In this document: piece by piece, positions 1 through 64,000 of the stretch
Layout: every line of letters begins with the position of its first letter
How positions within the stretch are numbered: position 1 is the first letter of the stretch
Source: a virus
DNA length: 64,000 bases
Virus record (IMG/VR): IMGVR_UViG_3300016665_000824
Coordinates: 1-64,000 of that record
Strand: one strand, 5' to 3'
Position numbers and translations under genes: made by a program
The notes under the pieces: generated by a model
Database searches by the model: none
What the model saw: the letters and a program-made list of their open reading frames with translations, nothing else
Told to the model about the DNA's origin: nothing

Positions 1-252
1 TGCTTTTTTTATTGCCTTGTTTTTTTGTTTTTTTGTCCAAAAAGGTCAACTTTTTGAGGCTAGGATCACTTAGATCTTTCCTTATGGATCAAAAATTCAT
101 TGCCTGTGACTTCACCCGATCGCAGGCAAAATAAATGTACCTATAGATAATCAGGAGGTGATTTTATTCACGACATAGGGTGGCTTAAGCAGTATGCACC
201 CGAACTGCTTAAGCTTTATCAGGAAGTAGCGCAAGATCAATCTCCAGAATAC

Positions 253-462
253 TTGTATGACAGAGATATTCTGATCCCGCCTTCAATCGATACGGGTTGG
301 AAAGTGCTGACAAGCGATCGCCAGTTCAAGCTGTTTACTGGCACACTTGAAGCTTGCCAAAATTATGTGAGTTCGCTAGATCGATCTCAACCTTTAATCT
401 TGAGGGATGGTAGCGGCGATCGCCATATCGTCCCGTTCAAAATCATCATCACCCAAAGCTAA
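253..462 (+). CDS. hypothetical small protein
   Basis: 69-codon ORF with TTG start; frame is open back to 151 and an AGGAGG lies at about 153-158, so true start uncertain. Confidence 0.4.
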   Translation: MYDRDILIPPSIDTGWKVLTSDRQFKLFTGTLEACQNYVSSLDRSQPLILRDGSGDRHIVPFKIIITQS

Positions 463-552
463 CCCGTGAGTCCCGTGCGATCTACGGGTTGGCTTTTGTT
501 TGTCGCTGTTGCCGAGGCGTAGATGATCGGGTTTTTACTGGAGGCTGTTGCC

Positions 553-723
553 ATGACTATTAAAGAACTACATGAAAAGCTAAGATCCATCCAAAAGGAT
601 CTTTGGCAAAGTGAAGATCCAGAAGCTCCTTATTATGTGGAGCCTAAAAAAGCAGATCCCTCTTTGGCAGATCGTTTGTGCGATCAAGCCAACGAACGGT
701 ATTACGACTGTTTTACTGGTTAG
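553..723 (+). CDS. hypothetical small protein
   Basis: ORF; ATG at 553 preceded by GGAGG about 9 nt upstream (longer version from 523 possible). Confidence 0.5.
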   Translation: MTIKELHEKLRSIQKDLWQSEDPEAPYYVEPKKADPSLADRLCDQANERYYDCFTG

Positions 724-866
724 ACTTCAAACAATATCTACCAAACCCCTCAAGCTAGCTCTGGCTATAGCTTCTGGGGTTTCTTTAGATATTGCTATTT
801 ATTAGACTTTGGGTTTTACCCCATGTACCATAAGGGGCGTTACTCGCGATAAGAGATGGAGTTTTT

Positions 867-1169
867 GTGTTAGTTAAAAAAGAATATGCAAACGGCTCAA
901 CCGCGGTGTGGGTACAAGGGGTTGAGAAACCTCTCCGTATTGGCAAATCGATTCGCCAGCATTTCGGGGAAAACAGATCACTTGAGGATCTGCCAGATGG
1001 ATGGGAGTCGGATTTCCCTATCGACTACCAAATCACGAAATACGACTCGGATCTCCCTTGCTACTGTCATGAAGTCGAGATCGATCTTGACGGCTTAAAA
1101 GTGTCTGGCTTTATTGTAGGAGACCACGGCATAAGGACGGGAGCACACCCTATTCTAAAACTAGCCTAA
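867..1169 (+). CDS. hypothetical protein
   Basis: 100-codon ORF, GTG start with purine-rich SD-like sequence upstream. Confidence 0.5.
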   Translation: MLVKKEYANGSTAVWVQGVEKPLRIGKSIRQHFGENRSLEDLPDGWESDFPIDYQITKYDSDLPCYCHEVEIDLDGLKVSGFIVGDHGIRTGAHPILKLA

Positions 1170-1171
1170 CT

Positions 1172-1216
1172 TTTGTGGCAATATTGACGCAATCTTGCTA
1201 TAATATTGCCACAAAA
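1172..1216. promoter_or_regulatory. perfect 15-bp inverted repeat (TTTTGTGGCAATATT / AATATTGCCACAAAA) with 16-nt spacer containing a TATAAT hexamer; operator-like or terminator hairpin
   Basis: read directly in the intergenic gap between ORFs ending 1169 and starting 1233; arms contain the TTTGTGG/CCACAAA motif seen at other control regions. Confidence 0.5.
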
Positions 1217-1232
1217 CTAAGTTTCGAGCCTC

Positions 1233-1526
1233 ATGAAAATACACACAAACCTCAACCTGACTCTTTGCACTTACGAGAATGCTATTGAGCAGGTCGGGAT
1301 TGAATATCACAAAGCTACGCGATCGCATGGATTCTTTAGCTCCCCCCATGAGCTTAAAGCCGTGCTAGAGGAAGAATTAGATGAGTTTTGGGATTCGGTA
1401 AAAGCCAATGACCCCGATCCTCAAGAACTTATTCAAATTGCTGCTACCGCGATCGCTGGAGTTGTCTGGCTATCGCGCAAAGCATCCCAAGAACTAGAAC
1501 TAACTAGAACTAAAAAAGAAGGGTAA
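1233..1526 (+). CDS. hypothetical protein; weak resemblance to MazG-like all-alpha NTP pyrophosphohydrolase (EEELDE motif)
   Basis: 97-codon ORF; acidic EExxE/D cluster followed by a hydrophobic helix; motif-level only. Confidence 0.45.
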   Translation: MKIHTNLNLTLCTYENAIEQVGIEYHKATRSHGFFSSPHELKAVLEEELDEFWDSVKANDPDPQELIQIAATAIAGVVWLSRKASQELELTRTKKEG

Positions 1527-1529
1527 CAC

Positions 1530-1802
1530 ATGAGTAAAAAGCTCGCCTACAATATCTTCACCGAAGAGATGAATGATGCCTTACACGCTATGGAACCCCA
1601 CTTTCTAGCCGTGCTCCCCTTGTTAAACCCTTCTTACGATCCTAATGCTGCTCTTGAGCGAAAACAAGAAGAAGAGAAGGAGCGCCAGTTATATATTACG
1701 GCTGTAGACAACCTCAAAAAGAGGGGCGTACACCGTACTATGTCGGTCATGTCTGATGAATTTGAGGATTTGATCGACGCAGAGATGGATAGCTTAAGAT
1801 AG
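1530..1802 (+). CDS. hypothetical protein
   Basis: 90-codon ORF starting 4 nt after the previous stop. Confidence 0.55.
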   Translation: MSKKLAYNIFTEEMNDALHAMEPHFLAVLPLLNPSYDPNAALERKQEEEKERQLYITAVDNLKKRGVHRTMSVMSDEFEDLIDAEMDSLR

Positions 1803-1901
1803 CTGCCACAATAATCTTTTGAATCACAGTAGAGCAAGCAAGAGGCTTTGCTGTGGAAGTATTATGTGAATTAAATTTATTGTTATTGGAGAATTTTTGC
1901 C

Positions 1902-2114
1902 ATGACTACTATCAACAGCAACGATATCTATAAGCAGTCCGCCTTTGACGGCGGGATCTACGTCAAGCAGATTGACGTAGATTACTGGTACGCCGTCGCT
2001 GAACGCTACATGGGTAGCGGAAAAACAAAAGCAGAGGCGATCTCCTCTGCGAAGAATAACGTCGGTAACAACTTCTGGCTGGTACTGCCAGAGGAGGAGT
2101 TTATCACAGCCTAG
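1902..2114 (+). CDS. hypothetical small protein
   Basis: 70-codon ORF, ATG with GGAGAA upstream. Confidence 0.5.
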   Translation: MTTINSNDIYKQSAFDGGIYVKQIDVDYWYAVAERYMGSGKTKAEAISSAKNNVGNNFWLVLPEEEFITA

Positions 2115-2303
2115 TCACCCACACATCTGGAATGCTCATGAAAGATCATGGGCGACAGGGTTCGACTCCCTGAGTTTGTAGCGATCGCAGGTTCTTATGC
2201 CCTGCATCTAGGTTGAAGTCCTAGCGATCGCATTCCGTACATATCACGCTGGTACGGCAGCAAAAAACTATCGCCACAAGAATAATAGTGGCAGGACAGA
2301 ATC

Positions 2304-2621
2304 ATGACCGTTGTTGTAGCAGCACACAAACAAACTTATGCGACCCGCGAATACCCCTGCCACGAGCCTTTCGTGGTGGAAACCTACAGAGCCATCGCTC
2401 AGGATGGCTCTGTAGTGGGGATCTCCCCCGCAACATTCAACTCCTTCCAAGGAGATAGAGGGTATTTCCGAACCGAGCAAACAGGCTCGGAAGCCCCTGA
2501 AAGTTGGGGCACTCCCTTTGAGGAGTTCAAGGAAAGGATGATCCAGCAGGTACGCCCATGCACCTGCGGCTCTGGTGAGCCGTGGTCTTCCTGTGGAGCC
2601 AATTCGCAGTATTGCGGTTAG
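2304..2621 (+). CDS. hypothetical protein with C-terminal SEC-C-like metal-binding motif (C-x-C-G-S-G ... C-G)
   Basis: 105-codon ORF; C-terminus CTCGSGEPWSSCG resembles the SecA C-terminal zinc motif. Confidence 0.55.
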   Translation: MTVVVAAHKQTYATREYPCHEPFVVETYRAIAQDGSVVGISPATFNSFQGDRGYFRTEQTGSEAPESWGTPFEEFKERMIQQVRPCTCGSGEPWSSCGANSQYCG

Positions 2622-2627
2622 CTTCTG

Positions 2628-2653
2628 CGACATCATTCTCTTGAGTGATGTCG
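2628..2653 (+). terminator. 8-bp stem hairpin directly after the stop of ORF 2304-2621
   Basis: CGACATCA ... TGATGTCG inverted repeat; no U-tract, so weak. Confidence 0.3.
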
Positions 2654-2688
2654 TGTACTCCGATAATTCCTAAGCCTCCACGCGGCTC

Positions 2689-2706
2689 GGAGTGGGTAAC
2701 GCCAAT
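2689..2706. repeat. intergenic motif GGAGTGGGTAACGCCAAT (copy 1 of 2)
   Basis: near-identical 18-mer also at 3384-3401; both upstream of genes and preceded by CGCGG; reading frames differ, so not coding conservation. Confidence 0.5.
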
Positions 2707-2731
2707 ATAGGATCGCTCTCATCGCGGCGTA

Positions 2732-3094
2732 ATGAGCAGATATTTCTCAAAAATAATGGAGAAAAAGATGACAGTATTAACCCAAGACGGGCTAGATCCC
2801 GCGGCCATTGATCTTGCTCCCATTGGGCAAGAACTGATCTCCGCCTTTGCGGAGAATCGCGATCCTATCCTTCCCGAAGGGTGGAAAGTCTTTAGGTCTC
2901 TCAATTCCATTGCCGCCCATTATAGGGACGGCAACCCCCAAGAATGGGAGTACTTTGTTCCCGTTGTCACTCTATGGATCGGCACAGGCGAAGCTAGAAA
3001 CACTGGCTTCGTTCGCCATCCGCTTGGGACGTGCGGGTATTGCGGATACCCACATGACAACTGGGGTGAATGCCCTAGCTGTGGAGGATCGTAA
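2732..3094 (+). CDS. hypothetical Cys-rich protein (C-terminal CxxC...CxxC)
   Basis: 120-codon ORF; alternative in-frame ATGs at about 2756 and 2768; C-terminus CGYCGY...CPSCG. Confidence 0.5.
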   Translation: MSRYFSKIMEKKMTVLTQDGLDPAAIDLAPIGQELISAFAENRDPILPEGWKVFRSLNSIAAHYRDGNPQEWEYFVPVVTLWIGTGEARNTGFVRHPLGTCGYCGYPHDNWGECPSCGGS

Positions 3095-3313
3095 ATGAAA
3101 TACTCCGTAATCTGCGAAGATTCACGCCTCACTGAAGCCAAGTTTGATACTCGTGCCGAAGCTGAGGCGTGGCTTCAATCCACCGTCTACCCTGTGGGTC
3201 GGTGGATTGAAGTGTCCGACATCTGCGGATGGTGCGGACAAGACAATATCTTGTCAACTGGCGAGAGTTGTCGAGAGTCAGATGGCTGCTGCGGATACTG
3301 CGGCGCTAACTGA
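3095..3313 (+). CDS. hypothetical Cys-rich small protein
   Basis: 72-codon ORF immediately after previous stop; CGWCG ... CCGYCG motifs. Confidence 0.5.
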   Translation: MKYSVICEDSRLTEAKFDTRAEAEAWLQSTVYPVGRWIEVSDICGWCGQDNILSTGESCRESDGCCGYCGAN

Positions 3314-3383
3314 CCCTCCTGATCGCTGCCGTATCCAAACAGCGATCGCTATGCTCCACAGATCTCAAACCTTCTCGCGGTGT

Positions 3384-3401
3384 GGAGTGAGTAACGCTAA
3401 T
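3384..3401. repeat. intergenic motif GGAGTGAGTAACGCTAAT (copy 2 of 2)
   Basis: see 2689-2706. Confidence 0.5.
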
Positions 3402-3452
3402 TGAGACAATAAAAATATTAGCCGCAAAAATAATGGCGGCAAGGAGAACGTT

Positions 3453-4394
3453 ATGGAATTCGTATTGTTTGACCCCCGCCCCGCATCCTTGGCTTCCGAA
3501 CAAGCCAGAATCCTTGTTCTTCGTGAGCAAGGCTACACCATTGTCGGTGTAGAGGTTACAGTCCCCGCGCTTGCGGGATTGTGTGACGTAAACATTGACC
3601 CCCAGCACGGGACTGGGGGCGACTCTTCAATGTCAGCGATCGCCTTGATTGCCAAGCACGGAATCGACCTTATCCCCAAAGGGGCGCAAAAGGTGGCATT
3701 TGCCACCGTGCGTCCTGACTTGGACAGCTTCGGAGGGATCGCCCTCCTGTGGTGGGAGCTACAAGCTCCTTATTCTGTGCAGCAGCATAGCTCCTCGGCT
3801 ATGCGATCGCGCATTCAAGCCATTCACCTGAGCGACACGTTCGCTCGCGGGGAATGGCAACCCCGTGAGTTAGGTACGGGCGAGGATAGTTACCTCGCAG
3901 CGATCGCTCGTTGTGTGAGCGATTTTAAACTGCCGATGCGCGATCGCGTTGAAGCCGTCCAGCGCTGGCTGGAAAATGGGTTGGAGCCTATTGGCTACCG
4001 ATCCGCATACGAATTGGAGCAGACAGAAATTTCGTCTGCTCTTAACATGGGAGAGATTACTGTAGATCTCTCCGAGCGATACGGCTACCCCGCCGAGGGA
4101 AAAGTCGTAGTAGTTCAATCCCGCCATCGGGCAGGGACAACTATGGGCTATACACAGGCTCCTGTTGTAGTAGCGCTCAATCCAGCGCTCGAATTTCGGG
4201 GAGTTATGACCCGCAAGTTTACCGTCTGTCAGTACCGCACTGGCTATGTAAATCTTCCTGCTGTATTGCAGGAACTTGCCTCCCTTGAGGCTGGCTGGGG
4301 CGGTTCGCCCACGATCATCGGCTCTCCCCAAGGGTCGGATTCTAATCTGCCACTGGAAACGGTGGTGGAAATTGTGACTAAGCACCTGCTATAG
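3453..4394 (+). CDS. hypothetical protein (313 aa)
   Basis: long ORF; ATG preceded by AAGGAG 6-7 nt upstream; no domain recognised. Confidence 0.7.
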   Translation: MEFVLFDPRPASLASEQARILVLREQGYTIVGVEVTVPALAGLCDVNIDPQHGTGGDSSMSAIALIAKHGIDLIPKGAQKVAFATVRPDLDSFGGIALLWWELQAPYSVQQHSSSAMRSRIQAIHLSDTFARGEWQPRELGTGEDSYLAAIARCVSDFKLPMRDRVEAVQRWLENGLEPIGYRSAYELEQTEISSALNMGEITVDLSERYGYPAEGKVVVVQSRHRAGTTMGYTQAPVVVALNPALEFRGVMTRKFTVCQYRTGYVNLPAVLQELASLEAGWGGSPTIIGSPQGSDSNLPLETVVEIVTKHLL

Positions 4395-4397
4395 TCA

Positions 4398-4435
4398 CAA
4401 CCCTTTTAGTAAGCTTACGAATTTGCGTAGCTTAC
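4398..4435 (+). terminator. 16-bp perfect stem hairpin after ORF 3453-4394
   Basis: TTTTAGTAAGCTTACG aatttg CGTAGCTTACTAAAA read directly. Confidence 0.55.
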
Positions 4436-4475
4436 TAAAAGGTTGATTATCGTAAACATTAAATTAGTAATCATC

Positions 4476-4730
4476 ATGACAGAACAACAAAAAAATTGGC
4501 GAATTTCCATTGGTATTCATCGCGGTACGATGACGAGTCGCGACAACAATCTAGTGTACGAACACTTTGACGATCCGACAAAGCCCTTAATCTCTCTTGA
4601 GGAGTGTCGCGAGACAGCTAAAAAGTGGGAAGAAAGCTACCACTCTATGGGCTACTTCATCTGGTTTGGCACAGCCATCTCTCCAGATGGCGAACCTACA
4701 GACGTTTTGCAGGGTGCGCCATATCGTTAA
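4476..4730 (+). CDS. hypothetical protein
   Basis: ORF; ATG at 4476 chosen over upstream TTG 4443. Confidence 0.5.
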   Translation: MTEQQKNWRISIGIHRGTMTSRDNNLVYEHFDDPTKPLISLEECRETAKKWEESYHSMGYFIWFGTAISPDGEPTDVLQGAPYR

Positions 4731-4769
4731 TGGCAAATAATCAGCAAGTAAAGACAACAAGGGAAAACA

Positions 4770-5381
4770 ATGACTCACATTTATTCAATCTTTAACAACG
4801 ATCATTACGATCGCCTTCTAGAACAATTTGAATTTAAACCAAGACTCAAGCTCGCTAAGATTTCCGAGAAATATGGCTTTGAGTATTGGCTTGAGGTTCT
4901 CAAAATAGAGGTAAAAGATATCTGGTTCTTCTACCTCTTCGACGAGGCACTCGCCTATCACTGGTGCTCTCCGCAGACGTATCATGCTCTTGGGTATGTG
5001 GGATGCTGGTATGACGTAAACTCGCTAGTAGTCCCCCATACTATTACTCGTGACGGGGTGATTCTTGCTAACGGCGGAACTGTTCACCCAGAGTATCTTG
5101 AAGACGGAGAATTCCGATACCACAACTGGTTTGAAGATCAAATAGAAGTATCTGGCGCTGATAATGACGGGAACGCAGAGAGATCTATTCTCATCCATGA
5201 TTTTGCCACTCACGAAGGCGAGTTTTCGTTAGAAGAGCTTGGCGTTGACCAGCAAGATATCGAGTGTTTAACAGCCGCCGAGGTGCTATCAAAAGCCTAC
5301 GAAGCGGTGCTTGAGTATCGTAATGGATGGGGGCACGAAAGTTTGTTTAACTTATTCGAGAAGGAGGCGATCGCTGTATGA
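4770..5381 (+). CDS. hypothetical protein (203 aa)
   Basis: ORF with protein-like composition; no domain recognised. Confidence 0.6.
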   Translation: MTHIYSIFNNDHYDRLLEQFEFKPRLKLAKISEKYGFEYWLEVLKIEVKDIWFFYLFDEALAYHWCSPQTYHALGYVGCWYDVNSLVVPHTITRDGVILANGGTVHPEYLEDGEFRYHNWFEDQIEVSGADNDGNAERSILIHDFATHEGEFSLEELGVDQQDIECLTAAEVLSKAYEAVLEYRNGWGHESLFNLFEKEAIAV

Positions 5382-5569
5382 CTGACGCAGAAAGAATTGA
5401 GTTGCTAGAAAAACAGGTTGCCGAGCTTCAAGAGTTTGCGCGATCGCTTGTTGCTGAACTTAAATACGCCTATGTCAATCTCGAAAGCGACCGCACCTCC
5501 TACCTAGTAATGGAGAAGGATTACCTTTTCCAAGAAAAAGTTGAAACCTTTTCTAAGGAACCCGAATAG
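5378..5569 (+). CDS. hypothetical small coiled-coil-like protein
   Basis: ATGA start/stop overlap with upstream gene. Confidence 0.55.
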   Translation: MTDAERIELLEKQVAELQEFARSLVAELKYAYVNLESDRTSYLVMEKDYLFQEKVETFSKEPE

Positions 5570-5636
5570 GTGCGCTACATGAATCTCTGCTGCCTGTCGT
5601 GTCTGGTGGGCTGACTACGAACAACCAAACAAACCG

Positions 5637-5670
5637 AAAGCCACTGACTTCATATGGAAACAGTGGCTTT
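5637..5670 (+). terminator. hairpin (10-bp stem) followed by T-rich tract
   Basis: AAAGCCACTG ... CAGTGGCTTT then cttgtgc, downstream of ORF ending 5569. Confidence 0.5.
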
Positions 5671-5705
5671 CTTGTGCAAACAAATATTTACAGGAGAAAT
5701 CTATC

Positions 5706-5960
5706 ATGGCTAGTTACATTGTGTCCGTCGGCTCCAATAAGGAGCTAATCGTTCGCGCTCGTAATGCGGATCACGCAAACGAGAAGGCAGAATTGCGTCT
5801 TCTCCGTAGTGGCGATCGCTTAAACCCTGTACTCCCCCATCTAACTCGCAGGGTGTCCGAAGTCGAAGCCTTCAAGCTTCAGGTGTCAGGATACCTCGAC
5901 GACGTTGCCGAGGAAATCGAGGATCTTCTCGACGAAATCGGAGGTGAGTACGCATGGTAG
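5706..5960 (+). CDS. hypothetical protein
   Basis: ORF; AGGAG about 9 nt upstream of ATG. Confidence 0.55.
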   Translation: MASYIVSVGSNKELIVRARNADHANEKAELRLLRSGDRLNPVLPHLTRRVSEVEAFKLQVSGYLDDVAEEIEDLLDEIGGEYAW

Positions 5961-6166
5961 TCGCCACCATGTCAGATCGCGCCGCCCTCTTGGTTGGCGA
6001 TGTCTCCGACAGAGTCCTAAGTCAACTTCGACTCTACGGACTAGCGCCACAAGTCCAACAGGATTTGTGGGGATATAGACGCGAGTTTGTGGTAATATTG
6101 AACGATTCAGATCGGAAAGCCGCCTTTGCGATCGCCTGCAATAATCTCAAAATCCAAGTCAAATAA
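5954..6166 (+). CDS. hypothetical protein
   Basis: ORF overlapping previous stop by 7 nt. Confidence 0.5.
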   Translation: MVVATMSDRAALLVGDVSDRVLSQLRLYGLAPQVQQDLWGYRREFVVILNDSDRKAAFAIACNNLKIQVK

Positions 6167-6171
6167 TCAAT

Positions 6172-6204
6172 CGCCAAAGATCGCGGTCTAGGCAATCTTT
6201 GGCG
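6172..6204 (+). terminator. 10-bp stem hairpin after ORF 5954-6166
   Basis: CGCCAAAGAT ... ATCTTTGGCG; no U-tract. Confidence 0.3.
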
Positions 6205-6226
6205 CGTCCACATACCTGCAAAGAAT

Positions 6227-6478
6227 ATGAAGAACAGCATTAATTATTACATGAGTGAGGTCACAGCACCTCCTGAGATTGAAAGCTTAATGAGGGGCTT
6301 GGATCTCTATGATTTATCCGAGTTGATCCGATCCTTAGCCGAGGCGATCGCTACAAAGTATTTTGAGTTGCACAACAGAAACCTGTCTTACTCACCCGAA
6401 ATCGCTGACTGGCTTCGAGTTCAATCCTGCGACACATGGGTTCGGGTATTGCGCTGGCTAGCAATGGAGGTGATTTAG
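6227..6478 (+). CDS. hypothetical protein
   Basis: 83-codon ORF. Confidence 0.5.
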   Translation: MKNSINYYMSEVTAPPEIESLMRGLDLYDLSELIRSLAEAIATKYFELHNRNLSYSPEIADWLRVQSCDTWVRVLRWLAMEVI

Positions 6479-6790
6479 GTGAAGTTCACTCCATTGCTAC
6501 TGTCCCTAGCCCTGTTCCCTGCCCCCACATGGGCAACAAAAAACATCAATACCCCCATTGAAAGTCAGCCCTGTACGACTATCGCCATTCCAAACGGAGG
6601 AACAGCTTGTGTGCCTCCGAAGGTGTCGCAGCGATTCAATGCGGCTCCTCGGATTGTCAAGCTGGGAGACACGATTCGCACTTATTACGAGACAAATGCT
6701 CGCCGTATCTGTCATGGATGGGGTGGTACTTATATCATGCCTCGCCCTGACGAGGAGCGAGCTTGGGATTGTTTCAAGGTTCAAGATTAG
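6479..6790 (+). CDS. small secreted Cys-containing protein (predicted N-terminal signal peptide)
   Basis: GTG start with GGAGG upstream; N-terminus MKFTPLLLSLALFPAPTWA is signal-peptide-like; 4 Cys in mature part. Confidence 0.55.
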   Translation: MKFTPLLLSLALFPAPTWATKNINTPIESQPCTTIAIPNGGTACVPPKVSQRFNAAPRIVKLGDTIRTYYETNARRICHGWGGTYIMPRPDEERAWDCFKVQD

Positions 6791-6803
6791 AGGTTATTAG
6801 GGT

Positions 6804-7199
6804 ATGCACGAAATCAAATTTATAAGAAACCCTCTGTCTTCCAAAGACGAGAATGATTGGCAAAACACAGCCCACGAATGGCTATTAACTCTCAACGGAG
6901 TATCTTTTCGGTATTACACAGGTATAGGACATCGAACTCCACAAATGTCCTATACAGCTTCTCTTGTGGAGATCTTAAGAAGATCAAAACCTGTCACCCC
7001 AAAACTCGAAGATATTCTTGAGAGCCTTCGACTCGACGCAAGCGCAAGACTCATGTCCTTTCAAGACTGGTGTGATGAATTTGGCTACGACCAAGACTCA
7101 ATAAAAGCGTTAAACCTTTACACGCAATGTTCCAATACTTGGGATTTGCTTAAGAGGGCTGGGGTAGATCCACGAATTGTAAACACAGAGGAGGGCTAA
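6804..7199 (+). CDS. hypothetical protein
   Basis: 131-codon ORF. Confidence 0.55.
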   Translation: MHEIKFIRNPLSSKDENDWQNTAHEWLLTLNGVSFRYYTGIGHRTPQMSYTASLVEILRRSKPVTPKLEDILESLRLDASARLMSFQDWCDEFGYDQDSIKALNLYTQCSNTWDLLKRAGVDPRIVNTEEG

Positions 7200-7203
7200 C
7201 TCT

Positions 7204-7431
7204 ATGCACCTAGACACATCCGACGGGCAATACCTTGCTCAGCATCTTGCCGACAACATCATCAACGGCAACTGGAGCTATGTTCAAGAGGAATTTCAAA
7301 AGCTCAATGCCTTGCAAGCTGTTTATGTCTTCGGGCTTTTTGAGTCCGAGGAATATCTAGGCAAAGCAGATCGAGAGCGACTGGCAAGAGTTTTTTCGAG
7401 GGAGATGAATGATGTACAGCCGCAAGACTAG
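7204..7431 (+). CDS. hypothetical protein
   Basis: ORF; GAGGAGG upstream of ATG. Confidence 0.55.
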   Translation: MHLDTSDGQYLAQHLADNIINGNWSYVQEEFQKLNALQAVYVFGLFESEEYLGKADRERLARVFSREMNDVQPQD

Positions 7432-7588
7432 GGATGTCTACGTCATCCAATTCAAGTATCAAGATCAGCCTTGGGAGGACATCTCCGAGGCTGACACCCT
7501 AGCTGATAAAAACTACCAGCTACAAGAATATCGCTTAGCAGGCGGTGGTCAATACCGCGCAGTTAAGCGGCGAGTCTCAATCAATTAA
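7409..7588 (+). CDS. possible small ORF (59 aa)
   Basis: ATG-initiated ORF below the 60-aa track cutoff; overlaps end of 7204-7431 in another frame. Confidence 0.25.
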   Translation: MMYSRKTRDVYVIQFKYQDQPWEDISEADTLADKNYQLQEYRLAGGGQYRAVKRRVSIN

Positions 7589-7636
7589 TCAATTGCAACT
7601 CTTCGGAATCCGAAGGGTTGCTCTAGGAGAAAACAC

Positions 7637-8338
7637 ATGGATTTAACACAATTGCGCGGGATTGATTACCAAAGGCAAACAGCCATCAAGAAGATTATTC
7701 TGGGCTTAAACGATCCAGAAAAATACGAGGCTGTGCGTGAATGGCGCGATCGCTTACACAGCGAGCCGTTTAACTACGAATTAAAGCTCCGAGCTGTTGA
7801 CTCGATCATGGATGCTCATGGAGTAGAAGTCCTGATTGCTGACGAGACTGGTAAGGCGATCGCCTCCTACGTCAACACAGGCGACACCTATAGCGCCACA
7901 GTGTTGTACGACCACGAGGAAGAAGAGTTTCTCATCACCTCTTGGGGTGACTTCTACGAGGAGTGGAAAGCCGAAAACGTCATTGAGGTCAACTGCAAAG
8001 ATGTCGCTAAGTATATCCATAAAGTTTCTCATTCTGAGTATATCGAGTGGGCGGAGCTTGTTGAAGGCGGTCGCGACGAATATGACTCCGAAGAGGACTT
8101 TCTTGAAGACGCTTATCTTGACATCCGCCTTCAAATTATGGAAGACGGAAGATGGTCTCTGCCATACGGATCTTCGGACTTCGATCAAGACCACCGTGGT
8201 GCTTGGGGCAGCTCCAGCGTCGGCAAGTGTGTGTCGATGGAGAAGGCAATGGAAATCGCCAGAGATTTGATTGAGCAGGCTGCGGAGTCTGCTGGCTGCT
8301 GTTTGACTAAGACTGTGAGGGTTTACAACGATGACTAG
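7637..8338 (+). CDS. hypothetical acidic protein (233 aa)
   Basis: ORF; AGGAG upstream of ATG. Confidence 0.65.
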   Translation: MDLTQLRGIDYQRQTAIKKIILGLNDPEKYEAVREWRDRLHSEPFNYELKLRAVDSIMDAHGVEVLIADETGKAIASYVNTGDTYSATVLYDHEEEEFLITSWGDFYEEWKAENVIEVNCKDVAKYIHKVSHSEYIEWAELVEGGRDEYDSEEDFLEDAYLDIRLQIMEDGRWSLPYGSSDFDQDHRGAWGSSSVGKCVSMEKAMEIARDLIEQAAESAGCCLTKTVRVYNDD

Positions 8339-8540
8339 TATTGTCGGACTATCTACTGACGGAACGTTTGAGGGCGAACTGTATCGCACAGCAGAAATGC
8401 TTGTCGAAATTGCGGAGAAAGACGGCGTTTACTTCGCGATCGCCTTTATTCATGACTTGGGTTACACACATGAAGACCTTAAAAAATTATTACCTATCCT
8501 CCAAAGCACTAGTGGAGCTATCAAGAAGTATGACAACTAG
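8331..8540 (+). CDS. hypothetical protein
   Basis: ORF overlapping previous stop by 8 nt. Confidence 0.5.
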   Translation: MTSIVGLSTDGTFEGELYRTAEMLVEIAEKDGVYFAIAFIHDLGYTHEDLKKLLPILQSTSGAIKKYDN

Positions 8541-8763
8541 AACAAAAGCAGAGCGCGATCGCAGTATCGCCGCCAACTACGAGTTCTACAAACATAAGTT
8601 TGTGGGCAAGACGGATCAAGAGTTGAGAGAGTGGGCGAAGGCAGGTTTTGACGGAACTACGGATATCAATCTGTCCGAGTTCACAAAAACCATGATGGTA
8701 AACATAGCCTTTGCTATCGAAGAAGAATTAAACAAAAGAGGAGTTGCAGGTGTTTATGACTAA
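8530..8763 (+). CDS. hypothetical protein
   Basis: internal ATG at 8530 of track ORF 8341-8763; N-terminal part of the longer ORF looks like out-of-frame readthrough of 8331-8540. Confidence 0.45.
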   Translation: MTTRTKAERDRSIAANYEFYKHKFVGKTDQELREWAKAGFDGTTDINLSEFTKTMMVNIAFAIEEELNKRGVAGVYD

Positions 8764-9058
8764 TCCAACAACCGTAAAAACTGGGTGGATGGGAGATCCA
8801 TCTAGAGGTGCAGCAATGGGTCGCCCATCTAGAATCACCCATGTTTCTCAACTTCCACCTCGCAGTGTCTATCTGTCGCGAGTCAAGTTGATTGACGGCT
8901 ATGACGAAGGCGGGGCTTACTGGGGAGTTGGAGCGCCATTGTACTGCGCTTACTCCGACGACTATTGCGAGTACTGCGAGTATGTTCGCGCTTATTCTCG
9001 CGAGGATGCCGCTACTCAACTCGGATTGACTTCTCAACAACTTAAGAGGGCGCTATAA
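8756..9058 (+). CDS. hypothetical protein
   Basis: ATG 8756 overlapping previous stop by 8 nt (track gives 8744 TTG). Confidence 0.5.
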   Translation: MTNPTTVKTGWMGDPSRGAAMGRPSRITHVSQLPPRSVYLSRVKLIDGYDEGGAYWGVGAPLYCAYSDDYCEYCEYVRAYSREDAATQLGLTSQQLKRAL

Positions 9059-9061
9059 ATC

Positions 9062-9349
9062 ATGCTCCCTGAGTCAATCGCATTGATTTCAAGCTCAAAA
9101 GATCCCCTACTTTTGCAGTCCAACGTTTCTGTTCGTGAGGTTCATACCTCTCAAATATCGGTAGGAGATACTATTCTCTGCCCCGACGGGACTGTTAGGA
9201 CAGTATGTAATAGAAACATTCATCGCTGCCCTTCTATGGGGCGTTCAATATTTGGAGATACCTATCAACTCGGACATAAGCCTGTCCTTAGAGTCGTAAT
9301 CACTAGAACCATATACAGAGAGGGAAAACAATGCTTCGTAGAAGTTTGA
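9062..9349 (+). CDS. hypothetical protein
   Basis: 95-codon ORF. Confidence 0.5.
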   Translation: MLPESIALISSSKDPLLLQSNVSVREVHTSQISVGDTILCPDGTVRTVCNRNIHRCPSMGRSIFGDTYQLGHKPVLRVVITRTIYREGKQCFVEV

Positions 9350-9630
9350 TTGTCGCTTCATTATTCTTGGCAGAAAGCGCGATCGCCACTCCACTTCCAC
9401 TCGACCCACACCTCTGCTACATGCAGAAATCGAATGGGCAGGTAGTCAACCTCGGTCACTTGTGCGGCAAGGGAGAGATCGCTCTCCCAGTTATAGGAGT
9501 AGCGCCAACTACCGCGACAACATCTACTCGTGCCACCTCCTCTGGGAAGTGTACATTTAGTGGTGATCGCGATTCTCGTGGAAATTTATGTGGCGGACGC
9601 GCAAGTGTTCGTCGTAAAGGAGGTAGGTAA
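9331..9630 (+). CDS. small secreted Cys-containing protein (predicted signal peptide)
   Basis: N-terminus MLRRSLIVASLFLAESAIA is signal-peptide-like; 4 Cys; Thr/Ser-rich linker; basic C-terminus. Confidence 0.55.
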   Translation: MLRRSLIVASLFLAESAIATPLPLDPHLCYMQKSNGQVVNLGHLCGKGEIALPVIGVAPTTATTSTRATSSGKCTFSGDRDSRGNLCGGRASVRRKGGR

Positions 9631-9866
9631 TGCCTGATACTGAGAAGATTTGGGCTTGGTGCGATCGCCATCAAAACTTGACTGGTATTCCACACGCGCT
9701 TTTGGTTTTTAAAACTTCGCGAGTCAGTTTTTTTGAGCCCTATAACATTCCTATATGGATTGCCGTTGCTCAGGAATGCAGGGAGTATTGGGTTTGCATC
9801 CAAGACGCGGAGGGTTCAACCCCAGAAGAAGCGATCGCCAAGCTAGCGGAGACATTAGGGTTATGA
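9630..9866 (+). CDS. hypothetical protein; C-terminal segment resembles HicB/UPF0150-like fold
   Basis: strong AGGAGG upstream; TAATG overlap; C-terminus ...CIQDAEGSTPEEAIAKLAETL resembles the PGC-G-T-EEA core of UPF0150 proteins (weak). Confidence 0.5.
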   Translation: MPDTEKIWAWCDRHQNLTGIPHALLVFKTSRVSFFEPYNIPIWIAVAQECREYWVCIQDAEGSTPEEAIAKLAETLGL

Positions 9867-10324
9867 CTACAAGATATTGCGTTACAAAACAAGTTCAATA
9901 TCCCGATGGCGATCGCGTTGTCGAGATATCTACAGGTACATTCGACTACGCTAATCCCGATTGCTTGAGCGACGGGATTAAGGAGTGCGAGACAGCTACT
10001 GAGGCTGTCGAGTATGCCATTGAGCTAGCACAAAAGTGGCAGGCTGAATGCGGTGAAGAAGTATTCATTGGCAAGGGCTATACAGGTGGCAACACCATGC
10101 CTTTCGATCCTTGGGAGCTTTGCGAAAACACTTATTCTCGCTTCCGATCATGGGCAAGAGAACGCGATGCGGACTTGCTGCGCTGCGATCATTGCGGTGA
10201 GGTCGTGAATGAGAAATATACCCTTCATCACTACCCAGACTTTGTTTTTTGCCGCGAATATTGCGCCGAAGAGTTTTTAGCTCAACAAGAAGAAGATCTA
10301 GAAAAGGAGTTTGAATATGCTTAA
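9863..10324 (+). CDS. hypothetical Cys-rich protein
   Basis: ATG 9863 in ATGA overlap with previous stop (track ORF 9755-10324); C-terminal CDHCG...FCREYC. Confidence 0.55.
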   Translation: MTTRYCVTKQVQYPDGDRVVEISTGTFDYANPDCLSDGIKECETATEAVEYAIELAQKWQAECGEEVFIGKGYTGGNTMPFDPWELCENTYSRFRSWARERDADLLRCDHCGEVVNEKYTLHHYPDFVFCREYCAEEFLAQQEEDLEKEFEYA

Positions 10325-10925
10325 GCAGTTAGAGTTTGTCCCGTTATCTGATTACCACGAGCCTATCGTGGCAAAGATTGAGATTATTCAAGACCAAACG
10401 CCATCTAGTCCCCGCAAATGGGATAACCTCGGCGAGATGGTTATTCGCAGAGCTATGGATGGTCACTTCTGTGGCGATCGCCTAGTCAACGATGAAGAAA
10501 TGAGTGAACTTATTAATCGTTGCCGAGTACAAGAACTTGTGTGGCGACCCATCTACGCATTGATTCACTCAGGAGTATGGCTATCGACCACCGAAAGCTT
10601 CAATGGGTATACCTGCAACTATGACACCTCGTTTGCAGGTGTCATCTATGTCGAGAACGACAAGATGATCGAAGAATACGGGGACTTATCTATTCGTAAT
10701 CGTGGCTTAGCGATCGCCTGCCTTGAATCCGAAGTTAAAACTTATCACCAATACCTCACGGGTGATGTCTATGGCTATCGAATGCTCGACCCCGATGGCG
10801 AGGAGGTTGATTCTTGCTGGGGATTTTATGGTTTGGATGTTAGCGAGAACGGAATGTTGGGCGCGATCGATTCCAAATATCACGATTTATTGAAGCAAGC
10901 TGCGGAGAATATTAAATATGTCTAG
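10311..10925 (+). CDS. hypothetical protein (204 aa)
   Basis: ORF. Confidence 0.6.
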   Translation: MNMLKQLEFVPLSDYHEPIVAKIEIIQDQTPSSPRKWDNLGEMVIRRAMDGHFCGDRLVNDEEMSELINRCRVQELVWRPIYALIHSGVWLSTTESFNGYTCNYDTSFAGVIYVENDKMIEEYGDLSIRNRGLAIACLESEVKTYHQYLTGDVYGYRMLDPDGEEVDSCWGFYGLDVSENGMLGAIDSKYHDLLKQAAENIKYV

Positions 10926-11526
10926 ATCGATGCGTAATGCGCTTAGGATGTTTTCAGCCGAAGGCGTAGCCCTCTTAAACGAAGAGCAGGAGCTGATTAA
11001 AAACAGCTTGCTAAAGTTTAAGAAGTGTCCCTATCCAAATAACGAGAGTGGCTGGAAGAAAGGTTATAGGGCTTTCATTAGTGAGTGTGAGAACTATCTA
11101 TTGCTCGAAGACTCGGAAATTCACTTCAAAGACAACGGGCATGATGGGTATCGCCCAAATGGACAGCTCAAAATTTGGGTAAAAATCGACGACCGAGCTA
11201 AAGCTTGGGGTGTTTTCGATGGTATTCCCTACAAGGAAATTACAAGCCTACCCTACAACTACGTTCACGACGTAGAAGAGGCGATCTCGTTTATCGAAAG
11301 ATGGGAGAAAACTCAAGAAGTTGTTCTCTCTCCTTGTCGGGAATCGGGAATTCAGCTAGAGGACTGGTGGCTAGAGAAGGATCGATTCGCAAATCCTTTG
11401 CCTTCCTTCTTTGTGGGTTATTGCCGCCGATGCGGGAAAACGCATGGCTTAAACCTCGTCACTTCTGTTGGTGAAAGCGGAGTCTATTTTTCCAAAATTA
11501 TGTGCAAAGGATGTATGACTAAATGA
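10918..11526 (+). CDS. hypothetical protein (202 aa), C-terminal zinc-ribbon-like CRRCG...CKGC
   Basis: ORF. Confidence 0.6.
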   Translation: MSRSMRNALRMFSAEGVALLNEEQELIKNSLLKFKKCPYPNNESGWKKGYRAFISECENYLLLEDSEIHFKDNGHDGYRPNGQLKIWVKIDDRAKAWGVFDGIPYKEITSLPYNYVHDVEEAISFIERWEKTQEVVLSPCRESGIQLEDWWLEKDRFANPLPSFFVGYCRRCGKTHGLNLVTSVGESGVYFSKIMCKGCMTK

Positions 11527-11876
11527 AATACATCGTCAACGAAATCGAATTCAATGAGGATCGCATCGTCAATCCCGATGATCGCGACCCAGAGATTGTC
11601 GCAAGATATGGCTATCGCGGCTATATCTTGTCAACCATGTGCGGCAACTGGCCGCTAGTGATGGCAGTAGTCTTCGCGAGACATCTAGAAGAAGCCTTAG
11701 ATCTTGCCGCCGACGGTGAGTTCCTCAATGCGATTTCCGTGGACGCTGAGGATGTAGATCTAGAGACCCATGTAACTCTGGGTAACTACTGCAATTACTA
11801 CGACACAAGCTATTTAAGTATTACCCAGTTTGATATTGAGCACATGCAGGAGGTTGAGCCGTGTCTGATTCGTTAA
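11523..11876 (+). CDS. hypothetical protein
   Basis: ATGA overlap with previous gene. Confidence 0.55.
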   Translation: MKYIVNEIEFNEDRIVNPDDRDPEIVARYGYRGYILSTMCGNWPLVMAVVFARHLEEALDLAADGEFLNAISVDAEDVDLETHVTLGNYCNYYDTSYLSITQFDIEHMQEVEPCLIR

Positions 11877-12181
11877 ACTTCAAAGAATGGCTTACTGAAG
11901 CCGAAAAATACCGCAGCGATCGCAAGTTACTCCCATTGCTCCATCTTTGCAATGGCTGGAAAATCTCAATTCAAAACAGTGAAGGGCATCACTGTCTCAA
12001 TGGTTCAGGGTTTGAGGTGTTGTTCAGGGAAGGTTTTGCTCCTAACTATTGGAATCACATGTGTGAAGATCCTACCGACGAATACCTGAAGCACCTGTAT
12101 GTTAACGTCCAATTCTGGATGGTCGAAGTAGTTGTCCGCGAGTGTGGCGGAGCATTGTCAGTATTTGAAAAGGAGGAATGA
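11861..12181 (+). CDS. hypothetical protein
   Basis: GTG start with AGGAGG 8 nt upstream. Confidence 0.55.
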   Translation: MSDSLNFKEWLTEAEKYRSDRKLLPLLHLCNGWKISIQNSEGHHCLNGSGFEVLFREGFAPNYWNHMCEDPTDEYLKHLYVNVQFWMVEVVVRECGGALSVFEKEE

Positions 12182-12436
12182 ATGACAGTCATTCAGTATG
12201 CCAGGGCGGAAAACATGGTTGGTTATGCCGTTGCCCTTATAGAACGAGGAAGTGGTCGCATCATTACTCCGTACTGCGGCAGTTGGAGTTACTCCGACAA
12301 CGGCATGAGTAACGACGAGATTGAACAGCTAGAGATTGACGAGTACGCCGTTACACTCAACGGCAAGTACATGCTTCAGACCCATTCGGGTTGTTACGAA
12401 GAAGAGTTTTGGAGGCAAGAAAATGGACTTAACTAA
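12182..12436 (+). CDS. hypothetical protein
   Basis: ATG directly after previous stop, AAGGAGG upstream. Confidence 0.55.
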   Translation: MTVIQYARAENMVGYAVALIERGSGRIITPYCGSWSYSDNGMSNDEIEQLEIDEYAVTLNGKYMLQTHSGCYEEEFWRQENGLN

Positions 12437-12785
12437 GCCGAGCTGGAGATCGTGGAAGTATTGGGGAAGACTAGGTCATCCCTGCCAAGATAATATGCAC
12501 CTTAGAGTCAAAGGCACGGAGTTTCTTCGCTTGGTCGAGAGACTAACCTACGAAATTAGAGATCGGGATTTTGATGTTTATTTTGACTCCTCAACATCGA
12601 AGTGGATTTCAACTTGCATGGTCTGGATCATTGAGGAGTTCTCCTTTCTCCTAGAAGATAGGATTGACCGCATACCCGTAGAAGAATTCGCCTCAAGAAT
12701 CAGGGAATGGGGCGCAGTCAATGAAAGAGCGATATACGCCGCTTCAGTCCTTGAGGCTCTTGCCGAATTAGAACCCCAAGAGTAA
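12423..12785 (+). CDS. hypothetical protein
   Basis: ATG 12423 (track ORF starts 12336); overlaps previous stop. Confidence 0.5.
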   Translation: MDLTKPSWRSWKYWGRLGHPCQDNMHLRVKGTEFLRLVERLTYEIRDRDFDVYFDSSTSKWISTCMVWIIEEFSFLLEDRIDRIPVEEFASRIREWGAVNERAIYAASVLEALAELEPQE

Positions 12786-12832
12786 CCCTCGTGCTGCCTG
12801 CGAACAGCGTTAGCGATCGCCTATCAAACAAC

Positions 12833-12848
12833 AAAACCAAAACAAAAC
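12833..12848 (+). promoter_or_regulatory. conserved leader CAAAACCAAAACAAAA (copy 1) immediately upstream of ATG
   Basis: identical 16-mer at 13044-13059 upstream of the next gene; both preceded by a HIP1 site. Confidence 0.5.
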
Positions 12849-12849
12849 T

Positions 12850-13017
12850 ATGGATACAATCAGACAACTAATCGCTGCTCTCTTGGAAGGCGATCGCGCC
12901 GACGCTTCTTATCTCGCTGAATCCCTTGCCTCTTCGCTCAGTGGAGGTGAGAGTATCCCCAGTCAACAAGAAATTATTTCAACACTCGAAGATCTCTTGA
13001 ATCGTTACTCCGATTAG
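12850..13017 (+). CDS. hypothetical small protein (55 aa)
   Basis: ORF below track cutoff; same leader as, and weak N-terminal similarity to, 13063-13272. Confidence 0.45.
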   Translation: MDTIRQLIAALLEGDRADASYLAESLASSLSGGESIPSQQEIISTLEDLLNRYSD

Positions 13018-13043
13018 TGGCGATCGCCTTGCCTTGTAAACCA

Positions 13044-13059
13044 CAAAACCAAAACAAAA
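13044..13059 (+). promoter_or_regulatory. conserved leader CAAAACCAAAACAAAA (copy 2)
   Basis: see 12833-12848. Confidence 0.5.
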
Positions 13060-13062
13060 GAT

Positions 13063-13272
13063 ATGGACCCACTCATTTGCCTCAAACGCTTAATCACGTC
13101 CTACATGGATGGAGATGAAGCGCACACTATTGACTATGCTCGCGACCTCATTGGCTGGATTGAATCTGGCGGGTTTACTCCCCATAGAGTCAGGATCGCC
13201 ACGATGCTTGAGGCGATCGCGGAAGAAGAAGGTCGCGACGCAGAACTGCTCCACGGATTAGAGAAAGAATAA
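13063..13272 (+). CDS. hypothetical small protein
   Basis: 69-codon ORF. Confidence 0.5.
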   Translation: MDPLICLKRLITSYMDGDEAHTIDYARDLIGWIESGGFTPHRVRIATMLEAIAEEEGRDAELLHGLEKE

Positions 13273-13274
13273 TC

Positions 13275-13655
13275 ATGCACACCACCGTTCGCTTTCACCT
13301 TGCCCGTGGTGAGCATTACCGCCATTGGCAAGTAAAGCGAGGGTCAGAAGTTCACTACTACGACCCCTCGCTCTACAGCCTCATCCTATGGGGTTGTCGT
13401 CTTCAAAATCACGTAAAAACAGCACAAAAGATCCACGACGGCGCAAACAAGTCTGTCTGTGCATGGGTTGAATGCGAGATGGTCGAAGTTCACACCGACT
13501 ATCCGCAAGAAGTCATTGCGGCAGGCGAGATTACTTACAACCCGCGTGTTACACCGCACTGGATACGCGACGGCGAAGCCTGTGACAAGGCTGAGTTCCA
13601 TCAAATGATTACTTATCAAAACCGATTGTATTGGGTACAAGAAAATGAAGATTGA
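13275..13655 (+). CDS. hypothetical protein
   Basis: 126-codon ORF. Confidence 0.55.
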   Translation: MHTTVRFHLARGEHYRHWQVKRGSEVHYYDPSLYSLILWGCRLQNHVKTAQKIHDGANKSVCAWVECEMVEVHTDYPQEVIAAGEITYNPRVTPHWIRDGEACDKAEFHQMITYQNRLYWVQENED

Positions 13656-13821
13656 TATTTCGGAAGAGGTCACCCCTAACGGGTATCTCAAGTTGTCCAC
13701 GATTATTGACAACCAGTACTACAAGCGAATGTATGTCGGACACACTAAGCGCGAAGCGAAGTCAATGTTTCGCGCTTACATTCGAGGCGAGCTATCCAAG
13801 GTTTTTGTAAACAAGGTGTAA
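13645..13821 (+). CDS. possible small ORF (58 aa)
   Basis: ATG-initiated ORF below track cutoff filling the gap before 13824. Confidence 0.35.
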   Translation: MKIDISEEVTPNGYLKLSTIIDNQYYKRMYVGHTKREAKSMFRAYIRGELSKVFVNKV

Positions 13822-13823
13822 TT

Positions 13824-14120
13824 ATGGATTACCAACAAATTTCGCTAGAACAACAAATTGCCGACTATCAGCAGATGGTCGAGACTACTCGGCAAGATGG
13901 TCGCGCCTTGCGACGTAGACTTGAGAAGGAAGGGTGGAAAATTATCGACTCACTCCTTGATTTGAATCGAAATCCTTGCGCTGTCCACCCAAAGCTGTGG
14001 GCAGACCTTACTCACAGTGATTTGATATCTCTTGACCCAGACGACGAGTACTACAGGATCGACGTAGTGCTAACCCATGAGGAGTGGAAGCAAATTGTAG
14101 AACTACCAGTAATGGACTAA
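13824..14120 (+). CDS. hypothetical protein, paralogue family A (copy 1)
   Basis: shares DYQ ... LE-x-x-GW N-terminal pattern with 14257-14547 and 14557-14844. Confidence 0.6.
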   Translation: MDYQQISLEQQIADYQQMVETTRQDGRALRRRLEKEGWKIIDSLLDLNRNPCAVHPKLWADLTHSDLISLDPDDEYYRIDVVLTHEEWKQIVELPVMD

Positions 14121-14122
14121 TC

Positions 14123-14254
14123 ATGCGATCGCCTAAAACATTCGACGAATTCAAAGATCTCGTATACAACATGCGACCCCGCGATCGCTACGTCTTTGAA
14201 GTAATAGACCCCAGCGAGGACTGGGGCACTTATCTTATTACAGAGGAGGCTTAG
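14123..14254 (+). CDS. hypothetical small protein, paralogue family B (short copy, 43 aa)
   Basis: N-terminus MRSPKTFDEFKDLVY matches 14847-15134; its 3' end supplies GAGGAGG for the next gene. Confidence 0.5.
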   Translation: MRSPKTFDEFKDLVYNMRPRDRYVFEVIDPSEDWGTYLITEEA

Positions 14255-14256
14255 CC

Positions 14257-14547
14257 ATGAATCTTGAAGTCGATCAAATAGAGGCGATCGCCAATTACCA
14301 AGCAGCAAAACAGCACTTCGACAAAGCCACCACCGAAGCGCAAGAAACCTTAGAATCCCTCGGTTGGAAATGGGTTGTCAAAGATATTTCTGATTATAGC
14401 GAAGATACTCGCTACCAAGACTGGCTTATTTGTCCAGAAATGTTTGCGGCTATAGATCTGATTGACTGGGAGGATGAAACTCCAGAGATTGAAGATGAGC
14501 CAGATTATGAGATCTGGAAAGAGAGCATTCACTACATTTTGTTTTAG
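14257..14547 (+). CDS. hypothetical protein, paralogue family A (copy 2)
   Basis: see 13824. Confidence 0.6.
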   Translation: MNLEVDQIEAIANYQAAKQHFDKATTEAQETLESLGWKWVVKDISDYSEDTRYQDWLICPEMFAAIDLIDWEDETPEIEDEPDYEIWKESIHYILF

Positions 14548-14556
14548 GAGCTAACT

Positions 14557-14844
14557 ATGGAAGACACATTGCAAGAACAGATTACCGATTATCAAGCGAT
14601 CGCACAACAAGCAAAATCCGCAGGACGCAAGCTAGTCCAAAGGCTTGAATCCTTGGGCTGGACAATGTTTGAGCGGGTATTTGATTACGACGGCCCCGTA
14701 ATGATTAGCCCTGAGCTTATGGCTCACGAAGATTGGGAACTGGTTGGAATCAACCAAGAACTAGCCGATGATGATGTTTACGTCCTCTACGAGCTTCCTA
14801 GCACTTGGTCTGACCACATTATTGAAATCTCGGTAATCGACTAA
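14557..14844 (+). CDS. hypothetical protein, paralogue family A (copy 3)
   Basis: see 13824; AGGAG upstream. Confidence 0.6.
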   Translation: MEDTLQEQITDYQAIAQQAKSAGRKLVQRLESLGWTMFERVFDYDGPVMISPELMAHEDWELVGINQELADDDVYVLYELPSTWSDHIIEISVID

Positions 14845-14846
14845 CT

Positions 14847-15134
14847 ATGCGATCGCCAAAAACATTTGAAGATTTCAAGACTCTCATCTACGGAATGTCT
14901 CACCGTGAGCGTTTCGTATTTAAGGTTCTCAATCCTAGTGACGAAGAGGGTGTTGAGATTGAGATCTACACCACTGTTAGAAGAGATGCAGGGCGTGAGC
15001 CTCAAACCAATCTTTATTACCAGTGGAGAGATTCCCTCGGAGAATACCGAGAGGGCATGAACAAGGGCAACAAACGCCTCTCTCTTGTGACTGACAGCTA
15101 CCTGCAAACAATTTATTCTTGGTTAAAGAAATGA
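14847..15134 (+). CDS. hypothetical protein, paralogue family B (long copy)
   Basis: N-terminus MRSPKTFEDFKTLIY; codons 2-4 are encoded by a HIP1 site. Confidence 0.6.
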   Translation: MRSPKTFEDFKTLIYGMSHRERFVFKVLNPSDEEGVEIEIYTTVRRDAGREPQTNLYYQWRDSLGEYREGMNKGNKRLSLVTDSYLQTIYSWLKK

Positions 15135-15409
15135 TTCATTTACTACTGCCAATTACTCTCTATCGCCCCGAAGAGATGAGAGTGATTGAGCTTGTCGGGT
15201 ACAACATGGCAACTTACTACGTGGTTCAAACCTACAACCCAAAACTAAAGACTTGGATTTCGCAGGCTCAATGGATTAATTTGGCGGAAGCCGTTTCGGA
15301 TGCTATCAACTGGTATTCGATCTCCAATGCTTACGAGGTCGAGAAGGTGCGTAACAACTATAAAGATACCGAGATTCAAATCGTAGACAACTTGAAGATT
15401 AAACAATAA
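15131..15409 (+). CDS. hypothetical protein
   Basis: ATG 15131 in ATGA overlap (track gives TTG 15119). Confidence 0.5.
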   Translation: MIHLLLPITLYRPEEMRVIELVGYNMATYYVVQTYNPKLKTWISQAQWINLAEAVSDAINWYSISNAYEVEKVRNNYKDTEIQIVDNLKIKQ

Positions 15410-15421
15410 GAGCTTTAAATC

Positions 15422-15844
15422 ATGAGCAAAATCATCGAACATCCCGATCGCCTAATCGAATCCTTCGCCGCCGCTTTTGGCGAACACAACAGAGATATTA
15501 TCGAGAGATGTTTCTCGCGGTATATCAGCGACGCAGTGATTGCTGTTACTACTAATTGCATTGCTGCTCAGGCGATCGCATGGGCAAGCTCTCACAACGA
15601 GTTTTACTGCGATCCGATCGATATCGACGTAGACCCCAAGCGTTATACCGCTATCCACAATGCGCTGCTTGACAATCTTGATACTCGCTTTGTCTGCGAC
15701 TACATCGAGAAGAAGTGGGATGCAAACTCAACTACGTCTGGCGATGCTATCCACGAAGCCCTGTTTGAGAGGTATGAGGAGCATGCCTTGCTCAATCTGG
15801 TTAGTGCGATCGCTTCTGATTATGAGGAGGTGAACATTGGATAA
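15422..15844 (+). CDS. hypothetical protein (140 aa)
   Basis: ORF. Confidence 0.55.
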   Translation: MSKIIEHPDRLIESFAAAFGEHNRDIIERCFSRYISDAVIAVTTNCIAAQAIAWASSHNEFYCDPIDIDVDPKRYTAIHNALLDNLDTRFVCDYIEKKWDANSTTSGDAIHEALFERYEEHALLNLVSAIASDYEEVNIG

Positions 15845-16097
15845 GAACGTGACAAGAATCTTCTTCCCAAAATCTAACCTGTACCACGTTACAGCTATGG
15901 AGAAGAAGGCTATCAGGCAGGGCTTATTGTCTGGACTGACTCACTTTAAAACCCCACGAAAAGAGTTTCGAGTTGTCAGCGATGATGGCAATCAAATGAG
16001 TATAGAGATTAGCCAGCAAGAGAGTGACTTTTTTGGCCGCATTATCACTCAACTACACACCGTCCATGTGGAATACGAGGTAAACAACAATGGCTAA
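15837..16097 (+). CDS. hypothetical protein
   Basis: TTG start 7 nt after GAGGAGG. Confidence 0.5.
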   Translation: MDKNVTRIFFPKSNLYHVTAMEKKAIRQGLLSGLTHFKTPRKEFRVVSDDGNQMSIEISQQESDFFGRIITQLHTVHVEYEVNNNG

Positions 16098-16461
16098 AGT
16101 AATTACAGATGTCTGGGGCTTTGCCCATGCAATTCAACGGCAATTCGGATGCGATCGCGAAATTCTTGAACAACTAGTCGAGAGGTTCTCGGAAGATCGC
16201 GTCCTGACAGGCGATCGCTTCGAGATTGCAACCACCATTCTCCGTATCGCTAGGGAGGAAAATGGTGTAGACGACGAAGAGGAATGGGGTTCAGCCAGCT
16301 CTATTCTCGAAGATCCAGATATTGACTTTGACGAGATTTTTCGCCATTACAGCAATACCGACTGGGTTGAGGTTGGATTCTCCTACGAATCGCTCAAGGA
16401 AGCCGTCTTGAGAGTCTACACACCAGCGCAATGCGAAGAGTTTGTACAAAGGAGTCTTTAA
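16090..16461 (+). CDS. hypothetical acidic protein
   Basis: ORF overlapping previous stop by 8 nt. Confidence 0.55.
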   Translation: MAKVITDVWGFAHAIQRQFGCDREILEQLVERFSEDRVLTGDRFEIATTILRIAREENGVDDEEEWGSASSILEDPDIDFDEIFRHYSNTDWVEVGFSYESLKEAVLRVYTPAQCEEFVQRSL

Positions 16462-16748
16462 TGAACAGCAACTTAATCCCCGCAGCAAAATCCTTCAACT
16501 GCACCCACGGTCGCGTCGGAGTATTCCTGCTACGACTGGAGCGTACTCCAAGCCTGTGGCATTGGCACATGGTATTCGCAGGACACCCCGACGTATGCCC
16601 CGAACACCTGCAAGAAGTCCTCTCCTCACCTCAAGGTTTTGTCACAGCAGAAATCTGTCGAGTAGCTGCTGAGCAGCAAGCCTATGCGCTCACTGCGGCG
16701 CATGAGCAGTGGTATTTTACCAATCGCTCACTGTTGAAGATTGCTTAA
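16461..16748 (+). CDS. hypothetical protein
   Basis: ATG 16461 with GGAG upstream (track ORF from 16431). Confidence 0.5.
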   Translation: MNSNLIPAAKSFNCTHGRVGVFLLRLERTPSLWHWHMVFAGHPDVCPEHLQEVLSSPQGFVTAEICRVAAEQQAYALTAAHEQWYFTNRSLLKIA

Positions 16749-16864
16749 ATGAATTGACTTTTGAGCGCGATCGCTGCCATAATACTCCCACAAACTTATG
16801 TTAAATCGAATATTACTGGCAGGCGATCGCCTTAGCCTTGCTTTGAAAAACTTAGGAGAATCTT

Positions 16865-17071
16865 GTGAATTGGCAACCAATTGATACAGCCCCACAGGAC
16901 GGGAGTGACGTACTTGTTTACGACGGGTACGATGTCCACAAAGCCAAATACGAAGAAGGGCGTGGCTGGATGGAGTCGTCCTTCGATCAGAGCTACGCCC
17001 AAGACTTATTTCACGATCCGATACTTTGGATGTCTATCTCGGATCTGTTAAAACTTCTGGAGCATCTTTAA
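16865..17071 (+). CDS. hypothetical small protein
   Basis: GTG start after AGGAG. Confidence 0.5.
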   Translation: MNWQPIDTAPQDGSDVLVYDGYDVHKAKYEEGRGWMESSFDQSYAQDLFHDPILWMSISDLLKLLEHL

Positions 17072-17105
17072 GGCGATCGCTAACAATAAAACTTAGGAGG
17101 ATCTT

Positions 17106-17495
17106 ATGGCTAAAGACTGGCGCGAAGGCAATCTAACTGCTCTTAATTGTGGAGGTGAATGGAGATCTGACTGGGTTACGGGATCATTCCTCCTTGTCTC
17201 CGACAAGCCTTGTTATCAGCATTCCGTCACTGGTAAACTTGCTTATTTTGCTATGGCAGAGGTCAAGGATAAATACCGCATCTATGTAGTTCATGTTGGA
17301 GTGGACGGATCACAAGATGGATTTTGTTCTCCATATTGCGACCTAACTCCAGAAGAAAATATGACGCTTGTTAACCGATGGGAGTGGGCTGTAAAAGAGT
17401 TTAACGAGGTCTACGAAGAGTGTGCCGAAATGCACAGAACTCTTTACCCTCAATATCATGTGATCGCCAACAACCAACCACTACCACAGGAGTAA
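17106..17495 (+). CDS. hypothetical protein
   Basis: ATG after AGGAGG. Confidence 0.6.
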   Translation: MAKDWREGNLTALNCGGEWRSDWVTGSFLLVSDKPCYQHSVTGKLAYFAMAEVKDKYRIYVVHVGVDGSQDGFCSPYCDLTPEENMTLVNRWEWAVKEFNEVYEECAEMHRTLYPQYHVIANNQPLPQE

Positions 17496-17498
17496 CAC

Positions 17499-17915
17499 AT
17501 GCTATTAGGATTTTACGCAGGTAACGATCAGAACTTCTTAGTCGAGCTAAAGCCAGAAACAGCTAGAAAATGTGCGGGAGCCTTTAGAAAAATACAGTCT
17601 TTCTGTGGCAAGGACTCTTTTTCTCTTGAAGTCGAAGAGTTTGTTATGAGGGACTTCCCTTTAGATGGGGTATGGGAGCTTGATTTGGATGTCGAATTTC
17701 CCGAAGAATCCGATTTTGTCGAAGTTCCTCCAAAAACCGTGGAGAAAAAATCTTCCGAGTTCTTTTCTAGTAATTTAGTTTTAGGCGAGATGGGTGCTTA
17801 TTGGTATCTTAACCACCAATATTTCCCAAGCATTCAAACACCTGTACTAACGCGAGATCAGTTGGATGCAATCGCTATTTTAGGACAGCCGTATGATTTT
17901 AAAGGGCGAATCTAA
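17499..17915 (+). CDS. hypothetical protein
   Basis: ORF, CAGGAG upstream. Confidence 0.55.
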   Translation: MLLGFYAGNDQNFLVELKPETARKCAGAFRKIQSFCGKDSFSLEVEEFVMRDFPLDGVWELDLDVEFPEESDFVEVPPKTVEKKSSEFFSSNLVLGEMGAYWYLNHQYFPSIQTPVLTRDQLDAIAILGQPYDFKGRI

Positions 17916-18121
17916 TGACCTTAACCGATAATATTACGGACATCTGCGATCGCCTGATTGACACCCGCAATCCAAAGGCGATCGCGCAGGGACTAAAAGC
18001 CTTGCCCGATCAATCGAAAGCTGCTTTTGCCAGTATGTATATAGCTACCGAGCTATCCTTGACTGACGCAGGGTATAGACTGCTCGGACGCATTCAAGTC
18101 GAGTTATTGAAGGAGGAGTAA
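17915..18121 (+). CDS. hypothetical small protein
   Basis: TAATG overlap with previous gene. Confidence 0.5.
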   Translation: MTLTDNITDICDRLIDTRNPKAIAQGLKALPDQSKAAFASMYIATELSLTDAGYRLLGRIQVELLKEE

Positions 18122-18441
18122 TGCTAGACACCAGTAGGCTTGATTGGACGAAAGAAGACTCCGAACTTACTGCAAAATGCAAACGCATTGCAAAGCTTAG
18201 GTTGGAAGGCTTGGAGACGGAGGAGGAAGTTACGCGGCTTCGCGATGAAGCTGGCGATCGCGCAAATCGTTTTTGGCGGTCAAGGCAAGATAGCTTAACC
18301 GCTTCTACCTCTAATTACTGGCACGACCTATGGGAGGTAGAAGACATTGTTTGGAAGATGCTGACAGACTGTATCCATGAGTCTTTTTACAAGGAGGAGA
18401 TAAACGGCTTAAGGAAATTCTTGGCGGAGTTGGATAGCTGA
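18121..18441 (+). CDS. hypothetical protein
   Basis: TAATG overlap with previous gene. Confidence 0.55.
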   Translation: MLDTSRLDWTKEDSELTAKCKRIAKLRLEGLETEEEVTRLRDEAGDRANRFWRSRQDSLTASTSNYWHDLWEVEDIVWKMLTDCIHESFYKEEINGLRKFLAELDS

Positions 18442-18654
18442 ATGAAATTCAAAAAGTTTCGAGATCTCGTAGCAGGCGATCGCTTCTTAAACTCAACAAT
18501 CATGGACGACCTCAATGGCAGGTCGTCTTGGGAGGTCGCCGCCGACACTTCTGAGCCTTTAGATGACGACAAGCCCGATGGTTTGTGGAAGGTCTATACC
18601 AACGAAGGTAGGGCTTTTGCTTATCCTGATACTACTGTAACCGTGGAGGACTAA
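18442..18654 (+). CDS. hypothetical small protein
   Basis: ATG directly after previous stop. Confidence 0.5.
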   Translation: MKFKKFRDLVAGDRFLNSTIMDDLNGRSSWEVAADTSEPLDDDKPDGLWKVYTNEGRAFAYPDTTVTVED

Positions 18655-18782
18655 TGGCTAGAACAAAAGTGGCTCATGGAGAGAAGCGATCGCCTAATCG
18701 CTCAGCCCAATACCCCGTTCGTCGCAACGGGGTTACTGTTATCATCCGCAAATCATTCGACAAAAACAAGCAGGAGGCTTAG
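18654..18782 (+). CDS. possible micro-ORF (42 aa, basic)
   Basis: fits exactly between neighbours (TAATG at start, TAG immediately before next ATG); GGAGG upstream. Confidence 0.35.
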   Translation: MARTKVAHGEKRSPNRSAQYPVRRNGVTVIIRKSFDKNKQEA

Positions 18783-19097
18783 ATGTATTCAGAAGAATTA
18801 AATAGAGCTGCCCAAGAAATCATTGATCGACATAAAAAGGCGCAACAAGCTGACCTTGAGGCACTGGCTGAAAGCGTCCGACTATACCCTAACGGGTTTG
18901 AATTCTCTCGCAATAGAGGCGGTGATGTGGATAGGTTTCGGGTTTTGTCGGCTTTTATCTCTGGCACTGACATTCTTGATGCTCAGATTTTTTATCGTTG
19001 CAAAGTCTTAGGATGGAGCTCGTGGTCTGAACACTCGACTCCTATTTCTGAGATGGCGATCACTTCATTTATCAAGCATTTTTCGCAAGAGATCTAA
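18783..19097 (+). CDS. hypothetical protein
   Basis: ATG after CAGGAGG. Confidence 0.6.
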   Translation: MYSEELNRAAQEIIDRHKKAQQADLEALAESVRLYPNGFEFSRNRGGDVDRFRVLSAFISGTDILDAQIFYRCKVLGWSSWSEHSTPISEMAITSFIKHFSQEI

Positions 19098-19200
19098 TTT
19101 GGAGTTCCCTCCTAATATTTATGAGTAATAACTCGCGATCGCCACCCTATTACCTATGCCTTGAATAACACAAAACAACAACAAAAACAACAGGTAAGAA

Positions 19201-19536
19201 ATGACAGACGAAGAATTTGCAGAAAAACTTGACCGATATTTTGCCGTTCGAGCATCTCAGCAGCAACCCAAGAGAGGTCGCAAGAAGAAGGTGGTCGTTG
19301 AGACCGTAGAACCTGATTACGACAGCATGGACTTAGCAACCTTTGGCGATCACGTAAGCGACTCTATGGGTGATTGCACTGAACTGGCTATCAATGAGTT
19401 CATGAACATGGCGCGATCGCACAGAAAAGGCAACACCCTTAAAGCTGTTGGTCACGGAGCTAAGGGTGTTGTAGGTACAGGGCTTGTGGTTTACGGGGTT
19501 GTGGAGTTGCTTCGAGTGGCTCTAGGCTCGGATTAG
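19201..19536 (+). CDS. hypothetical protein with hydrophobic Gly-rich C-terminus
   Basis: ORF; C-terminus GVVGTGLVVYGVVELL suggests a membrane helix. Confidence 0.55.
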   Translation: MTDEEFAEKLDRYFAVRASQQQPKRGRKKKVVVETVEPDYDSMDLATFGDHVSDSMGDCTELAINEFMNMARSHRKGNTLKAVGHGAKGVVGTGLVVYGVVELLRVALGSD

Positions 19537-19606
19537 TTAGTTGCGATTCGTCTGTGTCAGGCGATCGCATATAAGATCAATCAAACTTTATTAACAGCAA
19601 AACAAA

Positions 19607-19951
19607 ATGCCAAATCTAGACGAGACAATGAATGCGATCGCGAAGGAATCTAACAAGAATTTCTTTCGCAGGTTGTTTGTTGACGATGTAACCGCAGATA
19701 TGGGGAATATCATTCTCAACACTATCAAGAGTAATAGTGGCAATCGTTTGACGAATCGCAAAGACTTTCTCCGTGCAGCAATCCCTGCCCTATGGGAGAG
19801 GCTTGGAGTTGAGCGTATTGATAAAGCTGTTGCTGACGCGATCGCCACACTACTCGACAACCACTTAATCGAAAAGTGGGAATACCAAGAGGACAATGGC
19901 ACAATGGTTGACTACTACGATTTGCCAGAGGAGGATGAAGATGAGATATAA
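19607..19951 (+). CDS. hypothetical protein
   Basis: 114-codon ORF. Confidence 0.55.
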   Translation: MPNLDETMNAIAKESNKNFFRRLFVDDVTADMGNIILNTIKSNSGNRLTNRKDFLRAAIPALWERLGVERIDKAVADAIATLLDNHLIEKWEYQEDNGTMVDYYDLPEEDEDEI

Positions 19952-20087
19952 GGTTTTTGTGTACGGAGAAGTTGTTGGCTCTTTCAATACTTTTGTCGAA
20001 GCGTGTGAGCTGTACGCAAAGCAGGCTAGCGGCTCTGGCTACATTCTTGATACTCAGCCAAGTCTCTCGCCTTGCTGGGGTTTATAG
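19941..20087 (+). CDS. hypothetical small protein (48 aa)
   Basis: ATG 19941 inside track ORF 19896-20087; overlaps previous gene by 11 nt. Confidence 0.4.
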   Translation: MRYKVFVYGEVVGSFNTFVEACELYAKQASGSGYILDTQPSLSPCWGL

Positions 20088-20132
20088 ATAGGCGATCGCA
20101 TTAACAATTCAAAACAACAAGCAGGAGATAAA

Positions 20133-20462
20133 ATGTTTATATCAGAGATTAAAGCCGATGCCCTAAAGAAGATTGAGTCGCTGTGGCTAGATGGCGTAGA
20201 ACCATTAATTGCCGAGCAAGTTGTTGAGACTCTACACAGTGTAGGCGTTCTTAGGGGAGGCGAACTTCAAGGTGCGGTCTGGAATAGCGTAGGTAGGTAT
20301 CCTTCTTCCGACTCATTTAGTACTGTTTACTACCAAGTCATCGCTACACTCTGCCTTAAATCCGTCATATCAAGAATAGCCTTTCCCGATGGTTCTAATG
20401 GCTACACACTCTATCGTTACCCCTCCCAAAAAACAATATCGAATCAGACAGATCCTGCCTAA
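20133..20462 (+). CDS. hypothetical protein
   Basis: ATG after AGGAG; stop followed by HIP1 as in neighbouring cassettes. Confidence 0.55.
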   Translation: MFISEIKADALKKIESLWLDGVEPLIAEQVVETLHSVGVLRGGELQGAVWNSVGRYPSSDSFSTVYYQVIATLCLKSVISRIAFPDGSNGYTLYRYPSQKTISNQTDPA

Positions 20463-20547
20463 CGGCGATCGCCTATATTCCAAATGCGCTACAGATAACA
20501 TCCGCATACTCAAGTGGAATCTGTGTCGCTTGCGGGATAAGGATGAT

Positions 20548-20712
20548 ATGTCCAAGTATGCGATTGTTGATGATGCGGGTAATTTGTATCCGCAGTTGTT
20601 GATAGACGCGATCGCTGAAGATCTCGCCCGTGAAGCTAACTGGCGGAAGCGGATGGAGGCTAAGGCGATCGCGGAGAAAGAAAGATGCAAATTATTGGTA
20701 AAAAGATTATGA
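20548..20712 (+). CDS. hypothetical small protein (54 aa)
   Basis: in-frame ATG of track ORF 20389-20712 lying after the HIP1-containing gap; AAGGA upstream. Confidence 0.4.
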   Translation: MSKYAIVDDAGNLYPQLLIDAIAEDLAREANWRKRMEAKAIAEKERCKLLVKRL

Positions 20713-21107
20713 CTCAACTACACCCTGACGACATCAACCCTCAAGATATCTTTTGGGATGACAACCCTTTTCACCTCCCGTCTATAGTTGTTGACGCAAT
20801 GCGGTTTGACAAGGATCGCGCTGGTGATGAGGAGTATTTCGCCAGCCGACCATTATGCTCTAAATGCAAGCATTATAGTGTCAGCGAGACTGGTGATGGA
20901 TGGAATGAACCTCGCGAGATTTGGGAAGACTGCTCTTTAAGGATCTGGGATACGGTCGATGAAGATGAAGTACCATCTATGGGTATAGAGCATTATGCTT
21001 CTAGGTGCGATCGCTATGAATATCTCCCTCCACAAGAGGAGGTCTATGAGATTTATGAAGACATGCCTCCTGGAGAATTGTTTGGTAGTGACGATATAGA
21101 TTTCTAG
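20709..21107 (+). CDS. hypothetical acidic protein
   Basis: ATG 20709 in ATGA overlap (track start 20685). Confidence 0.55.
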   Translation: MTQLHPDDINPQDIFWDDNPFHLPSIVVDAMRFDKDRAGDEEYFASRPLCSKCKHYSVSETGDGWNEPREIWEDCSLRIWDTVDEDEVPSMGIEHYASRCDRYEYLPPQEEVYEIYEDMPPGELFGSDDIDF

Positions 21108-21137
21108 GCGATCACACCACATTCACTGCACAAACCT

Positions 21138-21371
21138 ATGAAAGATCTAAAACAACTGCACCACGAATTTACACTTACCTCAGCCGCTTTTAGGAGTGCC
21201 GCGATCGCGCAAGGTCTTATCCGTACTGATATCGGCGAAGATTCAGATCGAATTTGGTGGCTGAGCAGGGCTGATCACGGCAAGGTTAGCGAGATGCTCA
21301 AAAACAATCAAGATCCTGAAGAATATTGTCTAGATCTTGCTTTTGAGGGCAAGGCATTTTTCGAGTATTAA
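21138..21371 (+). CDS. hypothetical protein
   Basis: ORF. Confidence 0.5.
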   Translation: MKDLKQLHHEFTLTSAAFRSAAIAQGLIRTDIGEDSDRIWWLSRADHGKVSEMLKNNQDPEEYCLDLAFEGKAFFEY

Positions 21372-21416
21372 CTAAGCGATCGCCACAATACTCATAATCA
21401 AAACAACGAGAAAAGA

Positions 21417-21608
21417 ATGAACGAAGAAACAATCCTTAACAAGCTAAGGGCAATCCTCCCGAACCTTGAAGTCTCTCGCTTGCTATCTCTCCTAGAAGCC
21501 AGAGATCAAACCCTGCTAGACCCGTCAAAGAGCGAGGACGAGAAGGCTGAAGCCCGACAGCTTAGAAGACAGATTCTTGCTAGGTTAGAAGAAATTGCTC
21601 AATCCTGA
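21417..21608 (+). CDS. hypothetical small helical protein
   Basis: ORF. Confidence 0.5.
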   Translation: MNEETILNKLRAILPNLEVSRLLSLLEARDQTLLDPSKSEDEKAEARQLRRQILARLEEIAQS

Positions 21609-21619
21609 ATAGGCGATCG

Positions 21620-21640
21620 CCCTGCAAGATTTTTGCAGGG
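21620..21640 (+). terminator. 8-bp stem hairpin followed by T-rich tract
   Basis: CCCTGCAA gattt TTGCAGGG then ttgtct, just after stop at 21608. Confidence 0.45.
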
Positions 21641-21695
21641 TTGTCTATGTACACTTAACTAACCCCAGATGCCGTTAGGCGATTGCTCGAAAGAG

Positions 21696-21723
21696 CGTAT
21701 GTAAAACAACGAGGAAACAATCA
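21696..21723 (+). promoter_or_regulatory. conserved 5' leader (GTATGTAAAACAACGAGGAAACAA), copy 1
   Basis: near-identical block at 21991-22025 upstream of the next gene; contains GAGGA SD-like core. Confidence 0.5.
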
Positions 21724-21990
21724 ATGTCGGAAAACAAATTCGTAAACGTGCAAATCAATGGTAAGGGTAAAGTTCTCCTTCGGGTTACTGACGACGACTC
21801 TAGATGGGGTTTTTACCTGACAGATGGAGAGTCAGTTTGGGACGGAGGCTTCGGAATTGCTGACAACCAAAAGACTGTCCCGACCAAGCGAACTTCAAAG
21901 GCTATTGAAGACGCTAAACACGCAATTATTAATGGTTACGGATACCCATGTTTTTCGCGCTACGAGTTTGTTAACGAAGCGGGTAGCTAA
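21724..21990 (+). CDS. hypothetical protein (88 aa)
   Basis: ORF behind conserved leader. Confidence 0.55.
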   Translation: MSENKFVNVQINGKGKVLLRVTDDDSRWGFYLTDGESVWDGGFGIADNQKTVPTKRTSKAIEDAKHAIINGYGYPCFSRYEFVNEAGS

Positions 21991-22025
21991 AAGATGTATG
22001 TAGAACAATAACGAGGAAACAACAA
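21991..22025 (+). promoter_or_regulatory. conserved 5' leader, copy 2
   Basis: see 21696-21723. Confidence 0.5.
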
Positions 22026-22292
22026 ATGCTAGTTCAATATTCGGAAATCAAACCCATCGGGTCAGAATGGCAGGCGATCGCATCGAATGATATTAATAAC
22101 ATTATGGATGATGCCGATATCTTAAATGGCACTGCGGCTAACTGGCTTGTATACGAGCTAGGAGAAGAAGATCTACCCGCAGGAGTTGAAGATATTCGGG
22201 GCAAGATTCAAAACGAGCCTTCAAGAGTCTTCGCTTATGTTGCCAATGACATAGTTATATATTTCGGTCTTGACGAGGTATTTGAAGAATAG
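22026..22292 (+). CDS. hypothetical acidic protein (88 aa)
   Basis: ORF behind conserved leader. Confidence 0.55.
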   Translation: MLVQYSEIKPIGSEWQAIASNDINNIMDDADILNGTAANWLVYELGEEDLPAGVEDIRGKIQNEPSRVFAYVANDIVIYFGLDEVFEE

Positions 22293-22323
22293 GTTTAGTG
22301 ATCGCACCCTCAACCCATCATCT

Positions 22324-22363
22324 AATACGTCACAGATCTAATTAGATCTGTGACGTATTTTTG
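22324..22363 (+). terminator. strong intrinsic terminator: 36-nt perfect palindrome (16-bp stem) followed by a T5 run
   Basis: AATACGTCACAGATCTAATTAGATCTGTGACGTATT + TTTT read directly. Confidence 0.75.
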
Positions 22364-22397
22364 TGGTAGTATTAATTCAAAGAATTTTCAAAAACCT

Positions 22398-22541
22398 ATG
22401 AAAATAACACAAAAAGCCCTTAGCTCAGCGCAAAAGCGGCAGAGGCGGCTATGTGCGAAACGCGCTGAGGAGCTGGCGAAGATTCCAACACCAGAGCTAA
22501 TCCCGATGGCTGCTAAAGCTAAGGAGTATTTCGATGTATGA
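22398..22541 (+). CDS. hypothetical small basic protein (47 aa)
   Basis: ATG 22398 chosen because track start 22350 lies inside the terminator hairpin. Confidence 0.4.
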   Translation: MKITQKALSSAQKRQRRLCAKRAEELAKIPTPELIPMAAKAKEYFDV

Positions 22542-22767
22542 CCCCTATCTCGATACTGACTGGGCGATCGCGTTAGCAAACCCAGAAATCAATTATTTGT
22601 TATACCTGACCGACGAAGAATTAAAACAGCAAAAGGAGAAATCGAATGAAAGATGTAGCTATAGAAGAGGTGTTGAGAGAGTTGCTGGTATTGATGGGAA
22701 CGCCTCCCCACGAGAGATCTTTAGGCAAAGGCTTTTGCAAGATTCCATCGGGTTCGAGTGCGCTTGA
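22534..22767 (+). CDS. hypothetical small protein; 3' third overlaps next gene
   Basis: ATG overlaps previous stop by 8 nt; extends about 120 nt past the well-supported start of 22646. Confidence 0.4.
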   Translation: MYDPYLDTDWAIALANPEINYLLYLTDEELKQQKEKSNERCSYRRGVERVAGIDGNASPREIFRQRLLQDSIGFECA

Positions 22768-23683
22768 GATAGCAATCGACCCTAGATCTAACTATGGCTG
22801 GCAGTACGATGATGGGAATGGAGGTGCATGGCCCAGCTTGGATGAGGAGTGCCTTGAAGCCACACTGATTAACTATCAAATTCGAGATATAGTCCCAAAG
22901 CCCGAAAAACTAGCCAAGATTAACGAGGCGATCGCAGAACTTGAAGACGATATTGCTGCCGCCAAAGATTCTAATCGTAGAGAAAGGAAACAGATCGACC
23001 TTGAGAAGAAGCACTCCGAGTTGATTGACTGTCACCATTATGTCTACCTCTATTTTAAGGATAGAGAAAGATCCTACAAGTTAAGAATGAAGCCCACCAA
23101 TAACTTCACGATGTCTCTCTTCAACCAGCTTTCCGTGCTAACCTCACGCTCCCCGAATAAGCTCAAATCGCCAATAAAAGTGGCTCCAGAAATGAGAGCT
23201 AGTAGTAGGGACTCAGAACGGAAAGTAACTTTTGCAAAAGTTTTTGTTGGGGATAACCCTGTCTGGGTTGGTGAGAGGAATCAAATAACTTCAAGGGAAT
23301 GGACTAAAGTTTGGAGGCAAAGAGTTGAGCAGGTTGGCAATATTATCCGAAAGCTGCATGGCACTCAACAGCCTTATAACTCACAAACCAGTCTTCCTGC
23401 TTACGAGGAAGATGATAGCGATCGCAGTCAATTAGCCTTGCCACATGGAGAGGATGCGATTGAGGCTGATTTTGAAGAGGTGGAAGATCCTAAAACCCTG
23501 CTCAATAAGAAAGTCATAGCCGAAGCTCAAGCGCTCTGGGCTGACAACTTCAAAGACAAGATAAGAGAGCATTCGGCAACACATTTTGACGGACTGTATC
23601 TTAAGGATATGACTGCCGCTCAGTTGCAGAAATATCTTGAAGATCTTAACGAGATTAAAAGTCAACAAAAAGGAGTGGCGTAA
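22646..23683 (+). CDS. hypothetical protein (345 aa)
   Basis: ATG with AAGGAG 7 nt upstream; largest ORF of the early region. Confidence 0.7.
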   Translation: MKDVAIEEVLRELLVLMGTPPHERSLGKGFCKIPSGSSALEIAIDPRSNYGWQYDDGNGGAWPSLDEECLEATLINYQIRDIVPKPEKLAKINEAIAELEDDIAAAKDSNRRERKQIDLEKKHSELIDCHHYVYLYFKDRERSYKLRMKPTNNFTMSLFNQLSVLTSRSPNKLKSPIKVAPEMRASSRDSERKVTFAKVFVGDNPVWVGERNQITSREWTKVWRQRVEQVGNIIRKLHGTQQPYNSQTSLPAYEEDDSDRSQLALPHGEDAIEADFEEVEDPKTLLNKKVIAEAQALWADNFKDKIREHSATHFDGLYLKDMTAAQLQKYLEDLNEIKSQQKGVA

Positions 23684-24132
23684 TGGCAGGTCTAGACAAG
23701 GTTTTTGGGACTGAGACTCAATATTGGGAGCTTCGCAAATGGACAGATGCCTACCTCCCCGAACTGAACGACTACCTGAACGATCCTACCGAATTTCGAT
23801 GCTACGAAGAGTATCCTGTGTCAAACCTACCCACGTGGGCGGATATGTATGTAGTTGCTCACTGCGAAGTCGAATGGTATCTGGGGTATATTGCGTTAAG
23901 ACAATATAGCCTTGACTTGAAGATTGAACAATATCAGCCTCTTGTAGCTGAGTACGCGGAGGAGGGTTATCAAAAGCAGCTTGAATACGATAAAGAGCAT
24001 GAGGATCTTGATGAGGGTGAGGAATATAGCGATCTGTGGGTTGCTTTTGAAAAATGGCGCGATCGCGGATATCCAGTCTCCCCCAAGTGCATAGAAATTG
24101 TCAGCAGACTCAAGATAGAAGACCTCGTATGA
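23683..24132 (+). CDS. hypothetical acidic protein
   Basis: TAATG overlap; AAGGAG upstream. Confidence 0.6.
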   Translation: MAGLDKVFGTETQYWELRKWTDAYLPELNDYLNDPTEFRCYEEYPVSNLPTWADMYVVAHCEVEWYLGYIALRQYSLDLKIEQYQPLVAEYAEEGYQKQLEYDKEHEDLDEGEEYSDLWVAFEKWRDRGYPVSPKCIEIVSRLKIEDLV

Positions 24133-24551
24133 ACCCAATAAAAATCATCACATGGCAATGTCCAATCTGCGGGAGTACCTATAGCGATGAGCAGGATGCG
24201 ATCGCCTGTTCAAATCTAGAAGCTCCACCACATCGATTTAAAGTCGGTGACACCGTTTACATCGAGGAGCGCTATCCCGACGATCCTAAGAAACCATTGG
24301 TGTCGGTCAAGATCTCCGAGGTATATGGATACTATAGGGATGATTATCCTGACAAGCATGTACCTCAATACCTACTCGAAGAAGCCATCCAAACAGGTAA
24401 GTACCGATGGTCTGGAAGCTCTCAAGCTGAATACAATGATGGTTGGGATAGCGTAGAGTATCACCCTGCCTATGAGTGGGAGATCTATGCACTAGGAGAT
24501 TCTTATGGTAGCGCGATCGTGACGGAAGACTTGGTTGGCGAACATTATTAA
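24129..24551 (+). CDS. hypothetical protein with N-terminal CPxCG zinc-ribbon motif
   Basis: ATG 24129 in ATGA overlap (track start 24054). Confidence 0.55.
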   Translation: MNPIKIITWQCPICGSTYSDEQDAIACSNLEAPPHRFKVGDTVYIEERYPDDPKKPLVSVKISEVYGYYRDDYPDKHVPQYLLEEAIQTGKYRWSGSSQAEYNDGWDSVEYHPAYEWEIYALGDSYGSAIVTEDLVGEHY

Positions 24552-24565
24552 TACTGGAGGAAACA

Positions 24566-24895
24566 ATGCTAGACCCAAAAACTTTAGAGCAAATCAAGCA
24601 GACATCTACCGCCGCCCAGCAAGTCCCAAAAGTCATTGCAATTGAAATCGGAATTGGATTTCGTTTTGGTAAGGTTGTTGTAGGCTCTCCAACTGAGAAG
24701 GAGCTTATTAAGGACTTGTCAACCCAGCTTGAGTGGGACTACAAGGAAGGAGGAACAACAGATGTTGAAGTGATGTACCGAACTCTGTGCGAGTTTAAAA
24801 ATCCTGAAGATGCCGTTTCCGTAGGAGATGCTATTAAGCGGGATCTTACAAGTAAAGGATATCAAATCAAGTCGAAAGACAAGACCTACCAATAA
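24566..24895 (+). CDS. hypothetical protein
   Basis: ATG after GGAGG; last + strand gene before the convergent terminator. Confidence 0.6.
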   Translation: MLDPKTLEQIKQTSTAAQQVPKVIAIEIGIGFRFGKVVVGSPTEKELIKDLSTQLEWDYKEGGTTDVEVMYRTLCEFKNPEDAVSVGDAIKRDLTSKGYQIKSKDKTYQ

Positions 24896-24896
24896 C

Positions 24897-24924
24897 AAAA
24901 GCCCGTCAATATTGACGGGCTTTT
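24897..24924. terminator. bidirectional intrinsic terminator between convergent gene blocks
   Basis: AAAA GCCCGTCAATATTGACGGGC TTTT: 20-nt perfect palindrome flanked by A4 and T4. Confidence 0.7.
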
Positions 24925-24942
24925 GTGCTATTCAGATCAGAA

Positions 24943-25341
24943 TTAAACGAGATAGCGACCCTTAGTTTCGTATACCAAGTCAGTCTTTTCAACGATCGCT
25001 TCAGAATCCACGGTCAGAGAACCTGAAGGTTTGACCGATCGCAAGAAGCATTTTTCGAGCAACAAGCCAGAAACATAGATGTCTGAGTAGGCGGGGTCGG
25101 TCTTCTTCACTAAGTTGCTGAGGTTGGTTTCAGCAGTAGATTGAAGGGTTGTAACCTCTGTTCCAGACAAGCCGCTAACAGAATACTGAATAGTTCTTTT
25201 CGCAGCGTTAAAAGGAGTGATATCTCCTGCATAGTTAACGTTGAAGGTAATCGAGTTGCCTTCGCCTAATGACAGTTCGTTTGGCTGACAGACTCTTCCA
25301 GGCAAATCTGGGATTGATTGGAGAGTAATAGCAATAGACAT
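24943..25341 (-). CDS. hypothetical virion-module protein (132 aa, Ser/Thr-rich)
   Basis: last gene of the minus-strand structural operon. Confidence 0.6.
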   Translation of the reverse strand: MSIAITLQSIPDLPGRVCQPNELSLGEGNSITFNVNYAGDITPFNAAKRTIQYSVSGLSGTEVTTLQSTAETNLSNLVKKTDPAYSDIYVSGLLLEKCFLRSVKPSGSLTVDSEAIVEKTDLVYETKGRYLV

Positions 25342-25416
25342 ATGGTAGCTACCAATAAGTTTCTCTCATCTTCACGAGATCTTTTGGAAAGCCACTACGG
25401 ATTGCGGTATTGGCGA

Positions 25417-25734
25417 CTATGTAATAACGTTGTAGGCGAGATACAACTTCGCATCAGTTGCGGAAGTATATCCGCCAACCAATGAATCTCCAGTCTCTAA
25501 CCTAATATCGGCAACCTCTCTAGGTTGGTTTTTGAACATAGAGGCAGTATTCCATAAATAAGAAGTAACACCCGTAGAAGTATCTGCCACGCCAATACTG
25601 ATTGTTCCGCCATCGGCGGATACCGTGGCGATCGCATGGATAATTTCAATAACTTCTCCACTACCCGCAGTTAACAGATTGGTGGTCAGTGTCGTGGTCA
25701 AATCAATGGACTTAGCTTTGCGTGTGATAGCCAT
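25417..25734 (-). CDS. hypothetical virion-module protein (105 aa)
   Basis: ORF immediately downstream of the fibre gene. Confidence 0.6.
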   Translation of the reverse strand: MAITRKAKSIDLTTTLTTNLLTAGSGEVIEIIHAIATVSADGGTISIGVADTSTGVTSYLWNTASMFKNQPREVADIRLETGDSLVGGYTSATDAKLYLAYNVIT

Positions 25735-25736
25735 AA

Positions 25737-28700
25737 TTACGAGAAAGGATAGGTTGTAAAGGAGCCTGAGTTGTAGATCAGCGCCATTTCTGGCAGCGTT
25801 AACCGAGCGTTGTAGAAACCAAGCTCGTCAATAGAAAGGTTGTAACCGTAAGAGCCGATAGAAAAACTGCCAGTAAAAGAACTGATGGTTTCTGCGCCGA
25901 TGCCAGTAAAAATCTCTACTGGATTGCCATCAATTTTCAAAGCAATGATGTCATTTGCTTTGTCGATCTGAACGACGATCGACACCCATGCCCCTTCAGG
26001 GAATACATGAGTGCTGGTCGCATAGAAAGGAGTTGAGCCAATTACAAGGCTAAGGTTCCCTGACCCGTCAATAATCATGTAGTACTGCCCAGAATCGATC
26101 AGAGTAAATCCATGTCCAGGATCGATATCTGTTAAGGCGACAATCTTGACGGCAAAGGAGAACGAAAGGACGTTACTCGAAACATCAAAACTGGATGGCA
26201 CTGAGGCAACTAAGGCTCCTGTATTATGAAATACCGCCGTGTTCCCTGCAACCCCCGTAGCAGAAGTTACAACACTAGAACCATCAACAAGAGAAACCCC
26301 AAACAGCGAATCAATGCGACTGCCACTTACCTCATTTAAGTTCCAGTAGGCGATTGTCTTCGATAACAGGGTATTAACTTGAGCTGCGCCGCCTGACCCC
26401 CATACCATGCAATCTAAGAGATCATCTCCCGCATCGTATGTGCAGGTAATCAAACTTCTCGTTGATGGAGTGACAGAAATATTGTCGCTGCCGACAAATC
26501 GGTACTTAGAATCAAAGGTTAATGCACATCCCCCTTCTACGGGTTGCTTGAATCGAAATGACAGCTCTTGCCCATCTAGTAGGTTAGTTGGGTTCCCTAA
26601 CATTCTGGTTGAGCCAACGGCTGTGGTCAGCAACGCTCGGAAGTTATTGCTTAAAGATGCGTCTACGGCAATTGTTGAAGCGTCTGTCAAGGCATTGGGC
26701 GCGATCGCCTGTCCTTTGCTAAAAGACTGAGCCTTGTCTAAAGTGGCGATTATTTCCGATGATCCGCTAGAAGCGTTTCGCAATTTTAAAGTGTTGCTGT
26801 CATTGTAGAGAGCAATCTGACTCCCCGTAGTGGTTGGAGTGCTACCAGAAGTAACGATCACTCCAGTATTAGTTCCAACCGTACCCGTCTCACCCTTATC
26901 TCCCGCAGCCCCAGTAAACCCTCTTAGTCCGCGCACCCCGCGAGGAATTGTTAAGTTTATATTCTGGATACCGCTACTGTCAGTAAGAGTCATGGCGTAG
27001 TCATACTCGTCCGCCCCTAGAGTCACCGAGCCTACGCCAAATCGCTGGAGCCGAATCCATCTACCTGCTTGGTAGGATTCCAAGTCATTTGGTTTTGCCG
27101 CATAGGAAGAGTCGGTAGTGTCGTCAACGAGATAGGAATCATTTTGATACTGATACTCCCATTTCAAGCTAGCAACAATACATTTCTGGAGGTTTGGCGT
27201 AGTTGTAGAGCTAACTGCACGAAGGGCTGCAAGATTTGTTACGGGGGCGCGATTATACCTAGTCTTCTCAAACAACTCGCCAATCGTGGAGTCGGCTTCA
27301 AGGATGCAGCCATCCAAGGACGAATGACTAATTGAAGTAACCCTGTCGTTGTAGACAAAGGCGATCGCCACCTCGTAATTAGCGGTAGTAAAAATACTGC
27401 TACCTGATACGGGAGTAATAGCGTAACTCGCATCAGTCGCACGATACAATCCAAAACTTGCCGCAGGGTTGCTAGGCAACGAACCAACAGTCGTTTCGGT
27501 TCCGCTCAAGCCAATTGAAAAAGTCTGTGACACTCCTGCTAAAACAACCCCGTCAAAATACCAGATCGTTCCACCTCCAACTGGGCGAACAAAAAATCGG
27601 ATGCCTGATGGGTTGAAGTATCCCGCGCCAGACCCCGCAATTACATCGGGATAGTCGGGGCTGATATTTAGAGGATAAGTGACAGTGATTTCAAGTAAGT
27701 TGCTAGAAGAAAGCCCATAACTGCCAGACCAACTCCGAATATGTCCCAAACCATTAACCGTACCAACGATCGCTCTTAATACTGCGCCCTCAATCGTTGA
27801 ACCAGCGACATACAGCGACCCATTAATCGCCATAAATACTTTTTGGTTTGCGGTGTTAGCTTCAAGTCCTACAACCGCAGATTCTGGAATGGCTTGGAAT
27901 GTATATCCACCCCCCGAAGACAAAGAAATCGTGCCAGAGCCTTTTAGGGCTTTAGCCGAGTTCGCGCCAGAACTGGGAACAATTCGACGGCGATCATATT
28001 CTGCGGCAATAAAAGATCCCAAGAGGCTTGAATCGGGATTGTATTGGGCAAAATCCGCATACAAGTATGGTGAAGCCCTAAGTACAGACCCTTGAACGGG
28101 ACGATTCTTTAGTTGGAAAGAGCGAAATTCAAGACGGACTTGCAAAAACACAGCGCTACCAACAGGTAACTCCTTCTGCAATACCATCCCCGTCTGCGCC
28201 CCTGAATAGGCGATCGCGGTGTTAACCACCATCCCCACAGTGTCGATCGCCCCAGTAGTCTTGTCCACATACCCCTGAAAGATGATTGAAGCAAGCCCCA
28301 CGAACTGGCTCGACACGTCAACATTATCAAGGTCGAATGACAGCCCGATCCGAGTACCGCTAGGAATGGGATTGGATTCGTTATTTACAAGCCAAAAGCC
28401 GATCGCCTTGCTTGCCGTACCATCTACCCCGTAGTCAGGAGTTAAAATTACTGCGGTATCGGTAATATCAACAATTGAAACGTCGCAGCCATTTAACTCG
28501 GTGGTGCTTGGCACGTAGGTAGAGAACACTTGAGGATAAACATCCTTCCACCCTGTTGGTGCAAATACCGCGTCGTAAGCAACAAAGCGACTGGATGGAG
28601 TGGCGATCGCCCGACGCATTCCATGTACAGGACTGGCGGGAAGAGAGGCTTCATCGGTAACAGTTAGTCCCGTAATCGCAAGGTGCTGATCTTGACTCAA

Positions 28701-29063
28701 CTCAATCACCGCAGGCAGTGCGTACGGAGTGCCGTCAGTTTGATATCCAGGGAATGAGGCGACGGTTACGGCGGTACTGACATCATTACTGACGGACATC
28801 AGTATCACATACTCGTGAATATCAGTGCCATTAATCCCCCCGACGCTAGCGGGTTTCGCGCCAGTCGGGATTGTAATTACAATCTTTTGCCCTGCCGCAA
28901 CGGTCGTTGAGGCGGATGTAGATACAGCGCTGTAACCCGCCCTATTACGGTATTGCAACCAAAAATACTTAGTTCCAGCCTTGTCGCTGGTAATGCTGCC
29001 GCTACCCAAGCTTAATTGTGGCGATGGCGGAGTAGCTGGAGTTCCCTGATATTGATATCGCAT
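25737..29063 (-). CDS. tail fibre / receptor-binding protein with collagen-like Gly-X-Y tract and C-terminal ConA/LamG-like domain
   Basis: 1108-aa ORF; G-X-Y x8 (GVRGLRGFTGAAGDKGETGTVG) at about 26880-26950; C-terminal ~180 aa has LamG-like beta-sandwich pattern. Confidence 0.8.
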   Translation of the reverse strand: MRYQYQGTPATPPSPQLSLGSGSITSDKAGTKYFWLQYRNRAGYSAVSTSASTTVAAGQKIVITIPTGAKPASVGGINGTDIHEYVILMSVSNDVSTAVTVASFPGYQTDGTPYALPAVIELSQDQHLAITGLTVTDEASLPASPVHGMRRAIATPSSRFVAYDAVFAPTGWKDVYPQVFSTYVPSTTELNGCDVSIVDITDTAVILTPDYGVDGTASKAIGFWLVNNESNPIPSGTRIGLSFDLDNVDVSSQFVGLASIIFQGYVDKTTGAIDTVGMVVNTAIAYSGAQTGMVLQKELPVGSAVFLQVRLEFRSFQLKNRPVQGSVLRASPYLYADFAQYNPDSSLLGSFIAAEYDRRRIVPSSGANSAKALKGSGTISLSSGGGYTFQAIPESAVVGLEANTANQKVFMAINGSLYVAGSTIEGAVLRAIVGTVNGLGHIRSWSGSYGLSSSNLLEITVTYPLNISPDYPDVIAGSGAGYFNPSGIRFFVRPVGGGTIWYFDGVVLAGVSQTFSIGLSGTETTVGSLPSNPAASFGLYRATDASYAITPVSGSSIFTTANYEVAIAFVYNDRVTSISHSSLDGCILEADSTIGELFEKTRYNRAPVTNLAALRAVSSTTTPNLQKCIVASLKWEYQYQNDSYLVDDTTDSSYAAKPNDLESYQAGRWIRLQRFGVGSVTLGADEYDYAMTLTDSSGIQNINLTIPRGVRGLRGFTGAAGDKGETGTVGTNTGVIVTSGSTPTTTGSQIALYNDSNTLKLRNASSGSSEIIATLDKAQSFSKGQAIAPNALTDASTIAVDASLSNNFRALLTTAVGSTRMLGNPTNLLDGQELSFRFKQPVEGGCALTFDSKYRFVGSDNISVTPSTRSLITCTYDAGDDLLDCMVWGSGGAAQVNTLLSKTIAYWNLNEVSGSRIDSLFGVSLVDGSSVVTSATGVAGNTAVFHNTGALVASVPSSFDVSSNVLSFSFAVKIVALTDIDPGHGFTLIDSGQYYMIIDGSGNLSLVIGSTPFYATSTHVFPEGAWVSIVVQIDKANDIIALKIDGNPVEIFTGIGAETISSFTGSFSIGSYGYNLSIDELGFYNARLTLPEMALIYNSGSFTTYPFS

Positions 29064-29138
29064 ATCTAAGTGATTTCTTTTTTACCACCCTTTCATGGGG
29101 GTAAAACAACTACTCAGAAATGGCTTTTTTCGCGATCG

Positions 29139-31127
29139 CTAAGCAATGTAAGCACTAGCATCTACCGCTACGAAGTCAACAGTAGGCTGGGTAATATCAA
29201 CAGTTTCTTTTGTTATTCCGAAAGGATTAGCAGCTAGATTGGTAATAAAAACATCGATTTTTTCGATCGGAATTTGCCTTTTAGGAGTCCCAGAATCCGT
29301 AGGGTCGTCCATCGTGAATGGCTTTAAGGGGATGCTAAACAAAGTTGCATCAACAAGATTGGGTCGAAAATATCTATCAAAAATATCTAAAAGGTTCTTG
29401 CCGTTACCTAATTCATCCCTGTCTAAAGCATTTTTAAATCTACTTCTGGGAAACTCGTTTGACTTGTTACCCACAACAAGAACGCCTTTAGGTATACCTT
29501 TACTGTCCTTTATCGATAATAGATACGACTCTCGCTTTGCCCCGATCGCGACAATAAATTCTAAGTCAGTCCCAAAGATAAAACCCTGTTGTGATGAGTT
29601 GGAAAAATAGCCAAGCGTCGTCCCAGCAGAAATAAACTCCGAAGCAGAGTAAAACATTTTTAATTTTGTTGGCAAAGGCTTTACCTCTTCATTAAGAATC
29701 TCAGGCTCTCCAAGGCTAATCCTTAAATCGACTTCAACAGACCCAGACAGAGAGCATGTACCCGTAGTTACGATCACAAGAAAACTCTCAAAACCCTCGT
29801 AGGTAAACCCCTTCCCAGTGACCTCAATCCCCGCAAAAGGATTTACTAGGTAGGCAAGTCTTATCCCGTCAGCAACATCTGAAGGAGTATTGCCTTCAAG
29901 TACTGTGTATGTATATGTTCTCGTCTCTTCTTCTAACAGTGAATTCAAGCCTGTCACAGAAAGAGTAACAACAGTACTTGGCGGGTTGTCGGTCATTTTC
30001 CCCAAAAATCCTTTCTTTCCCGTAACCGTTGGGGACGACGAAGATATAGAAAGCGAAAAGTCGTCAGCGTTATAGTCTCCCCGAACAACTATGGTTGATG
30101 GACTAGAAGTGGTTGAAGAGTAGAAACCAAACGAGAAAAGGTTCGAGTTTGTAGACAAGGCTAATATCAACCCCGCCACAACGTCCTGCTCCGAATTGTC
30201 CGACTCTACTACCGTGTAAGTCACCGAGTATGGTGTTGAAACAACAGAGCCTTCGGGAGATAGCGTTATCTTAGAGACAACAACCGTAATAGTTTCACCC
30301 GTTATGGGTTCAAAAGACCTTAGTGAGAATCTAATGCTTTTAACGTCTAGTTGCTGGTTGTCGGAATAGAGTAAAGCCCCCTTAACCCCAGTAGTCGTAT
30401 CTGCCCAATAGGAGGCGTATTTTGTAATTGCCGACTCTAAAAAACCAAAATCAGTTCGGACTCTTTTCTTAACCGCCAATTCAAATGCCGTATAAAACCC
30501 GTTCTGGAAGCAAGAAAGTGTAGGAAAGTTAAACAGGTTTTCAAACAAGAAGCCTTGGTTGTCGGGATAGCTAGGATCATCGACCCCAAACCCTGCATAA
30601 ACTCGCGGAACGTCAACATCTTTAACCATTTCCTCCCCAAGGGGGGATAACGTCACCAATGTAAGCTTGTCGGATTTTAGTAGTCTCACATTAACAAGCC
30701 AGTCGGACAACCCCGTACCCAAGTTGTTTATCGTCGGAGGTCCAAACAGCGCATAACCCTCTGGGATTGTGTAAACACTTGTAGGTTCAGCGCGATCGCC
30801 ACCTATATAGATTTCGGTTCCCTTGACATAAAGAATCTTTACTGGACCACCAGTGCCATCCGCAGAAGGCGGTTTATTCTTCCTCTTGTATATCGTCTTT
30901 TTTTGGATAGTACCTGATTCTCTTGCTGATACCGCATACCACTGTCCATCATCCGCTTGTAGGGCAACACAACTACCCGAAGATATTGGAGTCCCCGCGA
31001 TCGCACGAACTGTACCATCTTCGCTAACGACCGTACATTCATTGTTACTGTCTACGCCAATCGTATTCCCAAAAACAATCCTGTTTTGGGCTTTCAGCGC
31101 TGCAATTAATCTTTCTTCAGGTGTCAC
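29139..31127 (-). CDS. putative tail/baseplate structural protein (662 aa)
   Basis: large ORF in tail module, GTG start overlapping upstream micro-ORF (GTGA). Confidence 0.7.
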   Translation of the reverse strand: MTPEERLIAALKAQNRIVFGNTIGVDSNNECTVVSEDGTVRAIAGTPISSGSCVALQADDGQWYAVSARESGTIQKKTIYKRKNKPPSADGTGGPVKILYVKGTEIYIGGDRAEPTSVYTIPEGYALFGPPTINNLGTGLSDWLVNVRLLKSDKLTLVTLSPLGEEMVKDVDVPRVYAGFGVDDPSYPDNQGFLFENLFNFPTLSCFQNGFYTAFELAVKKRVRTDFGFLESAITKYASYWADTTTGVKGALLYSDNQQLDVKSIRFSLRSFEPITGETITVVVSKITLSPEGSVVSTPYSVTYTVVESDNSEQDVVAGLILALSTNSNLFSFGFYSSTTSSPSTIVVRGDYNADDFSLSISSSSPTVTGKKGFLGKMTDNPPSTVVTLSVTGLNSLLEEETRTYTYTVLEGNTPSDVADGIRLAYLVNPFAGIEVTGKGFTYEGFESFLVIVTTGTCSLSGSVEVDLRISLGEPEILNEEVKPLPTKLKMFYSASEFISAGTTLGYFSNSSQQGFIFGTDLEFIVAIGAKRESYLLSIKDSKGIPKGVLVVGNKSNEFPRSRFKNALDRDELGNGKNLLDIFDRYFRPNLVDATLFSIPLKPFTMDDPTDSGTPKRQIPIEKIDVFITNLAANPFGITKETVDITQPTVDFVAVDASAYIA

Positions 31128-31300
31128 GACTTAGCTAATGTTGATTTGGAGATACTAATACTCTGAGAGCTAAAAGGAATTTCAAAGGTCTTTCCATTCT
31201 GGGAGATCTGTAAGCCTGTCTGACTTTTAACAATGGATGGGGTTGCGTTCTTAATAAGCTCGGTAAACTTGGCGACAATTACATCTTCGGAAGTACTCAT
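31124..31300 (-). CDS. small ORF (58 aa) coupled between two tail genes
   Basis: not in track; start ATG overlaps stop of 819-aa gene (ATGA) and its stop overlaps GTG start of 662-aa gene (GTGA). Confidence 0.5.
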   Translation of the reverse strand: MSTSEDVIVAKFTELIKNATPSIVKSQTGLQISQNGKTFEIPFSSQSISISKSTLAKS

Positions 31301-33756
31301 GATCTAAAAGCCCTACGTTGTGATTCATTGTAAACAAAATTACCACGCAGACTTGAATCGAAACTTGATATTCGCACATCAGGAGCGATCGCGCCATCGC
31401 TGTTCCGACTGTAGGTTGATTGCGTGATATTCACTGTTCGGGCTTGGTCATAACTACATTCCACTTGCGTTCCCTCGGAAACCACAAATAAGCTGCCATT
31501 CTGCAAGCCTCGGTATTCAAGAGATTGGGAGACACTAGAGATTCTTAATTGCCCTGAACTAAAGGCAACGCGATCGCCTGATTTTAGAGACGGATAGTAC
31601 CATGCAAGTTTTTTAGACGCGATCGCATTCTGCATGGCGGTCATTCTCAAATCGGTCTCTAGGGTTGTTTTCGCTTCCGCGACAGTGCTCGCATAGGGCA
31701 AGTTAAGTTCGCTGCTATCGGTGTATTCCAGGATAATGTCTGCGGGGTACGCCCCAACCAAGTCGGAAGACGCATAGTACTTGTTATAGGCGTAAGATCT
31801 GTAGTCTGTTCGACCTTCGATTCTCGCCTTTTCTTTGGCGGTTCCCCATCGTTTTAGCATTACTTGCGCCGTAGGAGGTTTACCTTTCTTGACCTCCTTG
31901 ACCGCATCCTGAGACGCATCCAAAAAAGACTGCCCTTGGGCTGTGTCGTTGGTAATCAACTCTTCAAACTTCTCAGCTTTGTCCCTGCCTAACGGGGAAG
32001 ATATTGAGCTAAATACCTGTGGCTTGCTTGAATCGTAATCATAGACCTTTCGGATCACGCTGTTGTAAGCCTCTTCTCCCGCAAAAATAAATTCAGGACG
32101 ATTATCGCCAGCCTTCCTTGTTGTAGTTGGCAAATACGGGTTAAATACAGGGCTTTTAGCAAAAGTAAAACAGCTTTTAAAACTACTCTCACTCTTAATC
32201 CAAAAAGGTTCGGAGTCGGTCGGACTAGCAGTAATAATGCCTACAACATATTCAGGATCGATAACCGTAGTGCCATTTTGAGTGATATACGAGGGAGGAA
32301 TATTTCCCCTAGCCACAATGTCTTGGGGAATATCAGTGTATTTTTGGACTTCAATCTGAAATGGGAAAGGAGTAGATACGGGATACAGCGATCGTATAGG
32401 CGCAATCTCAAAGCCAGACCTCCCGTTAATTGGAATCTTTTTCCAGTCACAAAGCTCGGCTGCATAGCGAGATGTATTGTAAACATTGTCAGAAACTGCG
32501 GGTGGAGTACTGTATATGGACTCGTACTTACCTTCCGTCTCTTTTTGGAGTCGGACGTACTTCCATCCACGAATCGTTGTGCCAATTAAATATTTGGCAT
32601 TGTCAAGAATGGTCTGAAACCCATTCCCTTTCAGTACATTTGCCGAGTCTGGGTTAATATAAATTGGCGCTACTCTACCTGTGGAGGTGGCGTAAACATT
32701 GAAATAGGCAAGAATAGAAGAATATTCATAGGTTACTTCTTGTTCTTCAACCTGAGTCCACCATAAGCTAGGAGAACCATTTAGTTTTAAAACGGTTCTT
32801 TTACCCTCGATTGTCCCAAACTCAGCGACATCTACTGCCCTAAATTTATATCCGTAAATACGAGTTAATTCGCTCTGAACAACGCCATCGACAATTACGG
32901 TGCGAGTATAAACTTTCTTAGGTCCCGATACGTCAAAATTCATATCAAGCGACTTAAGCGTTCCACTTGCTTCTTTAGATGAAAGTTGACTAGCATCGTC
33001 CCCAGTGTCGCCACCTCCATTCTGGATAACAATTTCTGTTTGAGGGGAAATTGGTAAAAGCAATTTATCTTCTTGGTCGAAAGGATCTTTGGAGAACTTA
33101 CCTGTGATCGCCACGTTGTCGATAATTGGCAGTACAGGACTGCGCTTCCTGCTCCCGTCATCGACGACCAAGTAATCGGGGAAAGCCCAAGAGCCAACCC
33201 CATCTATAGGAAGCATCTTTACAGCATCAACATCAGAAAACCGAACAAAACATCCTAGTCTGCGGCAGTTAGTTTTTAAGATCTCTTCAAAGGTTGTTTC
33301 GAGATTATCTGGGGAGAAAAATATTGCAGGTCCAGAGTAGGCAATACCTAGAAACGCGGCGATCGCTGCCACATTTACGCCAGTGGCATATTTAAACCTT
33401 GAAAAATTATCAGGTTGCACGAACGGGCTAACACTAAACTTTCTCTGGCACTTGGCTTTCCACTTTGAATCAAGGTTGACCACAACCTCATAGGTTTCAA
33501 TATCTCCACGACCATGACGTGATCGCTTGATCGACACCCCACTCGGCATCACGATAAAGCCAATGCCTTCGATATTTACAGTCGTTAAGTTTGGGTATGC
33601 AGTGGCGATCGTATTGGCAAGATCTAAAGTACACCCCTTATAAGTGATCGTCCCCGAAGGATAGTCTTCTAGCTTGTCAGACCACTGCAAATTACCTACT
33701 TGTAGCGGGTAGGGCAATTGAGGGTAACTCGTAAGCTGTTGAGAGATCGTAGGCAT
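31297..33756 (-). CDS. putative tail/baseplate structural protein (819 aa)
   Basis: large ORF in tail module. Confidence 0.7.
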   Translation of the reverse strand: MPTISQQLTSYPQLPYPLQVGNLQWSDKLEDYPSGTITYKGCTLDLANTIATAYPNLTTVNIEGIGFIVMPSGVSIKRSRHGRGDIETYEVVVNLDSKWKAKCQRKFSVSPFVQPDNFSRFKYATGVNVAAIAAFLGIAYSGPAIFFSPDNLETTFEEILKTNCRRLGCFVRFSDVDAVKMLPIDGVGSWAFPDYLVVDDGSRKRSPVLPIIDNVAITGKFSKDPFDQEDKLLLPISPQTEIVIQNGGGDTGDDASQLSSKEASGTLKSLDMNFDVSGPKKVYTRTVIVDGVVQSELTRIYGYKFRAVDVAEFGTIEGKRTVLKLNGSPSLWWTQVEEQEVTYEYSSILAYFNVYATSTGRVAPIYINPDSANVLKGNGFQTILDNAKYLIGTTIRGWKYVRLQKETEGKYESIYSTPPAVSDNVYNTSRYAAELCDWKKIPINGRSGFEIAPIRSLYPVSTPFPFQIEVQKYTDIPQDIVARGNIPPSYITQNGTTVIDPEYVVGIITASPTDSEPFWIKSESSFKSCFTFAKSPVFNPYLPTTTRKAGDNRPEFIFAGEEAYNSVIRKVYDYDSSKPQVFSSISSPLGRDKAEKFEELITNDTAQGQSFLDASQDAVKEVKKGKPPTAQVMLKRWGTAKEKARIEGRTDYRSYAYNKYYASSDLVGAYPADIILEYTDSSELNLPYASTVAEAKTTLETDLRMTAMQNAIASKKLAWYYPSLKSGDRVAFSSGQLRISSVSQSLEYRGLQNGSLFVVSEGTQVECSYDQARTVNITQSTYSRNSDGAIAPDVRISSFDSSLRGNFVYNESQRRAFRS

Positions 33757-34124
33757 TAGCTAACTTCACCACCTGAAATCTTGACATCGGAAAAATATGC
33801 GTAGCCATGCCCAAGAAATCGACTATCCACAGAGTCAAAGGAATAATAGTCGTCCTGAACTTTATAGCTTGATATTTCTAGTTCAATCCCAGCTTGCCCC
33901 AACTGCTTTTTTTCTGGTACTAAAGCCTCGGAGTCTACTGGGTAGCGCTTAAGCTCGGTGTCCTTGAGTATTCTGAGTTTCAATTTATTTGATAGAGATC
34001 GCTGCATTGATGACCCCAAAATTCTCTTTACAGGCTTGCATATTATGACCACTGCTTTTCTCTTTGTGTCATTCTTGCGATCGCTAAGCATTGTAGGTAA
34101 TACTGCCAACCGTCTGCCTGCCAT
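33756..34124 (-). CDS. hypothetical tail-module protein
   Basis: ORF; alternative ATG at 34091 would reduce overlap with upstream gene to 8 nt. Confidence 0.5.
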   Translation of the reverse strand: MAGRRLAVLPTMLSDRKNDTKRKAVVIICKPVKRILGSSMQRSLSNKLKLRILKDTELKRYPVDSEALVPEKKQLGQAGIELEISSYKVQDDYYSFDSVDSRFLGHGYAYFSDVKISGGEVS

Positions 34125-34935
34125 TTACAGGGGAAGGCTGTTCAACCTGAGATCCCGCAAACAATGCCATTGGCATGTATAGCGTCACATATTTTTCATC
34201 GTCGGATAAAAATTCGTAGACTTCGGGCGATCGCATGTTTAAAGCCCTCAAATAAGTACGCCCCGCAAAGTCAGAAACGAGTGTAAATTCTGGTAGTTCA
34301 TAAGTAGCGATCGCGGCGACAGGCTCCAACGTTAAATCTTGATGTAAATGTAGCATTGTTGCGCCCGTAGGGAATGGGGCTGTCGGATAGACAAAGATTG
34401 CATCGGTATCAACACCATAGGTTCCTACTACGCCGAGAGTTGGCGAGTACGGGAACGAGATGCCGTCTACGGCAATGGGGCTGGGACTAGTGAATGTACC
34501 CCATGTCGAAGTGTCGATACGATATACGTTTGCATTGTTTGTGGCGATCGCAGTGGCAGACACTGCCATATCTACTGAGATACTGACTGCTTTACTGCCT
34601 TCATATATGTGGACAGTGTTGGAATCAGTATTGAACCAAAATGAATGCGGTACAGCGAGCTTTGGTTCAACTTCATTTGAGCCAGCCACCGATACCGCTT
34701 CGACGGTGAACGGGAAGGTATGGCGGTAGTGAACACCCGAATAAATAGGGTTGACTGCGTGATAAACGACAGGTTGCAACCCGATCGCATTGGCATAAAG
34801 TACGGTGTAGTTACAACTGGCGATCGGAGCCATGCTGCGTGATGAGCCTTGCCATAACCTCATGACACTAGTACTGGTTTGTGATGGACTAGGTAGTGCG
34901 GTAGTAGGCAAGTCGTTGGACACGAGTTTAAACAT
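34084..34935 (-). CDS. putative tail structural protein (283 aa)
   Basis: ORF in tail module. Confidence 0.65.
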   Translation of the reverse strand: MFKLVSNDLPTTALPSPSQTSTSVMRLWQGSSRSMAPIASCNYTVLYANAIGLQPVVYHAVNPIYSGVHYRHTFPFTVEAVSVAGSNEVEPKLAVPHSFWFNTDSNTVHIYEGSKAVSISVDMAVSATAIATNNANVYRIDTSTWGTFTSPSPIAVDGISFPYSPTLGVVGTYGVDTDAIFVYPTAPFPTGATMLHLHQDLTLEPVAAIATYELPEFTLVSDFAGRTYLRALNMRSPEVYEFLSDDEKYVTLYMPMALFAGSQVEQPSPVNGRQTVGSITYNA

Positions 34936-34951
34936 AATTCAGATCTGAATT

Positions 34952-36403
34952 TTAATAATTCCAGTCAAGGGATTCGTAAACCAGAGTCATCGACTCGATC
35001 AGCTTCTCCGCGCCGACAAAGTATTCCTTCCCAGACGGCGTAGCGCCAATCAGGTAACAGTTTCTCAGTGTCGCGCCAAGCAAGCTAATTGTTCTCACTG
35101 CGGGGGTAGATCCTTTTGACAGGGCGGTGCGAGATGCGTTAGCTAGCGATCGCCATGCAATCACATCACTCGCTTTAACCCCTGACAACCCCAATGTTAC
35201 TGATTGGCGAGCGAGGGCTACCTGTGTTTGCACTCCATTGCGATTAAGGAGGATCTGTGAGTTATCGGCATCGGCAAAAGAGATCGAATCAACCTCATAG
35301 CCATCGAAGAAGTTTGCTGCGCCCGCACCCGTTTGATCGTAAGACCAATATTTGCTGATAAATTCAAGCTGGGTTGATGCTCGTATTTCCCGCCCGCTTA
35401 CGGTTACGGTTTCTGAAGGAGTGACATTAGTAAGAATTGCCGAGGGGATTGTGTAGCCAGCAACAGTTAACGAGATGACTTCAGGATTAAGAGCATCGGC
35501 AACATTTTCGACCTTGTGGATATAGTTGACTGCATATTCTGCGGGTGTGCCAATTACCGAGAAGGATATCCGCCGCTTAAAGGTTGGGACTTCGCGACGA
35601 CCCGAACCTGCTTGGTTAATTACAAATATCTTTGTATCAGCGCCAACATTAATATTCGCGATCGGGTAGCCATCGAAAGTCCCCTGAGAGAATGGGACAT
35701 CATAATTTCGAGTTTCATATTCAAGCACCAGTGCATCACTAATTTTGCCCAGCCCCGTAGTAATCGAAGCGGTCGGTGTTACTGATGTCAGTACTGCATT
35801 ACTTAAAGTAATACCGCCAATAGTAATGTCTTCAGTTAGTGGCGCAAGCAGGTCTGTATTCAGTAAGTTTAAAAATTTCTGATAGTCGGCTGGTGAAGTA
35901 CCTTTCAGGGTAATCGTCACCTTGCGGCGCTTAACTACGGCAGTACGAACTATGCCTGCATCGGCATACTGGACGCTAATCGAATCACCATCACCGAACT
36001 GAACCCCGTCTAACTCGACCGTATAACCTTTAAAGTGGTCGAAGGCTACACCATGCGTCCAAGTATTACTTTCGTAGAGCAGTCTTAAAGTCTCAACTAT
36101 TTGAGCTTCACCTACCTGCAAAATACCCGTTATTTCTGCGGAGACAAGGCGACATCCCGACAAACTGCGTCCACCATAGGAGATACTGTCACGGAGATCA
36201 GATCCTGCTTCTGCTGCGGACTGATAGTAAAGAACGTCGGCATCTGAGACCCCAGTAATGGTTATCCCGATGTTTGGGCGATAAGCCTTGAATTTTTGGA
36301 GCGTAGACCCGTCCTGCTTGGTGAATTCCCTAGACTCCGCCTCGCCAAACTGAATACCATCTGGCGCGATCGCAAATCCATCAAATTGTAAAAGCGAAAT
36401 CAT
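34952..36403 (-). CDS. putative tail structural protein (483 aa)
   Basis: ORF in tail module. Confidence 0.7.
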   Translation of the reverse strand: MISLLQFDGFAIAPDGIQFGEAESREFTKQDGSTLQKFKAYRPNIGITITGVSDADVLYYQSAAEAGSDLRDSISYGGRSLSGCRLVSAEITGILQVGEAQIVETLRLLYESNTWTHGVAFDHFKGYTVELDGVQFGDGDSISVQYADAGIVRTAVVKRRKVTITLKGTSPADYQKFLNLLNTDLLAPLTEDITIGGITLSNAVLTSVTPTASITTGLGKISDALVLEYETRNYDVPFSQGTFDGYPIANINVGADTKIFVINQAGSGRREVPTFKRRISFSVIGTPAEYAVNYIHKVENVADALNPEVISLTVAGYTIPSAILTNVTPSETVTVSGREIRASTQLEFISKYWSYDQTGAGAANFFDGYEVDSISFADADNSQILLNRNGVQTQVALARQSVTLGLSGVKASDVIAWRSLANASRTALSKGSTPAVRTISLLGATLRNCYLIGATPSGKEYFVGAEKLIESMTLVYESLDWNY

Positions 36404-36409
36404 TGGCGC

Positions 36410-36455
36410 ATCAAAAAGGCGATCGCTTTATTTAATGTGCGATCGCCTTTTTGAT
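36410..36455 (-). terminator. 17-bp perfect stem hairpin built from two HIP1 sites (attenuator/terminator candidate)
   Basis: ATCAAAAAGGCGATCGC ... GCGATCGCCTTTTTGAT between the 80-aa and 483-aa genes. Confidence 0.45.
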
Positions 36456-36472
36456 ATTTAATTGTTGCGGAA

Positions 36473-36715
36473 TTAGGAAGCCTTGAGACCCTCCAATACG
36501 ATCTGAGATTCTTCGAGCATCTGACGATCGCCTGTTCGCTGGCAGATATAAAAATAGCTGTCAGCATCATAATCATATAAACGCCGCTTGATCGTATAAG
36601 ACTTATTGGCGTACAAAATCCTTGTTCCTAGTTGGTATTTGGGAATTCCAATCGCGTAGCTTGCACTTTTTGCTGTCATATTGTGTTCGTGGGGATATCG
36701 CCACAAATCTACCAC
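36473..36715 (-). CDS. hypothetical small protein (80 aa; 68 aa if ATG 36679 is used)
   Basis: GTG start lies inside the CCACAAA motif pair; internal ATG may be the real start. Confidence 0.45.
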   Translation of the reverse strand: MVDLWRYPHEHNMTAKSASYAIGIPKYQLGTRILYANKSYTIKRRLYDYDADSYFYICQRTGDRQMLEESQIVLEGLKAS

Positions 36716-36718
36716 AAA
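36701..36718. promoter_or_regulatory. CCACAAA-N4-CCACAAA direct-repeat motif (operator candidate)
   Basis: same architecture at 59935-59952 and, reverse-complemented, at 63679-63696. Confidence 0.5.
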
Positions 36719-36787
36719 AATAGGTTAAAATAATTTATTCGCCGCAGCGTTGTAGCGCTCGGCGTGTGAATCACCAACCATAACTTA

Positions 36788-37321
36788 GTGACTACACATA
36801 TGATACGAGCAATTCGTGCAATCGTCGAGCTTGATGATTTTTCTTTCGATGCGTACCAAATGCCAGACGGTGAAAAGCGCATTGGGTTTTTGGGAGCTTC
36901 CAACGTTTTAGGCTATGCTGACAACTGGTTGGGCAGGTTACATAAAGGCGATTCTCGGCAGCTAAAGGCTATACAGGGTATGGGTTATAGCGGCTTACAA
37001 ACCGAGGTCGAAATCATTCAACGGGGTAGGGAGATTAGCGCCTACGGGACTCGTGCAAATACTATCTCTCTTCGGGATTTTATTAAACTTGTAACTTATG
37101 AGGCTATCAAGAAAACAAATACCCGCGCAATTACTATTCTTGCCTCAATGGCTGAGTTTGGTTTTGAGCAAGTCATTGACATGGCTTTTGCTGGCAACCC
37201 AATGGATGAAATCCTTTCAAAGATCGTTCACTTTAGTCTATGGACTCAAGAAGAATGGGAGCAAGCTTTGGCGGATAACAGGGAAGACTTAGCTAATTTG
37301 CGACTTGGGATGTGGCGATAA
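36788..37321 (+). CDS. opposite-strand moron gene inside tail module; hypothetical protein (177 aa)
   Basis: only + strand gene within the 35-kb minus operon; bracketed by bidirectional terminator and the CCACAAA motif region; start GTG 36788 or ATG 36800. Confidence 0.6.
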   Translation: MTTHMIRAIRAIVELDDFSFDAYQMPDGEKRIGFLGASNVLGYADNWLGRLHKGDSRQLKAIQGMGYSGLQTEVEIIQRGREISAYGTRANTISLRDFIKLVTYEAIKKTNTRAITILASMAEFGFEQVIDMAFAGNPMDEILSKIVHFSLWTQEEWEQALADNREDLANLRLGMWR

Positions 37322-37351
37322 GGTAACAAGGACTTGAGTCCTTGTTACCTT
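37320..37351. terminator. bidirectional terminator hairpin (14-bp stem) between convergent moron and tape-measure genes
   Basis: AAGGTAACAAGGAC ttga GTCCTTGTTACCTT; both stop codons lie in or at the stem. Confidence 0.65.
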
Positions 37352-40300
37352 ACTCCGCTAGTAACACCCGCTACTCGTCTCAAGACATTATTAAGCGTGT
37401 CATTAACAGCCTTCTGGACATCATTGCCCACACCCGCCGCAGAACTAATGTTGCTTTGAGTATTGATAGCGATCGGGGCATTAACCGTAATATTTCCACT
37501 TGTACCCAGAGCCGCACCCGTAGGATTGCCCTGTTGCTGAGGAACAAGATCTTTACCGCCAAGACTACCGAAAGCCTGCGCCAATGCCTCCGCTCTTTGA
37601 AGTTGTCCTTCGTCAAGCAAGGCGATCGGCTTGTCGAGTTTCTTCTGGGCTTCCTCAAATGCCTTGTCGTCGATCTTCAATGTCACGGGGTTCTCGGAGA
37701 TTTGCTTCGACACACGGTTAAATTCCGCTTCCAGTCCTGCGGTTAAATCTTTAACCTTGAGATCTGGGGCAACCAACACCTTGGAGAAGCCTTCATCGAT
37801 TTGCTGAGTTAACTTGTCGAACGAAGACGCGATCGCCTGTTCTGGCTTTGCTTCCTCCGTAGGTTTGCCACCGTACTTAGCGTTAAGCTCCTCAAACGAG
37901 TTGGCTTGAGCAGGATACTTCTTGTTAAGCTCCTCAAAGCTGCCTGCCATGCCCTTGTCGGGATATTTCTTGGCTAACTCCTCAAAGCTAGTAGCGAACG
38001 GTGCGTTATCAGGCTTTGGTTCGGGTGCAGCCGTAAATACTCCGCCCTGCTCAACCTGCCCAAGCAATGCCGAGGTGGGGTTCTTAAACGAAGCACCGCG
38101 AACATTAACAGGTTGGCTTGCCGCAGCCACAGCATTACTTACATCCGTGGTAGTCAATGCTGCTGTACCCGTATTTTGAGTTAAGCGAGCAAGCTGCTCT
38201 CGTTGTAGGCGCTCTTGCAGCGCAGGATCTCTAGTTGCGCCAATAACATCGCCGATCGCCGTATTAGTTTCGCCTTGCTGTTTATTGGCAAGAGCTTGAC
38301 GATCATTCTTGTTGACAATCTCGTTAACCTTGGCTTCGTCGGCAATGAAACCCTTTTCTTGCTGCAATCCACCCAATTCAAGAAAGTTCTTCTCCTGTCC
38401 AAGCTTGGCTTGAGCAAGTTTAAGCTTCGCCTCTTCGGACTGGGGACGTAGTTTAACCTCCAACTCGGCGGCTTTGATAGCAGCATCCTGTGAGGCAATG
38501 TCCACCTTCTTCTTGGCGATCGCGATTTCATTTTCGACCTTCTTGCGTTCAAGCAATAGGTCACGCTTCTGGATTTCCCGCTCCAAGGACTCGGCTTCAA
38601 ACTTTTGCTGTTGCTTGAGGGAATTAAGCTTAAGAACGGCAAGTTTTTCCGCAAGAATCAGCTTTTTCTCTTCGAGTTCGAGATCGGCAAAGTTGCCCTG
38701 ACCACCTGCGGCACGGATGGCAGCTTGTTGGCGATCGTAGATCTTGTTGAGAGCAGCAAACTCTGACTCGCGTAATGCCACTGTAGACTGGGCAAGTTTA
38801 TTTGCCGACTCGGATAGGCGGCTTTGATTCTCAAGCCCCTTTTCTAGTGCGGTGAATAATAGTTTTTGACGTTCAAGCTTGAGGTTTTGCTGCTCAATCG
38901 TGACCGCATACTTTTGTGATTCCAAGACTAGGCGATCGCGCACTGCGGAAACTAATCCTTCAATCGCCGCGAGTTCGGCTTCAGCGAGCTGTTTGGATAG
39001 TTCAGCAACCTTGATTAGATTAGCGTTCTTAGTTTCCTTGCTAACACCAACGCCCTTCTTCTCAAGATCGGCGATCGCCTTCTGCTTTTGTTGTTCGAGT
39101 TGCAGCTCTAAAGTGATACTGCGTTTACGTTCGGCAGTTTCTTGAAGCTTAATTTCAGATTCAAGCTTAATTCCCGACTTGCGGAGTTGAGCTATCTGAG
39201 CAAGACGCTGAGTCTCGCCAACCTTTTCGGCGGCAAGGGTCTCCTTAATCTGTGCATCCAATCCCTTAACAAAGCGCTCGGAACGGGCTTTGGCTATTTT
39301 TGCCTCAGCGTCCTTCCGTTTGTTGTCGGCATCCTCTTCTAATCGCGCTTTCTGGGCGGCGGTAGCCTTAACTAGATCAAGCTCTTTTTTGTTTGCGTCA
39401 GCAATAGAGTTTTTCGCCAAGTTTTGACGTTCGGCATCTGGCTTTGCGATTGAGGAAAGTTGATCCCTCTTTGTCTGCAACGTCCGAAGTTCAGACTCTT
39501 TCTTGGCGATCGCGTCCTGTTCCGCCTTGATCTGTGCGGTGTACTCCGAGGAATTAAAAAATGGCGCGTCTTTTACGGTGTTGAATCGCTGTAATGTCTC
39601 CGCATTCCCAGCTTTCAGACTAGACAAGGCTTTTTCCCCATCTTCAATCTGCTTCGTAATTCCCTCTAGCTGTCCCTGAGTATCCTCTGACAACTTTAAG
39701 GTGCTATCCAAGGTTCCTTTCTGGCTCTGGAGGCTATTAAGTCTTGATTGCAACACAGCAAGCTCGTCCGTTACTTTCTTAACGTCCTCGGCAGCGTTAT
39801 CTCCCGCAACACCCGTACTTATAGACTCTTGGAGAGCCTTCTTCCTTGCCTCTGCATCTTTGATCTGTTGACTGGTATCGTCGATCTTTCCTTGCAAGAC
39901 AGGAGCTTGAGCTTCCCTGACCTGCCGTATCTTTGAAGGATCTCCAGTTGCAGCAGCTAACTGCGCTTCCGCCAACTCGCGATCGCGCTTAATCTGTTGT
40001 TTCTGCTCATTAGCGTTGGTCTCCAAGATCTGCTGTCTTGCTCTTAGAGCCTTTTGATCGGCTTCAGACTGGGCTTGAATCTTCTTCTCCTCTAATTGTC
40101 CAGAGAGGGCGATCGATTCAGACTCAGAGATTCGCCCCGTGGCGAGCAAAGCTTGAATCTGGGAAAGTTGAGCGTCATAAATAGCTATGCGGCGATCCGC
40201 CTCCTTTTTGTACGCGGCAGTAATCGCTTCTTGAGCCTTTATCTGTAAATCGCGATCGGCAGAGACATTCGTAGCTACTTTTTGAAACGCTCCCGCAACT

Positions 40301-43300
40301 TCGTCTGCACGGAGAATCCCTGCATCTTGAAGGGCGTTAGCCGTTTCAAGCAACTCGCCCAACTTCGCCTTAAATAGCGCAGGATCTCCCGCAGACTTGT
40401 TTAAAGCGTCAAGGGCTGCATTATATTTTGAAGTTGCCTGCTCGATCGCATTACCAATACGAGGAAGATCAATAGCCTGAATTTGCAGGTTTACCGACTT
40501 GTAGGATTCTTGAAGTTTTCTAAGGGCTTCAAGTTCTCGATCTCTTTCTGCGTCTAAACCTTCTACAGCTTGAACCTGATTAATGATTGCCTCGATATTG
40601 TTGTTTCTTTCGGCGATCTCCTTCTTCTTATTCTCGATCTGAATATCAAAACGCGCAGCACCATCTTTGTCGCTTAGCGCTTCCGCCTTGGACTTTTCCT
40701 GCTCTAATTTAATTAAATCCTCTTGGAGTTTCTTCTGAGCAGACAGTCCTATTCCTAGATCAACCCGCCGAGAAGCTGACTGATTTAAGACGTTTTTATT
40801 ATCTTGCAATCTTATTTGGACGGCTTTCTCTTCAAGATTTCCTGCGCGATCGCCTAGACCTAACTTGTCGGAAGCGCCAAACGTTACCGTTCTTAGCCCC
40901 TCTCTTGCCGCGTCACCTGTAAGAGCAAAACCTTCTGTAACGCGAGTACCAATATTGTCTCTCTCTTTTTTAACCTTCTCCCTCAACGCGTCTTCGGAGT
41001 TGGTTGGTTTGCTTTGTAATCCCCTCAACTCTTTGAGTTTTGCGAGCTGTTGATCATACAGCTTTAAAGTGGGGTCATCTTGGAGGATGCTCTTGTCTTG
41101 GATTGAGGCAACATATTTTTCGCGTTCTGAGGTTAGGTTTGCTAGCTCAGAAGCGGCATCCTTTCCTTGCGATTTGTTTAGGATCGCAACCCTTGCGTCA
41201 CTATCTTTGAGCGCATCGTTGAGTTTGTCTACATTGGCTGTAGCTGCTTTTGTTTCCTGATCGACGTAGCCAACCAAGGTTGTTATTGCGGCGAAAGCTG
41301 CGCTTAACAATAATGTAGGACCAATTTCTGCGGCGAGGGCGGCGAAGGATTTGCTGATACCTTTGACATTCTCGGAAATAAACGAGGTAGCGCCTACAGC
41401 ACCCTTTTTGAGGTTTGAATAAAGTCCACCGACACTAACGTTCGCGTTTTGAGTGAAATCAGCAAAGCTAGACTTAGCTCGCGAGCCAAAATCTTTGACA
41501 CCAGAAAGAGCATCTTGGAAACCTGTCTTTAACCCAGCACCTAAATTTTTGAGGCTTAAATCGGGGAGAGAAATAGACTTGACTTGATTGACAAACTTAT
41601 CTATAGCGATACGAGAATTAGCCAAAGAAGCGGGAATATTTAGCTCTCTAAAGAACTTATCGAGTCCCAGTCTCGCGTTTGCAAGAGAGGTAGGGACGTT
41701 GATCTGGGAAAATGCTTTTTCAACCCCGTTGCGGAGGTTTACCAGCGAGGCAGGAATGTTGATATTTGCAAAGGCGTTCCGAATGCTAGCTTTAGTATTC
41801 TCAATTTGCGCGGGGAGATTTGCAAAGATACCAGTTTTTTGACTCGAATCCTGACTGAACCTTCCCTTAATGTCAGATATAAAACTACCAATAGAGTCGC
41901 CCAAGGACTTCAAAGAAGTTTTTGTCTTTGTGGCGATCGCTCCAATATCTTCTGCGAACTGTTTTGTGAACGGGACGGGAATTGGATTGGCAATAATCTG
42001 ACTTCGGAGCGACTTGATTCTGTCGGTAGTCTCCTGATAACTTTTAAGAGCCGCCGCACGAGCTTCGGGGGTTAACGACAGATCTGTAGAGTCTTTTTGG
42101 CTCACGATCGCCTGCTGTTTTAGTCCAGAGACCTCTCGTTTAGCGGCGACAACCTGAGTAGGATTTAGAGTCGTTGACTGAACTGGCTTGCCCCCAAGTA
42201 TTTCTCGAACACTATCGTTTAGCTTCTTGATGCGCCCAAAGGTTTCGCCAATACTGGCTCCAGCACCGCTAATTCCCGTGTTAATTGTCTTAAATACATT
42301 GGAGATTGTGCCACCAAACAGCTTGGTAACAGCGATCGCGATTAGCAATCCGCCAACTACTTTTTGAAAAGGATTGGAGTTCTCGCCAAAAGTAAAGAAC
42401 GGCAATATCGTGTCTGCAACCACCTTAATTACTGGTGCTAATACCGACCCTACCGTATCCGCAAACTTACGAATAGCTGCGGTTACATCCTGAATGATTT
42501 TTTGTAGACCTTTGTTCTTCAGGATTAACTGATCGAAGAAGACAAAACCAACAAATGTTCCAGCACCCAACAAGGCTGTTGATACGGCAAAAGACCTTGC
42601 CGCAGCTCCTGCCGCTTTTAATGAATTAGAGAAGATGCTGTTTACTTTCTCGGTATTTGTAGCGACATCGGCAAACTTGCCCAAGCTCTTGGCTGCGTCC
42701 GCAATCAACGGGCTAAACGAGCCAAATAGTTGGGACTTACCAACAATGCCTGAGAAAGCTGTTAAGGCGATCGGCGCTGCCTTCGTAAATCCTTGCAGTG
42801 CGGTTCCTAGCGCAGGAAATGCTTGAGTAAGTCCAATCAGTTTTACCCCAAAGCCACCTAGTGTTGGCAAAGCGGCAGTTATAACTCCCGCGAATGGCGA
42901 GAACGCACCGAGAACTTTGCCCAACTCTTTTTGGACTAAGCCAGCAGCACCAGGGATCTTGTTTAGATTCTCCGCCAACAACAGGAATCCAGCAGACCCT
43001 CGACCGACAACCGAACTTAAATTAGCAAAAGTGTTGACAACCCCGTTAGTACGCTTGTCAAGCAGGAAGAGAACTTCTCCCAAACCTGGTACAAGATTAA
43101 ACATCAACGAGAAGCCTTTGTTTAATGCCCCGATCGCGCCCGAAAGAACTTTTGCGCCGACGGAGATGCCGATCCAAATCCCTCCAAGAGGACCTACAAC
43201 ACCTGCAATTTGTTCAAACACATTAATAGCTGGCTGAACAACAGCAAGAGTAAGGCTCATCGCATCGGAAAAAGCCTTTACTGCGCCAGCGAGAGACTTG

Positions 43301-45780
43301 AATAGGTATTCTGGAACCTGCCCAAAGATCTGGAAGAATGGCCCCGCGAGACTTTTTAGGGTCGCAATCACGTTCTTGAATACGTCAAACAGTATTCCTG
43401 CGAGACTCCCTACTTGAGCAGCGATCGCGTCTTTATTCTTTGAGAAATACTGGTAAAACCCGTCAAGTTCCGCTACTAAAGGTGCGAGGAATTTCTCCCC
43501 AGCGAGTCTGCCGATCTCATCAACTAGCTCTTGAATATTGCTAACAATCCCACCCACGGACTGAGCAGCTAGCTTGTTTCCAGACTTAAATGCTTCTAAT
43601 CGACCTAAAAGCTCTTTGACGAAGGTTCCTTGAGACTTCCACTTAGCCACCATCTCATTGTTGAGGTTAAGCGATTTGGCAAGAGCTGAGTTTTGGTCAA
43701 TAGTTCCCGAAGTTATACTAACAACCTCTTGACGGGCTTGATATAAAGGTATGCCAAGCGTTCCGAGTGCGGCGGCGAACGAGGTTGTAATATTAGCAGC
43801 GTCATTCAAGGACGCGCCAATGTTGCTTGCCTGCCCAGCAACGATCTGAAAAACCCCGACAAGATCTTTACTGGTTACGCCGACCAGCTCTAACGAGTCT
43901 TTACGAATTTTATCGATCGCCCCTTCAACCGCAGGGCCAACCGCCTTGATCGCTTGAGTTGGATCTGATACGCGATCGCCATTAACTACGATTCTATTGG
44001 TTGCCGCTAAGCTCGCCTGAGTAGAGAGTAGTTGCTCTTGGAGCCTGATGTTTTGCCCAATCAACAGATCGAAAGGGCCGTTTTGTACAAATCCTTGGAG
44101 TGCCTGCAATCCCAATCCCAAGAAAGCAAGTCTCTGAGATACTTCAAAGATCGCGTTGGTTGCCTTGCCAGCACCTTCGCTAATTAGATTGAATACTTCT
44201 AGTGGTTCCGTCGCCCCCGCCACTGGAGCAACCACTGCGGCGGCAATATCTACAGGTTCTTGCAGCTTCGGGGCTATCTCTTGAGTCTTTTGAAACCCCT
44301 TAACGATAACATCATCAACACTATCGATGACAGTACCGACTTCGGCAAGGATTGTTGATCTCAGTCCATCAACAAAATTCTTACCTGCGATCGCGCCAGT
44401 ATCTTTTAAAAGCGAACTAAATGTTCCGCCAAAAAACTCGTCAATCTTGGTTGCAAGTTTTTGCAGTGAGCCATCCCCGCTTCCGATAGAATCAATCGCC
44501 GCGCCCAACCCTCCGTCAATAGCATCGACAGCTTTTAGGGCTAAATTCCTGAGAGGCGCAAGGATGCTAGTATCTTCTACGCTAAACAAGCTATTGAGAG
44601 CCTGTCCAACGCCTCCCTTTTGAGTCTCTATTAAAGGGCGGAGGATGGCAAAAGCGGATCTTAAATCCTCTGGAATTGCTTTTTCTAGTCCATTAAATAA
44701 CTGTCCAGACAACGCATTTCCAAAATCTTGCAACTCATTAGAGGCAACAATCGACCCCAAATTTGCCACCCCGATCTTGTTGGCAATCAGTTTTGCTAGT
44801 GGTGGTAGTGGCAACTTATCTACAAGCTGAGGGATTCGCCCCGCTAGGCGGTTGATCAGCTCAGATACAGAGCCGCCTAACTGTTCGTCAAGAATTTTAA
44901 ATTGATCGGTCGCCTCAGATCTGCTGCCGACGATTGCCCTGCCGACCGATCCTCCTAAAGCGCTAGATAAGCGCCCTACAACTCTTTGTCCGTCCTCAAC
45001 GTTTGGCGCGATTGCGTTAACGGCAAAAGCTTTAGCAGCACCCGATACCGACCCACCAGCCAACTGCTTCGACACTTCCGACAGCAATCCAGTTTTTGCC
45101 GCAGTCCGAAATGAGTTGGCGACAATTGAGGTTAAATCCGCCCCGAAAGCTTGGTTAACAATACCTTTTAAAGCGTCGGGGAGTCCTCCCCCAACAACGC
45201 CCGAAATGAGTGAGTCGGCGATCGCGTTATCTAGCGTTCCAGTAAAAGCCTCAACTCCCACTCCAAGCTTGCGCTGAATTTCTTGATTTAGCTTTGAAGC
45301 CCTAACATTTGCTTCTAACGCTTTACCGAAACTGTTTGCAGAATCGCTAAGTATCTGCGTAATTCTCTTGCCGTTATCCGAAAATATTGCAGACTGAGCT
45401 TGCTCTGCCGACTGCTTAGATAAGAATCCTCCTCCGACATCTTTTCCTGCAGAGGTAATCCCCTTGATTACCTTTGAGAGCGGAGCTAGTTTTGAAACTG
45501 CACTGTCGGCGACATTCGAGATCTGTTCTAAAAATATTTTGCCCGACTGCGTATCTAGTACATCTCGAACCGACTGAATTGCGTCTCTCAGCCCTCCAAA
45601 CGTGCCAATCGCGGTTGCCCCTACCGTGCTGATCGTTCCGCCAAGGGCTTGTACAGATCCCTTTGTTACGTCCGCAACAACACCAACACTTTTTAGACCA
45701 GCAGCTATCTCCGAAACTTGTTTGCTTGCTTGATCTTTCGCCTGTATTAAGATCTCAACAATATTGGTTTGCGGAGCCAT
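37345..45780 (-). CDS. tape measure protein (2811 aa)
   Basis: giant ORF with Gly/Ala-rich hydrophobic N-terminal half and ~1000-aa coiled-coil (Q/E/K/A-rich) half, upstream of baseplate/fibre genes. Confidence 0.75.
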   Translation of the reverse strand: MAPQTNIVEILIQAKDQASKQVSEIAAGLKSVGVVADVTKGSVQALGGTISTVGATAIGTFGGLRDAIQSVRDVLDTQSGKIFLEQISNVADSAVSKLAPLSKVIKGITSAGKDVGGGFLSKQSAEQAQSAIFSDNGKRITQILSDSANSFGKALEANVRASKLNQEIQRKLGVGVEAFTGTLDNAIADSLISGVVGGGLPDALKGIVNQAFGADLTSIVANSFRTAAKTGLLSEVSKQLAGGSVSGAAKAFAVNAIAPNVEDGQRVVGRLSSALGGSVGRAIVGSRSEATDQFKILDEQLGGSVSELINRLAGRIPQLVDKLPLPPLAKLIANKIGVANLGSIVASNELQDFGNALSGQLFNGLEKAIPEDLRSAFAILRPLIETQKGGVGQALNSLFSVEDTSILAPLRNLALKAVDAIDGGLGAAIDSIGSGDGSLQKLATKIDEFFGGTFSSLLKDTGAIAGKNFVDGLRSTILAEVGTVIDSVDDVIVKGFQKTQEIAPKLQEPVDIAAAVVAPVAGATEPLEVFNLISEGAGKATNAIFEVSQRLAFLGLGLQALQGFVQNGPFDLLIGQNIRLQEQLLSTQASLAATNRIVVNGDRVSDPTQAIKAVGPAVEGAIDKIRKDSLELVGVTSKDLVGVFQIVAGQASNIGASLNDAANITTSFAAALGTLGIPLYQARQEVVSITSGTIDQNSALAKSLNLNNEMVAKWKSQGTFVKELLGRLEAFKSGNKLAAQSVGGIVSNIQELVDEIGRLAGEKFLAPLVAELDGFYQYFSKNKDAIAAQVGSLAGILFDVFKNVIATLKSLAGPFFQIFGQVPEYLFKSLAGAVKAFSDAMSLTLAVVQPAINVFEQIAGVVGPLGGIWIGISVGAKVLSGAIGALNKGFSLMFNLVPGLGEVLFLLDKRTNGVVNTFANLSSVVGRGSAGFLLLAENLNKIPGAAGLVQKELGKVLGAFSPFAGVITAALPTLGGFGVKLIGLTQAFPALGTALQGFTKAAPIALTAFSGIVGKSQLFGSFSPLIADAAKSLGKFADVATNTEKVNSIFSNSLKAAGAAARSFAVSTALLGAGTFVGFVFFDQLILKNKGLQKIIQDVTAAIRKFADTVGSVLAPVIKVVADTILPFFTFGENSNPFQKVVGGLLIAIAVTKLFGGTISNVFKTINTGISGAGASIGETFGRIKKLNDSVREILGGKPVQSTTLNPTQVVAAKREVSGLKQQAIVSQKDSTDLSLTPEARAAALKSYQETTDRIKSLRSQIIANPIPVPFTKQFAEDIGAIATKTKTSLKSLGDSIGSFISDIKGRFSQDSSQKTGIFANLPAQIENTKASIRNAFANINIPASLVNLRNGVEKAFSQINVPTSLANARLGLDKFFRELNIPASLANSRIAIDKFVNQVKSISLPDLSLKNLGAGLKTGFQDALSGVKDFGSRAKSSFADFTQNANVSVGGLYSNLKKGAVGATSFISENVKGISKSFAALAAEIGPTLLLSAAFAAITTLVGYVDQETKAATANVDKLNDALKDSDARVAILNKSQGKDAASELANLTSEREKYVASIQDKSILQDDPTLKLYDQQLAKLKELRGLQSKPTNSEDALREKVKKERDNIGTRVTEGFALTGDAAREGLRTVTFGASDKLGLGDRAGNLEEKAVQIRLQDNKNVLNQSASRRVDLGIGLSAQKKLQEDLIKLEQEKSKAEALSDKDGAARFDIQIENKKKEIAERNNNIEAIINQVQAVEGLDAERDRELEALRKLQESYKSVNLQIQAIDLPRIGNAIEQATSKYNAALDALNKSAGDPALFKAKLGELLETANALQDAGILRADEVAGAFQKVATNVSADRDLQIKAQEAITAAYKKEADRRIAIYDAQLSQIQALLATGRISESESIALSGQLEEKKIQAQSEADQKALRARQQILETNANEQKQQIKRDRELAEAQLAAATGDPSKIRQVREAQAPVLQGKIDDTSQQIKDAEARKKALQESISTGVAGDNAAEDVKKVTDELAVLQSRLNSLQSQKGTLDSTLKLSEDTQGQLEGITKQIEDGEKALSSLKAGNAETLQRFNTVKDAPFFNSSEYTAQIKAEQDAIAKKESELRTLQTKRDQLSSIAKPDAERQNLAKNSIADANKKELDLVKATAAQKARLEEDADNKRKDAEAKIAKARSERFVKGLDAQIKETLAAEKVGETQRLAQIAQLRKSGIKLESEIKLQETAERKRSITLELQLEQQKQKAIADLEKKGVGVSKETKNANLIKVAELSKQLAEAELAAIEGLVSAVRDRLVLESQKYAVTIEQQNLKLERQKLLFTALEKGLENQSRLSESANKLAQSTVALRESEFAALNKIYDRQQAAIRAAGGQGNFADLELEEKKLILAEKLAVLKLNSLKQQQKFEAESLEREIQKRDLLLERKKVENEIAIAKKKVDIASQDAAIKAAELEVKLRPQSEEAKLKLAQAKLGQEKNFLELGGLQQEKGFIADEAKVNEIVNKNDRQALANKQQGETNTAIGDVIGATRDPALQERLQREQLARLTQNTGTAALTTTDVSNAVAAASQPVNVRGASFKNPTSALLGQVEQGGVFTAAPEPKPDNAPFATSFEELAKKYPDKGMAGSFEELNKKYPAQANSFEELNAKYGGKPTEEAKPEQAIASSFDKLTQQIDEGFSKVLVAPDLKVKDLTAGLEAEFNRVSKQISENPVTLKIDDKAFEEAQKKLDKPIALLDEGQLQRAEALAQAFGSLGGKDLVPQQQGNPTGAALGTSGNITVNAPIAINTQSNISSAAGVGNDVQKAVNDTLNNVLRRVAGVTSGVR
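37840..37995 (-). repeat. three tandem ~45-nt repeats encoding SFEEL-x-KKYP inside the tape measure gene
   Basis: GCTCCTCAAA recurs three times on + strand; protein repeats SFEELAKKYP / SFEELNKKYP / SFEELNAKYG. Confidence 0.6.
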
Positions 45781-45823
45781 AAGAATAACCGAGAGAGAGT
45801 CTTCTCAGTTATTCTTGTGGGGT

Positions 45824-46171
45824 TTACTTTTGCTTTAGCTTTTCTGGCTCATATCGCGACACCAAGGCGATAAGCAGATCTTGAGACGGCTTTATTTCTG
45901 AGTCAGCCCATTCTTTGAAATACTTGTGATATCTAGAACAGCTAGCCTCGGCTTTAGCGGTTTGCTCTAGGGCTAGCTGCTTCGTGGGGTCGCTATCAGG
46001 GAGGGTCTTTAACCCCTCCTCTTTTCCTAGCAGACTATACGAAGTCGAGCAATACCTGTAATCTTCGGCGATCGCTGTCGCTGCCGACTTGGACTGAAAA
46101 GACCTTACAGCGCCAACTGAAAGCAACGCTAGCACGACTACCGCCCCTAATGTGATTGGATTAAGCTTCAT
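45824..46171 (-). CDS. hypothetical protein with N-terminal signal peptide/membrane anchor (115 aa)
   Basis: internal ATG 46171 of track ORF 45824-46288; N-terminus MKLNPITLGAVVVLALLSVGAV. Confidence 0.5.
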   Translation of the reverse strand: MKLNPITLGAVVVLALLSVGAVRSFQSKSAATAIAEDYRYCSTSYSLLGKEEGLKTLPDSDPTKQLALEQTAKAEASCSRYHKYFKEWADSEIKPSQDLLIALVSRYEPEKLKQK

Positions 46172-46220
46172 TGATTTTTGTGATTTCTTCACGAAGATTA
46201 TAGCGCGATCGCCTCGCAAT

Positions 46221-48428
46221 TTATCCCTTACCGTTACTGGGTTTTGAGGTTGGCTTATAGACATCATAGAGAGAGCCAATCTTCCCATTCTTCTTAGAGG
46301 CGTATAAAATCATAGGATCTTGACCCTCCATAGGGGCGAAGCCAGCCTTTTCGTAAATACTCTTACGCTTACTGCCAGCCCCATCTTTGTCATAAGCCCC
46401 AGCCGTAAGAATAGAGTTGTCGGGCATAGCCTCAATATGCTTGGCAAACGAAGCCTTTGTCATGCGAATAATTTGTTTTGCTCCAGAAGCCCCAAGGTTG
46501 GCGGACTCCTCCTTGTTATTGGATTCGTTTATGGCGAAAGAAACCTCGTAGACACTTCCTCCAGAAGCTTCTTTTTTGTACACAGTCGTAAAGGTGTACA
46601 AGGCTGGTCCAACAGAAGCTACAGTATAAACCCCACCATTCTTTCTATCCCTGTAAGTGAAGCTGTTCGATTCTTTGTCTACGTCAATAAGATCCCGACC
46701 CTTAATAGACTGAGTTTTTCTTGCCAAGGCGAGCTTGGTCATTCCGATAAGACCTTTTGCTTTGTCTTTAAGGGCTGGGCTTAAATCAGATCTATCCAAA
46801 GCCCGATCCGCCACTTTCCCCAAGGCTAAACTCTGCTTGTAGGTCATAATCAGTGCAACATCTGAAATCTTGTAATCTTTTGTCGCTTGAATATTGCCAA
46901 TACCGACGACTCCAGCTACCACTGAACCTACGCTACCTGCGACGATCGCTGCCTTGCGAGCGCCTTTGTTAGAAAGTAGTCCGATAGCCTTGTCTACTGG
47001 TGTCTCCTTTTTTTGTAGGGGCGGCTGAGGTATAGAGAATTCCGTTTTTGGTTGTTGTGACTCGCTTGGATTACCCCCTTTTGTTGACTTGCCTCGGTTT
47101 GCAGCGATCGCCGCCGCACCACCAACTAAGGCAGCAGCACCTAAACCAGTACCAACATTTCGGGCTAAATTATTCTCGCTTTTTTTCTCGCCGATCTTTT
47201 GACAGGCGTTTCCACGCTGGACATAGCCTTCCTTGCATTTGAGCGTTCTACCCTTGTCGTAGCGCAAAGATACCGACATACGCCCCTCAAGATAAGACGA
47301 ATCATTCTGTAGATCGGCATCAGTCCGCCTTGTAGTTGCACTTTGATAGATGTTGCTAAATAGGTAAAGAACTTCGATATCCTCGTCATCCTCAACCGAG
47401 TCTCCCCTCTTCTCATTTATCTGGGATATCTTCTCGTTTGTTTTAGCCTCTACGTTTTCTCTAAAGTCCTTGAGTCCACCCCTCTTTGTTGCGAGGGTGA
47501 GAGCAGTGCCAAGAAGAATGGTGTCTCGCTCAGCTCTTCTTAGAACCTTCTGAAAAGGAGATAAGGTAGATTCATTCTTACCACCCGAAATCGACTTGGA
47601 CACATATTCTCCCGCAATGCGTTGAATTTCAGGATCTTTAGACCACTCGGAAGCTACGGATGAGCCATATTTCAAGGCTGCGCTACGAGCTTTTGGATTG
47701 GTCAGCACCTCTTTTGCGATAACCATAGAGGCTTTTTTCTTTGCTTCAACTAAGTTTGTTTCGTTACTAAATTCAGGAGCGACAAAAGTTCCGACAGCGC
47801 TGGCTACTTCTGGCTTTTCCGCAAGAATACTCAAAATTGCGGTAGCTTTATCTCTGTAAGCAGGATTGTTTAAATCCTTGATGCGCCTTTTAATCAATAC
47901 TTGAGATAAATTGTCTCCCTCACTTTTGATTTCACCTTTCTTCTCTTTTGACAAAAGGTTTGCCACTACAGAGACAGTCTTGTTCACCGCCACCGAAGCC
48001 GCCTTTTTCGTTGCGCCCAATATAATCTGATTCTTTTTCTGAGAGATCGCAGCCCCAGTTACCGCAACAACGGTACTGGCTCCAGCCGCCAAATACCTCT
48101 TCGCCAGAGGAAGTCCTTTCTCCCCTTTTTTGGAGGCAGTAGAACTCGAAAGAAGGGCAACAGGGGCGGGATCTACGGCTCTGTTTTCTTGCGGAGATCT
48201 TCTCGATGCGATCGCCGCCACACCGCCGACTAAAGCCGCAGCCCCTAGCCCTGCGCTAATATTTCGAGCTAAATCACCCCCAGCCTTCTTCTCGCCAATC
48301 TTCTGGCAAGCAGCCCCGCGCTGTACATAACCTTGCTTACACTTAATCTTCTTCCCCGCATCTTGACGTAGAGCGACAGACACCTGCCCCTCAAGATAAG
48401 CTAAGTCACTGGCTAAATCTCTCGTCAT
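46221..48428 (-). CDS. large modular protein with duplicated Cys-motif + Gly/Ala-zipper module (735 aa); function unknown
   Basis: two copies of YLEG..SV.LR.D.G...KCK.GYVQRG.ACQKIGEKK ... GLGAAALVGG.AAIA. Confidence 0.8.
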   Translation of the reverse strand: MTRDLASDLAYLEGQVSVALRQDAGKKIKCKQGYVQRGAACQKIGEKKAGGDLARNISAGLGAAALVGGVAAIASRRSPQENRAVDPAPVALLSSSTASKKGEKGLPLAKRYLAAGASTVVAVTGAAISQKKNQIILGATKKAASVAVNKTVSVVANLLSKEKKGEIKSEGDNLSQVLIKRRIKDLNNPAYRDKATAILSILAEKPEVASAVGTFVAPEFSNETNLVEAKKKASMVIAKEVLTNPKARSAALKYGSSVASEWSKDPEIQRIAGEYVSKSISGGKNESTLSPFQKVLRRAERDTILLGTALTLATKRGGLKDFRENVEAKTNEKISQINEKRGDSVEDDEDIEVLYLFSNIYQSATTRRTDADLQNDSSYLEGRMSVSLRYDKGRTLKCKEGYVQRGNACQKIGEKKSENNLARNVGTGLGAAALVGGAAAIAANRGKSTKGGNPSESQQPKTEFSIPQPPLQKKETPVDKAIGLLSNKGARKAAIVAGSVGSVVAGVVGIGNIQATKDYKISDVALIMTYKQSLALGKVADRALDRSDLSPALKDKAKGLIGMTKLALARKTQSIKGRDLIDVDKESNSFTYRDRKNGGVYTVASVGPALYTFTTVYKKEASGGSVYEVSFAINESNNKEESANLGASGAKQIIRMTKASFAKHIEAMPDNSILTAGAYDKDGAGSKRKSIYEKAGFAPMEGQDPMILYASKKNGKIGSLYDVYKPTSKPSNGKG
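47080..47330 (-). repeat. intragenic duplicated module, copy B (approximate bounds)
   Basis: DNA and protein similarity to 48190-48428. Confidence 0.5.
48190..48428 (-). repeat. intragenic duplicated module, copy A (approximate bounds)
   Basis: see 47080-47330. Confidence 0.5.
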
Positions 48429-48763
48429 TTCTTGCTCCGCTTTTTAATCATCTTGCTAATAGCTTCAGCTCCATTAGCCACTTTAGACTCAACCTTGCCC
48501 GTAGCTCGACCCGTGTTAAAGATTGCCTTACCAGTATTAAAATCCTCTTTCAATCCTGTTTTACCTTTATCGGCAAGTTTGGCGATCGCCACAGCAGTCA
48601 GTCCCGCGATCACGCCACGACCAACTGCGCCAGCAACACTCTTAATCGCTGTTTTAAGTTTGCCTTTACCACAAGTAGCGCCTTGAGGGATGCAGTAGGT
48701 TTTACCATCTTCTCCTTGGCAGGGTTTGCCGCGATCGCACGTTGTGTCTAGTCTAATCTTCAT
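48425..48763 (-). CDS. small Cys-knot + Gly-zipper membrane-helix protein (112 aa)
   Basis: TTCDRGKPCQGEDGKTYCIPQGATCG then AIKSVAGAVGRGVIAGLTAVAIA; ATGA coupling to downstream gene. Confidence 0.7.
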   Translation of the reverse strand: MKIRLDTTCDRGKPCQGEDGKTYCIPQGATCGKGKLKTAIKSVAGAVGRGVIAGLTAVAIAKLADKGKTGLKEDFNTGKAIFNTGRATGKVESKVANGAEAISKMIKKRSKK

Positions 48764-50468
48764 ACTTATTTTTCACCGCTTTTTCCACCGCAAGTCTGGC
48801 TGCAATACCAATCGCGATCTTAACTATGGGATGAGAACCTTCTGCGTAAGAAGGAGAGGCTTTTTGTAACGCTGCAAATGAAGCTTTCGTGCCTACATAT
48901 TGCGTTGCCGCGTCAGAAAACATCAATAGCGCAGTTTTTTCTGTCTGACCTAACGAGGAGTCGGACAACGTTCTCTCTGTCGCATCACGAGCAACTTTAC
49001 CTCCAAAGGCTCCAACCAAACTAGAACCAATCTCATATCCAAGCATCTTGAGTTTGTCTTTTTCTTGCCTCCCAATCGATTTTAAGGTGACAAAATCGCC
49101 CACTTGCTGGACAAAGTTCTTTTTCGCTTGCGGAGTTTGAATCATGGCTTGGAGGCTTCTGCCTGCGCTTGAATTGCGGAGTTTTCCAATAGAGCGGGTT
49201 AAGCGATCTCCTAGTCCGCCCCTTCCTTTTACTGTGGATAGAATAGCCTCCCCGACCTGCATCCCGTCCCTAGCCTTCTGCCTTAAGTCGTGTTGCTTCC
49301 CCTTAGGGGCATTAGCGATTAGGGCTAGCGTAGTCGCCGAGGCTGCTGCTACCCCTATTGTTGCCAAGGTTCTTGAGGAAATAAAAGGTTTTCTCTTTTC
49401 TGACCCGCAGGTTGCGTTTTTTGGGATACAGTAAGTCTGACCGTCCTCGCCCTTGCACGGCTTTCCGCGATCGCAGGTAGAATCTATTCTATTTTGAATA
49501 GATCTTGTTTTTTTGTAGATGTATCCGCTAGTCCTCCCCGTCTTAGATCTCAAAAAAGAATCTGTTTCTGTACTGATTTTGCGTGCAAACCCCTGATAAT
49601 CCTGAAAACGATCGGTCACAGTTCTGGGTTGCTTGTCCTGCCATTTTTCTGTTAATTGCCTGTTTAGATTGGCGTGAACGTCAGCCAACTCTTTAGCTAG
49701 TGAGCTACTAGGAGAAAATGCCCCCTCTCTTTTAGCCTGTAATACAGAGGTGGTTTCCGCTCCAGTCGCACGAATTTCTTTGATGTTACTAAAAAACGCT
49801 CCTACTTTTAAGTCGGCGGGACTAAAGGCTGACGTATCTCCAACCCCAGCAATATCTGGGTGATTGTGAGTCATCAGTACTGTGTTTTTTGCGGCTTTTT
49901 GATTATACGCATCGGTTATTCCAAGAGAGACCGAGCCTATCTGCCCTTTTCTGATCAGTGAAGGCTTGCCATCCACGTCAAAAGCAAAAAGAGTCTCGAA
50001 ATCATTATGCTGGATCTTTCTTTCTGCCGCGTAAACACTAATTGCAAGTTCTTTGGGGAGGTGGCTATATGCAGGAGCATCTCTTGCGGGAATGCCATTC
50101 TTGGCTACGTCTTCTCGTTCTTTCGCAAACTCCTTATAGGTTTCAACATCATCAAGCTTCTCTCTTATAACCTTATTGGCAATCATGGCTCCCACCCCCA
50201 GCGCTAAAAACTTAGCCGCCGCCTGAGGATCTTTAGAAGCTAATGCGGCTCCTGCCGCTAGTACAGTCAGTTTTGCAAGAGTTCCAGTTCCATCGCCCTT
50301 ACTAGCTGTGGATAGGGAACCAGTTCTAGATATCGGATGACAGGCGGAGCCTCTTTGGACATAACCTTGCCGACAATTGATTTTTTTGTACTCATCCCGC
50401 CTCTCCACATATCGCGATCGCGACAGTAGATACCCCATTTCGTACTCGTTCTTGTTATCTAGTCTCAC
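48753..50468 (-). CDS. large modular protein (571 aa) with N-terminal Cys/Gly-zipper module, a second 4-Cys motif, and an HNHP...SPAD motif
   Basis: GTG start in GTGA overlap with upstream stop; shares modules with 735-aa and 112-aa proteins. Confidence 0.75.
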   Translation of the reverse strand: MRLDNKNEYEMGYLLSRSRYVERRDEYKKINCRQGYVQRGSACHPISRTGSLSTASKGDGTGTLAKLTVLAAGAALASKDPQAAAKFLALGVGAMIANKVIREKLDDVETYKEFAKEREDVAKNGIPARDAPAYSHLPKELAISVYAAERKIQHNDFETLFAFDVDGKPSLIRKGQIGSVSLGITDAYNQKAAKNTVLMTHNHPDIAGVGDTSAFSPADLKVGAFFSNIKEIRATGAETTSVLQAKREGAFSPSSSLAKELADVHANLNRQLTEKWQDKQPRTVTDRFQDYQGFARKISTETDSFLRSKTGRTSGYIYKKTRSIQNRIDSTCDRGKPCKGEDGQTYCIPKNATCGSEKRKPFISSRTLATIGVAAASATTLALIANAPKGKQHDLRQKARDGMQVGEAILSTVKGRGGLGDRLTRSIGKLRNSSAGRSLQAMIQTPQAKKNFVQQVGDFVTLKSIGRQEKDKLKMLGYEIGSSLVGAFGGKVARDATERTLSDSSLGQTEKTALLMFSDAATQYVGTKASFAALQKASPSYAEGSHPIVKIAIGIAARLAVEKAVKNKYED

Positions 50469-53083
50469 TGGCTTTGCTTCCTCGCTTTACGGCGTTGAGT
50501 TAATGTTGCATTGAGTTTTTTGGCGATCGCGTCAGCAGCATTTACCGACAGGTAATCCACTGCGCTGCCGTTAGTTCCTGAGAAGCTATCGGGGTTTTTG
50601 CCCTTGAATGGAGTTCGACTCCAGAGATCGCCGTCCGACCACAGATCGGTCTTTGGAGTTTTTAGCAGATCTGTATCTACTTTTTTCTTATCTACCTTCT
50701 CTCCCCCAAAACCCAGCTCAGGAGTTCCCAAAGTAACAAGGTGAATTTGTTTAGCAATATAAGTCCCAGCAACATTTCCTTGCGAACCTGTTTTTTGCAT
50801 TGACTCCAAGATGTCCAAAGCCCTTTTTGCTGTTTCTCCACCTTGCTTTAGCCCAATAACAGAAATAGCTGGGTATTCAGTTGAGCTTCCCTCGTATGAG
50901 CTGTTTCCGATAGCGTAAAGTTCCGCAGCCAACTTTACAGCTTCAGGGTCTCGTCCCGCTTTGAGGGTCTTACTCATCACGGCTTCGTAGCTTCTTGCCA
51001 TAGTGTCAATAACACCCATAACCCTGCCCCTAGACTGAGGCGGGAGGGTTCGATCAAAAGAAACCACGTCGCTTTGATCGTAGAAGTCTTTCTCTGCTTG
51101 AGACTGAAGCTTTGATCCGTTACTTTTAATTGATTTGCCCAGAACATCGCTAGGAGTTTCTCCATCTCCTATTGCGATAATGACGCTGGGATTTATTGGG
51201 GTAGGCAAAGTCGTTCGTCCACTTGCTACAATCTCTTGAGCCTCAAGAGCAGACTTCGCTATATTGTTGTTGTATTTAACCCTCGCAGCCACAGCAGCAG
51301 TCACCGTTACTTGACCAAGTACGGCTACAGTATTAATCGCTGCTGCTGTGGGATTGTCTTGATATTTATCCTTGATCGCAGAAACCAGATTCCACGTCTT
51401 TCCTAGCGTTGGGTTTACCGCAGTGATCGCCGCCGCTATTTCTTTTGCCCCCTTGTCGCTAGACTTGCTTCCCGCAACAGAATTAGAGAAAAATCCAAAC
51501 GTCTCGCGGATTTTATCTCTGACCGTGCTATCGGTTAAGTAGTCCTCAATCTCATGCCCCTTGACCGAGCTGACAAACTGCGAAAACCTCTTAGGCAGGA
51601 TTGAGAAAGGATCGTTTTTGGAGGTAATAGTGCGGTTGTTAATGTTCGCCCAGTTCTTGTCGTCTTGAGTTGTGCCACCCGTCAAACCGAAGGATGCACC
51701 GCCAAGTCTGGCGATATTGAGGCGCTTCAGAACTTCTCCACCATCAAGCCCCCTAGCAGGCTTGATCCGACTCAAAATTTCGGCAGCTTCATCAACAACG
51801 TTGCCCCCAGAACCGTGACTAACTACGTTCAAAGGCTTGTCACGATACTTAGAGCCATAAGCATACAATTTAGAAGCCAGATCCACCGCAGCTTCGTTTC
51901 TGCCACCGACAATATTGCTTAGATATTTGCCAAAACTTTCTTTAGCTACATACCCCAGATACAAGGGATTGTAGTTCCCGTTTTTATCCTTTGGGAGAAT
52001 ATCGGTTGGAGGAACATTAAACTCCGAATTGTTGAAGGGGATGACCTGCTGGGTCTTGTTAAACCACTGTTCCCGTTTTGAAGTGTCAAGCGGAGTTTTT
52101 AAATATTCAGCGAGCTTATCACCAGAAGAGCCAAGGTTGGAAAATCCTCCTACAGCAAAAGTTAGTTGAGGTTTGGAGGTTGGCTCGACAGGAGTAGTTT
52201 GTGCTCTTTGGTACGCCATTAGCGCCGATTCAGGCAAGCCTTCTTTGTAGCGATCGCGAGCGGTCATCATTACCGATGAGGGAATGCCCAGCAGTACGCT
52301 TGCCGCTAATATGCCTGCCGCAGGGCGATTGTCTCCAAAAAACTTGCTAATCTTTTCGATATCTTTCCATGCGCCAGCAACGGGTTGGGGTAGCAAACTC
52401 TTAAGAGCTTTCTTGCTAGACTCTGCGCGATTCAAGCCTTCACGAACAATCTTCTGGCGATCGGGATTGGCTTTTTGCAGGCGAATTGATTCTCGCAATT
52501 GAGCCTGACTCATATACGAGTAGCGATACACGCCTCGTTTGCGAGCTTCTTCCTTTAATTCCCGAATATTCTTGTTATCAAGATCGTCCTCAACTGGGGC
52601 AACGCCAACAAATTTCGCTTTTTGAACTTGGTTTACCGCATCATTCAGATCGGAAATCTCTTGTCTATTTAAAGCTTCAGGAACGTCAATACGGCAGGTG
52701 TCCGTCTTTGCAATACAAGCGCCTTTGCAGGATAGTCCAACCTTACAGTTCTTGGGCTTAGAAATTTTATCGGTACGTTGACCGATATTGTTTGCATAAG
52801 CAAGTAAGTACTGATCTGCGTCAGTATCTACTGCATCAGTGCGACCATCCTGTACCTGCTTATACTCAATGCGATCTCCTAATTCCAGCCGAATCAGCTT
52901 TTGATCCTTGTCATCATCACGAAACAGACAAGTGATAAGCCCGTCATTACCGATATTGATATTAAGGATCTGATCGATACTCCCGTAGGCGCGAGAAATA
53001 ATGCGAGTTAATAGCCTCGCAATCGTTCTTCTTGCGGCGAGAGGATCTGTGGTTTGAATTGGTGGTGGTGCGATCGCGTACAT
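50465..53083 (-). CDS. large modular protein (872 aa) with N-terminal Cys motif; function unknown
   Basis: N-terminus ...NCKVGLSCKGACIAKTDTCRID; Ala/Val-rich hydrophobic segment; VSHGSGG motif mid-protein. Confidence 0.75.
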   Translation of the reverse strand: MYAIAPPPIQTTDPLAARRTIARLLTRIISRAYGSIDQILNINIGNDGLITCLFRDDDKDQKLIRLELGDRIEYKQVQDGRTDAVDTDADQYLLAYANNIGQRTDKISKPKNCKVGLSCKGACIAKTDTCRIDVPEALNRQEISDLNDAVNQVQKAKFVGVAPVEDDLDNKNIRELKEEARKRGVYRYSYMSQAQLRESIRLQKANPDRQKIVREGLNRAESSKKALKSLLPQPVAGAWKDIEKISKFFGDNRPAAGILAASVLLGIPSSVMMTARDRYKEGLPESALMAYQRAQTTPVEPTSKPQLTFAVGGFSNLGSSGDKLAEYLKTPLDTSKREQWFNKTQQVIPFNNSEFNVPPTDILPKDKNGNYNPLYLGYVAKESFGKYLSNIVGGRNEAAVDLASKLYAYGSKYRDKPLNVVSHGSGGNVVDEAAEILSRIKPARGLDGGEVLKRLNIARLGGASFGLTGGTTQDDKNWANINNRTITSKNDPFSILPKRFSQFVSSVKGHEIEDYLTDSTVRDKIRETFGFFSNSVAGSKSSDKGAKEIAAAITAVNPTLGKTWNLVSAIKDKYQDNPTAAAINTVAVLGQVTVTAAVAARVKYNNNIAKSALEAQEIVASGRTTLPTPINPSVIIAIGDGETPSDVLGKSIKSNGSKLQSQAEKDFYDQSDVVSFDRTLPPQSRGRVMGVIDTMARSYEAVMSKTLKAGRDPEAVKLAAELYAIGNSSYEGSSTEYPAISVIGLKQGGETAKRALDILESMQKTGSQGNVAGTYIAKQIHLVTLGTPELGFGGEKVDKKKVDTDLLKTPKTDLWSDGDLWSRTPFKGKNPDSFSGTNGSAVDYLSVNAADAIAKKLNATLTQRRKARKQSQ

Positions 53084-53085
53084 GA

Positions 53086-54492
53086 CTATTTTTTAGCTTG
53101 CTTCTGGTTTTCTTCTTCCGCCTTGTTTATGGCGTGGGCTGCGAGAGCTAGAGATCCAGCAGTTGCCGCAACGTTCGCTCCGATCGCGCCAGCAACAGAT
53201 GCTCCGCGACCATGACCACGCGATCGTAAAGCTCTGTAAGTGCCGCTACCGATCGGCCCAGCCAGCGCCTGTACCGCCCCCTTTCCAAAAGCTTTGGCAG
53301 TCTCCCCAGCACAATTCTTTTCTTGAGGAATACAGATCTTTCCGCAAGGCTTAGTACCTGAACCGCACTTTGCGTCTTCACGAAGCTGCTCGACGAATGA
53401 GTCGATGCGCTCATCTAAGGATTCGTATCGACGACTTGTTTTATTCCACACTCTATTTGTAGTCATATTCGCTCTTCTAATTCGTTTTGGCATCTCCCTC
53501 CGAGTTGTTTTAACCTCAGATGCTTTTACGTCTACCGTATTATTCTTGTCAACAAAAGTCTGCATAAAACTTCTAGCGAAATTGTCTACGGCGTTAAGAG
53601 TTGATCGGGTGGTAGATCCCGCCTTTTTTGCCGCCTCGTTTAGGTCGATAGTTTTGTCGGCAAGATTCTTCCTCGCGACGCGATCGCGTTCTAGCCTTTC
53701 TTTTGTTTTTCGATACAACTTACCCGCCGCCGCACCTGCGGAACCAGCAGCTCTTGTTAATAGTGGCTTCTGAGGTTCGGCGATCGCACTACCACTACTC
53801 TTGCCCGATTCACTCGCAGCAATAGTTAATCCACCAGTAGATACCTTGGAAGCAGGAGGGTTGTATGGCAGTCGAGTTGGAGGTGGGGGTGTAGGAGTTT
53901 CAGGTTTATTGACGGGGACTAGTGCTCCACCGATTTCTGGCTTGGGCTTGGGTGATGGAAGGCGATCGGGCGGGGCTAGCCTCCTGCTTTCTATCTCGCC
54001 TTGCCGAGCTGCTTCTCGCTCAAGATCTTTCTTAGCCTTATATCGAAAATACTCCTCTTCTGCCGCAGCTTCCTCTGCTCTCCACCGCGCCCTCCGAGTT
54101 TCGCTATCCTTTTCGCCAGCCTTGTTTGCGCCCTTCTCGATAATGGGGCGAAGACCTACGGTGATGGCTTTATTCGCAATTACACCTGCGCCGAGTGATG
54201 CGGCAGTTCCACCGACCTTGATCGCCGCTTTCTTAGCAAACTCACCAACCTTATTGGGAGGTGACTGAGGAAGTATAGAAGCAGGCTCCGTCACAGGGAT
54301 AGGCTTCTGTTCTTCTGGCTTCTTCCTTAGCGCGATCGCTGCTGCCCCCAACCCACCCAAGGCAAGTGCAGCGCCAACACCCGCAGCCCCTTTCTTTGCT
54401 GCACTGGCATTGCGGAAGTATGAATAAGCCTTACGTCCATTTTGCGCTGGGACTTTAACTTCTACCTGTGCGTCCTGTCTTTCAGTACTCAT
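53086..54492 (-). CDS. modular protein (468 aa) with Gly/Ala-zipper helix, Pro-rich linker and C-terminal Cys motif
   Basis: GAAGVGAALALGGLGAAAIA near N-terminus; PSPKPKPE...PETPTPPPPTRLP linker; CGSGTKPCGKICIPQEKNCAG; ATGA coupling. Confidence 0.75.
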   Translation of the reverse strand: MSTERQDAQVEVKVPAQNGRKAYSYFRNASAAKKGAAGVGAALALGGLGAAAIALRKKPEEQKPIPVTEPASILPQSPPNKVGEFAKKAAIKVGGTAASLGAGVIANKAITVGLRPIIEKGANKAGEKDSETRRARWRAEEAAAEEEYFRYKAKKDLEREAARQGEIESRRLAPPDRLPSPKPKPEIGGALVPVNKPETPTPPPPTRLPYNPPASKVSTGGLTIAASESGKSSGSAIAEPQKPLLTRAAGSAGAAAGKLYRKTKERLERDRVARKNLADKTIDLNEAAKKAGSTTRSTLNAVDNFARSFMQTFVDKNNTVDVKASEVKTTRREMPKRIRRANMTTNRVWNKTSRRYESLDERIDSFVEQLREDAKCGSGTKPCGKICIPQEKNCAGETAKAFGKGAVQALAGPIGSGTYRALRSRGHGRGASVAGAIGANVAATAGSLALAAHAINKAEEENQKQAKK

Positions 54493-54875
54493 CTGTTTGG
54501 CATCCTCGTTAAAATAATTTCCCAGCTAAAACTTTTGTTCTCAATAGTCCCCATTACCTCATTACACTTGATCGAACCATCGACAATGTAATACTTGCCC
54601 TTGCCCGTAAGCTGAGCCTCGGTGTATGCCGCAGATATACCGCTCACCTGATAGTCGTCAATACCAACCTTGATATTAGTGCTTTCAAACAAGGCGACAG
54701 TACGAGGGTTAACCCGTAGAATCGTGGGGTGAGGCAATATCTCTAGCCTTGTTTCTCCCGACGTAGTGCGAGTCACTACTGTTAATGGCAGCACATTAGG
54801 CGCACCGATCGCATCTCCTGCTAGGCGATCGCGCAGTGGTTGAAGTTTGGCAATAATCTTTGAGGCTAGTGACAT
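54489..54875 (-). CDS. hypothetical head-tail region protein (128 aa)
   Basis: ORF. Confidence 0.6.
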   Translation of the reverse strand: MSLASKIIAKLQPLRDRLAGDAIGAPNVLPLTVVTRTTSGETRLEILPHPTILRVNPRTVALFESTNIKVGIDDYQVSGISAAYTEAQLTGKGKYYIVDGSIKCNEVMGTIENKSFSWEIILTRMPNR

Positions 54876-54902
54876 ATCGCTATTGTTTGATGCTCACAAG
54901 CA

Positions 54903-54939
54903 AACAGGCGATCGCTTGATGAATTAGCGATCGCCTGTT
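54903..54939 (-). terminator. 13-bp perfect stem hairpin built from two HIP1 sites (intra-operon attenuator candidate)
   Basis: AACAGGCGATCGC ttgatgaatta GCGATCGCCTGTT. Confidence 0.45.
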
Positions 54940-54968
54940 AGATCTCCTTGTACACATGGCACATGAGG

Positions 54969-55388
54969 CTAGAAGGCAATGAATGGTGGCACGGCAGGGA
55001 TACTGTCACCCATAAAACCGCCCGTTAGAACCAATTCCTTAAGCATTAGAAATTGCTGCCCATAGGTGGTTCGAGATAGATACACATCGGAGAATCTGCC
55101 ATTACCGTTTGCGGGGGTGGAGGTTCTCCGATTAGACATAGACTCACCAGTGTCGATCGCCTTAGCATTTGACACAGTGACAGTACCTTCCTCGGTATTG
55201 AGCGCCAAATAGTGAGCAGTCAGCAACATTACCGCCATTTCCGCATTGTCACCCCACTCTTCAATCGAGCAAAACCGCGAATAGAAATTCAGCCAGTTCT
55301 GGATAAAGATCAGCGACTCCCCAACAAAGTCAGAGAATGCTGCCTCGGAAGTGAAAGTATCTGCGGAAACGACGGGGTATGTTGCCAT
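54969..55388 (-). CDS. putative head-tail connector/adaptor-like protein (139 aa)
   Basis: size and position; ...MAVMLLTAHYLAL segment resembles phage head-tail adaptor families (weak). Confidence 0.55.
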   Translation of the reverse strand: MATYPVVSADTFTSEAAFSDFVGESLIFIQNWLNFYSRFCSIEEWGDNAEMAVMLLTAHYLALNTEEGTVTVSNAKAIDTGESMSNRRTSTPANGNGRFSDVYLSRTTYGQQFLMLKELVLTGGFMGDSIPAVPPFIAF

Positions 55389-55392
55389 GTAT

Positions 55393-56019
55393 TTAGACTG
55401 TTTCTACGTGAGCTCGTTCAGCACTGCGGAGGCTTTCCAGTTCATCATTCTTGATCTCTTCGAGTCTCGCCTTAATTGCACGGGCAATCTCTGGACGGGC
55501 TTGAGATTCACGACCATGCCAAAGCTCCAACTCAGCCTTGTCGTAGGAAGCCTTAATCAGAGCCTTCGCCTTTTCGGGGGTGAAGTGAATCGACATTGCC
55601 GTATCGTTGGCAATACCTTCAATATCTGCGCGATCGGGGGTAAGGATTTCTAGAACACCTTCTTTAATGAGGCGTTCAAGGTGCTCGGCGCTAGGACGAT
55701 GAGATTGGATGGCGCGAGCTGTTTCGAGAGGGATTTGATTGGGGCCAAAGTTAATCCAGATATCAGTCAAGGGCAAGGAACTCATTCCCTTGGGCACGTT
55801 AATATCGGCAAGAATATCCTTGGCGCGATCGGTTGGAGGGTATTGGAGATTGATTGGCGCGTTATTGCGAGTTTCATTGTGCTTAAACGACCAAACCACA
55901 TAAGCATAGGGATCTTCGGTCTTGTATTCTGGCTCTGCGACAGAAGGGTCCAAGACGGCGGTTGTAGATTTTGCCTTGGGAACCTTAATTTCGGTTGTTG
56001 GAGTAATATCTTCTGGCAT
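55393..56019 (-). CDS. hypothetical head-tail region protein (208 aa; major tail protein candidate)
   Basis: position only. Confidence 0.55.
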   Translation of the reverse strand: MPEDITPTTEIKVPKAKSTTAVLDPSVAEPEYKTEDPYAYVVWSFKHNETRNNAPINLQYPPTDRAKDILADINVPKGMSSLPLTDIWINFGPNQIPLETARAIQSHRPSAEHLERLIKEGVLEILTPDRADIEGIANDTAMSIHFTPEKAKALIKASYDKAELELWHGRESQARPEIARAIKARLEEIKNDELESLRSAERAHVETV

Positions 56020-56029
56020 GATTTCTTCT

Positions 56030-56467
56030 TTAAGCTGGGAGGTAAAGGATATCTGATTTTGGTTTTTGAAGAGCGTTGCTTTTGGCTACATACTCATAAA
56101 GCTTGGTAATGGGCACTGCTTCGGCATGGGATTGACTATCCCAACCAACGTGCATCACCACGATCGCCTCAGATGGGTTGTAGCTACTTAGCGCTGTATG
56201 AGCTTCGCCCTGAACACCATCTGCCTGCTCTCGTAGTGCTTCTGGGTACATAAACCTTGCAATTACACCGAACTGATCGCTAATGCAGGACATAACAATG
56301 CCCTTCTCGCCAATATGGTTTCTATTGGCGTGGAGCAGGGTTTCAGCGTGGTTCTTGATTACAACATCGAATTCATCGGCGATCGTGCCGACAATTACGC
56401 GATCGCAATAGGCAAAGTTCCGCAGAAGCGGTGCGTTGAGGAGGAGATGATCAGGGTTTTGTTTCAT
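56030..56467 (-). CDS. hypothetical head-tail joining protein (145 aa)
   Basis: ORF. Confidence 0.6.
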   Translation of the reverse strand: MKQNPDHLLLNAPLLRNFAYCDRVIVGTIADEFDVVIKNHAETLLHANRNHIGEKGIVMSCISDQFGVIARFMYPEALREQADGVQGEAHTALSSYNPSEAIVVMHVGWDSQSHAEAVPITKLYEYVAKSNALQKPKSDILYLPA

Positions 56468-56478
56468 AATTCAATAGA

Positions 56479-56518
56479 TATAAAAATATCGAGCGCAGGT
56501 ATTCCCACGCTCGATATT
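56479..56518 (-). terminator. intrinsic terminator/attenuator immediately downstream of putative major capsid gene
   Basis: 11-bp perfect stem (AATATCGAGCG / CGCTCGATATT), 12-nt loop, then TTTTTATA on the transcribed strand. Confidence 0.65.
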
Positions 56519-56528
56519 GGCGATCGCC

Positions 56529-57440
56529 TTACAATCCGTGCAACCAGAGTACGGAGTAGGGACGCTTGATAATCAAGCCGCCGTACTTCATACGGGCGGT
56601 GCGCTGCATCCCACGAGGAAGCTCAATCCACTTCTTGAAGGAGAAAGGCTCGGTAATGCGGAACTTGATTTTGTTCGGATCGCGCTTGTAGTAACAAGCA
56701 ACGTTAGAACCGCCATCACCAACACCTTCGAGAGGGAGTAAGGGGAAGTAATCCTTAATGTAAGTTGCCTTACTCAAGTAGTAATCAAGAACAGAATCAC
56801 TGTTGAAGTCACTGAGACGACGGAAGCTGATTTCATCGTGAGTTGCCTGAGCAAACAAGATCGTGTCAGGGGTCTCAATATTGCGGGTCAAACGACGCAT
56901 GGCGTTGCCAGTGTTGTTCAATACCGCAAGAAGCTGAGCTACCGTAGCATTGCTGTCAAAAGCGTATGCAGAGTAGGACTTCAAAGTATCAGGATGGTTG
57001 AAGAAACCGCGCAATTGACCGTCACCCAAGAACACCATCTTGTCGAGGTATTGTTGACCTGCTTCAAGCACGATCTGGACTTTTTCCGCCTCAATGCCAG
57101 TACCAAACTTTTGAGAAAGTTCGATTTCTTTGTCATTAAGGGTATAAGCACCAATATGCTCAGAAACTCTTTGGCGGAATTCTCTCGACACGATCTCGAC
57201 GTTAGGAACGTGAGTGGTGTAGTCGCGAGCAGCTTCCCACCGACCGATACCAGTTACCTTGCGATAGCCAGTTTCTTCGAGTTCAGGTTTGTTCCAATCT
57301 TCGCGAGGAAGGAGAGTGCCGTTAGCCCAGTAAAGCTGTTCGTACTCTTCTTTTTCGAGAGACTGTTCTAGTTCGACGAGCTGCTCTTTGAAGTAGCCCA
57401 CCGACCAATCATCATTCTTAATTTCAGTAGCTGTGGTCAT
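56529..57440 (-). CDS. putative major capsid protein (303 aa)
   Basis: start refined to ATG 57440 (GGAGGAG upstream); track ORF N-terminal 96 aa is readthrough overlapping the upstream gene; abundance terminator follows. Confidence 0.6.
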   Translation of the reverse strand: MTTATEIKNDDWSVGYFKEQLVELEQSLEKEEYEQLYWANGTLLPREDWNKPELEETGYRKVTGIGRWEAARDYTTHVPNVEIVSREFRQRVSEHIGAYTLNDKEIELSQKFGTGIEAEKVQIVLEAGQQYLDKMVFLGDGQLRGFFNHPDTLKSYSAYAFDSNATVAQLLAVLNNTGNAMRRLTRNIETPDTILFAQATHDEISFRRLSDFNSDSVLDYYLSKATYIKDYFPLLPLEGVGDGGSNVACYYKRDPNKIKFRITEPFSFKKWIELPRGMQRTARMKYGGLIIKRPYSVLWLHGL

Positions 57441-57450
57441 TGGACTCCTC

Positions 57451-58323
57451 CTAGAAGTTCGCGTAAACTTTGACAACCCTGTTGTTGTTGATGTCGATAA
57501 CAACATCGGAGCGGAAACTGGCGCGGGTCGAAGCGTCGATCGCGCTGTTCGCATTGGTCTTTTGGGCATAACCCTTAGAGCCAGCAGCAACAGAGATATA
57601 AACGGTGTCGGACTCGGCGATACTGGTTTCCAAAGTAGGAACCCAAATACCAGAGAGATCACCCAATCGTCGTTGAACATCAACCGCCAACTGGTTAGCT
57701 TCGTATCCAGCAGTCGCCGCTTCGCCAACCACGTCTTTTTGAACGGAGGTGTTTAGGCGGGTGATGCCGCAGATAGCGGAGATTGCGTCACCACTGTTAG
57801 GAAGGCGAATGCTGCCACCATTGAGAGTTCCAGTCACACGAGGAGTTGTGCCTGCGACCTTGGTGACAAACAATCCAAAGCCAATGCGAGATGGGGCTGC
57901 GGCTGCGGTAGTTGGAGTGGTAGGCACGGTTAAAGGTGCTGCACCGCCACCACTGACGCTCACAAACATCGGGGTATTATCCTTGCGATGAGTGAAGACC
58001 AAAGTTGAGGTGTTATTTACCACCGAGGCAATCTGGCTGGCGCGAAGGTTAGCGCGGAACGCTGCGTACAAGCCTGCGGCAAGGTCGGCGCGAACAGTTG
58101 AAGCGGTGGTAAAAGAGAAGGTGATTGGGTTATCGGAGGTATCAGCATCATAGATAGTGATGCTGTACACAGTGGCTGTAACGGGAGTTGCAGGAGTTGT
58201 AACCGTCCAAACTTCCTTAACGTAGCCACTGTCATTGTGATAGGCTTCAACAGAGCCAACACCCATGCCCTCAACCATTCCAGCGAGAGCCTGTGTGTAA
58301 TACTGGCGATAATTCTTTTGCAT
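57451..58323 (-). CDS. putative head protein (290 aa; Thr/Ala/Val-rich, decoration or second capsid component)
   Basis: ORF between protease/scaffold-like and capsid-like genes. Confidence 0.6.
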   Translation of the reverse strand: MQKNYRQYYTQALAGMVEGMGVGSVEAYHNDSGYVKEVWTVTTPATPVTATVYSITIYDADTSDNPITFSFTTASTVRADLAAGLYAAFRANLRASQIASVVNNTSTLVFTHRKDNTPMFVSVSGGGAAPLTVPTTPTTAAAAPSRIGFGLFVTKVAGTTPRVTGTLNGGSIRLPNSGDAISAICGITRLNTSVQKDVVGEAATAGYEANQLAVDVQRRLGDLSGIWVPTLETSIAESDTVYISVAAGSKGYAQKTNANSAIDASTRASFRSDVVIDINNNRVVKVYANF

Positions 58324-58336
58324 TGTTTAGTTGCTC

Positions 58337-59827
58337 CTATTTTCTAGTGGAACGAGCTAAGGGTTTGGAGTAGTTCTTGCCGTAGCGCTCGTTATTGCGT
58401 TCTGCGGCATCCTTCTTCTCCTCGGAATCTTTACGCTCAGTGCGACCAACCTTTACGGCGGTCTCTAGGCGATCTGCGTAGCTAGGCGCAGGAACAAGAG
58501 TTGCGTACTCAGCCGCGCTATCGAAACGGGCTTCGATGTAGCTATCGTTGCGATCGCTTAAATCAACTTCAGGATGAATAGCCTTCAGTGCAGCGCGACG
58601 AATCTCGGTGGAGTCCATCGTGGTTTCGATACCTGCATCCTCGATGTTGATACCCTTAGAGGTAAGAAGGTCGTGAGCCTTGCCAATTGCATCGAGGCGA
58701 TCGGCAGTCTGGCGATTGATTTCTTCAGCGAGGAATTCACGGACTTCATCGGAGTCAAGAACGACTGCCAACTCAGAAGAGTCCATCTTCTTGCCCTTCT
58801 TCATCTTTTTCTTGATGAAGTCAGGCATCTTGCTTTCACCCTCGGATTCCTCATCGTCAGGCTCGCCTTCGCCGTCTTCCTTGTCACCACAAGAAGCATC
58901 CTGACGGATAGTTTCGAGTTGAGTTAGGGTTTCGGTTAGCTCATCTTCAAGAGCGTCAGCACGACCCTTGGTGCGATTAACTTCGGAAGTAAGGTCGGCG
59001 ATCGCGTCAGCCTTCTCTTTGAGTTCAGCCTCAAGAGAATCCACGCGAGACTTATATTTAGATAGTTCTTCGAGTTTTTGCGACAGGGGGTAGAGCGCGA
59101 TGTCCTCCACCTGAAACTCGCCAGCGCCATCCACGCGCAATGTTTTTGTTTTCAAATCGGACATAGCGGAGCTACCCTCATTTTTAATTGTTGGAATAAC
59201 GACAACGCTGTTCGGAGCAGAGGCTTTAACTTGGATCGAGTCAAAGCGAACTAGCTCAACAACCTCATCCCCATCGGCATCGGCACTATCGAGGTGCATC
59301 CTCACAGTGCTCCCCCCGCGTGGGTTGTCAGTTGCGGCGCAATGGTCTGGTCGAATCTTGGTTTGAACACGGTCAAAATCGCCCCGATAGGTGATCTGGT
59401 CGATCGCGTCGAACCATTCGCCATTCGGGGCTTCTACGATTTCGCATTCATATCCAAGAGAAAGACCGTTCTTTTTGCCTGCCTTTACGGACTGGGCAAA
59501 ATCGGGGTTAGAGATTCGGGCAATATTCTGTACAACCCCCTCGTTATCGTTGTACTCACCCGCCCTTGTTAATTCACCAACAGCGCTATCTCGTTTTCCC
59601 CGCAATAGCGAAGATGGATGCTCGACAGTCATCGGCAATCCTTTTAGGGACTCAAGGAAATCGCGATCGCGGTTTGCCGAAGCAGGTCGCAATTCACGAA
59701 CTCGCTTTCCGTCACCTCGAAAGTATGTCAATATGCCGTCTCGACAAACCGTGCTGTACGCATACAGCCCGTCCGCACGTTCTTCAGTGCGGGTCGCGAA
59801 ACTTACGTCATCAAAACGAAATGCCAT
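58337..59827 (-). CDS. putative prohead protease / scaffolding fusion protein (496 aa)
   Basis: globular N-terminal ~190 aa, then acidic coiled-coil region (EELSKYKSRVDSLEAELKEK..., DKEDGEGEPDDEESEGE); first gene of the operon. Confidence 0.55.
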   Translation of the reverse strand: MAFRFDDVSFATRTEERADGLYAYSTVCRDGILTYFRGDGKRVRELRPASANRDRDFLESLKGLPMTVEHPSSLLRGKRDSAVGELTRAGEYNDNEGVVQNIARISNPDFAQSVKAGKKNGLSLGYECEIVEAPNGEWFDAIDQITYRGDFDRVQTKIRPDHCAATDNPRGGSTVRMHLDSADADGDEVVELVRFDSIQVKASAPNSVVVIPTIKNEGSSAMSDLKTKTLRVDGAGEFQVEDIALYPLSQKLEELSKYKSRVDSLEAELKEKADAIADLTSEVNRTKGRADALEDELTETLTQLETIRQDASCGDKEDGEGEPDDEESEGESKMPDFIKKKMKKGKKMDSSELAVVLDSDEVREFLAEEINRQTADRLDAIGKAHDLLTSKGINIEDAGIETTMDSTEIRRAALKAIHPEVDLSDRNDSYIEARFDSAAEYATLVPAPSYADRLETAVKVGRTERKDSEEKKDAAERNNERYGKNYSKPLARSTRK

Positions 59828-59934
59828 TGGCTAATTCAACTTAGGTCAATGGCATTACTTTCTTGTTTTGTCAAGATGAATATTCGGTTTTATGGAAATT
59901 AGCGATCGCTTTTCTTTAAATACGCTCAATACCG

Positions 59935-59952
59935 CCACAAATCCACCACAAA
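59935..59952. promoter_or_regulatory. CCACAAA-N4-CCACAAA motif in divergent control region
   Basis: CCACAAATCCACCACAAA between the virion operon start (59827) and + strand regulator (59991). Confidence 0.5.
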
Positions 59953-59990
59953 GCCACGTTTCAATGCGAAAATCCGAGTAGAGTTACCAG

Positions 59991-60554
59991 TTGAATATGG
60001 CAGTAAAAAGTAAAGTCAAGCTCGGCGCGTATATCGGGCGAAGGCTGGAGCAGGAACGTACCGATGCCGATTACGGTCAGCAAGAAGTCATTAATGAGAT
60101 CCACAGAATAACGTCATCCCCAGAAGTTATTGCTGCGCTAGAGATATCTGTCGCCGCAAACCTAACCAAGTTTCGAGAGTTTCGAGGCAAACGCCAGAAA
60201 GATTTAGCCGCAGATCTAAACAACTTGCGCGATACCTTGCATGGCGTAGGTATAGATACTGAAGTGTCTGGCGATGTGTCTTGGATGTCTAAGGTTGAGA
60301 ATAGCGATCGCATCATGCAGGCGGTCGAACTACGACTCTTTAGCCTTGCTTTGGGTGTTCCGATGGAGGCATTTTTCCCTAATGAGTTAAACGTACTAGC
60401 AGAAAGTAATGACCCGTTCGCCCCTTACCGATATCTGGGACGCAGTATCGAGGGTATTCAAAAGTATCGACATGTCAGCGATCGCAACAAAATTGCGATC
60501 GTTTATTGTTCAGAAGGGTTGTCTTTACCTGATGGTGTGGGGAAATATCTATGA
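59991..60554 (+). CDS. putative HTH (XRE-like) DNA-binding regulator (187 aa)
   Basis: divergent from virion operon; segment LTKFREFRGKRQKDLAADLNNLRDTL resembles an XRE-type helix-turn-helix; start TTG 59991 or ATG 59997. Confidence 0.5.
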   Translation: MNMAVKSKVKLGAYIGRRLEQERTDADYGQQEVINEIHRITSSPEVIAALEISVAANLTKFREFRGKRQKDLAADLNNLRDTLHGVGIDTEVSGDVSWMSKVENSDRIMQAVELRLFSLALGVPMEAFFPNELNVLAESNDPFAPYRYLGRSIEGIQKYRHVSDRNKIAIVYCSEGLSLPDGVGKYL

Positions 60555-60784
60555 GTGTTTATTCAAGCCCCGAATTCACTGGTACAATCATTCGAGAAAG
60601 CCATGAGAGTGGCGTTTTGCTAGTCACGGTCGTAGAGTTACCAGGGCTAGTCTTAGTGCTCAACTCCCATAGCGAAGAAGAAATCGTATTGCCCCAAGCT
60701 ATTAGATCGTATCTAAGTCTTGAGGAGCAATTGAAGATTAAGCGATCGCGACCCAAAGTCACAGCAGTAAAAATATCCATCTAA
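60551..60784 (+). CDS. HicB/UPF0150-like protein (77 aa)
   Basis: ATGA coupling to upstream gene; ...GVLLVTVVELPGLVLVLNSHSEEEIVLPQAIRSYL matches the DLPGC...T.EEA...A...Y pattern of HicB-type domains. Confidence 0.55.
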   Translation: MSVYSSPEFTGTIIRESHESGVLLVTVVELPGLVLVLNSHSEEEIVLPQAIRSYLSLEEQLKIKRSRPKVTAVKISI

Positions 60785-60812
60785 TTCCGATCTGAATCAC
60801 CACGAAGAAATC

Positions 60813-62786
60813 ATGTCCTATGAAGCCCTGCCGTCGGGAAGCTTAGTCAAAGCTCCCATCGATCTGATCGAAACTCATCCACAGAACCCCGCCCCTACAT
60901 CACAGAGGTATAGCGAAATATTGGGGTATCCCGTCAGGGTTGAGGATGCTCAGGTCGAGTCCCTGATTGAACTACTAAGGGCGGAGGGCTACAACCCCAA
61001 TAAGCCTATGCTGCTCAGACCAGTTGGCGATCGCCTCCAAGCCGTTGAGGGCAACCACCGTTTTGTGGCAATGTGGATGCTCACCAAGGTACTCAGAGAG
61101 TTTGAACAGGACTATATTCCCGCGATCGTGGATGAAGATCTATCCGAAGAGGACGCTCTGATTAAGTTGAGTACTCTTAATACTCAGCGCAGGATGGAGG
61201 GTTGGCGGTTAGCTCGATTGGCTTACTACACTTGCGTTGAGAAAGGCATGTCTCAGCCTGAGTATGCGGCAAAGGTGGGATACGTCCTTGAGGGTGGAAA
61301 GCCAAATGGTCCACGGATTTCTAAGTTGATTCAAGCCTGTCGATTTGTTGACTATATTGCTGCCAACTCACCGATTGAAGAACTGCAAGACGTTGAGGCT
61401 TTAACCGAACCTAAGAACGGTTTGTTTAGGTCAGTTGATCGCGTCGTTGAGTTTATGTACCTCGACCAAGAGGACTGGTTATGGATTGCAGAGTTCTACC
61501 TCCGTCATCACATGCAGATCTCGGCAAAACAACGAGTCAACCTAGCCAAGGCGATCAAAGATACAAAGGATTTGCTCAACAGATCTACCTCGTATCCCGA
61601 TCGCTGGAGTCAATGGTTGCGCTGGGAGTATATACGCGGAGAGGTCGCTAGTCAGTGTGCGGCAAACGAGGAGTCCCAATTAGCCAAGAGTTTATTACCC
61701 CAACTAATTTCTGAGGCGAATAAAACCTACGAGTCGGACGACTTGCCATTCATTCACAACTATCACGAAGTTACTGGTAACAGGGTTGAAGAGAAAACTG
61801 CCAATCTCAAGGAGGAATTTCGTGCTGAGTTAATCAAGCAGATCGAAGGGCGTAGTGCCAAGTTTTACAGGCTTGTTGATGTTGCTGAAGCTGCGCGGAC
61901 TGTGATCGATCGCTATGCGTTTATCGATCAGAAGTACGAAAACTTCAAAAAGATCGAAAACACGGTACATATCGAGCAAGAGATTGTTGCGATCGCACCT
62001 CCGACGACCTCAAAGTCAAAATCTACGCCAACAACATCTACGCGATCGCCTGTTGCAGAAACAAAGCCCAAGCTTGATACCGAAAAGCGAGTGTGGATTG
62101 AGGAACAATATCAGCCAAAAGGCATGGTTTCTTCTCTAGAAGATTATGCTTTCCACGGCGGCAAACAGTACGGGCTGATATTCTCCCGTCTTGGCAATAG
62201 CGGCATGGAGGACTTCTTTCAAAATACCGACTATATCTATAGAACGCTTACCGAAGATGGAGTATTCGCACTGATATTGCCGCATAAATATTCCTTCGCG
62301 GTAATTGAGGAGCTTGAGTATAAGGTAGCTAACTCTAGTCGCTTACACCTTCGAGGGTTGGATGGCGGCATATATTCCGATGATGAAAAGCCGAGATTGG
62401 CGATCGCCGCATCAAACCGTACATTGATTCATCAAGAGTACGAAGAATTATTATTGTTCACCACTCAAGACGATACTCCTCTGCCATTGCGATCGCCTCT
62501 CCCTCGGATGGCGCTGGAGCCAGTTCACGATATTCTGACCGCTTTTGGCGACCTGAGCGAGCCGTTCTTAGATCCGTTCGCCTTCAGTGGTGAGGTCGTA
62601 GTCGCAGCAAAAAGTCTTGGGTATCGGTGCGACTATCTCGTACAGACTCCAAACCAGTTGGACTTGGTTACGCGCTGGTGCGATCGGACTGAGTTTCCTG
62701 AGAGTCTACTTAGATTTGCGGAAGAGTTTACTCATTTTGATGAGGCACTGTTTAGTGATCGAGCAACTACTCGTGCAAGATCCTGA
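60813..62786 (+). CDS. ParB-like N-terminal domain protein with C-terminal degenerate N6/N4 DNA methyltransferase-like motif (657 aa)
   Basis: N-terminus ...LLRPVGDRLQAVEGNHRFVAM (ParB/Srx-like); C-terminus FLDPFAFSGEVVVAAKSLGYR resembles MTase motif I with G to A/F changes; no clean DPPY. Confidence 0.6.
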   Translation: MSYEALPSGSLVKAPIDLIETHPQNPAPTSQRYSEILGYPVRVEDAQVESLIELLRAEGYNPNKPMLLRPVGDRLQAVEGNHRFVAMWMLTKVLREFEQDYIPAIVDEDLSEEDALIKLSTLNTQRRMEGWRLARLAYYTCVEKGMSQPEYAAKVGYVLEGGKPNGPRISKLIQACRFVDYIAANSPIEELQDVEALTEPKNGLFRSVDRVVEFMYLDQEDWLWIAEFYLRHHMQISAKQRVNLAKAIKDTKDLLNRSTSYPDRWSQWLRWEYIRGEVASQCAANEESQLAKSLLPQLISEANKTYESDDLPFIHNYHEVTGNRVEEKTANLKEEFRAELIKQIEGRSAKFYRLVDVAEAARTVIDRYAFIDQKYENFKKIENTVHIEQEIVAIAPPTTSKSKSTPTTSTRSPVAETKPKLDTEKRVWIEEQYQPKGMVSSLEDYAFHGGKQYGLIFSRLGNSGMEDFFQNTDYIYRTLTEDGVFALILPHKYSFAVIEELEYKVANSSRLHLRGLDGGIYSDDEKPRLAIAASNRTLIHQEYEELLLFTTQDDTPLPLRSPLPRMALEPVHDILTAFGDLSEPFLDPFAFSGEVVVAAKSLGYRCDYLVQTPNQLDLVTRWCDRTEFPESLLRFAEEFTHFDEALFSDRATTRARS

Positions 62787-62823
62787 TCGGTTAAGCGTGG
62801 GTAGCCACGACGCTTGTTCAAGG

Positions 62824-62862
62824 CAATAAAAAAGGAGTCCAATTGAGACTCCTTTTTTATTG
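62824..62862. terminator. bidirectional terminator (16-bp perfect stem with A6/T6 tracts) between convergent genes
   Basis: CAATAAAAAAGGAGTC caattga GACTCCTTTTTTATTG. Confidence 0.7.
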
Positions 62863-62869
62863 CTGTAGT

Positions 62870-63595
62870 TTAATCAAAGAATTTTCTAACCGCCGCTTCT
62901 ACATCCTTGTTTGGCATCGGGTAGCACCAAATCGGCATCATCCGACCATTGCAAATCCTTTCTTCTTGTTTGCCAAGAGCCTCGCAAGTAGCTTTGACAA
63001 ATTTTCCTAATGTGGTGCGGTTTTTAGCTGTTACGGGCAAACTCAAAGATTCAGCAATTTCTACGGCTCCCATCCACTTTGTCTCCGAGGCTGGAGCGAT
63101 CGCCTTGATAACAGCCATTGCGTCGTTGATCGCAACATCTACAAGCATTTGACATAAGCGAGGGTCGGAATCAGCAAGCATATCCTTGATCTCAAAGACT
63201 GACTTCGCTGTTTCGAGTGCTATTACACGAGAGGGCAATGCGGGAACAGGAGTGGGGGTAGTAGGCACTGATTGTAACAATGCCTTCGCCTTAGAGAAGG
63301 CTTCAACCAGATCGAGCTTGCTCTGAACAACGGCTACCGTGTTTCGGCTCAGGGTCATTAAAGCGGTCGCTTGGTCTTCGTTGAGTAGCGCAAATTTAGG
63401 AGGGTTCCCTGTCGCCTTTTCGGGGACTCCGATTTTAAATCGGATACCCGCGAACCTTGCTTCAATCATGTCTTGGTACTTCTTGATGTTCCGCATAAAG
63501 CTCTCGTGATCAATCCCAAGTCGCTCGGCAATCAGTCGAGAGTCAACAAGCAATTCGCCATCTTCATTGATGATTGGTACAATACTTTCGGACAT
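62870..63595 (-). CDS. phage regulatory protein, Rha/ORF6N-like (241 aa)
   Basis: N-terminus ...LLVDSRLIAERLGIDHESFMRNIKKYQDMIE... matches the Rha-type DNA-binding pattern. Confidence 0.6.
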   Translation of the reverse strand: MSESIVPIINEDGELLVDSRLIAERLGIDHESFMRNIKKYQDMIEARFAGIRFKIGVPEKATGNPPKFALLNEDQATALMTLSRNTVAVVQSKLDLVEAFSKAKALLQSVPTTPTPVPALPSRVIALETAKSVFEIKDMLADSDPRLCQMLVDVAINDAMAVIKAIAPASETKWMGAVEIAESLSLPVTAKNRTTLGKFVKATCEALGKQEERICNGRMMPIWCYPMPNKDVEAAVRKFFD

Positions 63596-63678
63596 ATAAT
63601 CTACCTTTTCTAGGTTATGTGTTACGCGATCGCACCTTCAAAAACTTGCGATCGCTATCCTTAATATTATACCTTGAT

Positions 63679-63696
63679 CTTGTGGCGATTTTGTGG
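63679..63696. promoter_or_regulatory. TTGTGG-N4-TTTGTGG motif (reverse-complement form of the CCACAAA pair) upstream of the final partial gene
   Basis: CTTGTGGCGATTTTGTGG in the gap between the Rha-like gene and ORF starting 63727. Confidence 0.45.
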
Positions 63697-63726
63697 GAGT
63701 ATTAATAAACGTCACAGGAATTTTTT

Positions 63727-64000
63727 ATGTCTGAATACTATTTATACGGCGATCGCGAAGGTAATGCTCTTGATCGGTTAAAAGCTTCTCGCCCTCAGCT
63801 AATCAATAAGCTTTACTACTGGGCTGGCAAACGGCTTGACTATCGGGTTAAGCATTCGCTTATGGCGGAGCAGGATGTTTCCAAGCAGGTTGATCGATAT
63901 CTAGAGGCGATTGCATTTGCTTCGTCGGAAAAGGATCTGCTAAACACGCTCAACAGTTGGAACCTCCTGTCACCTCAAGAGAAGGCGATTATGGCAAAGC
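63727..64000 (+). CDS. hypothetical protein, 5' partial (runs off window end)
   Basis: ATG 63727, open frame to the window edge; absent from track because no stop codon. Confidence 0.4.
   Translation, partial: MSEYYLYGDREGNALDRLKASRPQLINKLYYWAGKRLDYRVKHSLMAEQDVSKQVDRYLEAIAFASSEKDLLNTLNSWNLLSPQEKAIMAK

What the first reader, a model, noticed from the sequence alone, without database searches (positions are those of the whole stretch)
1..64000. Massive HIP1 (GCGATCGC) over-representation, often in the extended form GGCGATCGCC directly after stop codons
By eye the octamer occurs about once per 300-500 bp (on the order of 100-200 copies) versus about one expected by chance. This is the hallmark of HIP1-rich cyanobacteria and implies the element has been shaped by the same mutational or repair bias as its host. 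In the early region the site sits immediately 3' of many stop codons (e.g. near 12815, 13020, 17045, 20090, 20465, 21375, 21612), so it may also mark gene-cassette boundaries. It is used inside codons too (MRSP starts, CDRG motif).
Basis: partly seen in the sequence, partly recalled or inferred. Interest (0 to 1): 0.6.

Follow-up and report, generated by a model that had tools for sequence, protein, structure and literature searches.

The report
Cyanobacterial HIP1 palindrome saturating a phage genome
This 64-kb stretch of an uncultured cyanobacterial virus carries 135 copies of the octamer GCGATCGC, the palindrome that litters cyanobacterial chromosomes. This is real and strongly non-random, but cultured cyanophages and many other viral contigs show the same, and the "after stop codons" pattern is only a modest side-effect.

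Summary
The count is confirmed: 135 GCGATCGC against 1.2 expected from dinucleotide shuffles (48-fold over a second-order Markov model). It is the commonest octamer in the window.

The window is 64 kb of a ~134-kb, circularly assembling genome of an uncultured tailed cyanophage. Its nearest cultured relatives are Aphanizomenon phage CL131 and Planktothrix phage PaV-LD.

The sites behave like chromosomal HIP1:
- They occur in all three codon phases.
- One-mismatch variants concentrate at positions 1 and 8.
- Retention in relatives is 2-6 times the local background.
- Positions turn over almost completely in a distant relative.

The pressure is strong. Ala-Ile-Ala is the most over-represented tripeptide (57 vs 9.8), and synonymous positions inside HIP1 are 93% conserved against 64% elsewhere.

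The extended form GGCGATCGCC accounts for only 15 of 135 sites. Stop-codon adjacency exists (9 of 27 spacer sites lie within 8 nt of a stop, against 3-5 expected; CL131 repeats this). It mostly reflects 3-fold higher density in spacers and exclusion from ribosome-binding regions. A cassette-boundary role is not supported (p=0.06).

HIP1 enrichment also occurs in CL131, PaV-LD, N1, 2AV2 and many unrelated viral contigs, while A-4L, Pf-WMP3 and Ma-LMM01 have none. Verdict: a new member of a known kind, of moderate-to-low interest.

The parts
1..64000 (.). Field of 135 dispersed GCGATCGC (HIP1) sites. 104 lie inside ORFs (1.8 per kb) and 31 in or straddling spacers (5.9 per kb). Density is highest at 12.7-22.7 kb (3.6 per kb) and 59.8-64 kb (3.1 per kb), and about 1.6 per kb in the structural genes.
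   Evidence: Spacing is not distinguishable from random (CV 0.91). No conserved flank exists beyond a weak G(-1)/C(+1) preference.
13020..13027 (+). HIP1 2 nt after the TAG stop of ORF 12850-13017, followed by an A/C-rich leader and the next ATG.
17073..17080 (+). HIP1 1 nt after the TAA stop of ORF 16865-17071, 25 nt before the next start codon.
20465..20472 (+). HIP1 2 nt after the TAA stop of ORF 20133-20462.
21376..21383 (+). HIP1 4 nt after the TAA stop of ORF 21138-21371.
21613..21640 (+). HIP1 (21613-21620) 4 nt after the TGA stop of ORF 21417-21608. A separate 9-bp hairpin CCCTGCAAG/TTGCAGGG (21619-21640) starts within its last two bases and is followed by TTGTCT.
   Evidence: fold dG -20.8 kcal/mol, z -4.3.
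14123..14132 (+). ATG overlapping HIP1 (AT[GCGATCGC], read as M-R-S-P), beginning 3 nt after the stop of ORF 13824-14120. First copy of a duplicated two-gene cassette.
   Evidence: paralogy.
14847..14856 (+). ATG overlapping HIP1 (M-R-S-P), beginning 3 nt after the stop of ORF 14557-14844. Second copy of the duplicated cassette.
   Evidence: paralogy (30% identity; 57% identity).
29132..29141 (-). TAG stop of ORF 29139-31127 sharing its G with HIP1 (TA[GCGATCGC]).
34077..34086 (-). TAG stop of ORF 34084-34935 sharing its G with HIP1.
36411..36454 (-). Hairpin built from two HIP1 copies (36419-36426 and 36439-36446). A perfect 16-bp stem, AUCAAAAAGGCGAUCGC/GCGAUCGCCUUUUUGAU, with a 12-nt loop, in the spacer between two minus-strand genes. 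Terminator-like.
   Evidence: Fold dG -28.4 kcal/mol, z -6.7, 0 of 200 shuffles as good. Neither HIP1 is among the window sites that differ in L004/L006, whose alignment to the window ends at 36577.
54903..54939 (-). Second hairpin built from two HIP1 copies (54908-54915 and 54927-54934). 14-bp stem, 9-11-nt loop, followed by UUGCUUG.
   Evidence: Fold z -4.9. Both HIP1 copies are conserved in L001/L003.
56485..56531 (-). Capsid-gene stop (TAA 56529-56531), 1 nt, HIP1 (56520-56527), then a 15-bp intrinsic-terminator hairpin (56518-56485) and a T-run. In eight relatives the same stop+HIP1+terminator forms the left border of a variable gene slot.
56529..57440 (-). Major capsid protein (303 aa, PF09950/DUF2184 type). 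Shows that the HIP1 field lies in phage structural genes, not in captured host DNA.
57451..59827 (-). Head-module genes: a 290-aa protein (57451-58323) and a 496-aa DUF2213/Pa193_gp24 protein (58337-59827). The order is the same as in CL131; PaV-LD has two comparably sized ORFs ahead of its capsid gene.
37345..45780 (-). 2811-aa ORF with a weak tape-measure hit. It carries 13 HIP1 sites (1.5 per kb).

Best explanation
WHAT IT IS. The window is part of a ~134-kb genome of an uncultured tailed phage of a HIP1-rich cyanobacterium. Its 135 GCGATCGC copies are the ordinary cyanobacterial HIP1 phenomenon acting on a phage replicon.

SHOWN:
- The sites are single dispersed octamers, not parts of a longer mobile repeat.
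- They arise and decay in place by point substitution.
- They occupy all three codon phases and spacers, and are about 3-fold denser where coding constraint is absent.
- The pressure is strong enough to have changed protein sequences (excess of Ala-Ile-Ala and x-Asp-Arg).
- Once present, they are held at the DNA level (synonymous positions are protected).
- Over long divergence, positions turn over while density persists.

INFERRED (my committed mechanism). Phage DNA replicated in the host is methylated at the CGATCG and GATC cores by the host's orphan methyltransferases. It is then subject to the same methylation-linked, directionally biased mismatch correction that Elhai (2015) proposed creates and maintains HIP1 in the chromosome. 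The sites are tolerated because this host lineage has no restriction enzyme cutting CGATCG or GATC, whereas the phage has purged 24 other 6-bp palindromes.

STOP ADJACENCY. It is mainly a by-product. In compact spacers, the only unconstrained bases lie just after the stop, because the ~25 nt before the next start codon are occupied by the leader and ribosome-binding site. A few sites have secondarily become stems of terminator-like hairpins.
For: IDENTITY:
- Capsid and protease families; portal, Mu-F and tail-S beside the window.
- 100% match to the circularly assembling ENA contig k141_20893.
- Relatives exist only as viral or metagenomic contigs plus one Pseudanabaena-assembly contig.
- CL131 and PaV-LD are the nearest cultured phages.

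HIP1 HALLMARKS:
- O/E of 48 with a second-order Markov model, within the 16-317-fold range of Xu 2018 (PMC5861425).
- 2109 per Mb, within Elhai's 500-2500 per Mb.
- Codon phases 54/36/14, and 104 observed against 10.7 +/- 3 after a synonymous-codon shuffle.
- One-off variants at positions 1/8, 2/7, 3/6 and 4/5 number 47, 20, 10 and 4, the bias Elhai reported.

STRENGTH OF THE PRESSURE: AIA 57 vs 9.8 (z=15), with 54 of 57 encoded as GCGATCGC; CDR, GDR and RDR are also top outliers.

MAINTENANCE:
- Orthologous retention is 24/29 vs 11.2 expected, 14/19 vs 2.4, 23/31 vs 8.9 and 6/9 vs 1.5.
- Synonymous third positions are identical in 53/57 vs 218/339 cases, p=4e-6.

IN-SITU SUBSTITUTION AND TURNOVER:
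- Single-base differences are all transitions, including GTGATCGC and GCGATCAC.
- Gains and losses occur on different branches.
- Only 1 of 16 sites is shared with the 50%-identity relative L010, which is still HIP1-rich at 1.3 per kb.

NOT CAPTURED HOST DNA: sites are spread through structural genes, and the flanks are equally rich (204 sites in 92 kb).

RESTRICTION-SITE PURGING: 24 of 64 hexamer palindromes are absent, while CGATCG occurs 187 times.

SPACER AND STOP PATTERN; replicated in CL131 using its deposited annotation.
Against: - No CGATCG- or GATC-specific methyltransferase, and no mismatch-repair gene, was found in the 92 kb I could see. The host is unidentified, so the methylation step is wholly inferred.
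- Excess conservation of synonymous positions is what purifying selection predicts. It fits biased repair only if that repair also restores mutated sites.
- A-4L, Pf-WMP3 and Ma-LMM01 (hosts taken as HIP1-rich from general knowledge) contain no HIP1 and no CGATCG. A host-imposed bias is therefore at least overridable.
- The split does not follow possession of a phage DNA polymerase: N1 has one and is HIP1-rich.
- After excluding the ribosome-binding zone, a residual stop-proximal excess remains (p=0.027 here, p=0.016 in CL131). The by-product account may be incomplete.
- Elhai's repair system is itself hypothetical.
Confidence: 0.5

Rival explanations
1. Adaptive self-tag mimicry. HIP1 sites are kept in the phage by selection because methylated HIP1 on incoming DNA improves its survival or establishment in the cell. 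It could act as a Chi-like or 'self'-like signal that tempers nucleases or promotes recombination and repair. Cyanophages then follow one of two anti-defence strategies: mimic the host tag, or purge its core.
For: - Kamoku & Nielsen 2024 (bioRxiv 10.1101/2024.09.10.611283) report that methylated, non-homologous HIP1 sites raise the transformation efficiency of replicating episomes up to 9-fold. They suggest a Chi-like role.
- Synonymous positions inside HIP1 are protected (53/57 vs 218/339, p=4e-6), and orthologous retention is 2-6 times the local background.
- Protein sequences have been bent toward HIP1 (AIA 57 vs 9.8).
- The distribution among phages is bimodal: enriched in this clade, CL131, PaV-LD, N1 and 2AV2, and zero HIP1 and zero CGATCG in A-4L, Pf-WMP3 and Ma-LMM01.
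- CL131 is virulent in culture (PMC6293099) yet is HIP1-rich, so lysogenic residence is not required.
Against: - There is no experimental link between HIP1 and phage infection.
- Positions turn over almost completely at depth (1 of 16 shared with L010), so no individual site is indispensable.
- Density tracks relaxed constraint (3-fold higher in spacers), as expected of a mutational pressure.
- The one-off variant spectrum is the one Elhai attributes to a repair ratchet.
- The bimodality could simply reflect which hosts carry CGATCG- or GATC-cutting enzymes.
Confidence: 0.3
2. Genome punctuation. HIP1 is a functional signal placed at the 3' ends of genes. It could be a terminator or RNA-processing element, or a recombination site marking exchangeable gene cassettes.
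For: - 9 of 27 spacer sites lie within 8 nt of a stop, against 3.1-5.0 expected. CL131 shows 5 of 48 genes against 1.1-1.8 expected.
- Two hairpins are built from HIP1 pairs (z -6.7 and -4.9), and two sites show stop, HIP1, then a terminator.
- The variable gene slot after the capsid gene is bracketed by HIP1 in eight relatives.
- Recombination at HIP1 between Synechococcus plasmids is cited in PMC9239245.
Against: - 104 of 135 sites are inside genes, in all three phases.
- Only 12 of 92 gene ends have a nearby site.
- Homology breakpoints are not significantly near HIP1 (10 of 58 vs 5.7, p=0.06, uncorrected for both features favouring gene ends).
- The window's empty slot is not a simple HIP1-by-HIP1 deletion product.
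- Terminator-like sites are not more frequent than in shuffles.
- A lone 8-10-bp palindrome forms only a 3-bp stem.
- No integrase or recombinase was found.
Confidence: 0.08
3. The HIP1 load is inherited host DNA. The window would be a chromosomal or plasmid segment of a cyanobacterium (an integrated prophage with host flanks, or a mis-assembly), so the motif says nothing about phage evolution.
For: - A ParA-type partition ATPase and a small RHH protein lie just outside the window, and the contig assembles as a circle. Plasmid-like maintenance is therefore possible.
- One relative sits in a Pseudanabaena genome assembly.
Against: - HIP1 is spread evenly through capsid, protease, tail and tape-measure-like genes.
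- No host gene, tRNA or rRNA was recognised in the window, and precomputed Pfam hits on the flanks show only phage or partition-type families.
- Six related viral contigs and many metagenomic contigs carry the same genes and the same HIP1 density.
- Cultured, purified phages CL131, PaV-LD, N1 and 2AV2 are also enriched.
Confidence: 0.02

Closest known systems
HIP1 (Highly Iterated Palindrome 1, GCGATCGC) of cyanobacterial chromosomes (Robinson 1995; Elhai 2015, PMC4390886; Xu 2018, PMC5861425)
   Same: - The same exact octamer, and the commonest octamer in the sequence.
- Density (2.1 per kb) and enrichment (48-fold, second-order Markov) within the published chromosomal ranges.
- Present in all reading phases and in non-coding DNA.
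- One-mismatch variants concentrated at positions 1 and 8.
- Orthologous sites conserved above control.
- Sites gained and lost by substitution.
   Different: - The replicon is a phage, not a chromosome. Neither of the two main HIP1 papers read here mentions phages, and Xu 2018 excluded plasmids.
- No cognate methyltransferase is visible in the 92 kb examined.
- No quasi-periodic spacing was detected in 64 kb.
Aphanizomenon phage vB_AphaS-CL131 and Planktothrix phage PaV-LD (cultured freshwater cyanophages)
   Same: - The head module is shared: CL131 has the same DUF2213 protein, ~290-aa protein and PF09950-type capsid gene order, and PaV-LD has two comparably sized ORFs ahead of its capsid gene. 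Capsid identity is 33%.
- Large genomes (95-113 kb) with many small unknown ORFs.
- HIP1 is the commonest octamer: 70 and 27 copies per 50 kb against about 0.3 expected.
- CL131 also shows spacer enrichment, stop adjacency and an AIA excess.
- Many hexamer palindromes are purged.
   Different: - Only distant relatives; there is no nucleotide similarity.
- Both encode DNA methyltransferases, and none is seen here.
- PaV-LD has lower density and no clear spacer bias.
- The CL131 paper does not mention HIP1.
Host-signature convergence and restriction-site avoidance in phage genomes (a general principle, stated from my own knowledge)
   Same: The phage shares its host's most extreme oligonucleotide bias, and it lacks 24 of 64 palindromic hexamers. 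Both are standard outcomes of long co-evolution with one host group.
   Different: Here one palindrome is enriched about 100-fold while others are purged. The enrichment is strong enough to distort the proteome. Ordinary k-mer convergence is far weaker.
Chi sites and DNA uptake sequences (short over-represented motifs with a role in processing incoming DNA)
   Same: A short motif, hundreds-fold over-represented and dispersed through genes. Recent preprints propose such roles for HIP1.
   Different: HIP1 is palindromic, so it has no strand or orientation bias to test. A phage does not depend on natural transformation for entry. No function was tested here.

Membership tests
Cyanobacterial HIP1 | The exact octamer GCGATCGC is hyper-abundant relative to composition (16-317-fold with a second-order Markov model in Xu 2018) and is the dominant octamer. 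| tested here: met
   135 copies; 1.24 expected from shuffles; O/E of 48 at Markov order 2; top octamer.
Cyanobacterial HIP1 | Absolute density of about 500-2500 per Mb (Elhai 2015). | tested here: met
   2109 per Mb in the window and 2211 per Mb over the 92 kb visible. Range quoted from PMC4390886.
Cyanobacterial HIP1 | Dispersed single copies, not part of a longer repeat or mobile element. | tested here: met
   Flanking positions are near background apart from G(-1) at 38% and C(+1) at 35%. Spacing is random-like. Sites differ from relatives by substitutions, not insertions.
Cyanobacterial HIP1 | Present and enriched in all three reading phases and in non-coding DNA. | tested here: met
   Phases 54/36/14 and 31 non-coding sites. 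A synonymous-codon shuffle gives 10.7 against 104 observed.
Cyanobacterial HIP1 | One-nucleotide variants are biased toward the first and last positions, so the CGATCG core is kept (Elhai 2015). | tested here: met
   Positions 1/8, 2/7, 3/6 and 4/5 give 47, 20, 10 and 4. CL131 gives 11, 3, 3 and 1.
Cyanobacterial HIP1 | Sites are conserved between related genomes above control motifs, in coding and non-coding DNA (Xu 2018). | tested here: met
   Retention is 2-6 times the local-flank control in every comparison. Synonymous positions are identical in 53/57 vs 218/339 cases, p=4e-6.
Cyanobacterial HIP1 | Co-occurrence with CGATCG- and GATC-specific orphan methyltransferases, and methylation of the sites. 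| tested here: inconclusive
   No methyltransferase domain appears in 92 of 134 kb. The host genome is unknown, and methylation cannot be read from sequence.
Cyanobacterial HIP1 | Quasi-periodic spacing along the genome (Xu 2018). | tested here: inconclusive
   The spacing CV is 0.91 against 0.99 for random placement (p=0.15), and there is no excess of short gaps. 64 kb gives little power.
Gene-cassette recombination site (integron attC-like or moron boundary) | A site at each cassette 3' end, an associated recombinase, and junctions of variable content coinciding with the site. | tested here: not met
   12 of 92 gene ends have a site. No integrase or recombinase was found. Breakpoints are 10 of 58 vs 5.7 expected, p=0.06. 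One suggestive slot exists.
Intrinsic terminator or REP-like intergenic hairpin element | A stable stem-loop (plus a T-run for terminators) located between genes. | tested here: not met
   Only two HIP1-pair hairpins, and two sites beside separate terminators. 104 of 135 sites are intragenic. A lone site folds into only a 3-bp stem.
Chi-like or DNA-uptake-sequence-like motif | Demonstrated effect on nuclease attenuation, recombination or uptake; usually a strand or orientation bias. | not testable with these tools
   The motif is palindromic, so orientation cannot be scored. Functional evidence exists only for plasmid transformation (preprint read).

The most novel reading that the evidence does not exclude
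Methylated HIP1 is a host 'self' or Chi-like tag, and a large group of cyanophages has evolved to carry it at host density. Their injected DNA is then processed like host DNA and is not degraded. Other cyanophages (A-4L, Pf-WMP3, Ma-LMM01) take the opposite route and eliminate the CGATCG or GATC core. The phage data would then be the first natural evidence that HIP1 acts after DNA entry and not as an uptake signal, because phages bypass uptake.
Probability: 0.25. Interest if true: 0.7.

Novelty: new member of a known kind. Interest (0 to 1): 0.35.

Why it matters
HIP1 has been known for thirty years, and its origin (biased repair or selection) and its function are still debated. Phage genomes are a useful natural test bed. 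They replicate only inside the host, do not enter by natural transformation, evolve fast, and come in many related variants.

This window shows that a phage can carry HIP1 at the top of the host range. The pressure distorts its proteins, sites are protected even at synonymous positions, and yet positions turn over. Other phages sampled here lack the motif entirely.

These facts constrain the models. A pure DNA-uptake-signal role does not obviously explain enrichment in a virulent phage such as CL131. A pure mutational bias does not obviously explain the phages with zero copies.

In practical terms, HIP1 density is a simple host-prediction marker for uncultured cyanophages. The finding itself is not a new kind of element.

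Tried and rejected
- OWN POLYMERASE VERSUS HOST POLYMERASE as the divider between HIP1-rich and HIP1-free cyanophages. CL131 and PaV-LD (no catalytic polymerase) against A-4L and Pf-WMP3 (T7-type polymerase) looked promising. Rejected because Nostoc phage N1 has a polymerase and is HIP1-rich.
- CASSETTE-BOUNDARY ROLE. The breakpoint test gave p=0.06, so it is not supported.
- PERIODICITY OR CLUSTERING of sites. None found.
- PHAGE-ENCODED METHYLTRANSFERASE, INTEGRASE OR POLYMERASE. None in the window by Pfam or in the flanks by precomputed Pfam. 42 kb of the genome remains unseen.
- tRNA OR attP. A tRNA-like 3' half lies near 2150-2181, but ARAGORN finds no tRNA and no integrase is present. 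Rfam gave no hits.
- CLOSE RELATIVES AMONG DEPOSITED PHAGES. No megablast match.
- PROPHAGE COPIES IN REFERENCE GENOMES. None with the capsid protein alone. A capsid alignment found only the Pseudanabaena 'Roaring Creek' contig. An alignment that included CL131 and PaV-LD was too divergent to search with.
- WALKING INTO THE UNSEEN GENOME via related viral contigs. This failed for the 363-aa flank gene. One large protein search bought a further 10 kb.
- FIRST GENE CALLER. My codon-usage caller split the capsid region and dropped early genes. I replaced it with a strand-aware longest-ORF map, then corrected that map at the capsid locus using the relatives' gene calls.
- HAIRPIN SCAN OF VIRAL CONTIGS. 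It returned mostly high-GC contigs where the motif is expected more often by chance. Only the 23 loci below 56% GC were informative.
- TERMINATOR SCAN. Counts were not above shuffles.

Full report
THE OBSERVATION

GCGATCGC occurs 135 times in the 64,000-base window. Dinucleotide-preserving shuffles give a mean of 1.24 and never more than 4. Markov models of order 0, 1, 2 and 3 expect 0.75, 1.17, 2.81 and 7.75 copies. It is the commonest octamer in the window, and the next most frequent octamers are its overlapping neighbours. The core claim is therefore confirmed.

The claim that the site is 'often' GGCGATCGCC is overstated. Only 15 of 135 sites have the full 10-mer. G precedes the site in 51 cases and C follows it in 47, which is what independent mild preferences predict.

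WHAT THE WINDOW IS

The ORF layout is that of a phage. About 65 small plus-strand ORFs fill the first 25 kb, and large minus-strand genes follow. PHROG and Pfam hits identify a major capsid protein, a DUF2213 head protein and tail proteins. Almost nothing else matches any family, including all 65 early ORFs.

Looking up two terminal genes by exact sequence located the source: ENA contig ERZ27292652:k141_20893, 134,398 nt, matching the window at 100% identity. The two anchors imply offsets that differ by 134,257, which is the contig length minus a 141-nt k-mer overlap. The assembly is therefore circular, the window spans the junction, and the genome is about 134 kb.

Just outside the window lie a portal, Mu-F and tail-S genes on one side. 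On the other side are a ParA-type ATPase, a small RHH protein and an HTH protein. In the 92 kb I could see there are 204 HIP1 sites, or 2.2 per kb. I found no methyltransferase, DNA polymerase or integrase there.

RELATIVES AND HOST

There is no nucleotide match among deposited phages. Six IMG/VR contigs and many ENA and Logan metagenomic contigs are 74-90% identical over shared genes. A more distant relative, with 50% capsid identity, is a contig of the Pseudanabaena sp. 'Roaring Creek' assembly. By capsid protein, the nearest cultured phages are Aphanizomenon phage CL131 and Planktothrix phage PaV-LD at 33% identity, with a similar head-gene order. The host is thus a HIP1-rich, probably filamentous, freshwater cyanobacterium. 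I could not identify it more closely.

HOW THE SITES BEHAVE

They match every sequence-level hallmark published for chromosomal HIP1.
- Density (2109 per Mb) lies within Elhai's 500-2500 per Mb. Enrichment at Markov order 2 (48-fold) lies within Xu's 16-317-fold.
- 104 sites are in ORFs, in all three phases: 54 as Ala-Ile-Ala, 36 as x-Asp-Arg and 14 as x-Arg-Ser-x. Shuffling synonymous codons within genes leaves only 10.7 +/- 3.0.
- One-mismatch variants number 47, 20, 10 and 4 for positions 1/8, 2/7, 3/6 and 4/5. This is the bias Elhai described.
- Flanks carry no further conserved sequence, and spacing is indistinguishable from random. These are single sites, not pieces of a mobile repeat.

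STRENGTH AND PERSISTENCE OF THE PRESSURE

Ala-Ile-Ala is the most over-represented tripeptide in the predicted proteome: 57 observed against 9.8 expected (z=15), with 54 of the 57 encoded by GCGATCGC. CDR, GDR and RDR are also among the top outliers. Amino-acid sequences have therefore been altered to make HIP1.

Against close relatives, HIP1 sites are retained far more often than neighbouring octamers. The figures are 24 of 29 against 11.2 expected from local flanks, 14 of 19 against 2.4, 23 of 31 against 8.9, and 6 of 9 against 1.5. This holds in coding and non-coding DNA.

The sharpest test uses synonymous third-codon positions within Ala-Ile-Ala-phase sites. Pooled over three non-overlapping genome segments, they are identical in 53 of 57 cases. 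The same codons (GCG, ATC) outside HIP1 are identical in 218 of 339 cases (Fisher p=4e-6). The constraint therefore acts on the DNA, not the protein.

Yet the sites are not permanent. Single-base differences between relatives are all transitions. A five-genome comparison shows 5 of 20 sites universally kept, with clade-specific gains and losses, some needing several substitutions. Only 1 of 16 window sites at aligned codons is shared with the distant relative L010, which nevertheless has 1.3 sites per kb. Density is maintained by continual creation and decay in each lineage.

THE STOP-CODON CLAIM

The cited examples are real. Sites are 3.3 times denser outside ORFs (5.9 against 1.8 per kb).

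Twelve of 92 genes have a site starting -3 to +12 nt from the stop. That compares with 3.1 under uniform placement, but 7.5 +/- 1.9 once non-coding sites are shuffled only within non-coding DNA (p=0.03). Within co-directional spacers the mean relative position is 0.34 (p=0.006). Nine of 27 sites lie within 8 nt of the stop, against 3.1 expected, or 5.0 if the 20 nt before start codons are excluded (p=0.027). No site lies within 12 nt of a start codon.

CL131, with its deposited annotation, repeats this. Its density is 4.9 against 1.15 per kb, and 5 of 48 genes have a stop-adjacent site against 1.1 or 1.8 expected (p=0.0065 and 0.016). It has the same phase order, and AIA occurs 38 times against 6.9 expected. 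PaV-LD shows the AIA excess but no spacer bias.

My reading is that the bias is genuine but small. It is mostly explained by where a compact phage genome has free bases. Two of the window's cases belong to one old duplication of a two-gene cassette, in which ATG overlaps HIP1.

OTHER ROLES CONSIDERED

Two spacers contain a pair of HIP1 copies that pair with each other into long perfect stems (z -6.7 and -4.9). At two other places a stop is followed by HIP1 and then a separate terminator hairpin. These look like opportunistic uses of a common palindrome, not its purpose, because 104 sites are intragenic.

For the cassette idea, homology breakpoints against relatives lie within 20 nt of a HIP1 in 10 of 58 cases, against 5.7 expected (p=0.06). 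This is before allowing for both features favouring gene ends.

The one striking case is the slot after the capsid gene. Eight relatives carry different inserted genes there, between a left HIP1 (stop, HIP1, terminator) and a right HIP1 located 22 nt before the next conserved gene. The window has an empty slot with a single HIP1, but it is not a simple HIP1-by-HIP1 deletion product.

HOW GENERAL IS THIS?

In the searchable literature I found no paper describing HIP1 in a phage genome. The two main HIP1 papers never mention phages, and the CL131 paper never mentions HIP1.

The phenomenon is nonetheless plainly present in public data.
- HIP1 is the commonest octamer in CL131 (70 per 50 kb), PaV-LD (27 per 50 kb) and Nodularia phage 2AV2 (10 per 20 kb). 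It is strongly enriched in Nostoc phage N1 (13 per 20 kb).
Among the first 120 stretches were 18 mutually unrelated contigs with 0.9-4.8 extra sites per kb and no protein similarity to this window; HIP1 is the commonest octamer in all but one.
- By contrast, Anabaena phage A-4L, Leptolyngbya phage Pf-WMP3 and Microcystis phage Ma-LMM01 have no HIP1 and no CGATCG in 25 kb each. A-4L has no GATC at all, against 94 expected.
- A marine Synechococcus phage, whose host group I take from general knowledge to lack HIP1, has none, as expected.

So cyanophages fall into HIP1-rich and core-purging classes. I first thought the divider was possession of a phage DNA polymerase, but N1 refutes that.

The window itself lacks 24 of the 64 palindromic hexamers, each expected 10-17 times, while holding 187 CGATCG. 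It is under strong selection against restriction sites, and HIP1's core is exempt.

MECHANISM

The following are shown: in-situ substitution, constraint-limited placement, DNA-level maintenance, turnover, and exemption from palindrome purging.

The following is inferred. The generating force is the one acting on the host chromosome. I commit to Elhai's methylation-linked biased mismatch correction acting on phage DNA that host orphan methyltransferases have methylated (confidence about 0.5).

The main rival (about 0.3) is selection for methylated HIP1 as a tag that helps incoming DNA. This is prompted by the report that methylated non-homologous HIP1 sites raise episome establishment up to 9-fold. 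My data do not separate these two. Synonymous-site protection and the bimodal distribution lean toward selection. The variant spectrum, the density gradient with constraint, and the turnover lean toward a mutational ratchet.

A punctuation role (about 0.08) and captured host DNA (about 0.02) are poorly supported.

VERDICT

The stop-codon pattern is a minor, largely secondary effect, and the cassette idea is not supported. This is a new member of a known kind: the well-known HIP1 phenomenon on a phage replicon, already visible though apparently unremarked in cultured cyanophage genomes. Its value is as a natural experiment on how HIP1 is made and kept.

Noticed in passing
window 1-64000: 24 of the 64 palindromic hexamers are completely absent, although each is expected 10-17 times from base composition. 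Examples are TTCGAA, ATGCAT, CAGCTG, CCATGG, CTCGAG, GGATCC, GGCGCC, GTCGAC, TGCGCA, GACGTC, GGTACC and TGGCCA. AGATCT is over-represented (56 vs 33). This is a very strong restriction-avoidance signature. CL131 and PaV-LD lack several of the same sites.
   Followed up: partly
L026 5940-6816 and L149 5940-6816 (source contig, just left of window position 1): A ParA/CbiA-family ATPase (210 aa) with a small RHH protein (83 aa) sits beside more than 1 kb of non-coding DNA. The contig assembles as a 134,257-bp circle. This could mean plasmid-like (phage-plasmid) maintenance, or merely a circularly permuted genome. The homologue in L010 of the window's 657-aa protein (60813-62786) carries a ParB_N domain.
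   Followed up: partly
L026 6057-6285: A 97-nt tandem repeat (2.2 copies) in the non-coding gap next to parA. Each unit contains two HIP1 sites about 30 nt apart. It is a candidate centromere or origin repeat built around HIP1.
   Followed up: no
window about 2150-2188: A tRNA-like 3' half abuts the HIP1 at 2181. It has a T-arm (CAGGG-TTCGACT-CCCTG) followed by a 7-nt acceptor strand and a discriminator base. ARAGORN calls no tRNA and no integrase is nearby. It may be a tRNA remnant or an old attachment site.
   Followed up: partly
window 13824-14254 and 14557-15134: A diverged tandem duplication of a two-gene cassette (30% and 57% protein identity). In both copies the second gene starts 3 nt after the first gene's stop, with its ATG overlapping HIP1 (MRSPKTF...).
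   Followed up: yes
L011-L018, downstream of the capsid gene (window equivalent 56468-56528): A hypervariable slot holds different inserted genes in different relatives: 109, 241, 315 and 360 aa proteins and a 421-aa protein kinase. A DnaJ-domain protein occurs further downstream in L013. The slot is bracketed by conserved HIP1-containing borders.
   Followed up: partly
window 12786-22645: Many short spacers share an A/C-rich leader before the start codon, such as aaaccaaaacaaaa, caaaacaacaagcaggag and caaaacaacgag. Often there is no clear Shine-Dalgarno sequence. This may be a shared translation or promoter feature of this gene block.
   Followed up: no
window 1-24900: About 65 consecutive small ORFs have essentially no Pfam match. 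The single weak hit is to mycobacteriophage L5 gp82. This is a large block of unknown early genes.
   Followed up: partly
L021 (Anabaena phage A-4L, 1-25000): GATC is completely absent (0 against 94 expected), as are CGATCG and HIP1. The top octamers are (AC)n-like. Pf-WMP3 and Ma-LMM01 also have zero CGATCG. This is the opposite strategy to the window's phage.
   Followed up: partly
window 60477-60503: Inside ORF 59991-60554, a HIP1 and a one-off copy (GCGATCGT) form an 11-bp hairpin that the terminator scan flags. In L001/L003 this HIP1 carries a 3-nt deletion.
   Followed up: no

What the first reader, a model, noticed from the sequence alone, without database searches (positions are those of the whole stretch)
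1172..1216. 15-bp perfect inverted repeat enclosing a TATAAT hexamer
TTTTGTGGCAATATT-(16 nt)-AATATTGCCACAAAA lies in the gap between two early genes; the spacer contains TTGACG and TATAAT-like hexamers, although they are only 9 nt apart. The arms share the TTTGTGG/CCACAAA half-site. This could be an operator overlapping a promoter, or a long-loop terminator.
Basis: seen in the sequence. Interest (0 to 1): 0.45.

Follow-up and report, generated by a model that had tools for sequence, protein, structure and literature searches.

The report
Face-to-face phage promoter motif pair
The inverted repeat is real and consists of two facing copies of a 14-base promoter-like signal that this uncultured cyanobacterial virus places in front of its gene blocks, wrapped around a textbook bacterial promoter; it is an ordinary kind of control region built from a motif not described before, and it is not a terminator.

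Summary
A perfect 15-bp inverted repeat (1171-1185 / 1202-1216, 16-nt spacer) sits in the 63-nt gap between ORFs 867-1169 and 1233-1526. None of 200 shuffles gave an arm this long.

Each arm is a copy of TTTGTGGnnnTATT, the most intergenic-enriched non-HIP1 word in this roughly 134-kb circular cyanophage. Elsewhere the motif mostly occurs singly. It usually points at the downstream gene, lies 22-24 nt before start codons, in one case directly follows a terminator, and is kept in related phages at mosaic junctions. Its layout (TGTGG, then nAnTAT) is that of an extended -10 promoter, but it fits neither the generic TGnTAnnnT class nor the cyanobacterial J-box.

The spacer and right arm also hold the window's only perfect TGnTATAAT, 22 nt of leader before gene 1233. 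A second inverted pair elsewhere in the same genome, with 14-nt spacing, lies between two divergent genes, and each copy points at a gene.

My best reading is a transcription-initiation node of face-to-face promoters. An operator role is not excluded. A terminator is rejected: the stem is AT-rich, the loop is 16 nt, there is no U-tract, and the polarity is TTTT-stem-AAAA. This is a new member of a known kind, of modest interest.

The parts
1171..1185 (+). Left arm TTTTGTGGCAATATT. It contains motif copy 1 (TTTGTGGCAATATT, 1172-1185), which points right toward gene 1233. Read as an extended -10 promoter (TGTGG + CAATAT), the predicted start is near 1191.
   Evidence: PWM 22.8 bits. The start position is inferred from the geometry of -10 elements.
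1186..1201 (.). 16-nt spacer GACGCAATCTTGCTAT, with an inner mini-palindrome GCAA-TC-TTGC.
1202..1216 (-). Right arm, which on the - strand reads TTTTGTGGCAATATT. This is motif copy 2, pointing left and antisense to ORF 867-1169, with a predicted start near 1196 on the - strand. It matches 15 of 16 bases of a motif copy that sits 24 nt before a 189-aa gene elsewhere in the genome (L080 3452-3467).
1196..1204 (+). TGcTATAAT, a perfect extended -10 element. With GTGGCA (1175-1180) 18 nt upstream it forms a sigma-70-type promoter. The predicted start is near 1211, giving a 22-nt leader to the ATG at 1233.
   Evidence: 10/12 with TG, joint-best score in 1-7000; the only TGnTATAAT in the window.
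1166..1221 (.). Extended imperfect palindrome of 27 + 2 + 27 nt, 81% complementary.
   Evidence: repeat I1.
867..1169 (+). Upstream 100-aa ORFan, whose stop codon lies 1 nt before the left arm. It would be the antisense target of motif copy 2.
   Evidence: no homologue other than itself; a coding signal only in + frame 0.
1233..1526 (+). Downstream 97-aa gene of unknown function, the presumed target of the rightward promoters.
6086..6099 (+). Motif copy TTTGTGGTAATATT, with a weaker, non-conserved copy at 6064-6077. It lies inside a conserved 70-aa ORF (5954-6166) and 127 nt before gene 6227.
16781..16794 (-). Motif copy TTTGTGGGAGTATT in a 192-nt gap, antisense to the surrounding + genes.
22360..22373 (+). 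Motif copy TTTGTGGTAGTATT, directly after the terminator palindrome 22324-22359 and 24 nt before the ATG at 22398.
36694..36717 (-). Double form TTGTGG-N5-TTTGTGGCGATATC, 14 nt before the ATG at 36679. It heads the leftward tail-side gene block.
59928..59951 (-). Double form TTGTGG-N5-TTTGTGGCGGTATT, heading the protease/capsid operon. It is conserved in relatives L004-L007.
63680..63703 (+). Double form TTGTGG-N5-TTTGTGGGAGTATT, 23 nt before the ATG at 63727 and divergent from the Rha-like regulator gene.
62870..63595 (-). Rha-family winged-helix regulator. It is the only recognisable transcription regulator in the window and a candidate motif-binding protein. That role is inference only.
   Evidence: (PF09669, E = 3e-11).

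Best explanation
The repeat is a transcription-initiation node, not a terminator. Each arm is one copy of the phage's signature 14-nt promoter-type motif TTTGTGGnAnTATT. The motif has the layout of an extended -10 element: TGTGG directly upstream of an nAnTAT hexamer, with no conserved -35. The two copies face each other, so their predicted starts cross (about 1191 rightward, about 1196 leftward). A third, canonical extended -10 promoter (TGcTATAAT, start about 1211) overlaps the right arm.

Rightward initiation expresses the 97-aa gene at 1233. The leftward copy would make an RNA antisense to the upstream ORFan, or would simply compete for RNA polymerase, since the footprints overlap completely.

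What is shown: the repeat exists; the motif family exists; the motif is intergenic, gene-oriented and at a set distance from start codons; it is conserved in relatives; and there is a second inverted pair in which each copy points at a gene. What is inferred: that the motif is where transcription starts, which polymerase or factor reads it, and that the leftward copy fires. The near-invariance of 11 of 14 positions suggests a motif-specific factor, phage or host, in addition to the generic polymerase contacts.
For: The half-site recurs: TTTGTGGNNNTATT with at most 1 mismatch gives 10 matches against 1.2 expected, and 0 of 100 shuffles reach 10. TTTGTGG is the top non-HIP1 intergenic-enriched 7-mer, with 10 of 21 copies in the 8% of sequence that is intergenic (p = 1.7e-6). 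Seven of 9 PWM hits of at least 17 bits are intergenic (p = 6.5e-7).

The geometry fits a promoter. About 10 of 13 copies across the roughly 84 kb of this genome examined point at the adjacent downstream gene. The motif end lies 22-24 nt before the ATG at 22360, 63690, L006 8843, L007 8649, L007 5853, L075 7422, L076 9718 and L080 3467. At 22360 the motif directly follows a palindrome plus T-run whose stem shows compensatory changes in two relatives, which marks a terminator-to-promoter junction.

The motif is conserved. It is retained upstream of the protease operon in phages with 79-92% protein identity, although in L006 and L007 a different gene follows it. Homology between relatives begins or ends at the motif at the 63690 locus.

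Its layout is -10-like. T(-15)G(-14) and A(-11)...T(-7) are present in about 15 of 19 strong copies, including relatives (my reading). There is no consistent -35.

A canonical promoter lies within the repeat: GTGGCA-18-TGcTATAAT scores 10/12 with TG, the joint-best score in 1-7000.

There is a paralogous pair. L080 3913-3926 (+) and 3941-3954 (-), with a 14-nt spacer, lie in an 84-bp divergent gap, and each copy points at a gene (ATG at 3958 and at 3873). Canonical -35/-10 promoters are not enriched in this phage, so this motif is the best promoter candidate it has. In the cyanophage Ma-LMM01, sigma-70-like promoters were reported for early, middle and late genes (PMC5780444). That is a precedent for one promoter family heading both early-type and structural blocks.
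Against: There are no transcript data, so start sites are inferred only. The generic extended -10 pattern TGnTAnnnT is not enriched between genes (8 observed, 6.3 expected), and a PWM built from published J-box promoters does not pick out the motif copies (best rank 24). Ordinary host-sigma recognition therefore does not by itself explain the motif. Two operon-head copies (59941 CGGTAT, 36707 CGATAT) lack the A at -11. The leftward copy of the finding and the copy at 16794 have no gene to drive. The two arms are identical even at the motif's variable positions. That is expected if symmetry or a hairpin is under selection, or after a recent duplication, and it is not required for two independent promoters. 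The exact locus has no diverged homologue. Only identical copies exist, and homologues of gene 1233 at 45-76% identity lack the repeat. The copy at 6086 lies in a conserved coding ORF.
Confidence: 0.5

Rival explanations
1. The repeat is a palindromic operator. A phage or host DNA-binding protein binds the two TTTGTGGCAATATT half-sites and represses the TGcTATAAT promoter between them. Relative to a start at 1211, the left arm covers -40 to -26 and the right arm covers -9 to +6. The single copies elsewhere would be weaker or monomer sites, comparable to the dispersed asymmetric repressor sites (stoperators) of mycobacteriophage L5.
For: The dyad is perfect, and identical even at the motif's variable positions. 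The arms bracket the best sigma-70-type promoter. Eleven of 14 positions are conserved, more than generic polymerase contacts need. The second pair lies in a short divergent gap, a classic operator position. A Rha-family regulator is encoded divergently from a motif copy, and the genome carries ParA plus a faint ribbon-helix-helix gene.
Against: No regulator gene is adjacent; pfam, phrogs and ncbifam searches of the neighbours were all empty. The half-site centres are about 31 bp apart, and the spacer differs by 2 bp between the two pairs (16 nt against 14 nt), which fits poorly with a rigid dimer. Most copies are single, co-oriented with genes and at a set 22-24 nt from the ATG. One sits directly after a terminator where no other promoter fits. 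This rival does not exclude the best explanation, because the same bases could be both a promoter and a binding site.
Confidence: 0.25
2. The repeat acts as an RNA hairpin in read-through early mRNA from gene 867 into gene 1233. It would be a processing site (RNase III-type), a stability element or a weak attenuator, as with the stem-loops between early genes of T7 or in the PeSL elements of T4-like phages.
For: The RNA folds at -23.3 kcal/mol (+ strand) and -25.4 kcal/mol (- strand), z-scores -6.0 and -5.2. The hairpin starts 2 nt after the stop codon of gene 867. Other early-region gaps also hold hairpins (4402-4442, 5636-5671, 6172-6204). In the paralogous pair the three arm differences are all G.U-compatible on one strand only (that strand -31.5 kcal/mol, z -2.7; opposite strand z -0.3).
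Against: The arm sequence is explained by the DNA motif, which elsewhere occurs singly without a partner. Three transitions all falling as G.U has a chance of about 1 in 8. If transcription starts at the motif, the left arm is not in the RNA. There is no Rfam match.
Confidence: 0.12
3. The repeat is a symmetric by-product with no function of its own: a scar of recombination between two copies of the promoter motif, which marks mosaic junctions in this phage group, left next to an inserted ORFan.
For: The motif coincides with module boundaries at three loci. The upstream gene is an ORFan. Homologues of gene 1233 in other phages lack the repeat.
Against: The 15-bp arms are perfect and there is extra symmetry in the flanks and the centre. 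A second pair with the same design exists. The repeat is identical in an independent sample whose surrounding 1.6 kb differs at 5 mismatches and 2 gaps, although only about 0.7 differences would be expected in the 161 nt compared.
Confidence: 0.1
4. The repeat is a Rho-independent terminator with a long loop, ending the transcript of gene 867.
For: The hairpin is stable and lies immediately after a stop codon.
Against: Only 5 of 15 stem pairs are G:C, the loop is 16 nt, and no U-run follows on either strand. The polarity TTTT-stem-AAAA is the reverse of a terminator. The terminator scan did not report it. The phage's recognisable terminators are A-run/GC-stem/T-run (24895-24926, 62823-62863, 22324-22359, and the one spanning the window start).
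Confidence: 0.03

Closest known systems
PeSL (promoter-early stem-loop) cassettes of T4-like phages (Arbiol et al. 2010, PMC2839356; Comeau et al. 2014, PMC4122927)
   Same: Both are composite intergenic elements between small early ORFans in which a sigma-70-type promoter and a stem-loop overlap; in PeSLs the stem lies between -35 and -10 or over the -10. Both are repeated through the genome and coincide with insertion, deletion and replacement junctions between close relatives.
   Different: PeSL stems are G/C-run hairpins shown to terminate transcription, and the conserved unit is about 100 bp. Here the stem is the promoter motif itself in two orientations, is AT-rich, and has no terminator features. 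Only 14 nt (25 nt in the double form) are conserved. This phage shows no sign of being T4-like: the nearest database phages in a tblastn with its protease were E. coli, Salmonella and Pantoea phages at about 29% identity, and no T4 core genes were seen.
Extended -10 promoters: TGn-TATAAT, the TRTG '-16 region' of Gram-positive bacteria, and the cyanobacterial J-box GGGaAtacT read by SigJ (Gonzalez et al. 2019, PMC6495340)
   Same: In both, conserved G-containing bases sit directly upstream of an A...T hexamer, the -35 is weak or absent, and the orientation and distance to genes are fixed. The finding's arm GGCAATATT differs by one base from the Trichodesmium pilB J-box GGGAATATT.
   Different: A PWM built from 30 published J-boxes ranks the phage copies only 24th to beyond 6000th in the window, and its top hits are in coding sequence. 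The generic TGnTAnnnT pattern is not enriched between genes. The invariant TTTGT upstream and the TATT are not part of either known consensus.
Face-to-face promoters of the P2/186 developmental switches
   Same: Two promoters point at each other at short range, so their transcripts and polymerase footprints overlap. In the paralogous pair (L080 3913-3954) each promoter drives a gene on the far side, as Pe and Pc do in P2.
   Different: In P2 and 186 the two promoters differ in sequence and are controlled by known repressors (C/Cox, CI/Apl) encoded right there. Here both promoters are the same motif, their predicted starts are only about 4-6 nt apart, no repressor has been identified, and at the finding itself the leftward promoter faces no gene.
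Dispersed asymmetric repressor sites ('stoperators') of mycobacteriophage L5 gp71 (from my own knowledge)
   Same: Both are 13-14-bp asymmetric motifs scattered in short intergenic gaps of both the early and the structural arms, oriented with transcription.
   Different: L5 has about 30 sites and a known repressor, and the sites act by blocking elongation. Here there are about 10 sites in 84 kb, mostly at the heads of gene blocks at a set distance from start codons, and no cognate protein is known.

Membership tests
Sigma-70-type extended -10 promoter | TG at -15/-14, one base upstream of a -10 hexamer with A at -11 and T at -7 | tested here: met
   TGcTATAAT at 1196-1204. The arms read TGTGG + CAATAT. 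About 15 of 19 strong motif copies, relatives included, keep TG, A(-11) and T(-7).
Sigma-70-type extended -10 promoter | As a class, such elements are enriched upstream of genes | tested here: not met
   TGnTAnnnT gives 8 intergenic matches against 6.3 expected (p = 0.3). Only the specific TTTGTGG...TATT form is enriched.
Sigma-70-type extended -10 promoter | A transcription start 6-8 nt downstream of the hexamer | not testable with these tools
   No transcript data are available. Indirectly, the motif end lies 22-24 nt before the ATG at eight copies.
Cyanobacterial J-box (SigJ/SigF extended -10) | An invariant GGG trio abutting a W-A-W-W-C/A-T hexamer, scoring high with a J-box profile | tested here: not met
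   A PWM from 30 published J-boxes (PMC6495340 supplement) ranks the phage copies 24th, 47-50th, 148th, 509th and beyond 1000th. The top 20 hits are all in coding sequence.
Rho-independent terminator | A G+C-rich stem, a 3-8-nt loop, and a U-run directly after the stem | tested here: not met
   Five of 15 stem pairs are G:C, the loop is 16 nt, and the stem is followed by CTAAGTTTCG on the + strand and GTTAGGCTAG on the - strand. It was not reported by the scan.
PeSL promoter/stem-loop cassette | A sigma-70-like promoter overlapped by a stem-loop in gaps between early ORFans | tested here: met
   compared with the Fig. 2 legend of PMC2839356.
PeSL promoter/stem-loop cassette | The stem-loop is an effective terminator, and the whole cassette of about 100 bp is repeated many times | tested here: not met
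   There are no terminator features (see above). Only the 14-nt motif recurs. The full inverted design occurs twice in about 84 kb.
PeSL promoter/stem-loop cassette | Sits at insertion, deletion or replacement junctions between close relatives | tested here: inconclusive
   This holds for single and double motif copies at three loci. It cannot be tested for the inverted repeat itself, because no diverged relative covers this locus.
Palindromic repressor operator (CI/Cro-type) | A dyad-symmetric site overlapping a promoter | tested here: met
Palindromic repressor operator (CI/Cro-type) | A cognate DNA-binding gene adjacent, and fixed half-site spacing among operators | tested here: not met
   The neighbouring genes have no DNA-binding domain hits. 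The spacing is 16 nt here and 14 nt in the paralogue.
DnaA box / origin iterons | TGTGGATAA, or in cyanobacteria TGTGGAAAA, clustered in an AT-rich origin | tested here: not met
   The base after TGTGG is C, T or G in every copy and never A. The copies are dispersed, not clustered.
N4-type hairpin promoter for a virion RNA polymerase | A 5-7-bp stem with a 3-nt loop, plus a giant virion RNA polymerase gene | tested here: not met
   The stem is 15 bp and the loop 16 nt. The 2811-aa virion-block ORF has no Pfam or PDB sequence match. A remote relationship was not tested by structure.
Protelomerase target (telRL-type palindrome) | A perfect central dyad and an adjacent protelomerase gene | tested here: not met
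   The centre, GCAA-TC-TTGC, is not self-complementary. No telomere-resolvase family hit was found in the window proteins scanned.

The most novel reading that the evidence does not exclude
TTTGTGGnAnTATT is the recognition sequence of an unidentified motif-specific transcription factor or sigma-like protein. Candidates include the phage's Rha-like protein or a protein encoded in the roughly 51 kb of the genome not examined. The two inverted pairs would then be bistable face-to-face promoter switches in a 134-kb circular, ParA-carrying cyanophage or phage-plasmid. The same motif would double as the junction at which gene modules are exchanged between related phages.
Probability: 0.2. Interest if true: 0.55.

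Novelty: new member of a known kind. Interest (0 to 1): 0.3.

Why it matters
If the reading is right, the repeat is one visible piece of the transcription grammar of an uncultured lineage of freshwater-type cyanophages with circular genomes of about 134 kb, in which almost no gene has a known function. A single 14-nt signal would mark the starts of its gene blocks, both early-type and structural. That gives a simple handle for operon prediction, for finding the factor that reads the signal, and for following how gene modules are swapped between relatives. The inverted pairs would be candidate switch points. In itself, though, a promoter region with dyad symmetry between two small phage genes is ordinary.

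Tried and rejected
- **Terminator.** Rejected on stem composition, loop size, the absence of a U-run and the reversed A/T polarity, in contrast with the phage's own terminators.
- **Conservation at the exact locus.**
  - Three distant viral-contig homologues of gene 1233 lack the repeat upstream.
  - Five metagenomic homologues at 60-76% identity also lack it.
  - The closest relatives' contigs do not cover this region.
  - The upstream gene is an ORFan.
  - The only other copies are 100% identical, or identical across the repeat.
- **Degenerate inverted-repeat pattern.** Scans of all species genomes and of JGI metagenomes returned 5 and 14 loci. All were unrelated hairpins in contigs without HIP1.
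- **Double-motif pattern.** The scan of viral contigs returned mostly chance hits plus the true relatives. L042 is an unrelated low-GC phage with iterons.
- **DnaA box.** Rejected because the base after TGTGG is never A.
- **Sigma-54 (GG-N10-GC).** The left arm fits this pattern, but the other copies do not, and to my knowledge cyanobacteria lack sigma-54. Dropped.
- **J-box.** Membership was tested with an independent PWM and failed.
- **N4-like hairpin promoter and virion polymerase.** The 2811-aa ORF gave no sequence match.
- **Protelomerase site.** The total length of 56 bp is suggestive, but the centre is not a perfect dyad and there is no resolvase gene.
- **Rfam.** Nothing reached a meaningful score.
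- **Known phage genomes.** No nucleotide match, and only protein matches of about 29% identity.
- **MazG-like idea for gene 1233.** Pfam, NCBIfam and PDB searches did not support it.
Full report
**Observation.** Reading the window shows TTTTGTGGCAATATT at 1171-1185 and its exact reverse complement, AATATTGCCACAAAA, at 1202-1216. They are separated by GACGCAATCTTGCTAT (16 nt). The element fills the 63-nt gap between ORF 867-1169 and ORF 1233-1526, both on the + strand. In 200 dinucleotide-preserving shuffles the longest perfect short-range inverted repeat averaged 10.4 nt and never exceeded 14, so a 15-nt arm is not chance. The symmetry continues imperfectly to 27-nt arms (1166-1192 / 1195-1221, 81% complementary). 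The spacer has its own small dyad, GCAA-TC-TTGC.

**Context.** The window is phage DNA.
- It has a block of about 65 small + strand genes (1-24.9 kb) and a block of large - strand genes (24.9-59.8 kb). The latter includes a prohead protease and a major capsid protein.
- The cyanobacterial HIP1 octamer GCGATCGC occurs 135 times, so I infer a cyanobacterial host.
- No known phage genome matches at the nucleotide level, and protein matches are only about 29% identical.
- The same sequence is found in a 134,398-bp metagenomic contig whose ends overlap by 141 nt (the assembler's k-mer). The window runs across that junction, so the genome map is circular, about 134.26 kb.
- The genome carries a ParA-type ATPase with a faint ribbon-helix-helix neighbour.
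- Inside the window, the only recognisable transcription regulator is a Rha-family winged-helix protein at 62870-63595.

**The arms are copies of a genome-wide motif.**
- The 15-mer with up to 3 mismatches occurs 12 times against 2.3 expected.
- The core TTTGTGGNNNTATT with at most 1 mismatch occurs 10 times against 1.2 expected, and 0 of 100 shuffles reach that.
- After HIP1, TTTGTGG is the word most enriched between genes: 10 of its 21 copies lie in the 8% of the window that is intergenic (p = 1.7e-6).
- Seven of 9 PWM hits of at least 17 bits are intergenic (p = 6.5e-7).
- The strong copies are 1172 (+), 1215 (-), 6086 (+), 16794 (-), 22360 (+), 59941 (-) and 63690 (+). Weaker ones are at 36707 (-) and 6064 (+).
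- Three copies carry a second TTGTGG exactly 11 bp upstream (36707, 59941, 63690). These head the tail-side block, the protease/capsid operon and a rightward gene.
- The 20 kb of the same genome flanking the window adds copies at L080 3467 (-) and 3954 (-), a 12-of-14 copy at 3913 (+), and a TTCGTGG variant abutting the ParA start.

**The motif behaves like a promoter.**
- About 10 of 13 copies point at the adjacent downstream gene.
- The motif end lies 22-24 nt before the start codon in eight copies: 22360 (24 nt), 63690 (23), L006 8843, L007 8649 and L007 5853 (22 each), L075 7422 and L076 9718 (24 each), and L080 3467 (24). It lies 14 nt before the start codon at 36707.
- At 22360 the motif follows directly on the perfect 36-bp palindrome 22324-22359 plus a T-run. 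In two relatives the palindrome has changed on both sides while staying a palindrome: GTCACAG...CTGTGAC becomes CCACAG...CTGTGG in L075 and CACCGATC...GATCGGTG in L076. This is a terminator followed at once by the signal for the next gene, with no room for any other promoter.
- The motif is kept upstream of the protease operon in four related viral contigs (79-92% protein identity), although in L006 and L007 a different gene has been inserted right after it.
- At the 63690 locus, L007 shares sequence with the window from the motif rightward, and L004 shares it from the left up to the motif.
- The 36707 copy exists only in the window's phage, next to an inserted + strand gene. The motif therefore also marks mosaic junctions.

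**Layout of the motif.** Read as T-G-T-G-G followed by the hexamer nAnTAT, the motif has TG at -15/-14 and A(-11)...T(-7). That is an extended -10 element without a conserved -35, and about 15 of 19 strong copies (relatives included) fit it (my reading). Starts would then lie about 6-7 nt after TATT, giving leaders of 16-18 nt at the closely spaced copies.

This is only an architecture, not a family assignment.
- The generic TGnTAnnnT pattern is not enriched between genes (8 against 6.3).
- Canonical -35/-10 promoters are not enriched either.
- The closest described class is the cyanobacterial J-box GGGaAtacT, an extended -10 read by the group-3 sigma factor SigJ (PMC6495340). It looks similar by eye: the arm GGCAATATT differs by one base from the Trichodesmium pilB box GGGAATATT. 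However, a PWM built from 30 published J-boxes ranks the phage copies only 24th to beyond 6000th, and its top hits are in coding sequence.
- Two operon-head copies lack the A at -11.

The near-invariance of 11 of 14 positions therefore points to a more specific reader than the generic polymerase contacts. I could not identify it.

**The finding itself.** On the + strand the left arm is a motif copy pointing at gene 1233 (predicted start about 1191). Twenty bases further on lies TGcTATAAT (1196-1204). It is the only perfect extended -10 in the window. With GTGGCA 18 nt upstream, it is the joint-best sigma-70-type match in the first 7 kb (10/12). Its predicted start, about 1211, leaves a 22-nt leader, the leader length this phage favours. 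On the - strand the right arm is a motif copy pointing left (predicted start about 1196). It matches 15 of 16 bases of the copy that sits 24 nt before a 189-aa gene at L080 3429. Leftward there is no gene. ORF 867-1169 is an ORFan but carries a coding signal only in its + frame, so a leftward transcript would be antisense to it.

**A second inverted pair supports the design.** At L080 3913-3954, TTTATGGCAATACT (+) and TTTGTGGCAGTATT (-) face each other across 14 nt, inside an 84-bp gap between two divergent small genes.
- Each copy points at a gene: the ATG at 3958 on the + strand (a zinc-ribbon-like protein) and the ATG at 3873 on the - strand (54 aa).
- A further same-strand variant lies 20 nt after the - copy, the same offset as between the left arm and TGcTATAAT in the finding.
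- This is the arrangement of face-to-face promoters known from the P2/186 switches (my own knowledge of those phages).
- The different spacing (14 nt against 16 nt) argues against a rigid dimeric protein reading both arms. It is irrelevant for two independent promoters.

**Rivals.**
- *Operator.* This is not excluded and is compatible with the above, since the same bases could be a promoter and a binding site. The perfect identity of the two arms, even at variable motif positions, favours some selection for symmetry. But no regulator is adjacent, most copies are single, and the spacing varies.
- *RNA hairpin in read-through mRNA.* This is possible. The folds are -23.3 and -25.4 kcal/mol, z about -6 and -5. 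In the paralogue the three arm differences are G.U-compatible on one strand only, though the chance of that is about 1 in 8. This reading does not explain the single copies, and Rfam has no match.
- *Terminator.* Rejected. The stem has 5 G:C of 15 pairs, the loop is 16 nt, no U-run follows on either strand, and the polarity is TTTT-stem-AAAA. The phage's terminators are A-run/GC-stem/T-run (24895-24926, 62823-62863, 22324-22359, and the one at the window start).
- *DnaA boxes, sigma-54, N4-type hairpin promoters and a protelomerase site.* All were considered and fail on defining features (see the membership table).

**Comparison with known systems and novelty.**
- The nearest described composite is the PeSL of T4-like phages. 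A PeSL is a sigma-70-type promoter overlapped by a stem-loop between early ORFans; it is repeated through the genome and sits at module junctions (PMC2839356, PMC4122927). Two defining features fail here: the stem is not a terminator, and no cassette of about 100 bp is repeated. The element therefore works somewhat like a PeSL but is not one.
- In Ma-LMM01, sigma-70-like promoters were reported for all temporal classes (PMC5780444). That is a precedent for one promoter family heading early-type and structural blocks in a freshwater cyanophage.
- The motif itself appears undescribed. No relevant paper turned up in the few literature searches made, none of which queried the motif sequence itself. 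No diverged copy of the inverted repeat exists outside this phage in the collections scanned.

I rate this a new member of a known kind: a promoter/regulatory region with dyad symmetry. The interest is modest, and lies mainly in the motif family and the two face-to-face pairs rather than in the repeat as such.

Noticed in passing
L080 3874-3957 (same genome, about 5.5 kb left of the window start): A second inverted pair of the motif (3913-3926 + and 3941-3954 -, 14-nt spacer) lies in an 84-bp gap between a 54-aa gene (- strand) and a zinc-ribbon-like gene (+ strand, ATG at 3958, earlier than the start called in the record). It has the layout of a face-to-face promoter switch.
   Followed up: partly
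window 22324-22359: A perfect 36-bp palindrome followed by a T-run. In relatives L075 and L076 both halves have changed in a compensatory way. It is a terminator placed directly before the motif copy at 22360.
   Followed up: yes
window 59815-59861: The inverted repeat AATGCCATTG...CAATGGCATT spans the start codon of the prohead protease gene. Together with an upstream TCTTGACA box it is conserved in four relatives while the flanks diverge. It may control translation or be a separate promoter.
   Followed up: no
window 6172-6204: The hairpin CGCCAAAGATCGC-N7-GCAATCTTTGGCG and its flanks (about 60 nt) are 100% identical in relative L048, although the neighbouring coding sequence is only about 80% identical.
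   Followed up: no
window 63596-63726; 59828-59990; 36680-36787: Homology between related phages begins or ends at the TTGTGG motif, and genes are inserted directly after it. The motif therefore marks mosaic junctions, as PeSLs do in T4-like phages.
   Followed up: partly
whole window: The HIP1 octamer GCGATCGC occurs 135 times, with 29 copies in the 8% of sequence that is intergenic. It is often inside terminator stems (for example 36410-36455 and 54903-54939).
   Followed up: no
window 37345-45780 (-): A 2811-aa ORF in the virion gene block has no Pfam family and no PDB sequence match.
   Followed up: partly
window 60813-62786 (+): A 657-aa protein whose residues 46-158 weakly resemble the N-terminal domain of Spo0J/ParB (E = 0.002). 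The genome also has a ParA-type ATPase with a faint RHH neighbour (L080 5089-5965), which suggests a plasmid-like partition system.
   Followed up: no
parent contig ena:ERZ27292652:k141_20893: The contig ends overlap by 141 nt and the window spans the junction, so the genome map is circular, about 134.26 kb. Identical sequence occurs in Logan assembly SRR6423794, and a 99.1% identical variant occurs in SRR27476765.
   Followed up: yes
window 12838, 13050, 19171, 19598, 20110, 21399 and others: An A/C-rich word, CAAAACAA, sits just upstream of many start codons (7 of its 10 copies are intergenic). It is probably a leader or translation-initiation signal rather than a promoter.
   Followed up: partly
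L080 5966-7228 and 7586-8409 (left of the window): Two long stretches without called genes lie next to parA. They contain a roughly 43-nt direct repeat (L049 1058-1100 and 1155-1197) and further TTTTGTGGC words. This may be an origin or centromere region.
   Followed up: no

What the first reader, a model, noticed from the sequence alone, without database searches (positions are those of the whole stretch)
9331..9630. Second small secreted Cys-containing protein (99 aa)
N-terminus MLRRSLIVASLFLAESAIA is signal-peptide-like; the mature part has four Cys, a Thr/Ser-rich linker and a basic C-terminus. It is unrelated in sequence to the protein at 6479, so the early region carries at least two independent exported proteins.
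Basis: partly seen in the sequence, partly recalled or inferred. Interest (0 to 1): 0.45.

Follow-up and report, generated by a model that had tools for sequence, protein, structure and literature searches.

The report
Cyanophage secreted two-module disulfide mini-protein
This is a real, conserved cyanophage gene for a small protein exported to the host cell envelope, built from two tiny disulfide-locked modules; one module also occurs in over a thousand uncharacterised bacterial and prophage proteins, and nobody knows what it does.

Summary
ORF 9331-9630 (+) encodes a 99-aa protein with a Sec-type signal peptide (AIA|T after residue 19), four Cys, a Thr/Ser-rich linker and a basic C-terminus. 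It is a real gene: five syntenic phage orthologues, dN/dS 0.17-0.39.

The four Cys belong to two independent modules.
- N module, residues ~21-47, C-x15-C: a predicted beta-hairpin, found only in cyanobacteria here.
- C module, residues ~70-99, G-x-C-x12-C-G-x-R-A...R-x-G-G-R-COOH: it recurs in cyanobacteria, Rhizobiales, Pasteurellaceae, Acinetobacter and Bdellovibrionales. In some Acinetobacter and Alcaligenes phages it is the whole mature product of a 47-aa gene laid out like a moron.

Pfam and NCBIfam have no model, and no solved structure or paper was found. PHROGs holds the C module (phrog_14503, "membrane associated protein").

Anabaena phage Elbi gp81 carries the same C module on an unrelated body. 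The Excalibur Ca2+-loop resemblance fails the defining features.

The most likely role is an envelope-acting phage effector such as superinfection exclusion. That role is inferred, not shown.

Verdict: a solid, moderately interesting lead and a new variant of a catalogued but uncharacterised kind.

The parts
9318..9324 (+). Shine-Dalgarno-like GAGAGGG upstream of the ATG
   Evidence: Read directly from the sequence; about 7 nt spacing to ATG 9331. Inference only.
9331..9387 (+). Sec-type signal peptide, residues 1-19 (MLRRSLIVASLFLAESAIA), with predicted SPase I cleavage after A-I-A
   Evidence: n-charge +2, h-region mean KD 2.9, AXA at -3/-1, no lipobox. The c-region ES[AT]IA is invariant in 6 orthologues while the h-region varies. 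The AIA codons are an in-frame HIP1 site GCGATCGC at 9379-9386.
9391..9471 (+). N module, residues ~21-47 (PLPxDPHxC-[YF]-M-x4-G-x3-[ND]-L-x2-L-C-G); Cys29-Cys45 (C-x15-C) is the inferred disulfide
   Evidence: The regex/HMM-defined module is present in 53 N+C and 11 N-only proteins. AF2 predicts a beta-hairpin E30-32/E38-40 with pLDDT about 80. It was found only in cyanobacterial loci.
9472..9537 (+). Low-complexity Pro/Thr/Ser/Ala linker, residues ~48-69, predicted disordered
   Evidence: pLDDT below 50 for residues 47-70. Length and sequence vary among orthologues and across the family.
9538..9627 (+). C module, residues 70-99 (SSGKCTFSGDRDSRGNLCGGRASVRRKGGR); Cys74-Cys87 (C-x12-C) is the inferred disulfide; ends one residue after GG
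   Evidence: An independent HMM built from 80 non-cyanobacterial modules gives E = 9e-10, aligned end to end. The same module is found in 74/74 viral-contig pattern hits and about 107/119 genome hits. The module-only AF2 model has pLDDT 78.
9628..9632 (+). TAATG stop/start overlap with downstream ORF 9630-9866
   Evidence: Read directly from the sequence. The same gene order is kept in sister phages.

Best explanation
The gene encodes a 99-aa pre-protein that the host Sec system exports and signal peptidase I cleaves after Ala19. The 80-aa mature protein ends up in the periplasm or cell envelope of the infected filamentous cyanobacterium.

The mature protein is a dumbbell. A cyanobacteria-specific N module (a beta-hairpin closed by Cys29-Cys45) and a pan-bacterial C module (a compact loop closed by Cys74-Cys87, followed by a basic R-A-S-x-R-R-x-G-G-R tail) are joined by a flexible Thr/Ser/Pro linker.

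It is the phage version of an uncharacterised secreted protein family of Nostocales and other cyanobacteria. Its C module is the same unit that some Acinetobacter and Alcaligenes phages carry as a stand-alone secreted 27-28-residue peptide in a moron-like gene layout.

Inferred mechanism: each module binds an envelope component, and the phage uses the protein during infection to alter the envelope. The most plausible purposes are blocking a second infection or otherwise taking over an envelope function, as other small exported phage proteins do.

Shown: the gene is real, its sequence is conserved, it has signal-peptide architecture, it is modular, and it belongs to the family. Inferred: actual export and cleavage, the disulfide pairing, and envelope binding. 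Speculative: the specific role in superinfection exclusion.
For: Gene reality: five syntenic phage orthologues and dN/dS of 0.17-0.39.

Export: n/h/c signal-peptide architecture with an invariant AXA site and a variable h-region. Nearly all of the more than 1,000 relatives also begin with a signal peptide or a lipoprotein signal.

Modularity: 53 N+C, 11 N-only and 17 C-only proteins among 78 profile hits. Each module always carries exactly its own Cys pair.

Portability: Anabaena phage Elbi gp81 is a signal peptide, an unrelated phrog_35968 body and the C module. Fusions of the C module to SNase and to SH3_3 exist.

Stand-alone form: 47-aa precursors in Acinetobacter prophages, and a solitary opposite-strand gene with its own RBS and terminator between tail genes in Alcaligenes phage Piluca. 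PHROGs files these under 'moron, auxiliary metabolic gene and host takeover'.

Independent membership: an HMM built without any cyanobacterial sequence hits the window ORF at E = 9e-10.

Structure: both modules are predicted at pLDDT about 80-85 and the linker is predicted disordered.
Against: There is no experimental or computational evidence for any binding partner or phenotype.

The window protein itself is below threshold for the PHROG models.

The gene is not arranged as a moron here. It is translationally packed inside a long co-directional operon of small genes.

The C module is not phage-specific. In Haemophilus it lies in a core chromosomal context between htpG and HTH/ArsC genes, so a housekeeping envelope role is equally possible.

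Signal-peptide prediction rests on heuristics, because SignalP was not available. Some databases call relatives 'transmembrane anchored'.
Confidence: 0.5

Rival explanations
1. The C module is an Excalibur/EF-hand-like Ca2+-binding loop stapled by a disulfide. The protein would be a metal-dependent folding or metal-binding unit in the envelope. This is compatible with export; it concerns what the module does.
For: The loop D-R-D-S-R-G-N-L-C is in register with positions 1, 3, 6 and 9 of Excalibur's D-x-D-x-D-G-x-x-C-E. One relative (L174, Thiodictyon MAG) fuses a staphylococcal-nuclease domain to the C module, the same partnership as SNase plus Excalibur in B. subtilis YokF (YokF architecture from my own knowledge; PMC5137146 cites YokF only for Ca2+ binding). 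The top Foldseek hits, which are not significant, are Ca2+-binding LDL-receptor A modules.
Confidence: 0.2
2. The phage protein is a mimic or decoy of the host's own N+C secreted proteins. It would compete for their periplasmic partner and so subvert a cyanobacterium-specific envelope or intercellular process, possibly spreading along the filament through the shared periplasm.
For: The N module was found only in cyanobacteria (17/17 assignable loci). There are 360 host-type N+C clusters, mostly Nostocales. The phage protein keeps both modules and all four Cys but is only about 30-39 % identical to host versions. The nearest isolated phages infect filamentous Aphanizomenon and Planktothrix.
Against: The function of the host family is unknown. 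Several 'host' copies sit in blocks of small unannotated ORFs with phage-associated domains (T5orf172, HTH_3), alone on the opposite strand, so they may themselves be mobile-element cargo. There is no evidence for diffusion or competition.
Confidence: 0.15
3. The N-terminal hydrophobic segment is an uncleaved signal anchor, so the protein is tethered to the cytoplasmic membrane. This is the 'transmembrane anchored protein' reading given by some annotations.
For: Source annotations of relatives read 'transmembrane anchored protein' or 'membrane associated protein'.
Against: The hydrophobic core is only about 10 residues and is followed by Glu15 and a canonical, invariant A-x-A site. In the 47-aa relatives an uncleaved anchor would leave almost no room for a functional ectodomain spacer. 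Those annotations are automatic names, not experiments.
Confidence: 0.1
4. Chance ORF or non-functional remnant.
For: None beyond its small size and the lack of Pfam, NCBIfam, PHROG or PADLOC hits for the window protein itself.
Against: Conserved position, length and reading frame in five diverged phages; dN/dS of 0.17-0.39; profile hits to hundreds of proteins.
Confidence: 0.02

Closest known systems
PHROG families phrog_14503 ('membrane associated protein', category moron/AMG/host takeover), phrog_3117 and phrog_27544
   Same: They share the C-terminal module G-x-C-x12-C-G-x-R-A-[AS]-x2-R-x-G-G-[RK]-COOH behind a signal peptide. Host N+C proteins and stand-alone prophage peptides hit these models at 1e-5 to 1e-13. 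An HMM of such modules hits the window ORF at 9e-10.
   Different: The window protein and its closest orthologue do not reach the PHROG thresholds. It carries an additional cyanobacteria-specific N module and a linker. It sits inside a co-directional small-gene operon, not as a solitary opposite-strand moron. These PHROGs have no experimentally known function.
Anabaena phage Elbi gp81 (QVQ57086.1, hypothetical protein)
   Same: Signal peptide plus a C-terminal GSCVYPSDLDSIGRRCGGRASSVRKGGR* (61 % identical over 28 aa). It lies in a co-directional cluster of small, mostly hypothetical genes in a phage of a heterocystous cyanobacterium.
   Different: The body of gp81 (residues 1-116, phrog_35968) is unrelated and replaces the N module and linker.
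Excalibur extracellular Ca2+-binding domain (Pfam PF05901; NMR structure 5J8T of CbpL)
   Same: A small extracellular, disulfide-stapled unit with an Asp-rich loop ending G-x-x-C. It occurs after signal peptides, next to low-complexity linkers, and fused to staphylococcal-nuclease domains.
   Different: There is no HMM match. The Cys spacing is 12 rather than about 30. The Ca2+ ligands D5 and E10 are absent (E10 is an invariant Gly). Asp at position 3 and Asp at position 5 are mutually exclusive. No structural match was found.
Small exported superinfection-exclusion or moron proteins of other phages (T4 Sp and Imm, T5 Llp, lambdoid Cor and Bor, Streptococcus Ltp); from my own knowledge, with Ltp also described in PMC5137146
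   Same: A small phage-encoded protein with an export signal, acting in the envelope, located either in an early region or as a prophage moron.
   Different: There is no sequence or fold relationship and no lipobox (Llp, Cor, Bor and Ltp are lipoproteins). The functional analogy is untested.

Membership tests
C-module superfamily (phrog_14503/3117/27544-type secreted mini-domain) | Core pattern G-x-C-x12-C-G-x-R-A | tested here: met
   Residues 72-91, GKCTFSGDRDSRGNLCGGRA.
C-module superfamily (phrog_14503/3117/27544-type secreted mini-domain) | Basic tail R-x-G-G-[RK] ending the protein one residue after GG | tested here: met
   The protein ends ...VRRKGGR-stop. The same termination is seen in most of the 74 viral and most of the true genome hits.
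C-module superfamily (phrog_14503/3117/27544-type secreted mini-domain) | Exactly one Asp/Asn at loop position 3 or 5 (191/203 modules) | tested here: met
   D81 at position 3 and R83 at position 5; class (D,D,R), 28 of 203 modules.
C-module superfamily (phrog_14503/3117/27544-type secreted mini-domain) | Significant match to a profile built without the query or its close relatives | tested here: met
   An HMM of 80 non-cyanobacterial modules gives 34.6 bits, E = 9e-10 over 1437 six-frame segments; the next best scores 0.14.
C-module superfamily (phrog_14503/3117/27544-type secreted mini-domain) | Direct hit to the PHROG HMMs | tested here: not met
   No PHROG at E <= 0.1 for the window protein or at E <= 0.01 for P0002. 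Host N+C proteins P0011 and P0117 do hit.
Cyanobacterial N+C secreted family (unnamed; 360 clusters) | Signal peptide, then C-[YFW]-[MAI]-x4-G-x3-[ND]-L-x2-[LMI]-C (C-x15-C), then a low-complexity linker, then the C module | tested here: met
   Residues 29-45 read CYMQKSNGQVVNLGHLC. The N-module HMM scores 47 bits and has a single copy in the window. The profile search recovers the family.
Sec/SPase I signal peptide | Positive n-region, 7-15-residue hydrophobic h-region, small residues at -3/-1 | tested here: met
   Charge +2; SLIVASLFLA; A-I-A|T. The pattern is conserved in six orthologues. This is a heuristic test only.
Sec/SPase I signal peptide | Positive call by a trained predictor (SignalP, DeepTMHMM) or experimental cleavage | not testable with these tools
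Bacterial lipoprotein (as in Llp, Cor or o-spanin type phage proteins) | Lipobox [LVI]-[ASTG]-[GA]-C at the end of the signal peptide | tested here: not met
   There is no Cys before residue 29. The c-region is ESAIA|T.
Excalibur (PF05901) | Match to the Pfam model | tested here: not met
   No hit at E <= 1 (whole protein) or at E <= 10 (isolated module).
Excalibur (PF05901) | DxDxDGxxCE with D1, D3, D5 and E10 as Ca2+ ligands (PMC5137146) | tested here: not met
   The window has D-R-D-S-R-G-N-L-C-G. D5 is replaced by R and E10 by G; position 10 is Gly in 200/203 modules.
Excalibur (PF05901) | Two conserved Cys about 30 residues apart, linking a helix to the loop | tested here: not met
   The Cys spacing is 12, and there is no helix before the loop in the model.
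Excalibur (PF05901) | Ca2+-dependent folding | not testable with these tools
   This needs NMR or ITC on the peptide.
PatS/HetN/PatX RGSGR-type heterocyst inhibitor peptides | RG[ST]GR pentapeptide | tested here: not met
   The C-terminus is RKGGR. The R-x-G-G-R tail is equally conserved in Acinetobacter, Haemophilus and Rhizobiales; that these taxa form no heterocysts is from my own knowledge.

The most novel reading that the evidence does not exclude
The 27-28-residue C module is a previously undescribed, autonomously folding, disulfide-stapled secreted mini-domain. It has no Pfam or NCBIfam model, no solved structure and no paper, yet fills more than 1,100 clusters at 90 % identity across at least four phyla. 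Phages repeatedly capture it as an envelope-acting effector. In filamentous cyanobacteria, phages pair it with a lineage-specific N module to make a bivalent periplasmic protein that could spread through the filament's continuous periplasm and protect or condition neighbouring cells.
Probability: 0.12. Interest if true: 0.8.

Novelty: new variant of a known kind. Interest (0 to 1): 0.45.

Why it matters
Small exported phage proteins are a classic route to superinfection exclusion and lysogenic conversion, yet almost none are known for cyanophages of bloom-forming filamentous cyanobacteria.

This gene links such a phage to a very large, entirely uncharacterised family. The core is short enough (27-28 residues, one disulfide) to be made by chemical synthesis. 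Binding partners, metal dependence and structure are therefore directly testable.

The Acinetobacter baumannii prophage version offers a tractable genetic system. Defining the function there would annotate over a thousand "hypothetical" genes at once.

Tried and rejected
Searches that found nothing:
- Megablast of 20 kb of the window against phage and plasmid collections gave no match.
- Pfam, NCBIfam, PHROGs and PADLOC gave nothing for the window protein.
- Pfam and NCBIfam gave nothing for ten diverse relatives or for the isolated module.
I replaced it with a hand-written degenerate DNA pattern.
- The PDB profile search with the C module gave 0 hits at E <= 10.
- A literature search for motif strings found nothing relevant.

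Readings considered and rejected:
- Excalibur membership: the defining ligands and the Cys spacing are absent.
- Lipoprotein or spanin: there is no lipobox, and the gene lies among small unannotated genes, outside the head and tail-like gene block.
- PatS-like RGSGR signalling: the motif is wrong and it occurs in non-cyanobacteria.
- Tat signal: the RR is not conserved; orthologues have KK, RK or KR.
- The Nostoc chromosomal loci are not prophage copies of this phage. They share only this one gene with the window.
- A strictly phage-associated module: the Haemophilus copy is in a core chromosomal context.

Full report
**1. The observation**

The window holds an ATG-initiated ORF at 9331-9630 (+) that encodes exactly the 99-aa sequence quoted. 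Its reading frame opens at 9307 and contains no earlier start codon. A GAGGG motif lies about 7 nt upstream. The start overlaps the preceding ORF (9062-9349) by 19 nt, and the stop shares a base with the next ATG (TAATG). The gene is therefore packed into a long co-directional operon. Promoter-like sites are not enriched over shuffles across 3-15 kb, and no convincing promoter or terminator flanks the gene.

**2. Replicon**

GCGATCGC (HIP1) occurs 135 times, against 1.2 expected. The window also encodes a head-maturation protease, a major head protein and large tail-type proteins on the opposite strand. There is no nucleotide match to known phages or plasmids. The capsid protein is only about 33 % identical to those of Aphanizomenon phage CL131 and Planktothrix phage PaV-LD. 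The window therefore comes from a novel large tailed phage of a HIP1-rich, probably filamentous, freshwater cyanobacterium.

**3. Is it a real gene?**

Five orthologues (P0002-P0006, 58-68 % identity) come from metagenomic contigs of up to 139 kb. These contigs are syntenic with the window. The gene always lies between the homologue of 9062-9349 (about 85 % identical) and the homologue of 9630-9866. Pairwise dN/dS is 0.17-0.39, and about half of all substitutions fall at third codon positions. A chance ORF is excluded.

**4. Signal peptide**

All six proteins have a +1/+2 n-region, a hydrophobic core of about 10 residues whose residues vary, an invariant c-region E-S-[AT]-I-A, and an A-x-A|[AT]-P-L-P junction. 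There is no lipobox. The twin arginine is not conserved (orthologues have KK, RK or KR), which argues against Tat. The A-I-A codons are an in-frame HIP1 palindrome, also present in two of the three orthologues whose DNA was examined. SignalP could not be run, so cleavage is an inference from architecture.

**5. Anatomy of the mature protein**

An exhaustive profile search of 1.84 billion representatives with the six-sequence alignment gave 78 hits. Sorting them by motif shows two separable modules.

- The N module is C-[YF]-M-x4-G-x3-[ND]-L-x2-L-C, i.e. C-x15-C.
- The C module is G-x-C-x-[YFV]-[PS]-x-[DQ]-x-[DA]-[SA]-x-G-x2-C-G-x-R-A-[AS]-x2-R-x-G-G-[RK], i.e. C-x12-C. In most proteins it ends exactly one residue after GG.

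Of the hits, 53 proteins have both modules, 11 have only N and 17 have only C. Each module always brings its own Cys pair. The disulfides are therefore inferred to be C29-C45 and C74-C87.

AlphaFold2 models both modules at pLDDT about 80, with a beta-hairpin for N, and models the linker as disordered. A module-only model of the C module reaches pLDDT 78, with a core near 85. The window contains only one copy of each module, and the 6479 protein has neither.

**6. Distribution**

A degenerate DNA pattern for the C module found 74 loci in IMG/VR. All are true modules, from contigs with GC 0.37-0.70. It also found 119 loci in species-representative genomes. About 107 of these are true; the rest are chance matches in DNA above 66 % GC.

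Hosts include Nostoc, Anabaena, Dolichospermum, Calothrix, Rivularia, Nodosilinea and Leptolyngbya. They also include Rhizobium, Devosia, Methyloligella and Bradyrhizobium, as well as Haemophilus, Rodentibacter, Acinetobacter, Bdellovibrionales and others. The N module accompanies the C module only in cyanobacterial loci (17 of 17 assignable).

Word-index searches return 360 clusters of the N+C type, mainly Nostocales, and 791 clusters of the stand-alone type. All are named 'hypothetical' or 'transmembrane anchored protein', and none has a Pfam domain.

**7. The stand-alone form**

In Acinetobacter prophages, Alcaligenes phage Piluca, Haemophilus, Devosia and others, the whole mature product is the C module. 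The precursors are 46-55 aa, for example MKTLILAAILALPATMTFA|GSCDHSWQSAKDGSSCGDRAADRRPGGR. In Piluca and in an Acinetobacter prophage the gene is solitary, on the opposite strand between tail genes. In Piluca an RBS and a terminator of its own are annotated. That is the layout of a moron.

PHROGs already groups these proteins as phrog_14503 ('membrane associated protein', moron/host-takeover category), phrog_3117 and phrog_27544. The module is not exclusively phage-borne. The Haemophilus copy lies between htpG and HTH/ArsC genes, whereas a Mesorhizobium copy abuts a phage integrase.

**8. Portability**

Anabaena phage Elbi gp81 consists of a signal peptide, an unrelated phrog_35968 body and the C module. 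Other partners are a staphylococcal-nuclease domain, SH3_3 domains and an Adhesin_E-like region. The window protein does not reach the PHROG thresholds. However, an HMM built only from 80 non-cyanobacterial modules aligns to it end to end at E = 9e-10, and the next best segment in the window scores 0.14.

**9. What the C module might do**

The loop aligns in register with positions 1, 3, 6 and 9 of Excalibur's DxDxDGxxCE, and the SNase fusion echoes B. subtilis YokF. Membership nevertheless fails on four counts:

- There is no Pfam match.
- The Cys spacing is 12 instead of about 30.
- The Glu ligand is an invariant Gly (200/203 modules).
- Asp at position 3 and Asp/Asn at position 5 are mutually exclusive (191/203).

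**10. Most likely mechanism**

Shown: the gene is real and conserved, the protein has a signal-peptide architecture, and it is built from two independent Cys modules that belong to large secreted families.

Inferred: Sec export, SPase I cleavage at 19|20, two intramodule disulfides, and a flexible dumbbell located in the periplasm or envelope.

Speculative: it acts as an envelope-binding effector during infection. The roles that fit best are superinfection exclusion or another envelope takeover, by analogy with T4 Sp and Imm, T5 Llp, Cor and Ltp, and in line with the moron placement of the stand-alone form.

Rivals are a metal-binding Excalibur-like unit, a decoy of the host N+C family, and an uncleaved membrane anchor.

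**11. Novelty**

The C module is catalogued in PHROGs but functionally and structurally unknown. It is absent from Pfam and NCBIfam. The N module and the N+C architecture are not modelled in Pfam, NCBIfam, PHROGs or PADLOC. The window gene is a diverged, two-module version sitting in a phage small-gene operon. I rate it a new variant of a known but uncharacterised kind, with moderate interest.

Noticed in passing
window 9379-9386 (also L002, L008): The predicted signal-peptidase motif A-I-A is encoded by an in-frame HIP1 palindrome, GCG ATC GC(C). The site is conserved in two of the three orthologues whose DNA was examined, and L006 has ACGATCGC (T-I-A). HIP1 read in frame 0 always gives Ala-Ile-Ala, a ready-made AXA cleavage site.
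   Followed up: partly
window 6479-6790 (+): A second small exported-looking protein (103 aa, GTG start, signal MKFTPLLLSLALFPAPTWA|T, 4 Cys). It is 79 % identical in sister phages and has no Pfam, NCBIfam, PHROG or PADLOC match. It is unrelated to the 9331 protein.
   Followed up: partly
whole window: HIP1 (GCGATCGC) occurs 135 times in 64 kb against 1.2 expected, so the phage genome is as HIP1-saturated as a host cyanobacterial genome.
   Followed up: no
window 37345-45780 (-): A single 2811-aa ORF sits in the structural arm, flanked by other large ORFs without Pfam domains (1108, 872, 819 and 735 aa).
   Followed up: no
window 45824-46192 (-): An ORF in the structural arm has an N-terminal hydrophobic segment (MKLNPITLGAVVVLALLSVGAVRS...). 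It could be a membrane or exported protein.
   Followed up: no
window 9863-10324 (+): A 153-aa protein two genes downstream of the finding has weak treble-clef/zinc-ribbon-like matches (VATC E = 0.0013, Lar, TRASH) around residues 103-138.
   Followed up: no
L084 (Alcaligenes phage Piluca MZ326864, 35228-35371) and L085 (Acinetobacter prophage): The 47-aa stand-alone C-module gene is a solitary opposite-strand gene between tail genes of epsilon15-like phages. In Piluca an RBS and a terminator of its own are annotated. This is a textbook moron layout.
   Followed up: yes
L168, L184, L201 (Methylobacterium): A four-Cys variant of the C module, CACPYQSARNGSSCGRRAAY-x-RPGGYAPLC[YF], follows an SH3_3 domain. 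It scores about 31 bits against the C-module HMM, which suggests a wider superfamily.
   Followed up: partly
P0019, P0023, P0068, L109, L154, L159, L202: In some proteins the C module is followed by a basic repeat Y-[VT]-[RK]-[PG]-Y-T-R-x-[DN]-G-T-x-V-x-G-[HY]-x-R.
   Followed up: no
L205 (Nostoc sp. C052 chromosome) and L206 (Nostoc sp. JL23): Host N+C genes sit alone on one strand inside syntenic blocks of small unannotated ORFs that carry T5orf172, HTH_3 and Rv2179c-like domains. These may be mobile elements, but they share no other gene with this window.
   Followed up: partly
L174 (Thiodictyon MAG contig): A secreted staphylococcal-nuclease homologue (PF00565, E = 1.6e-23) carries the C module at its C-terminus. 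This parallels the SNase plus Excalibur architecture of B. subtilis YokF.
   Followed up: partly
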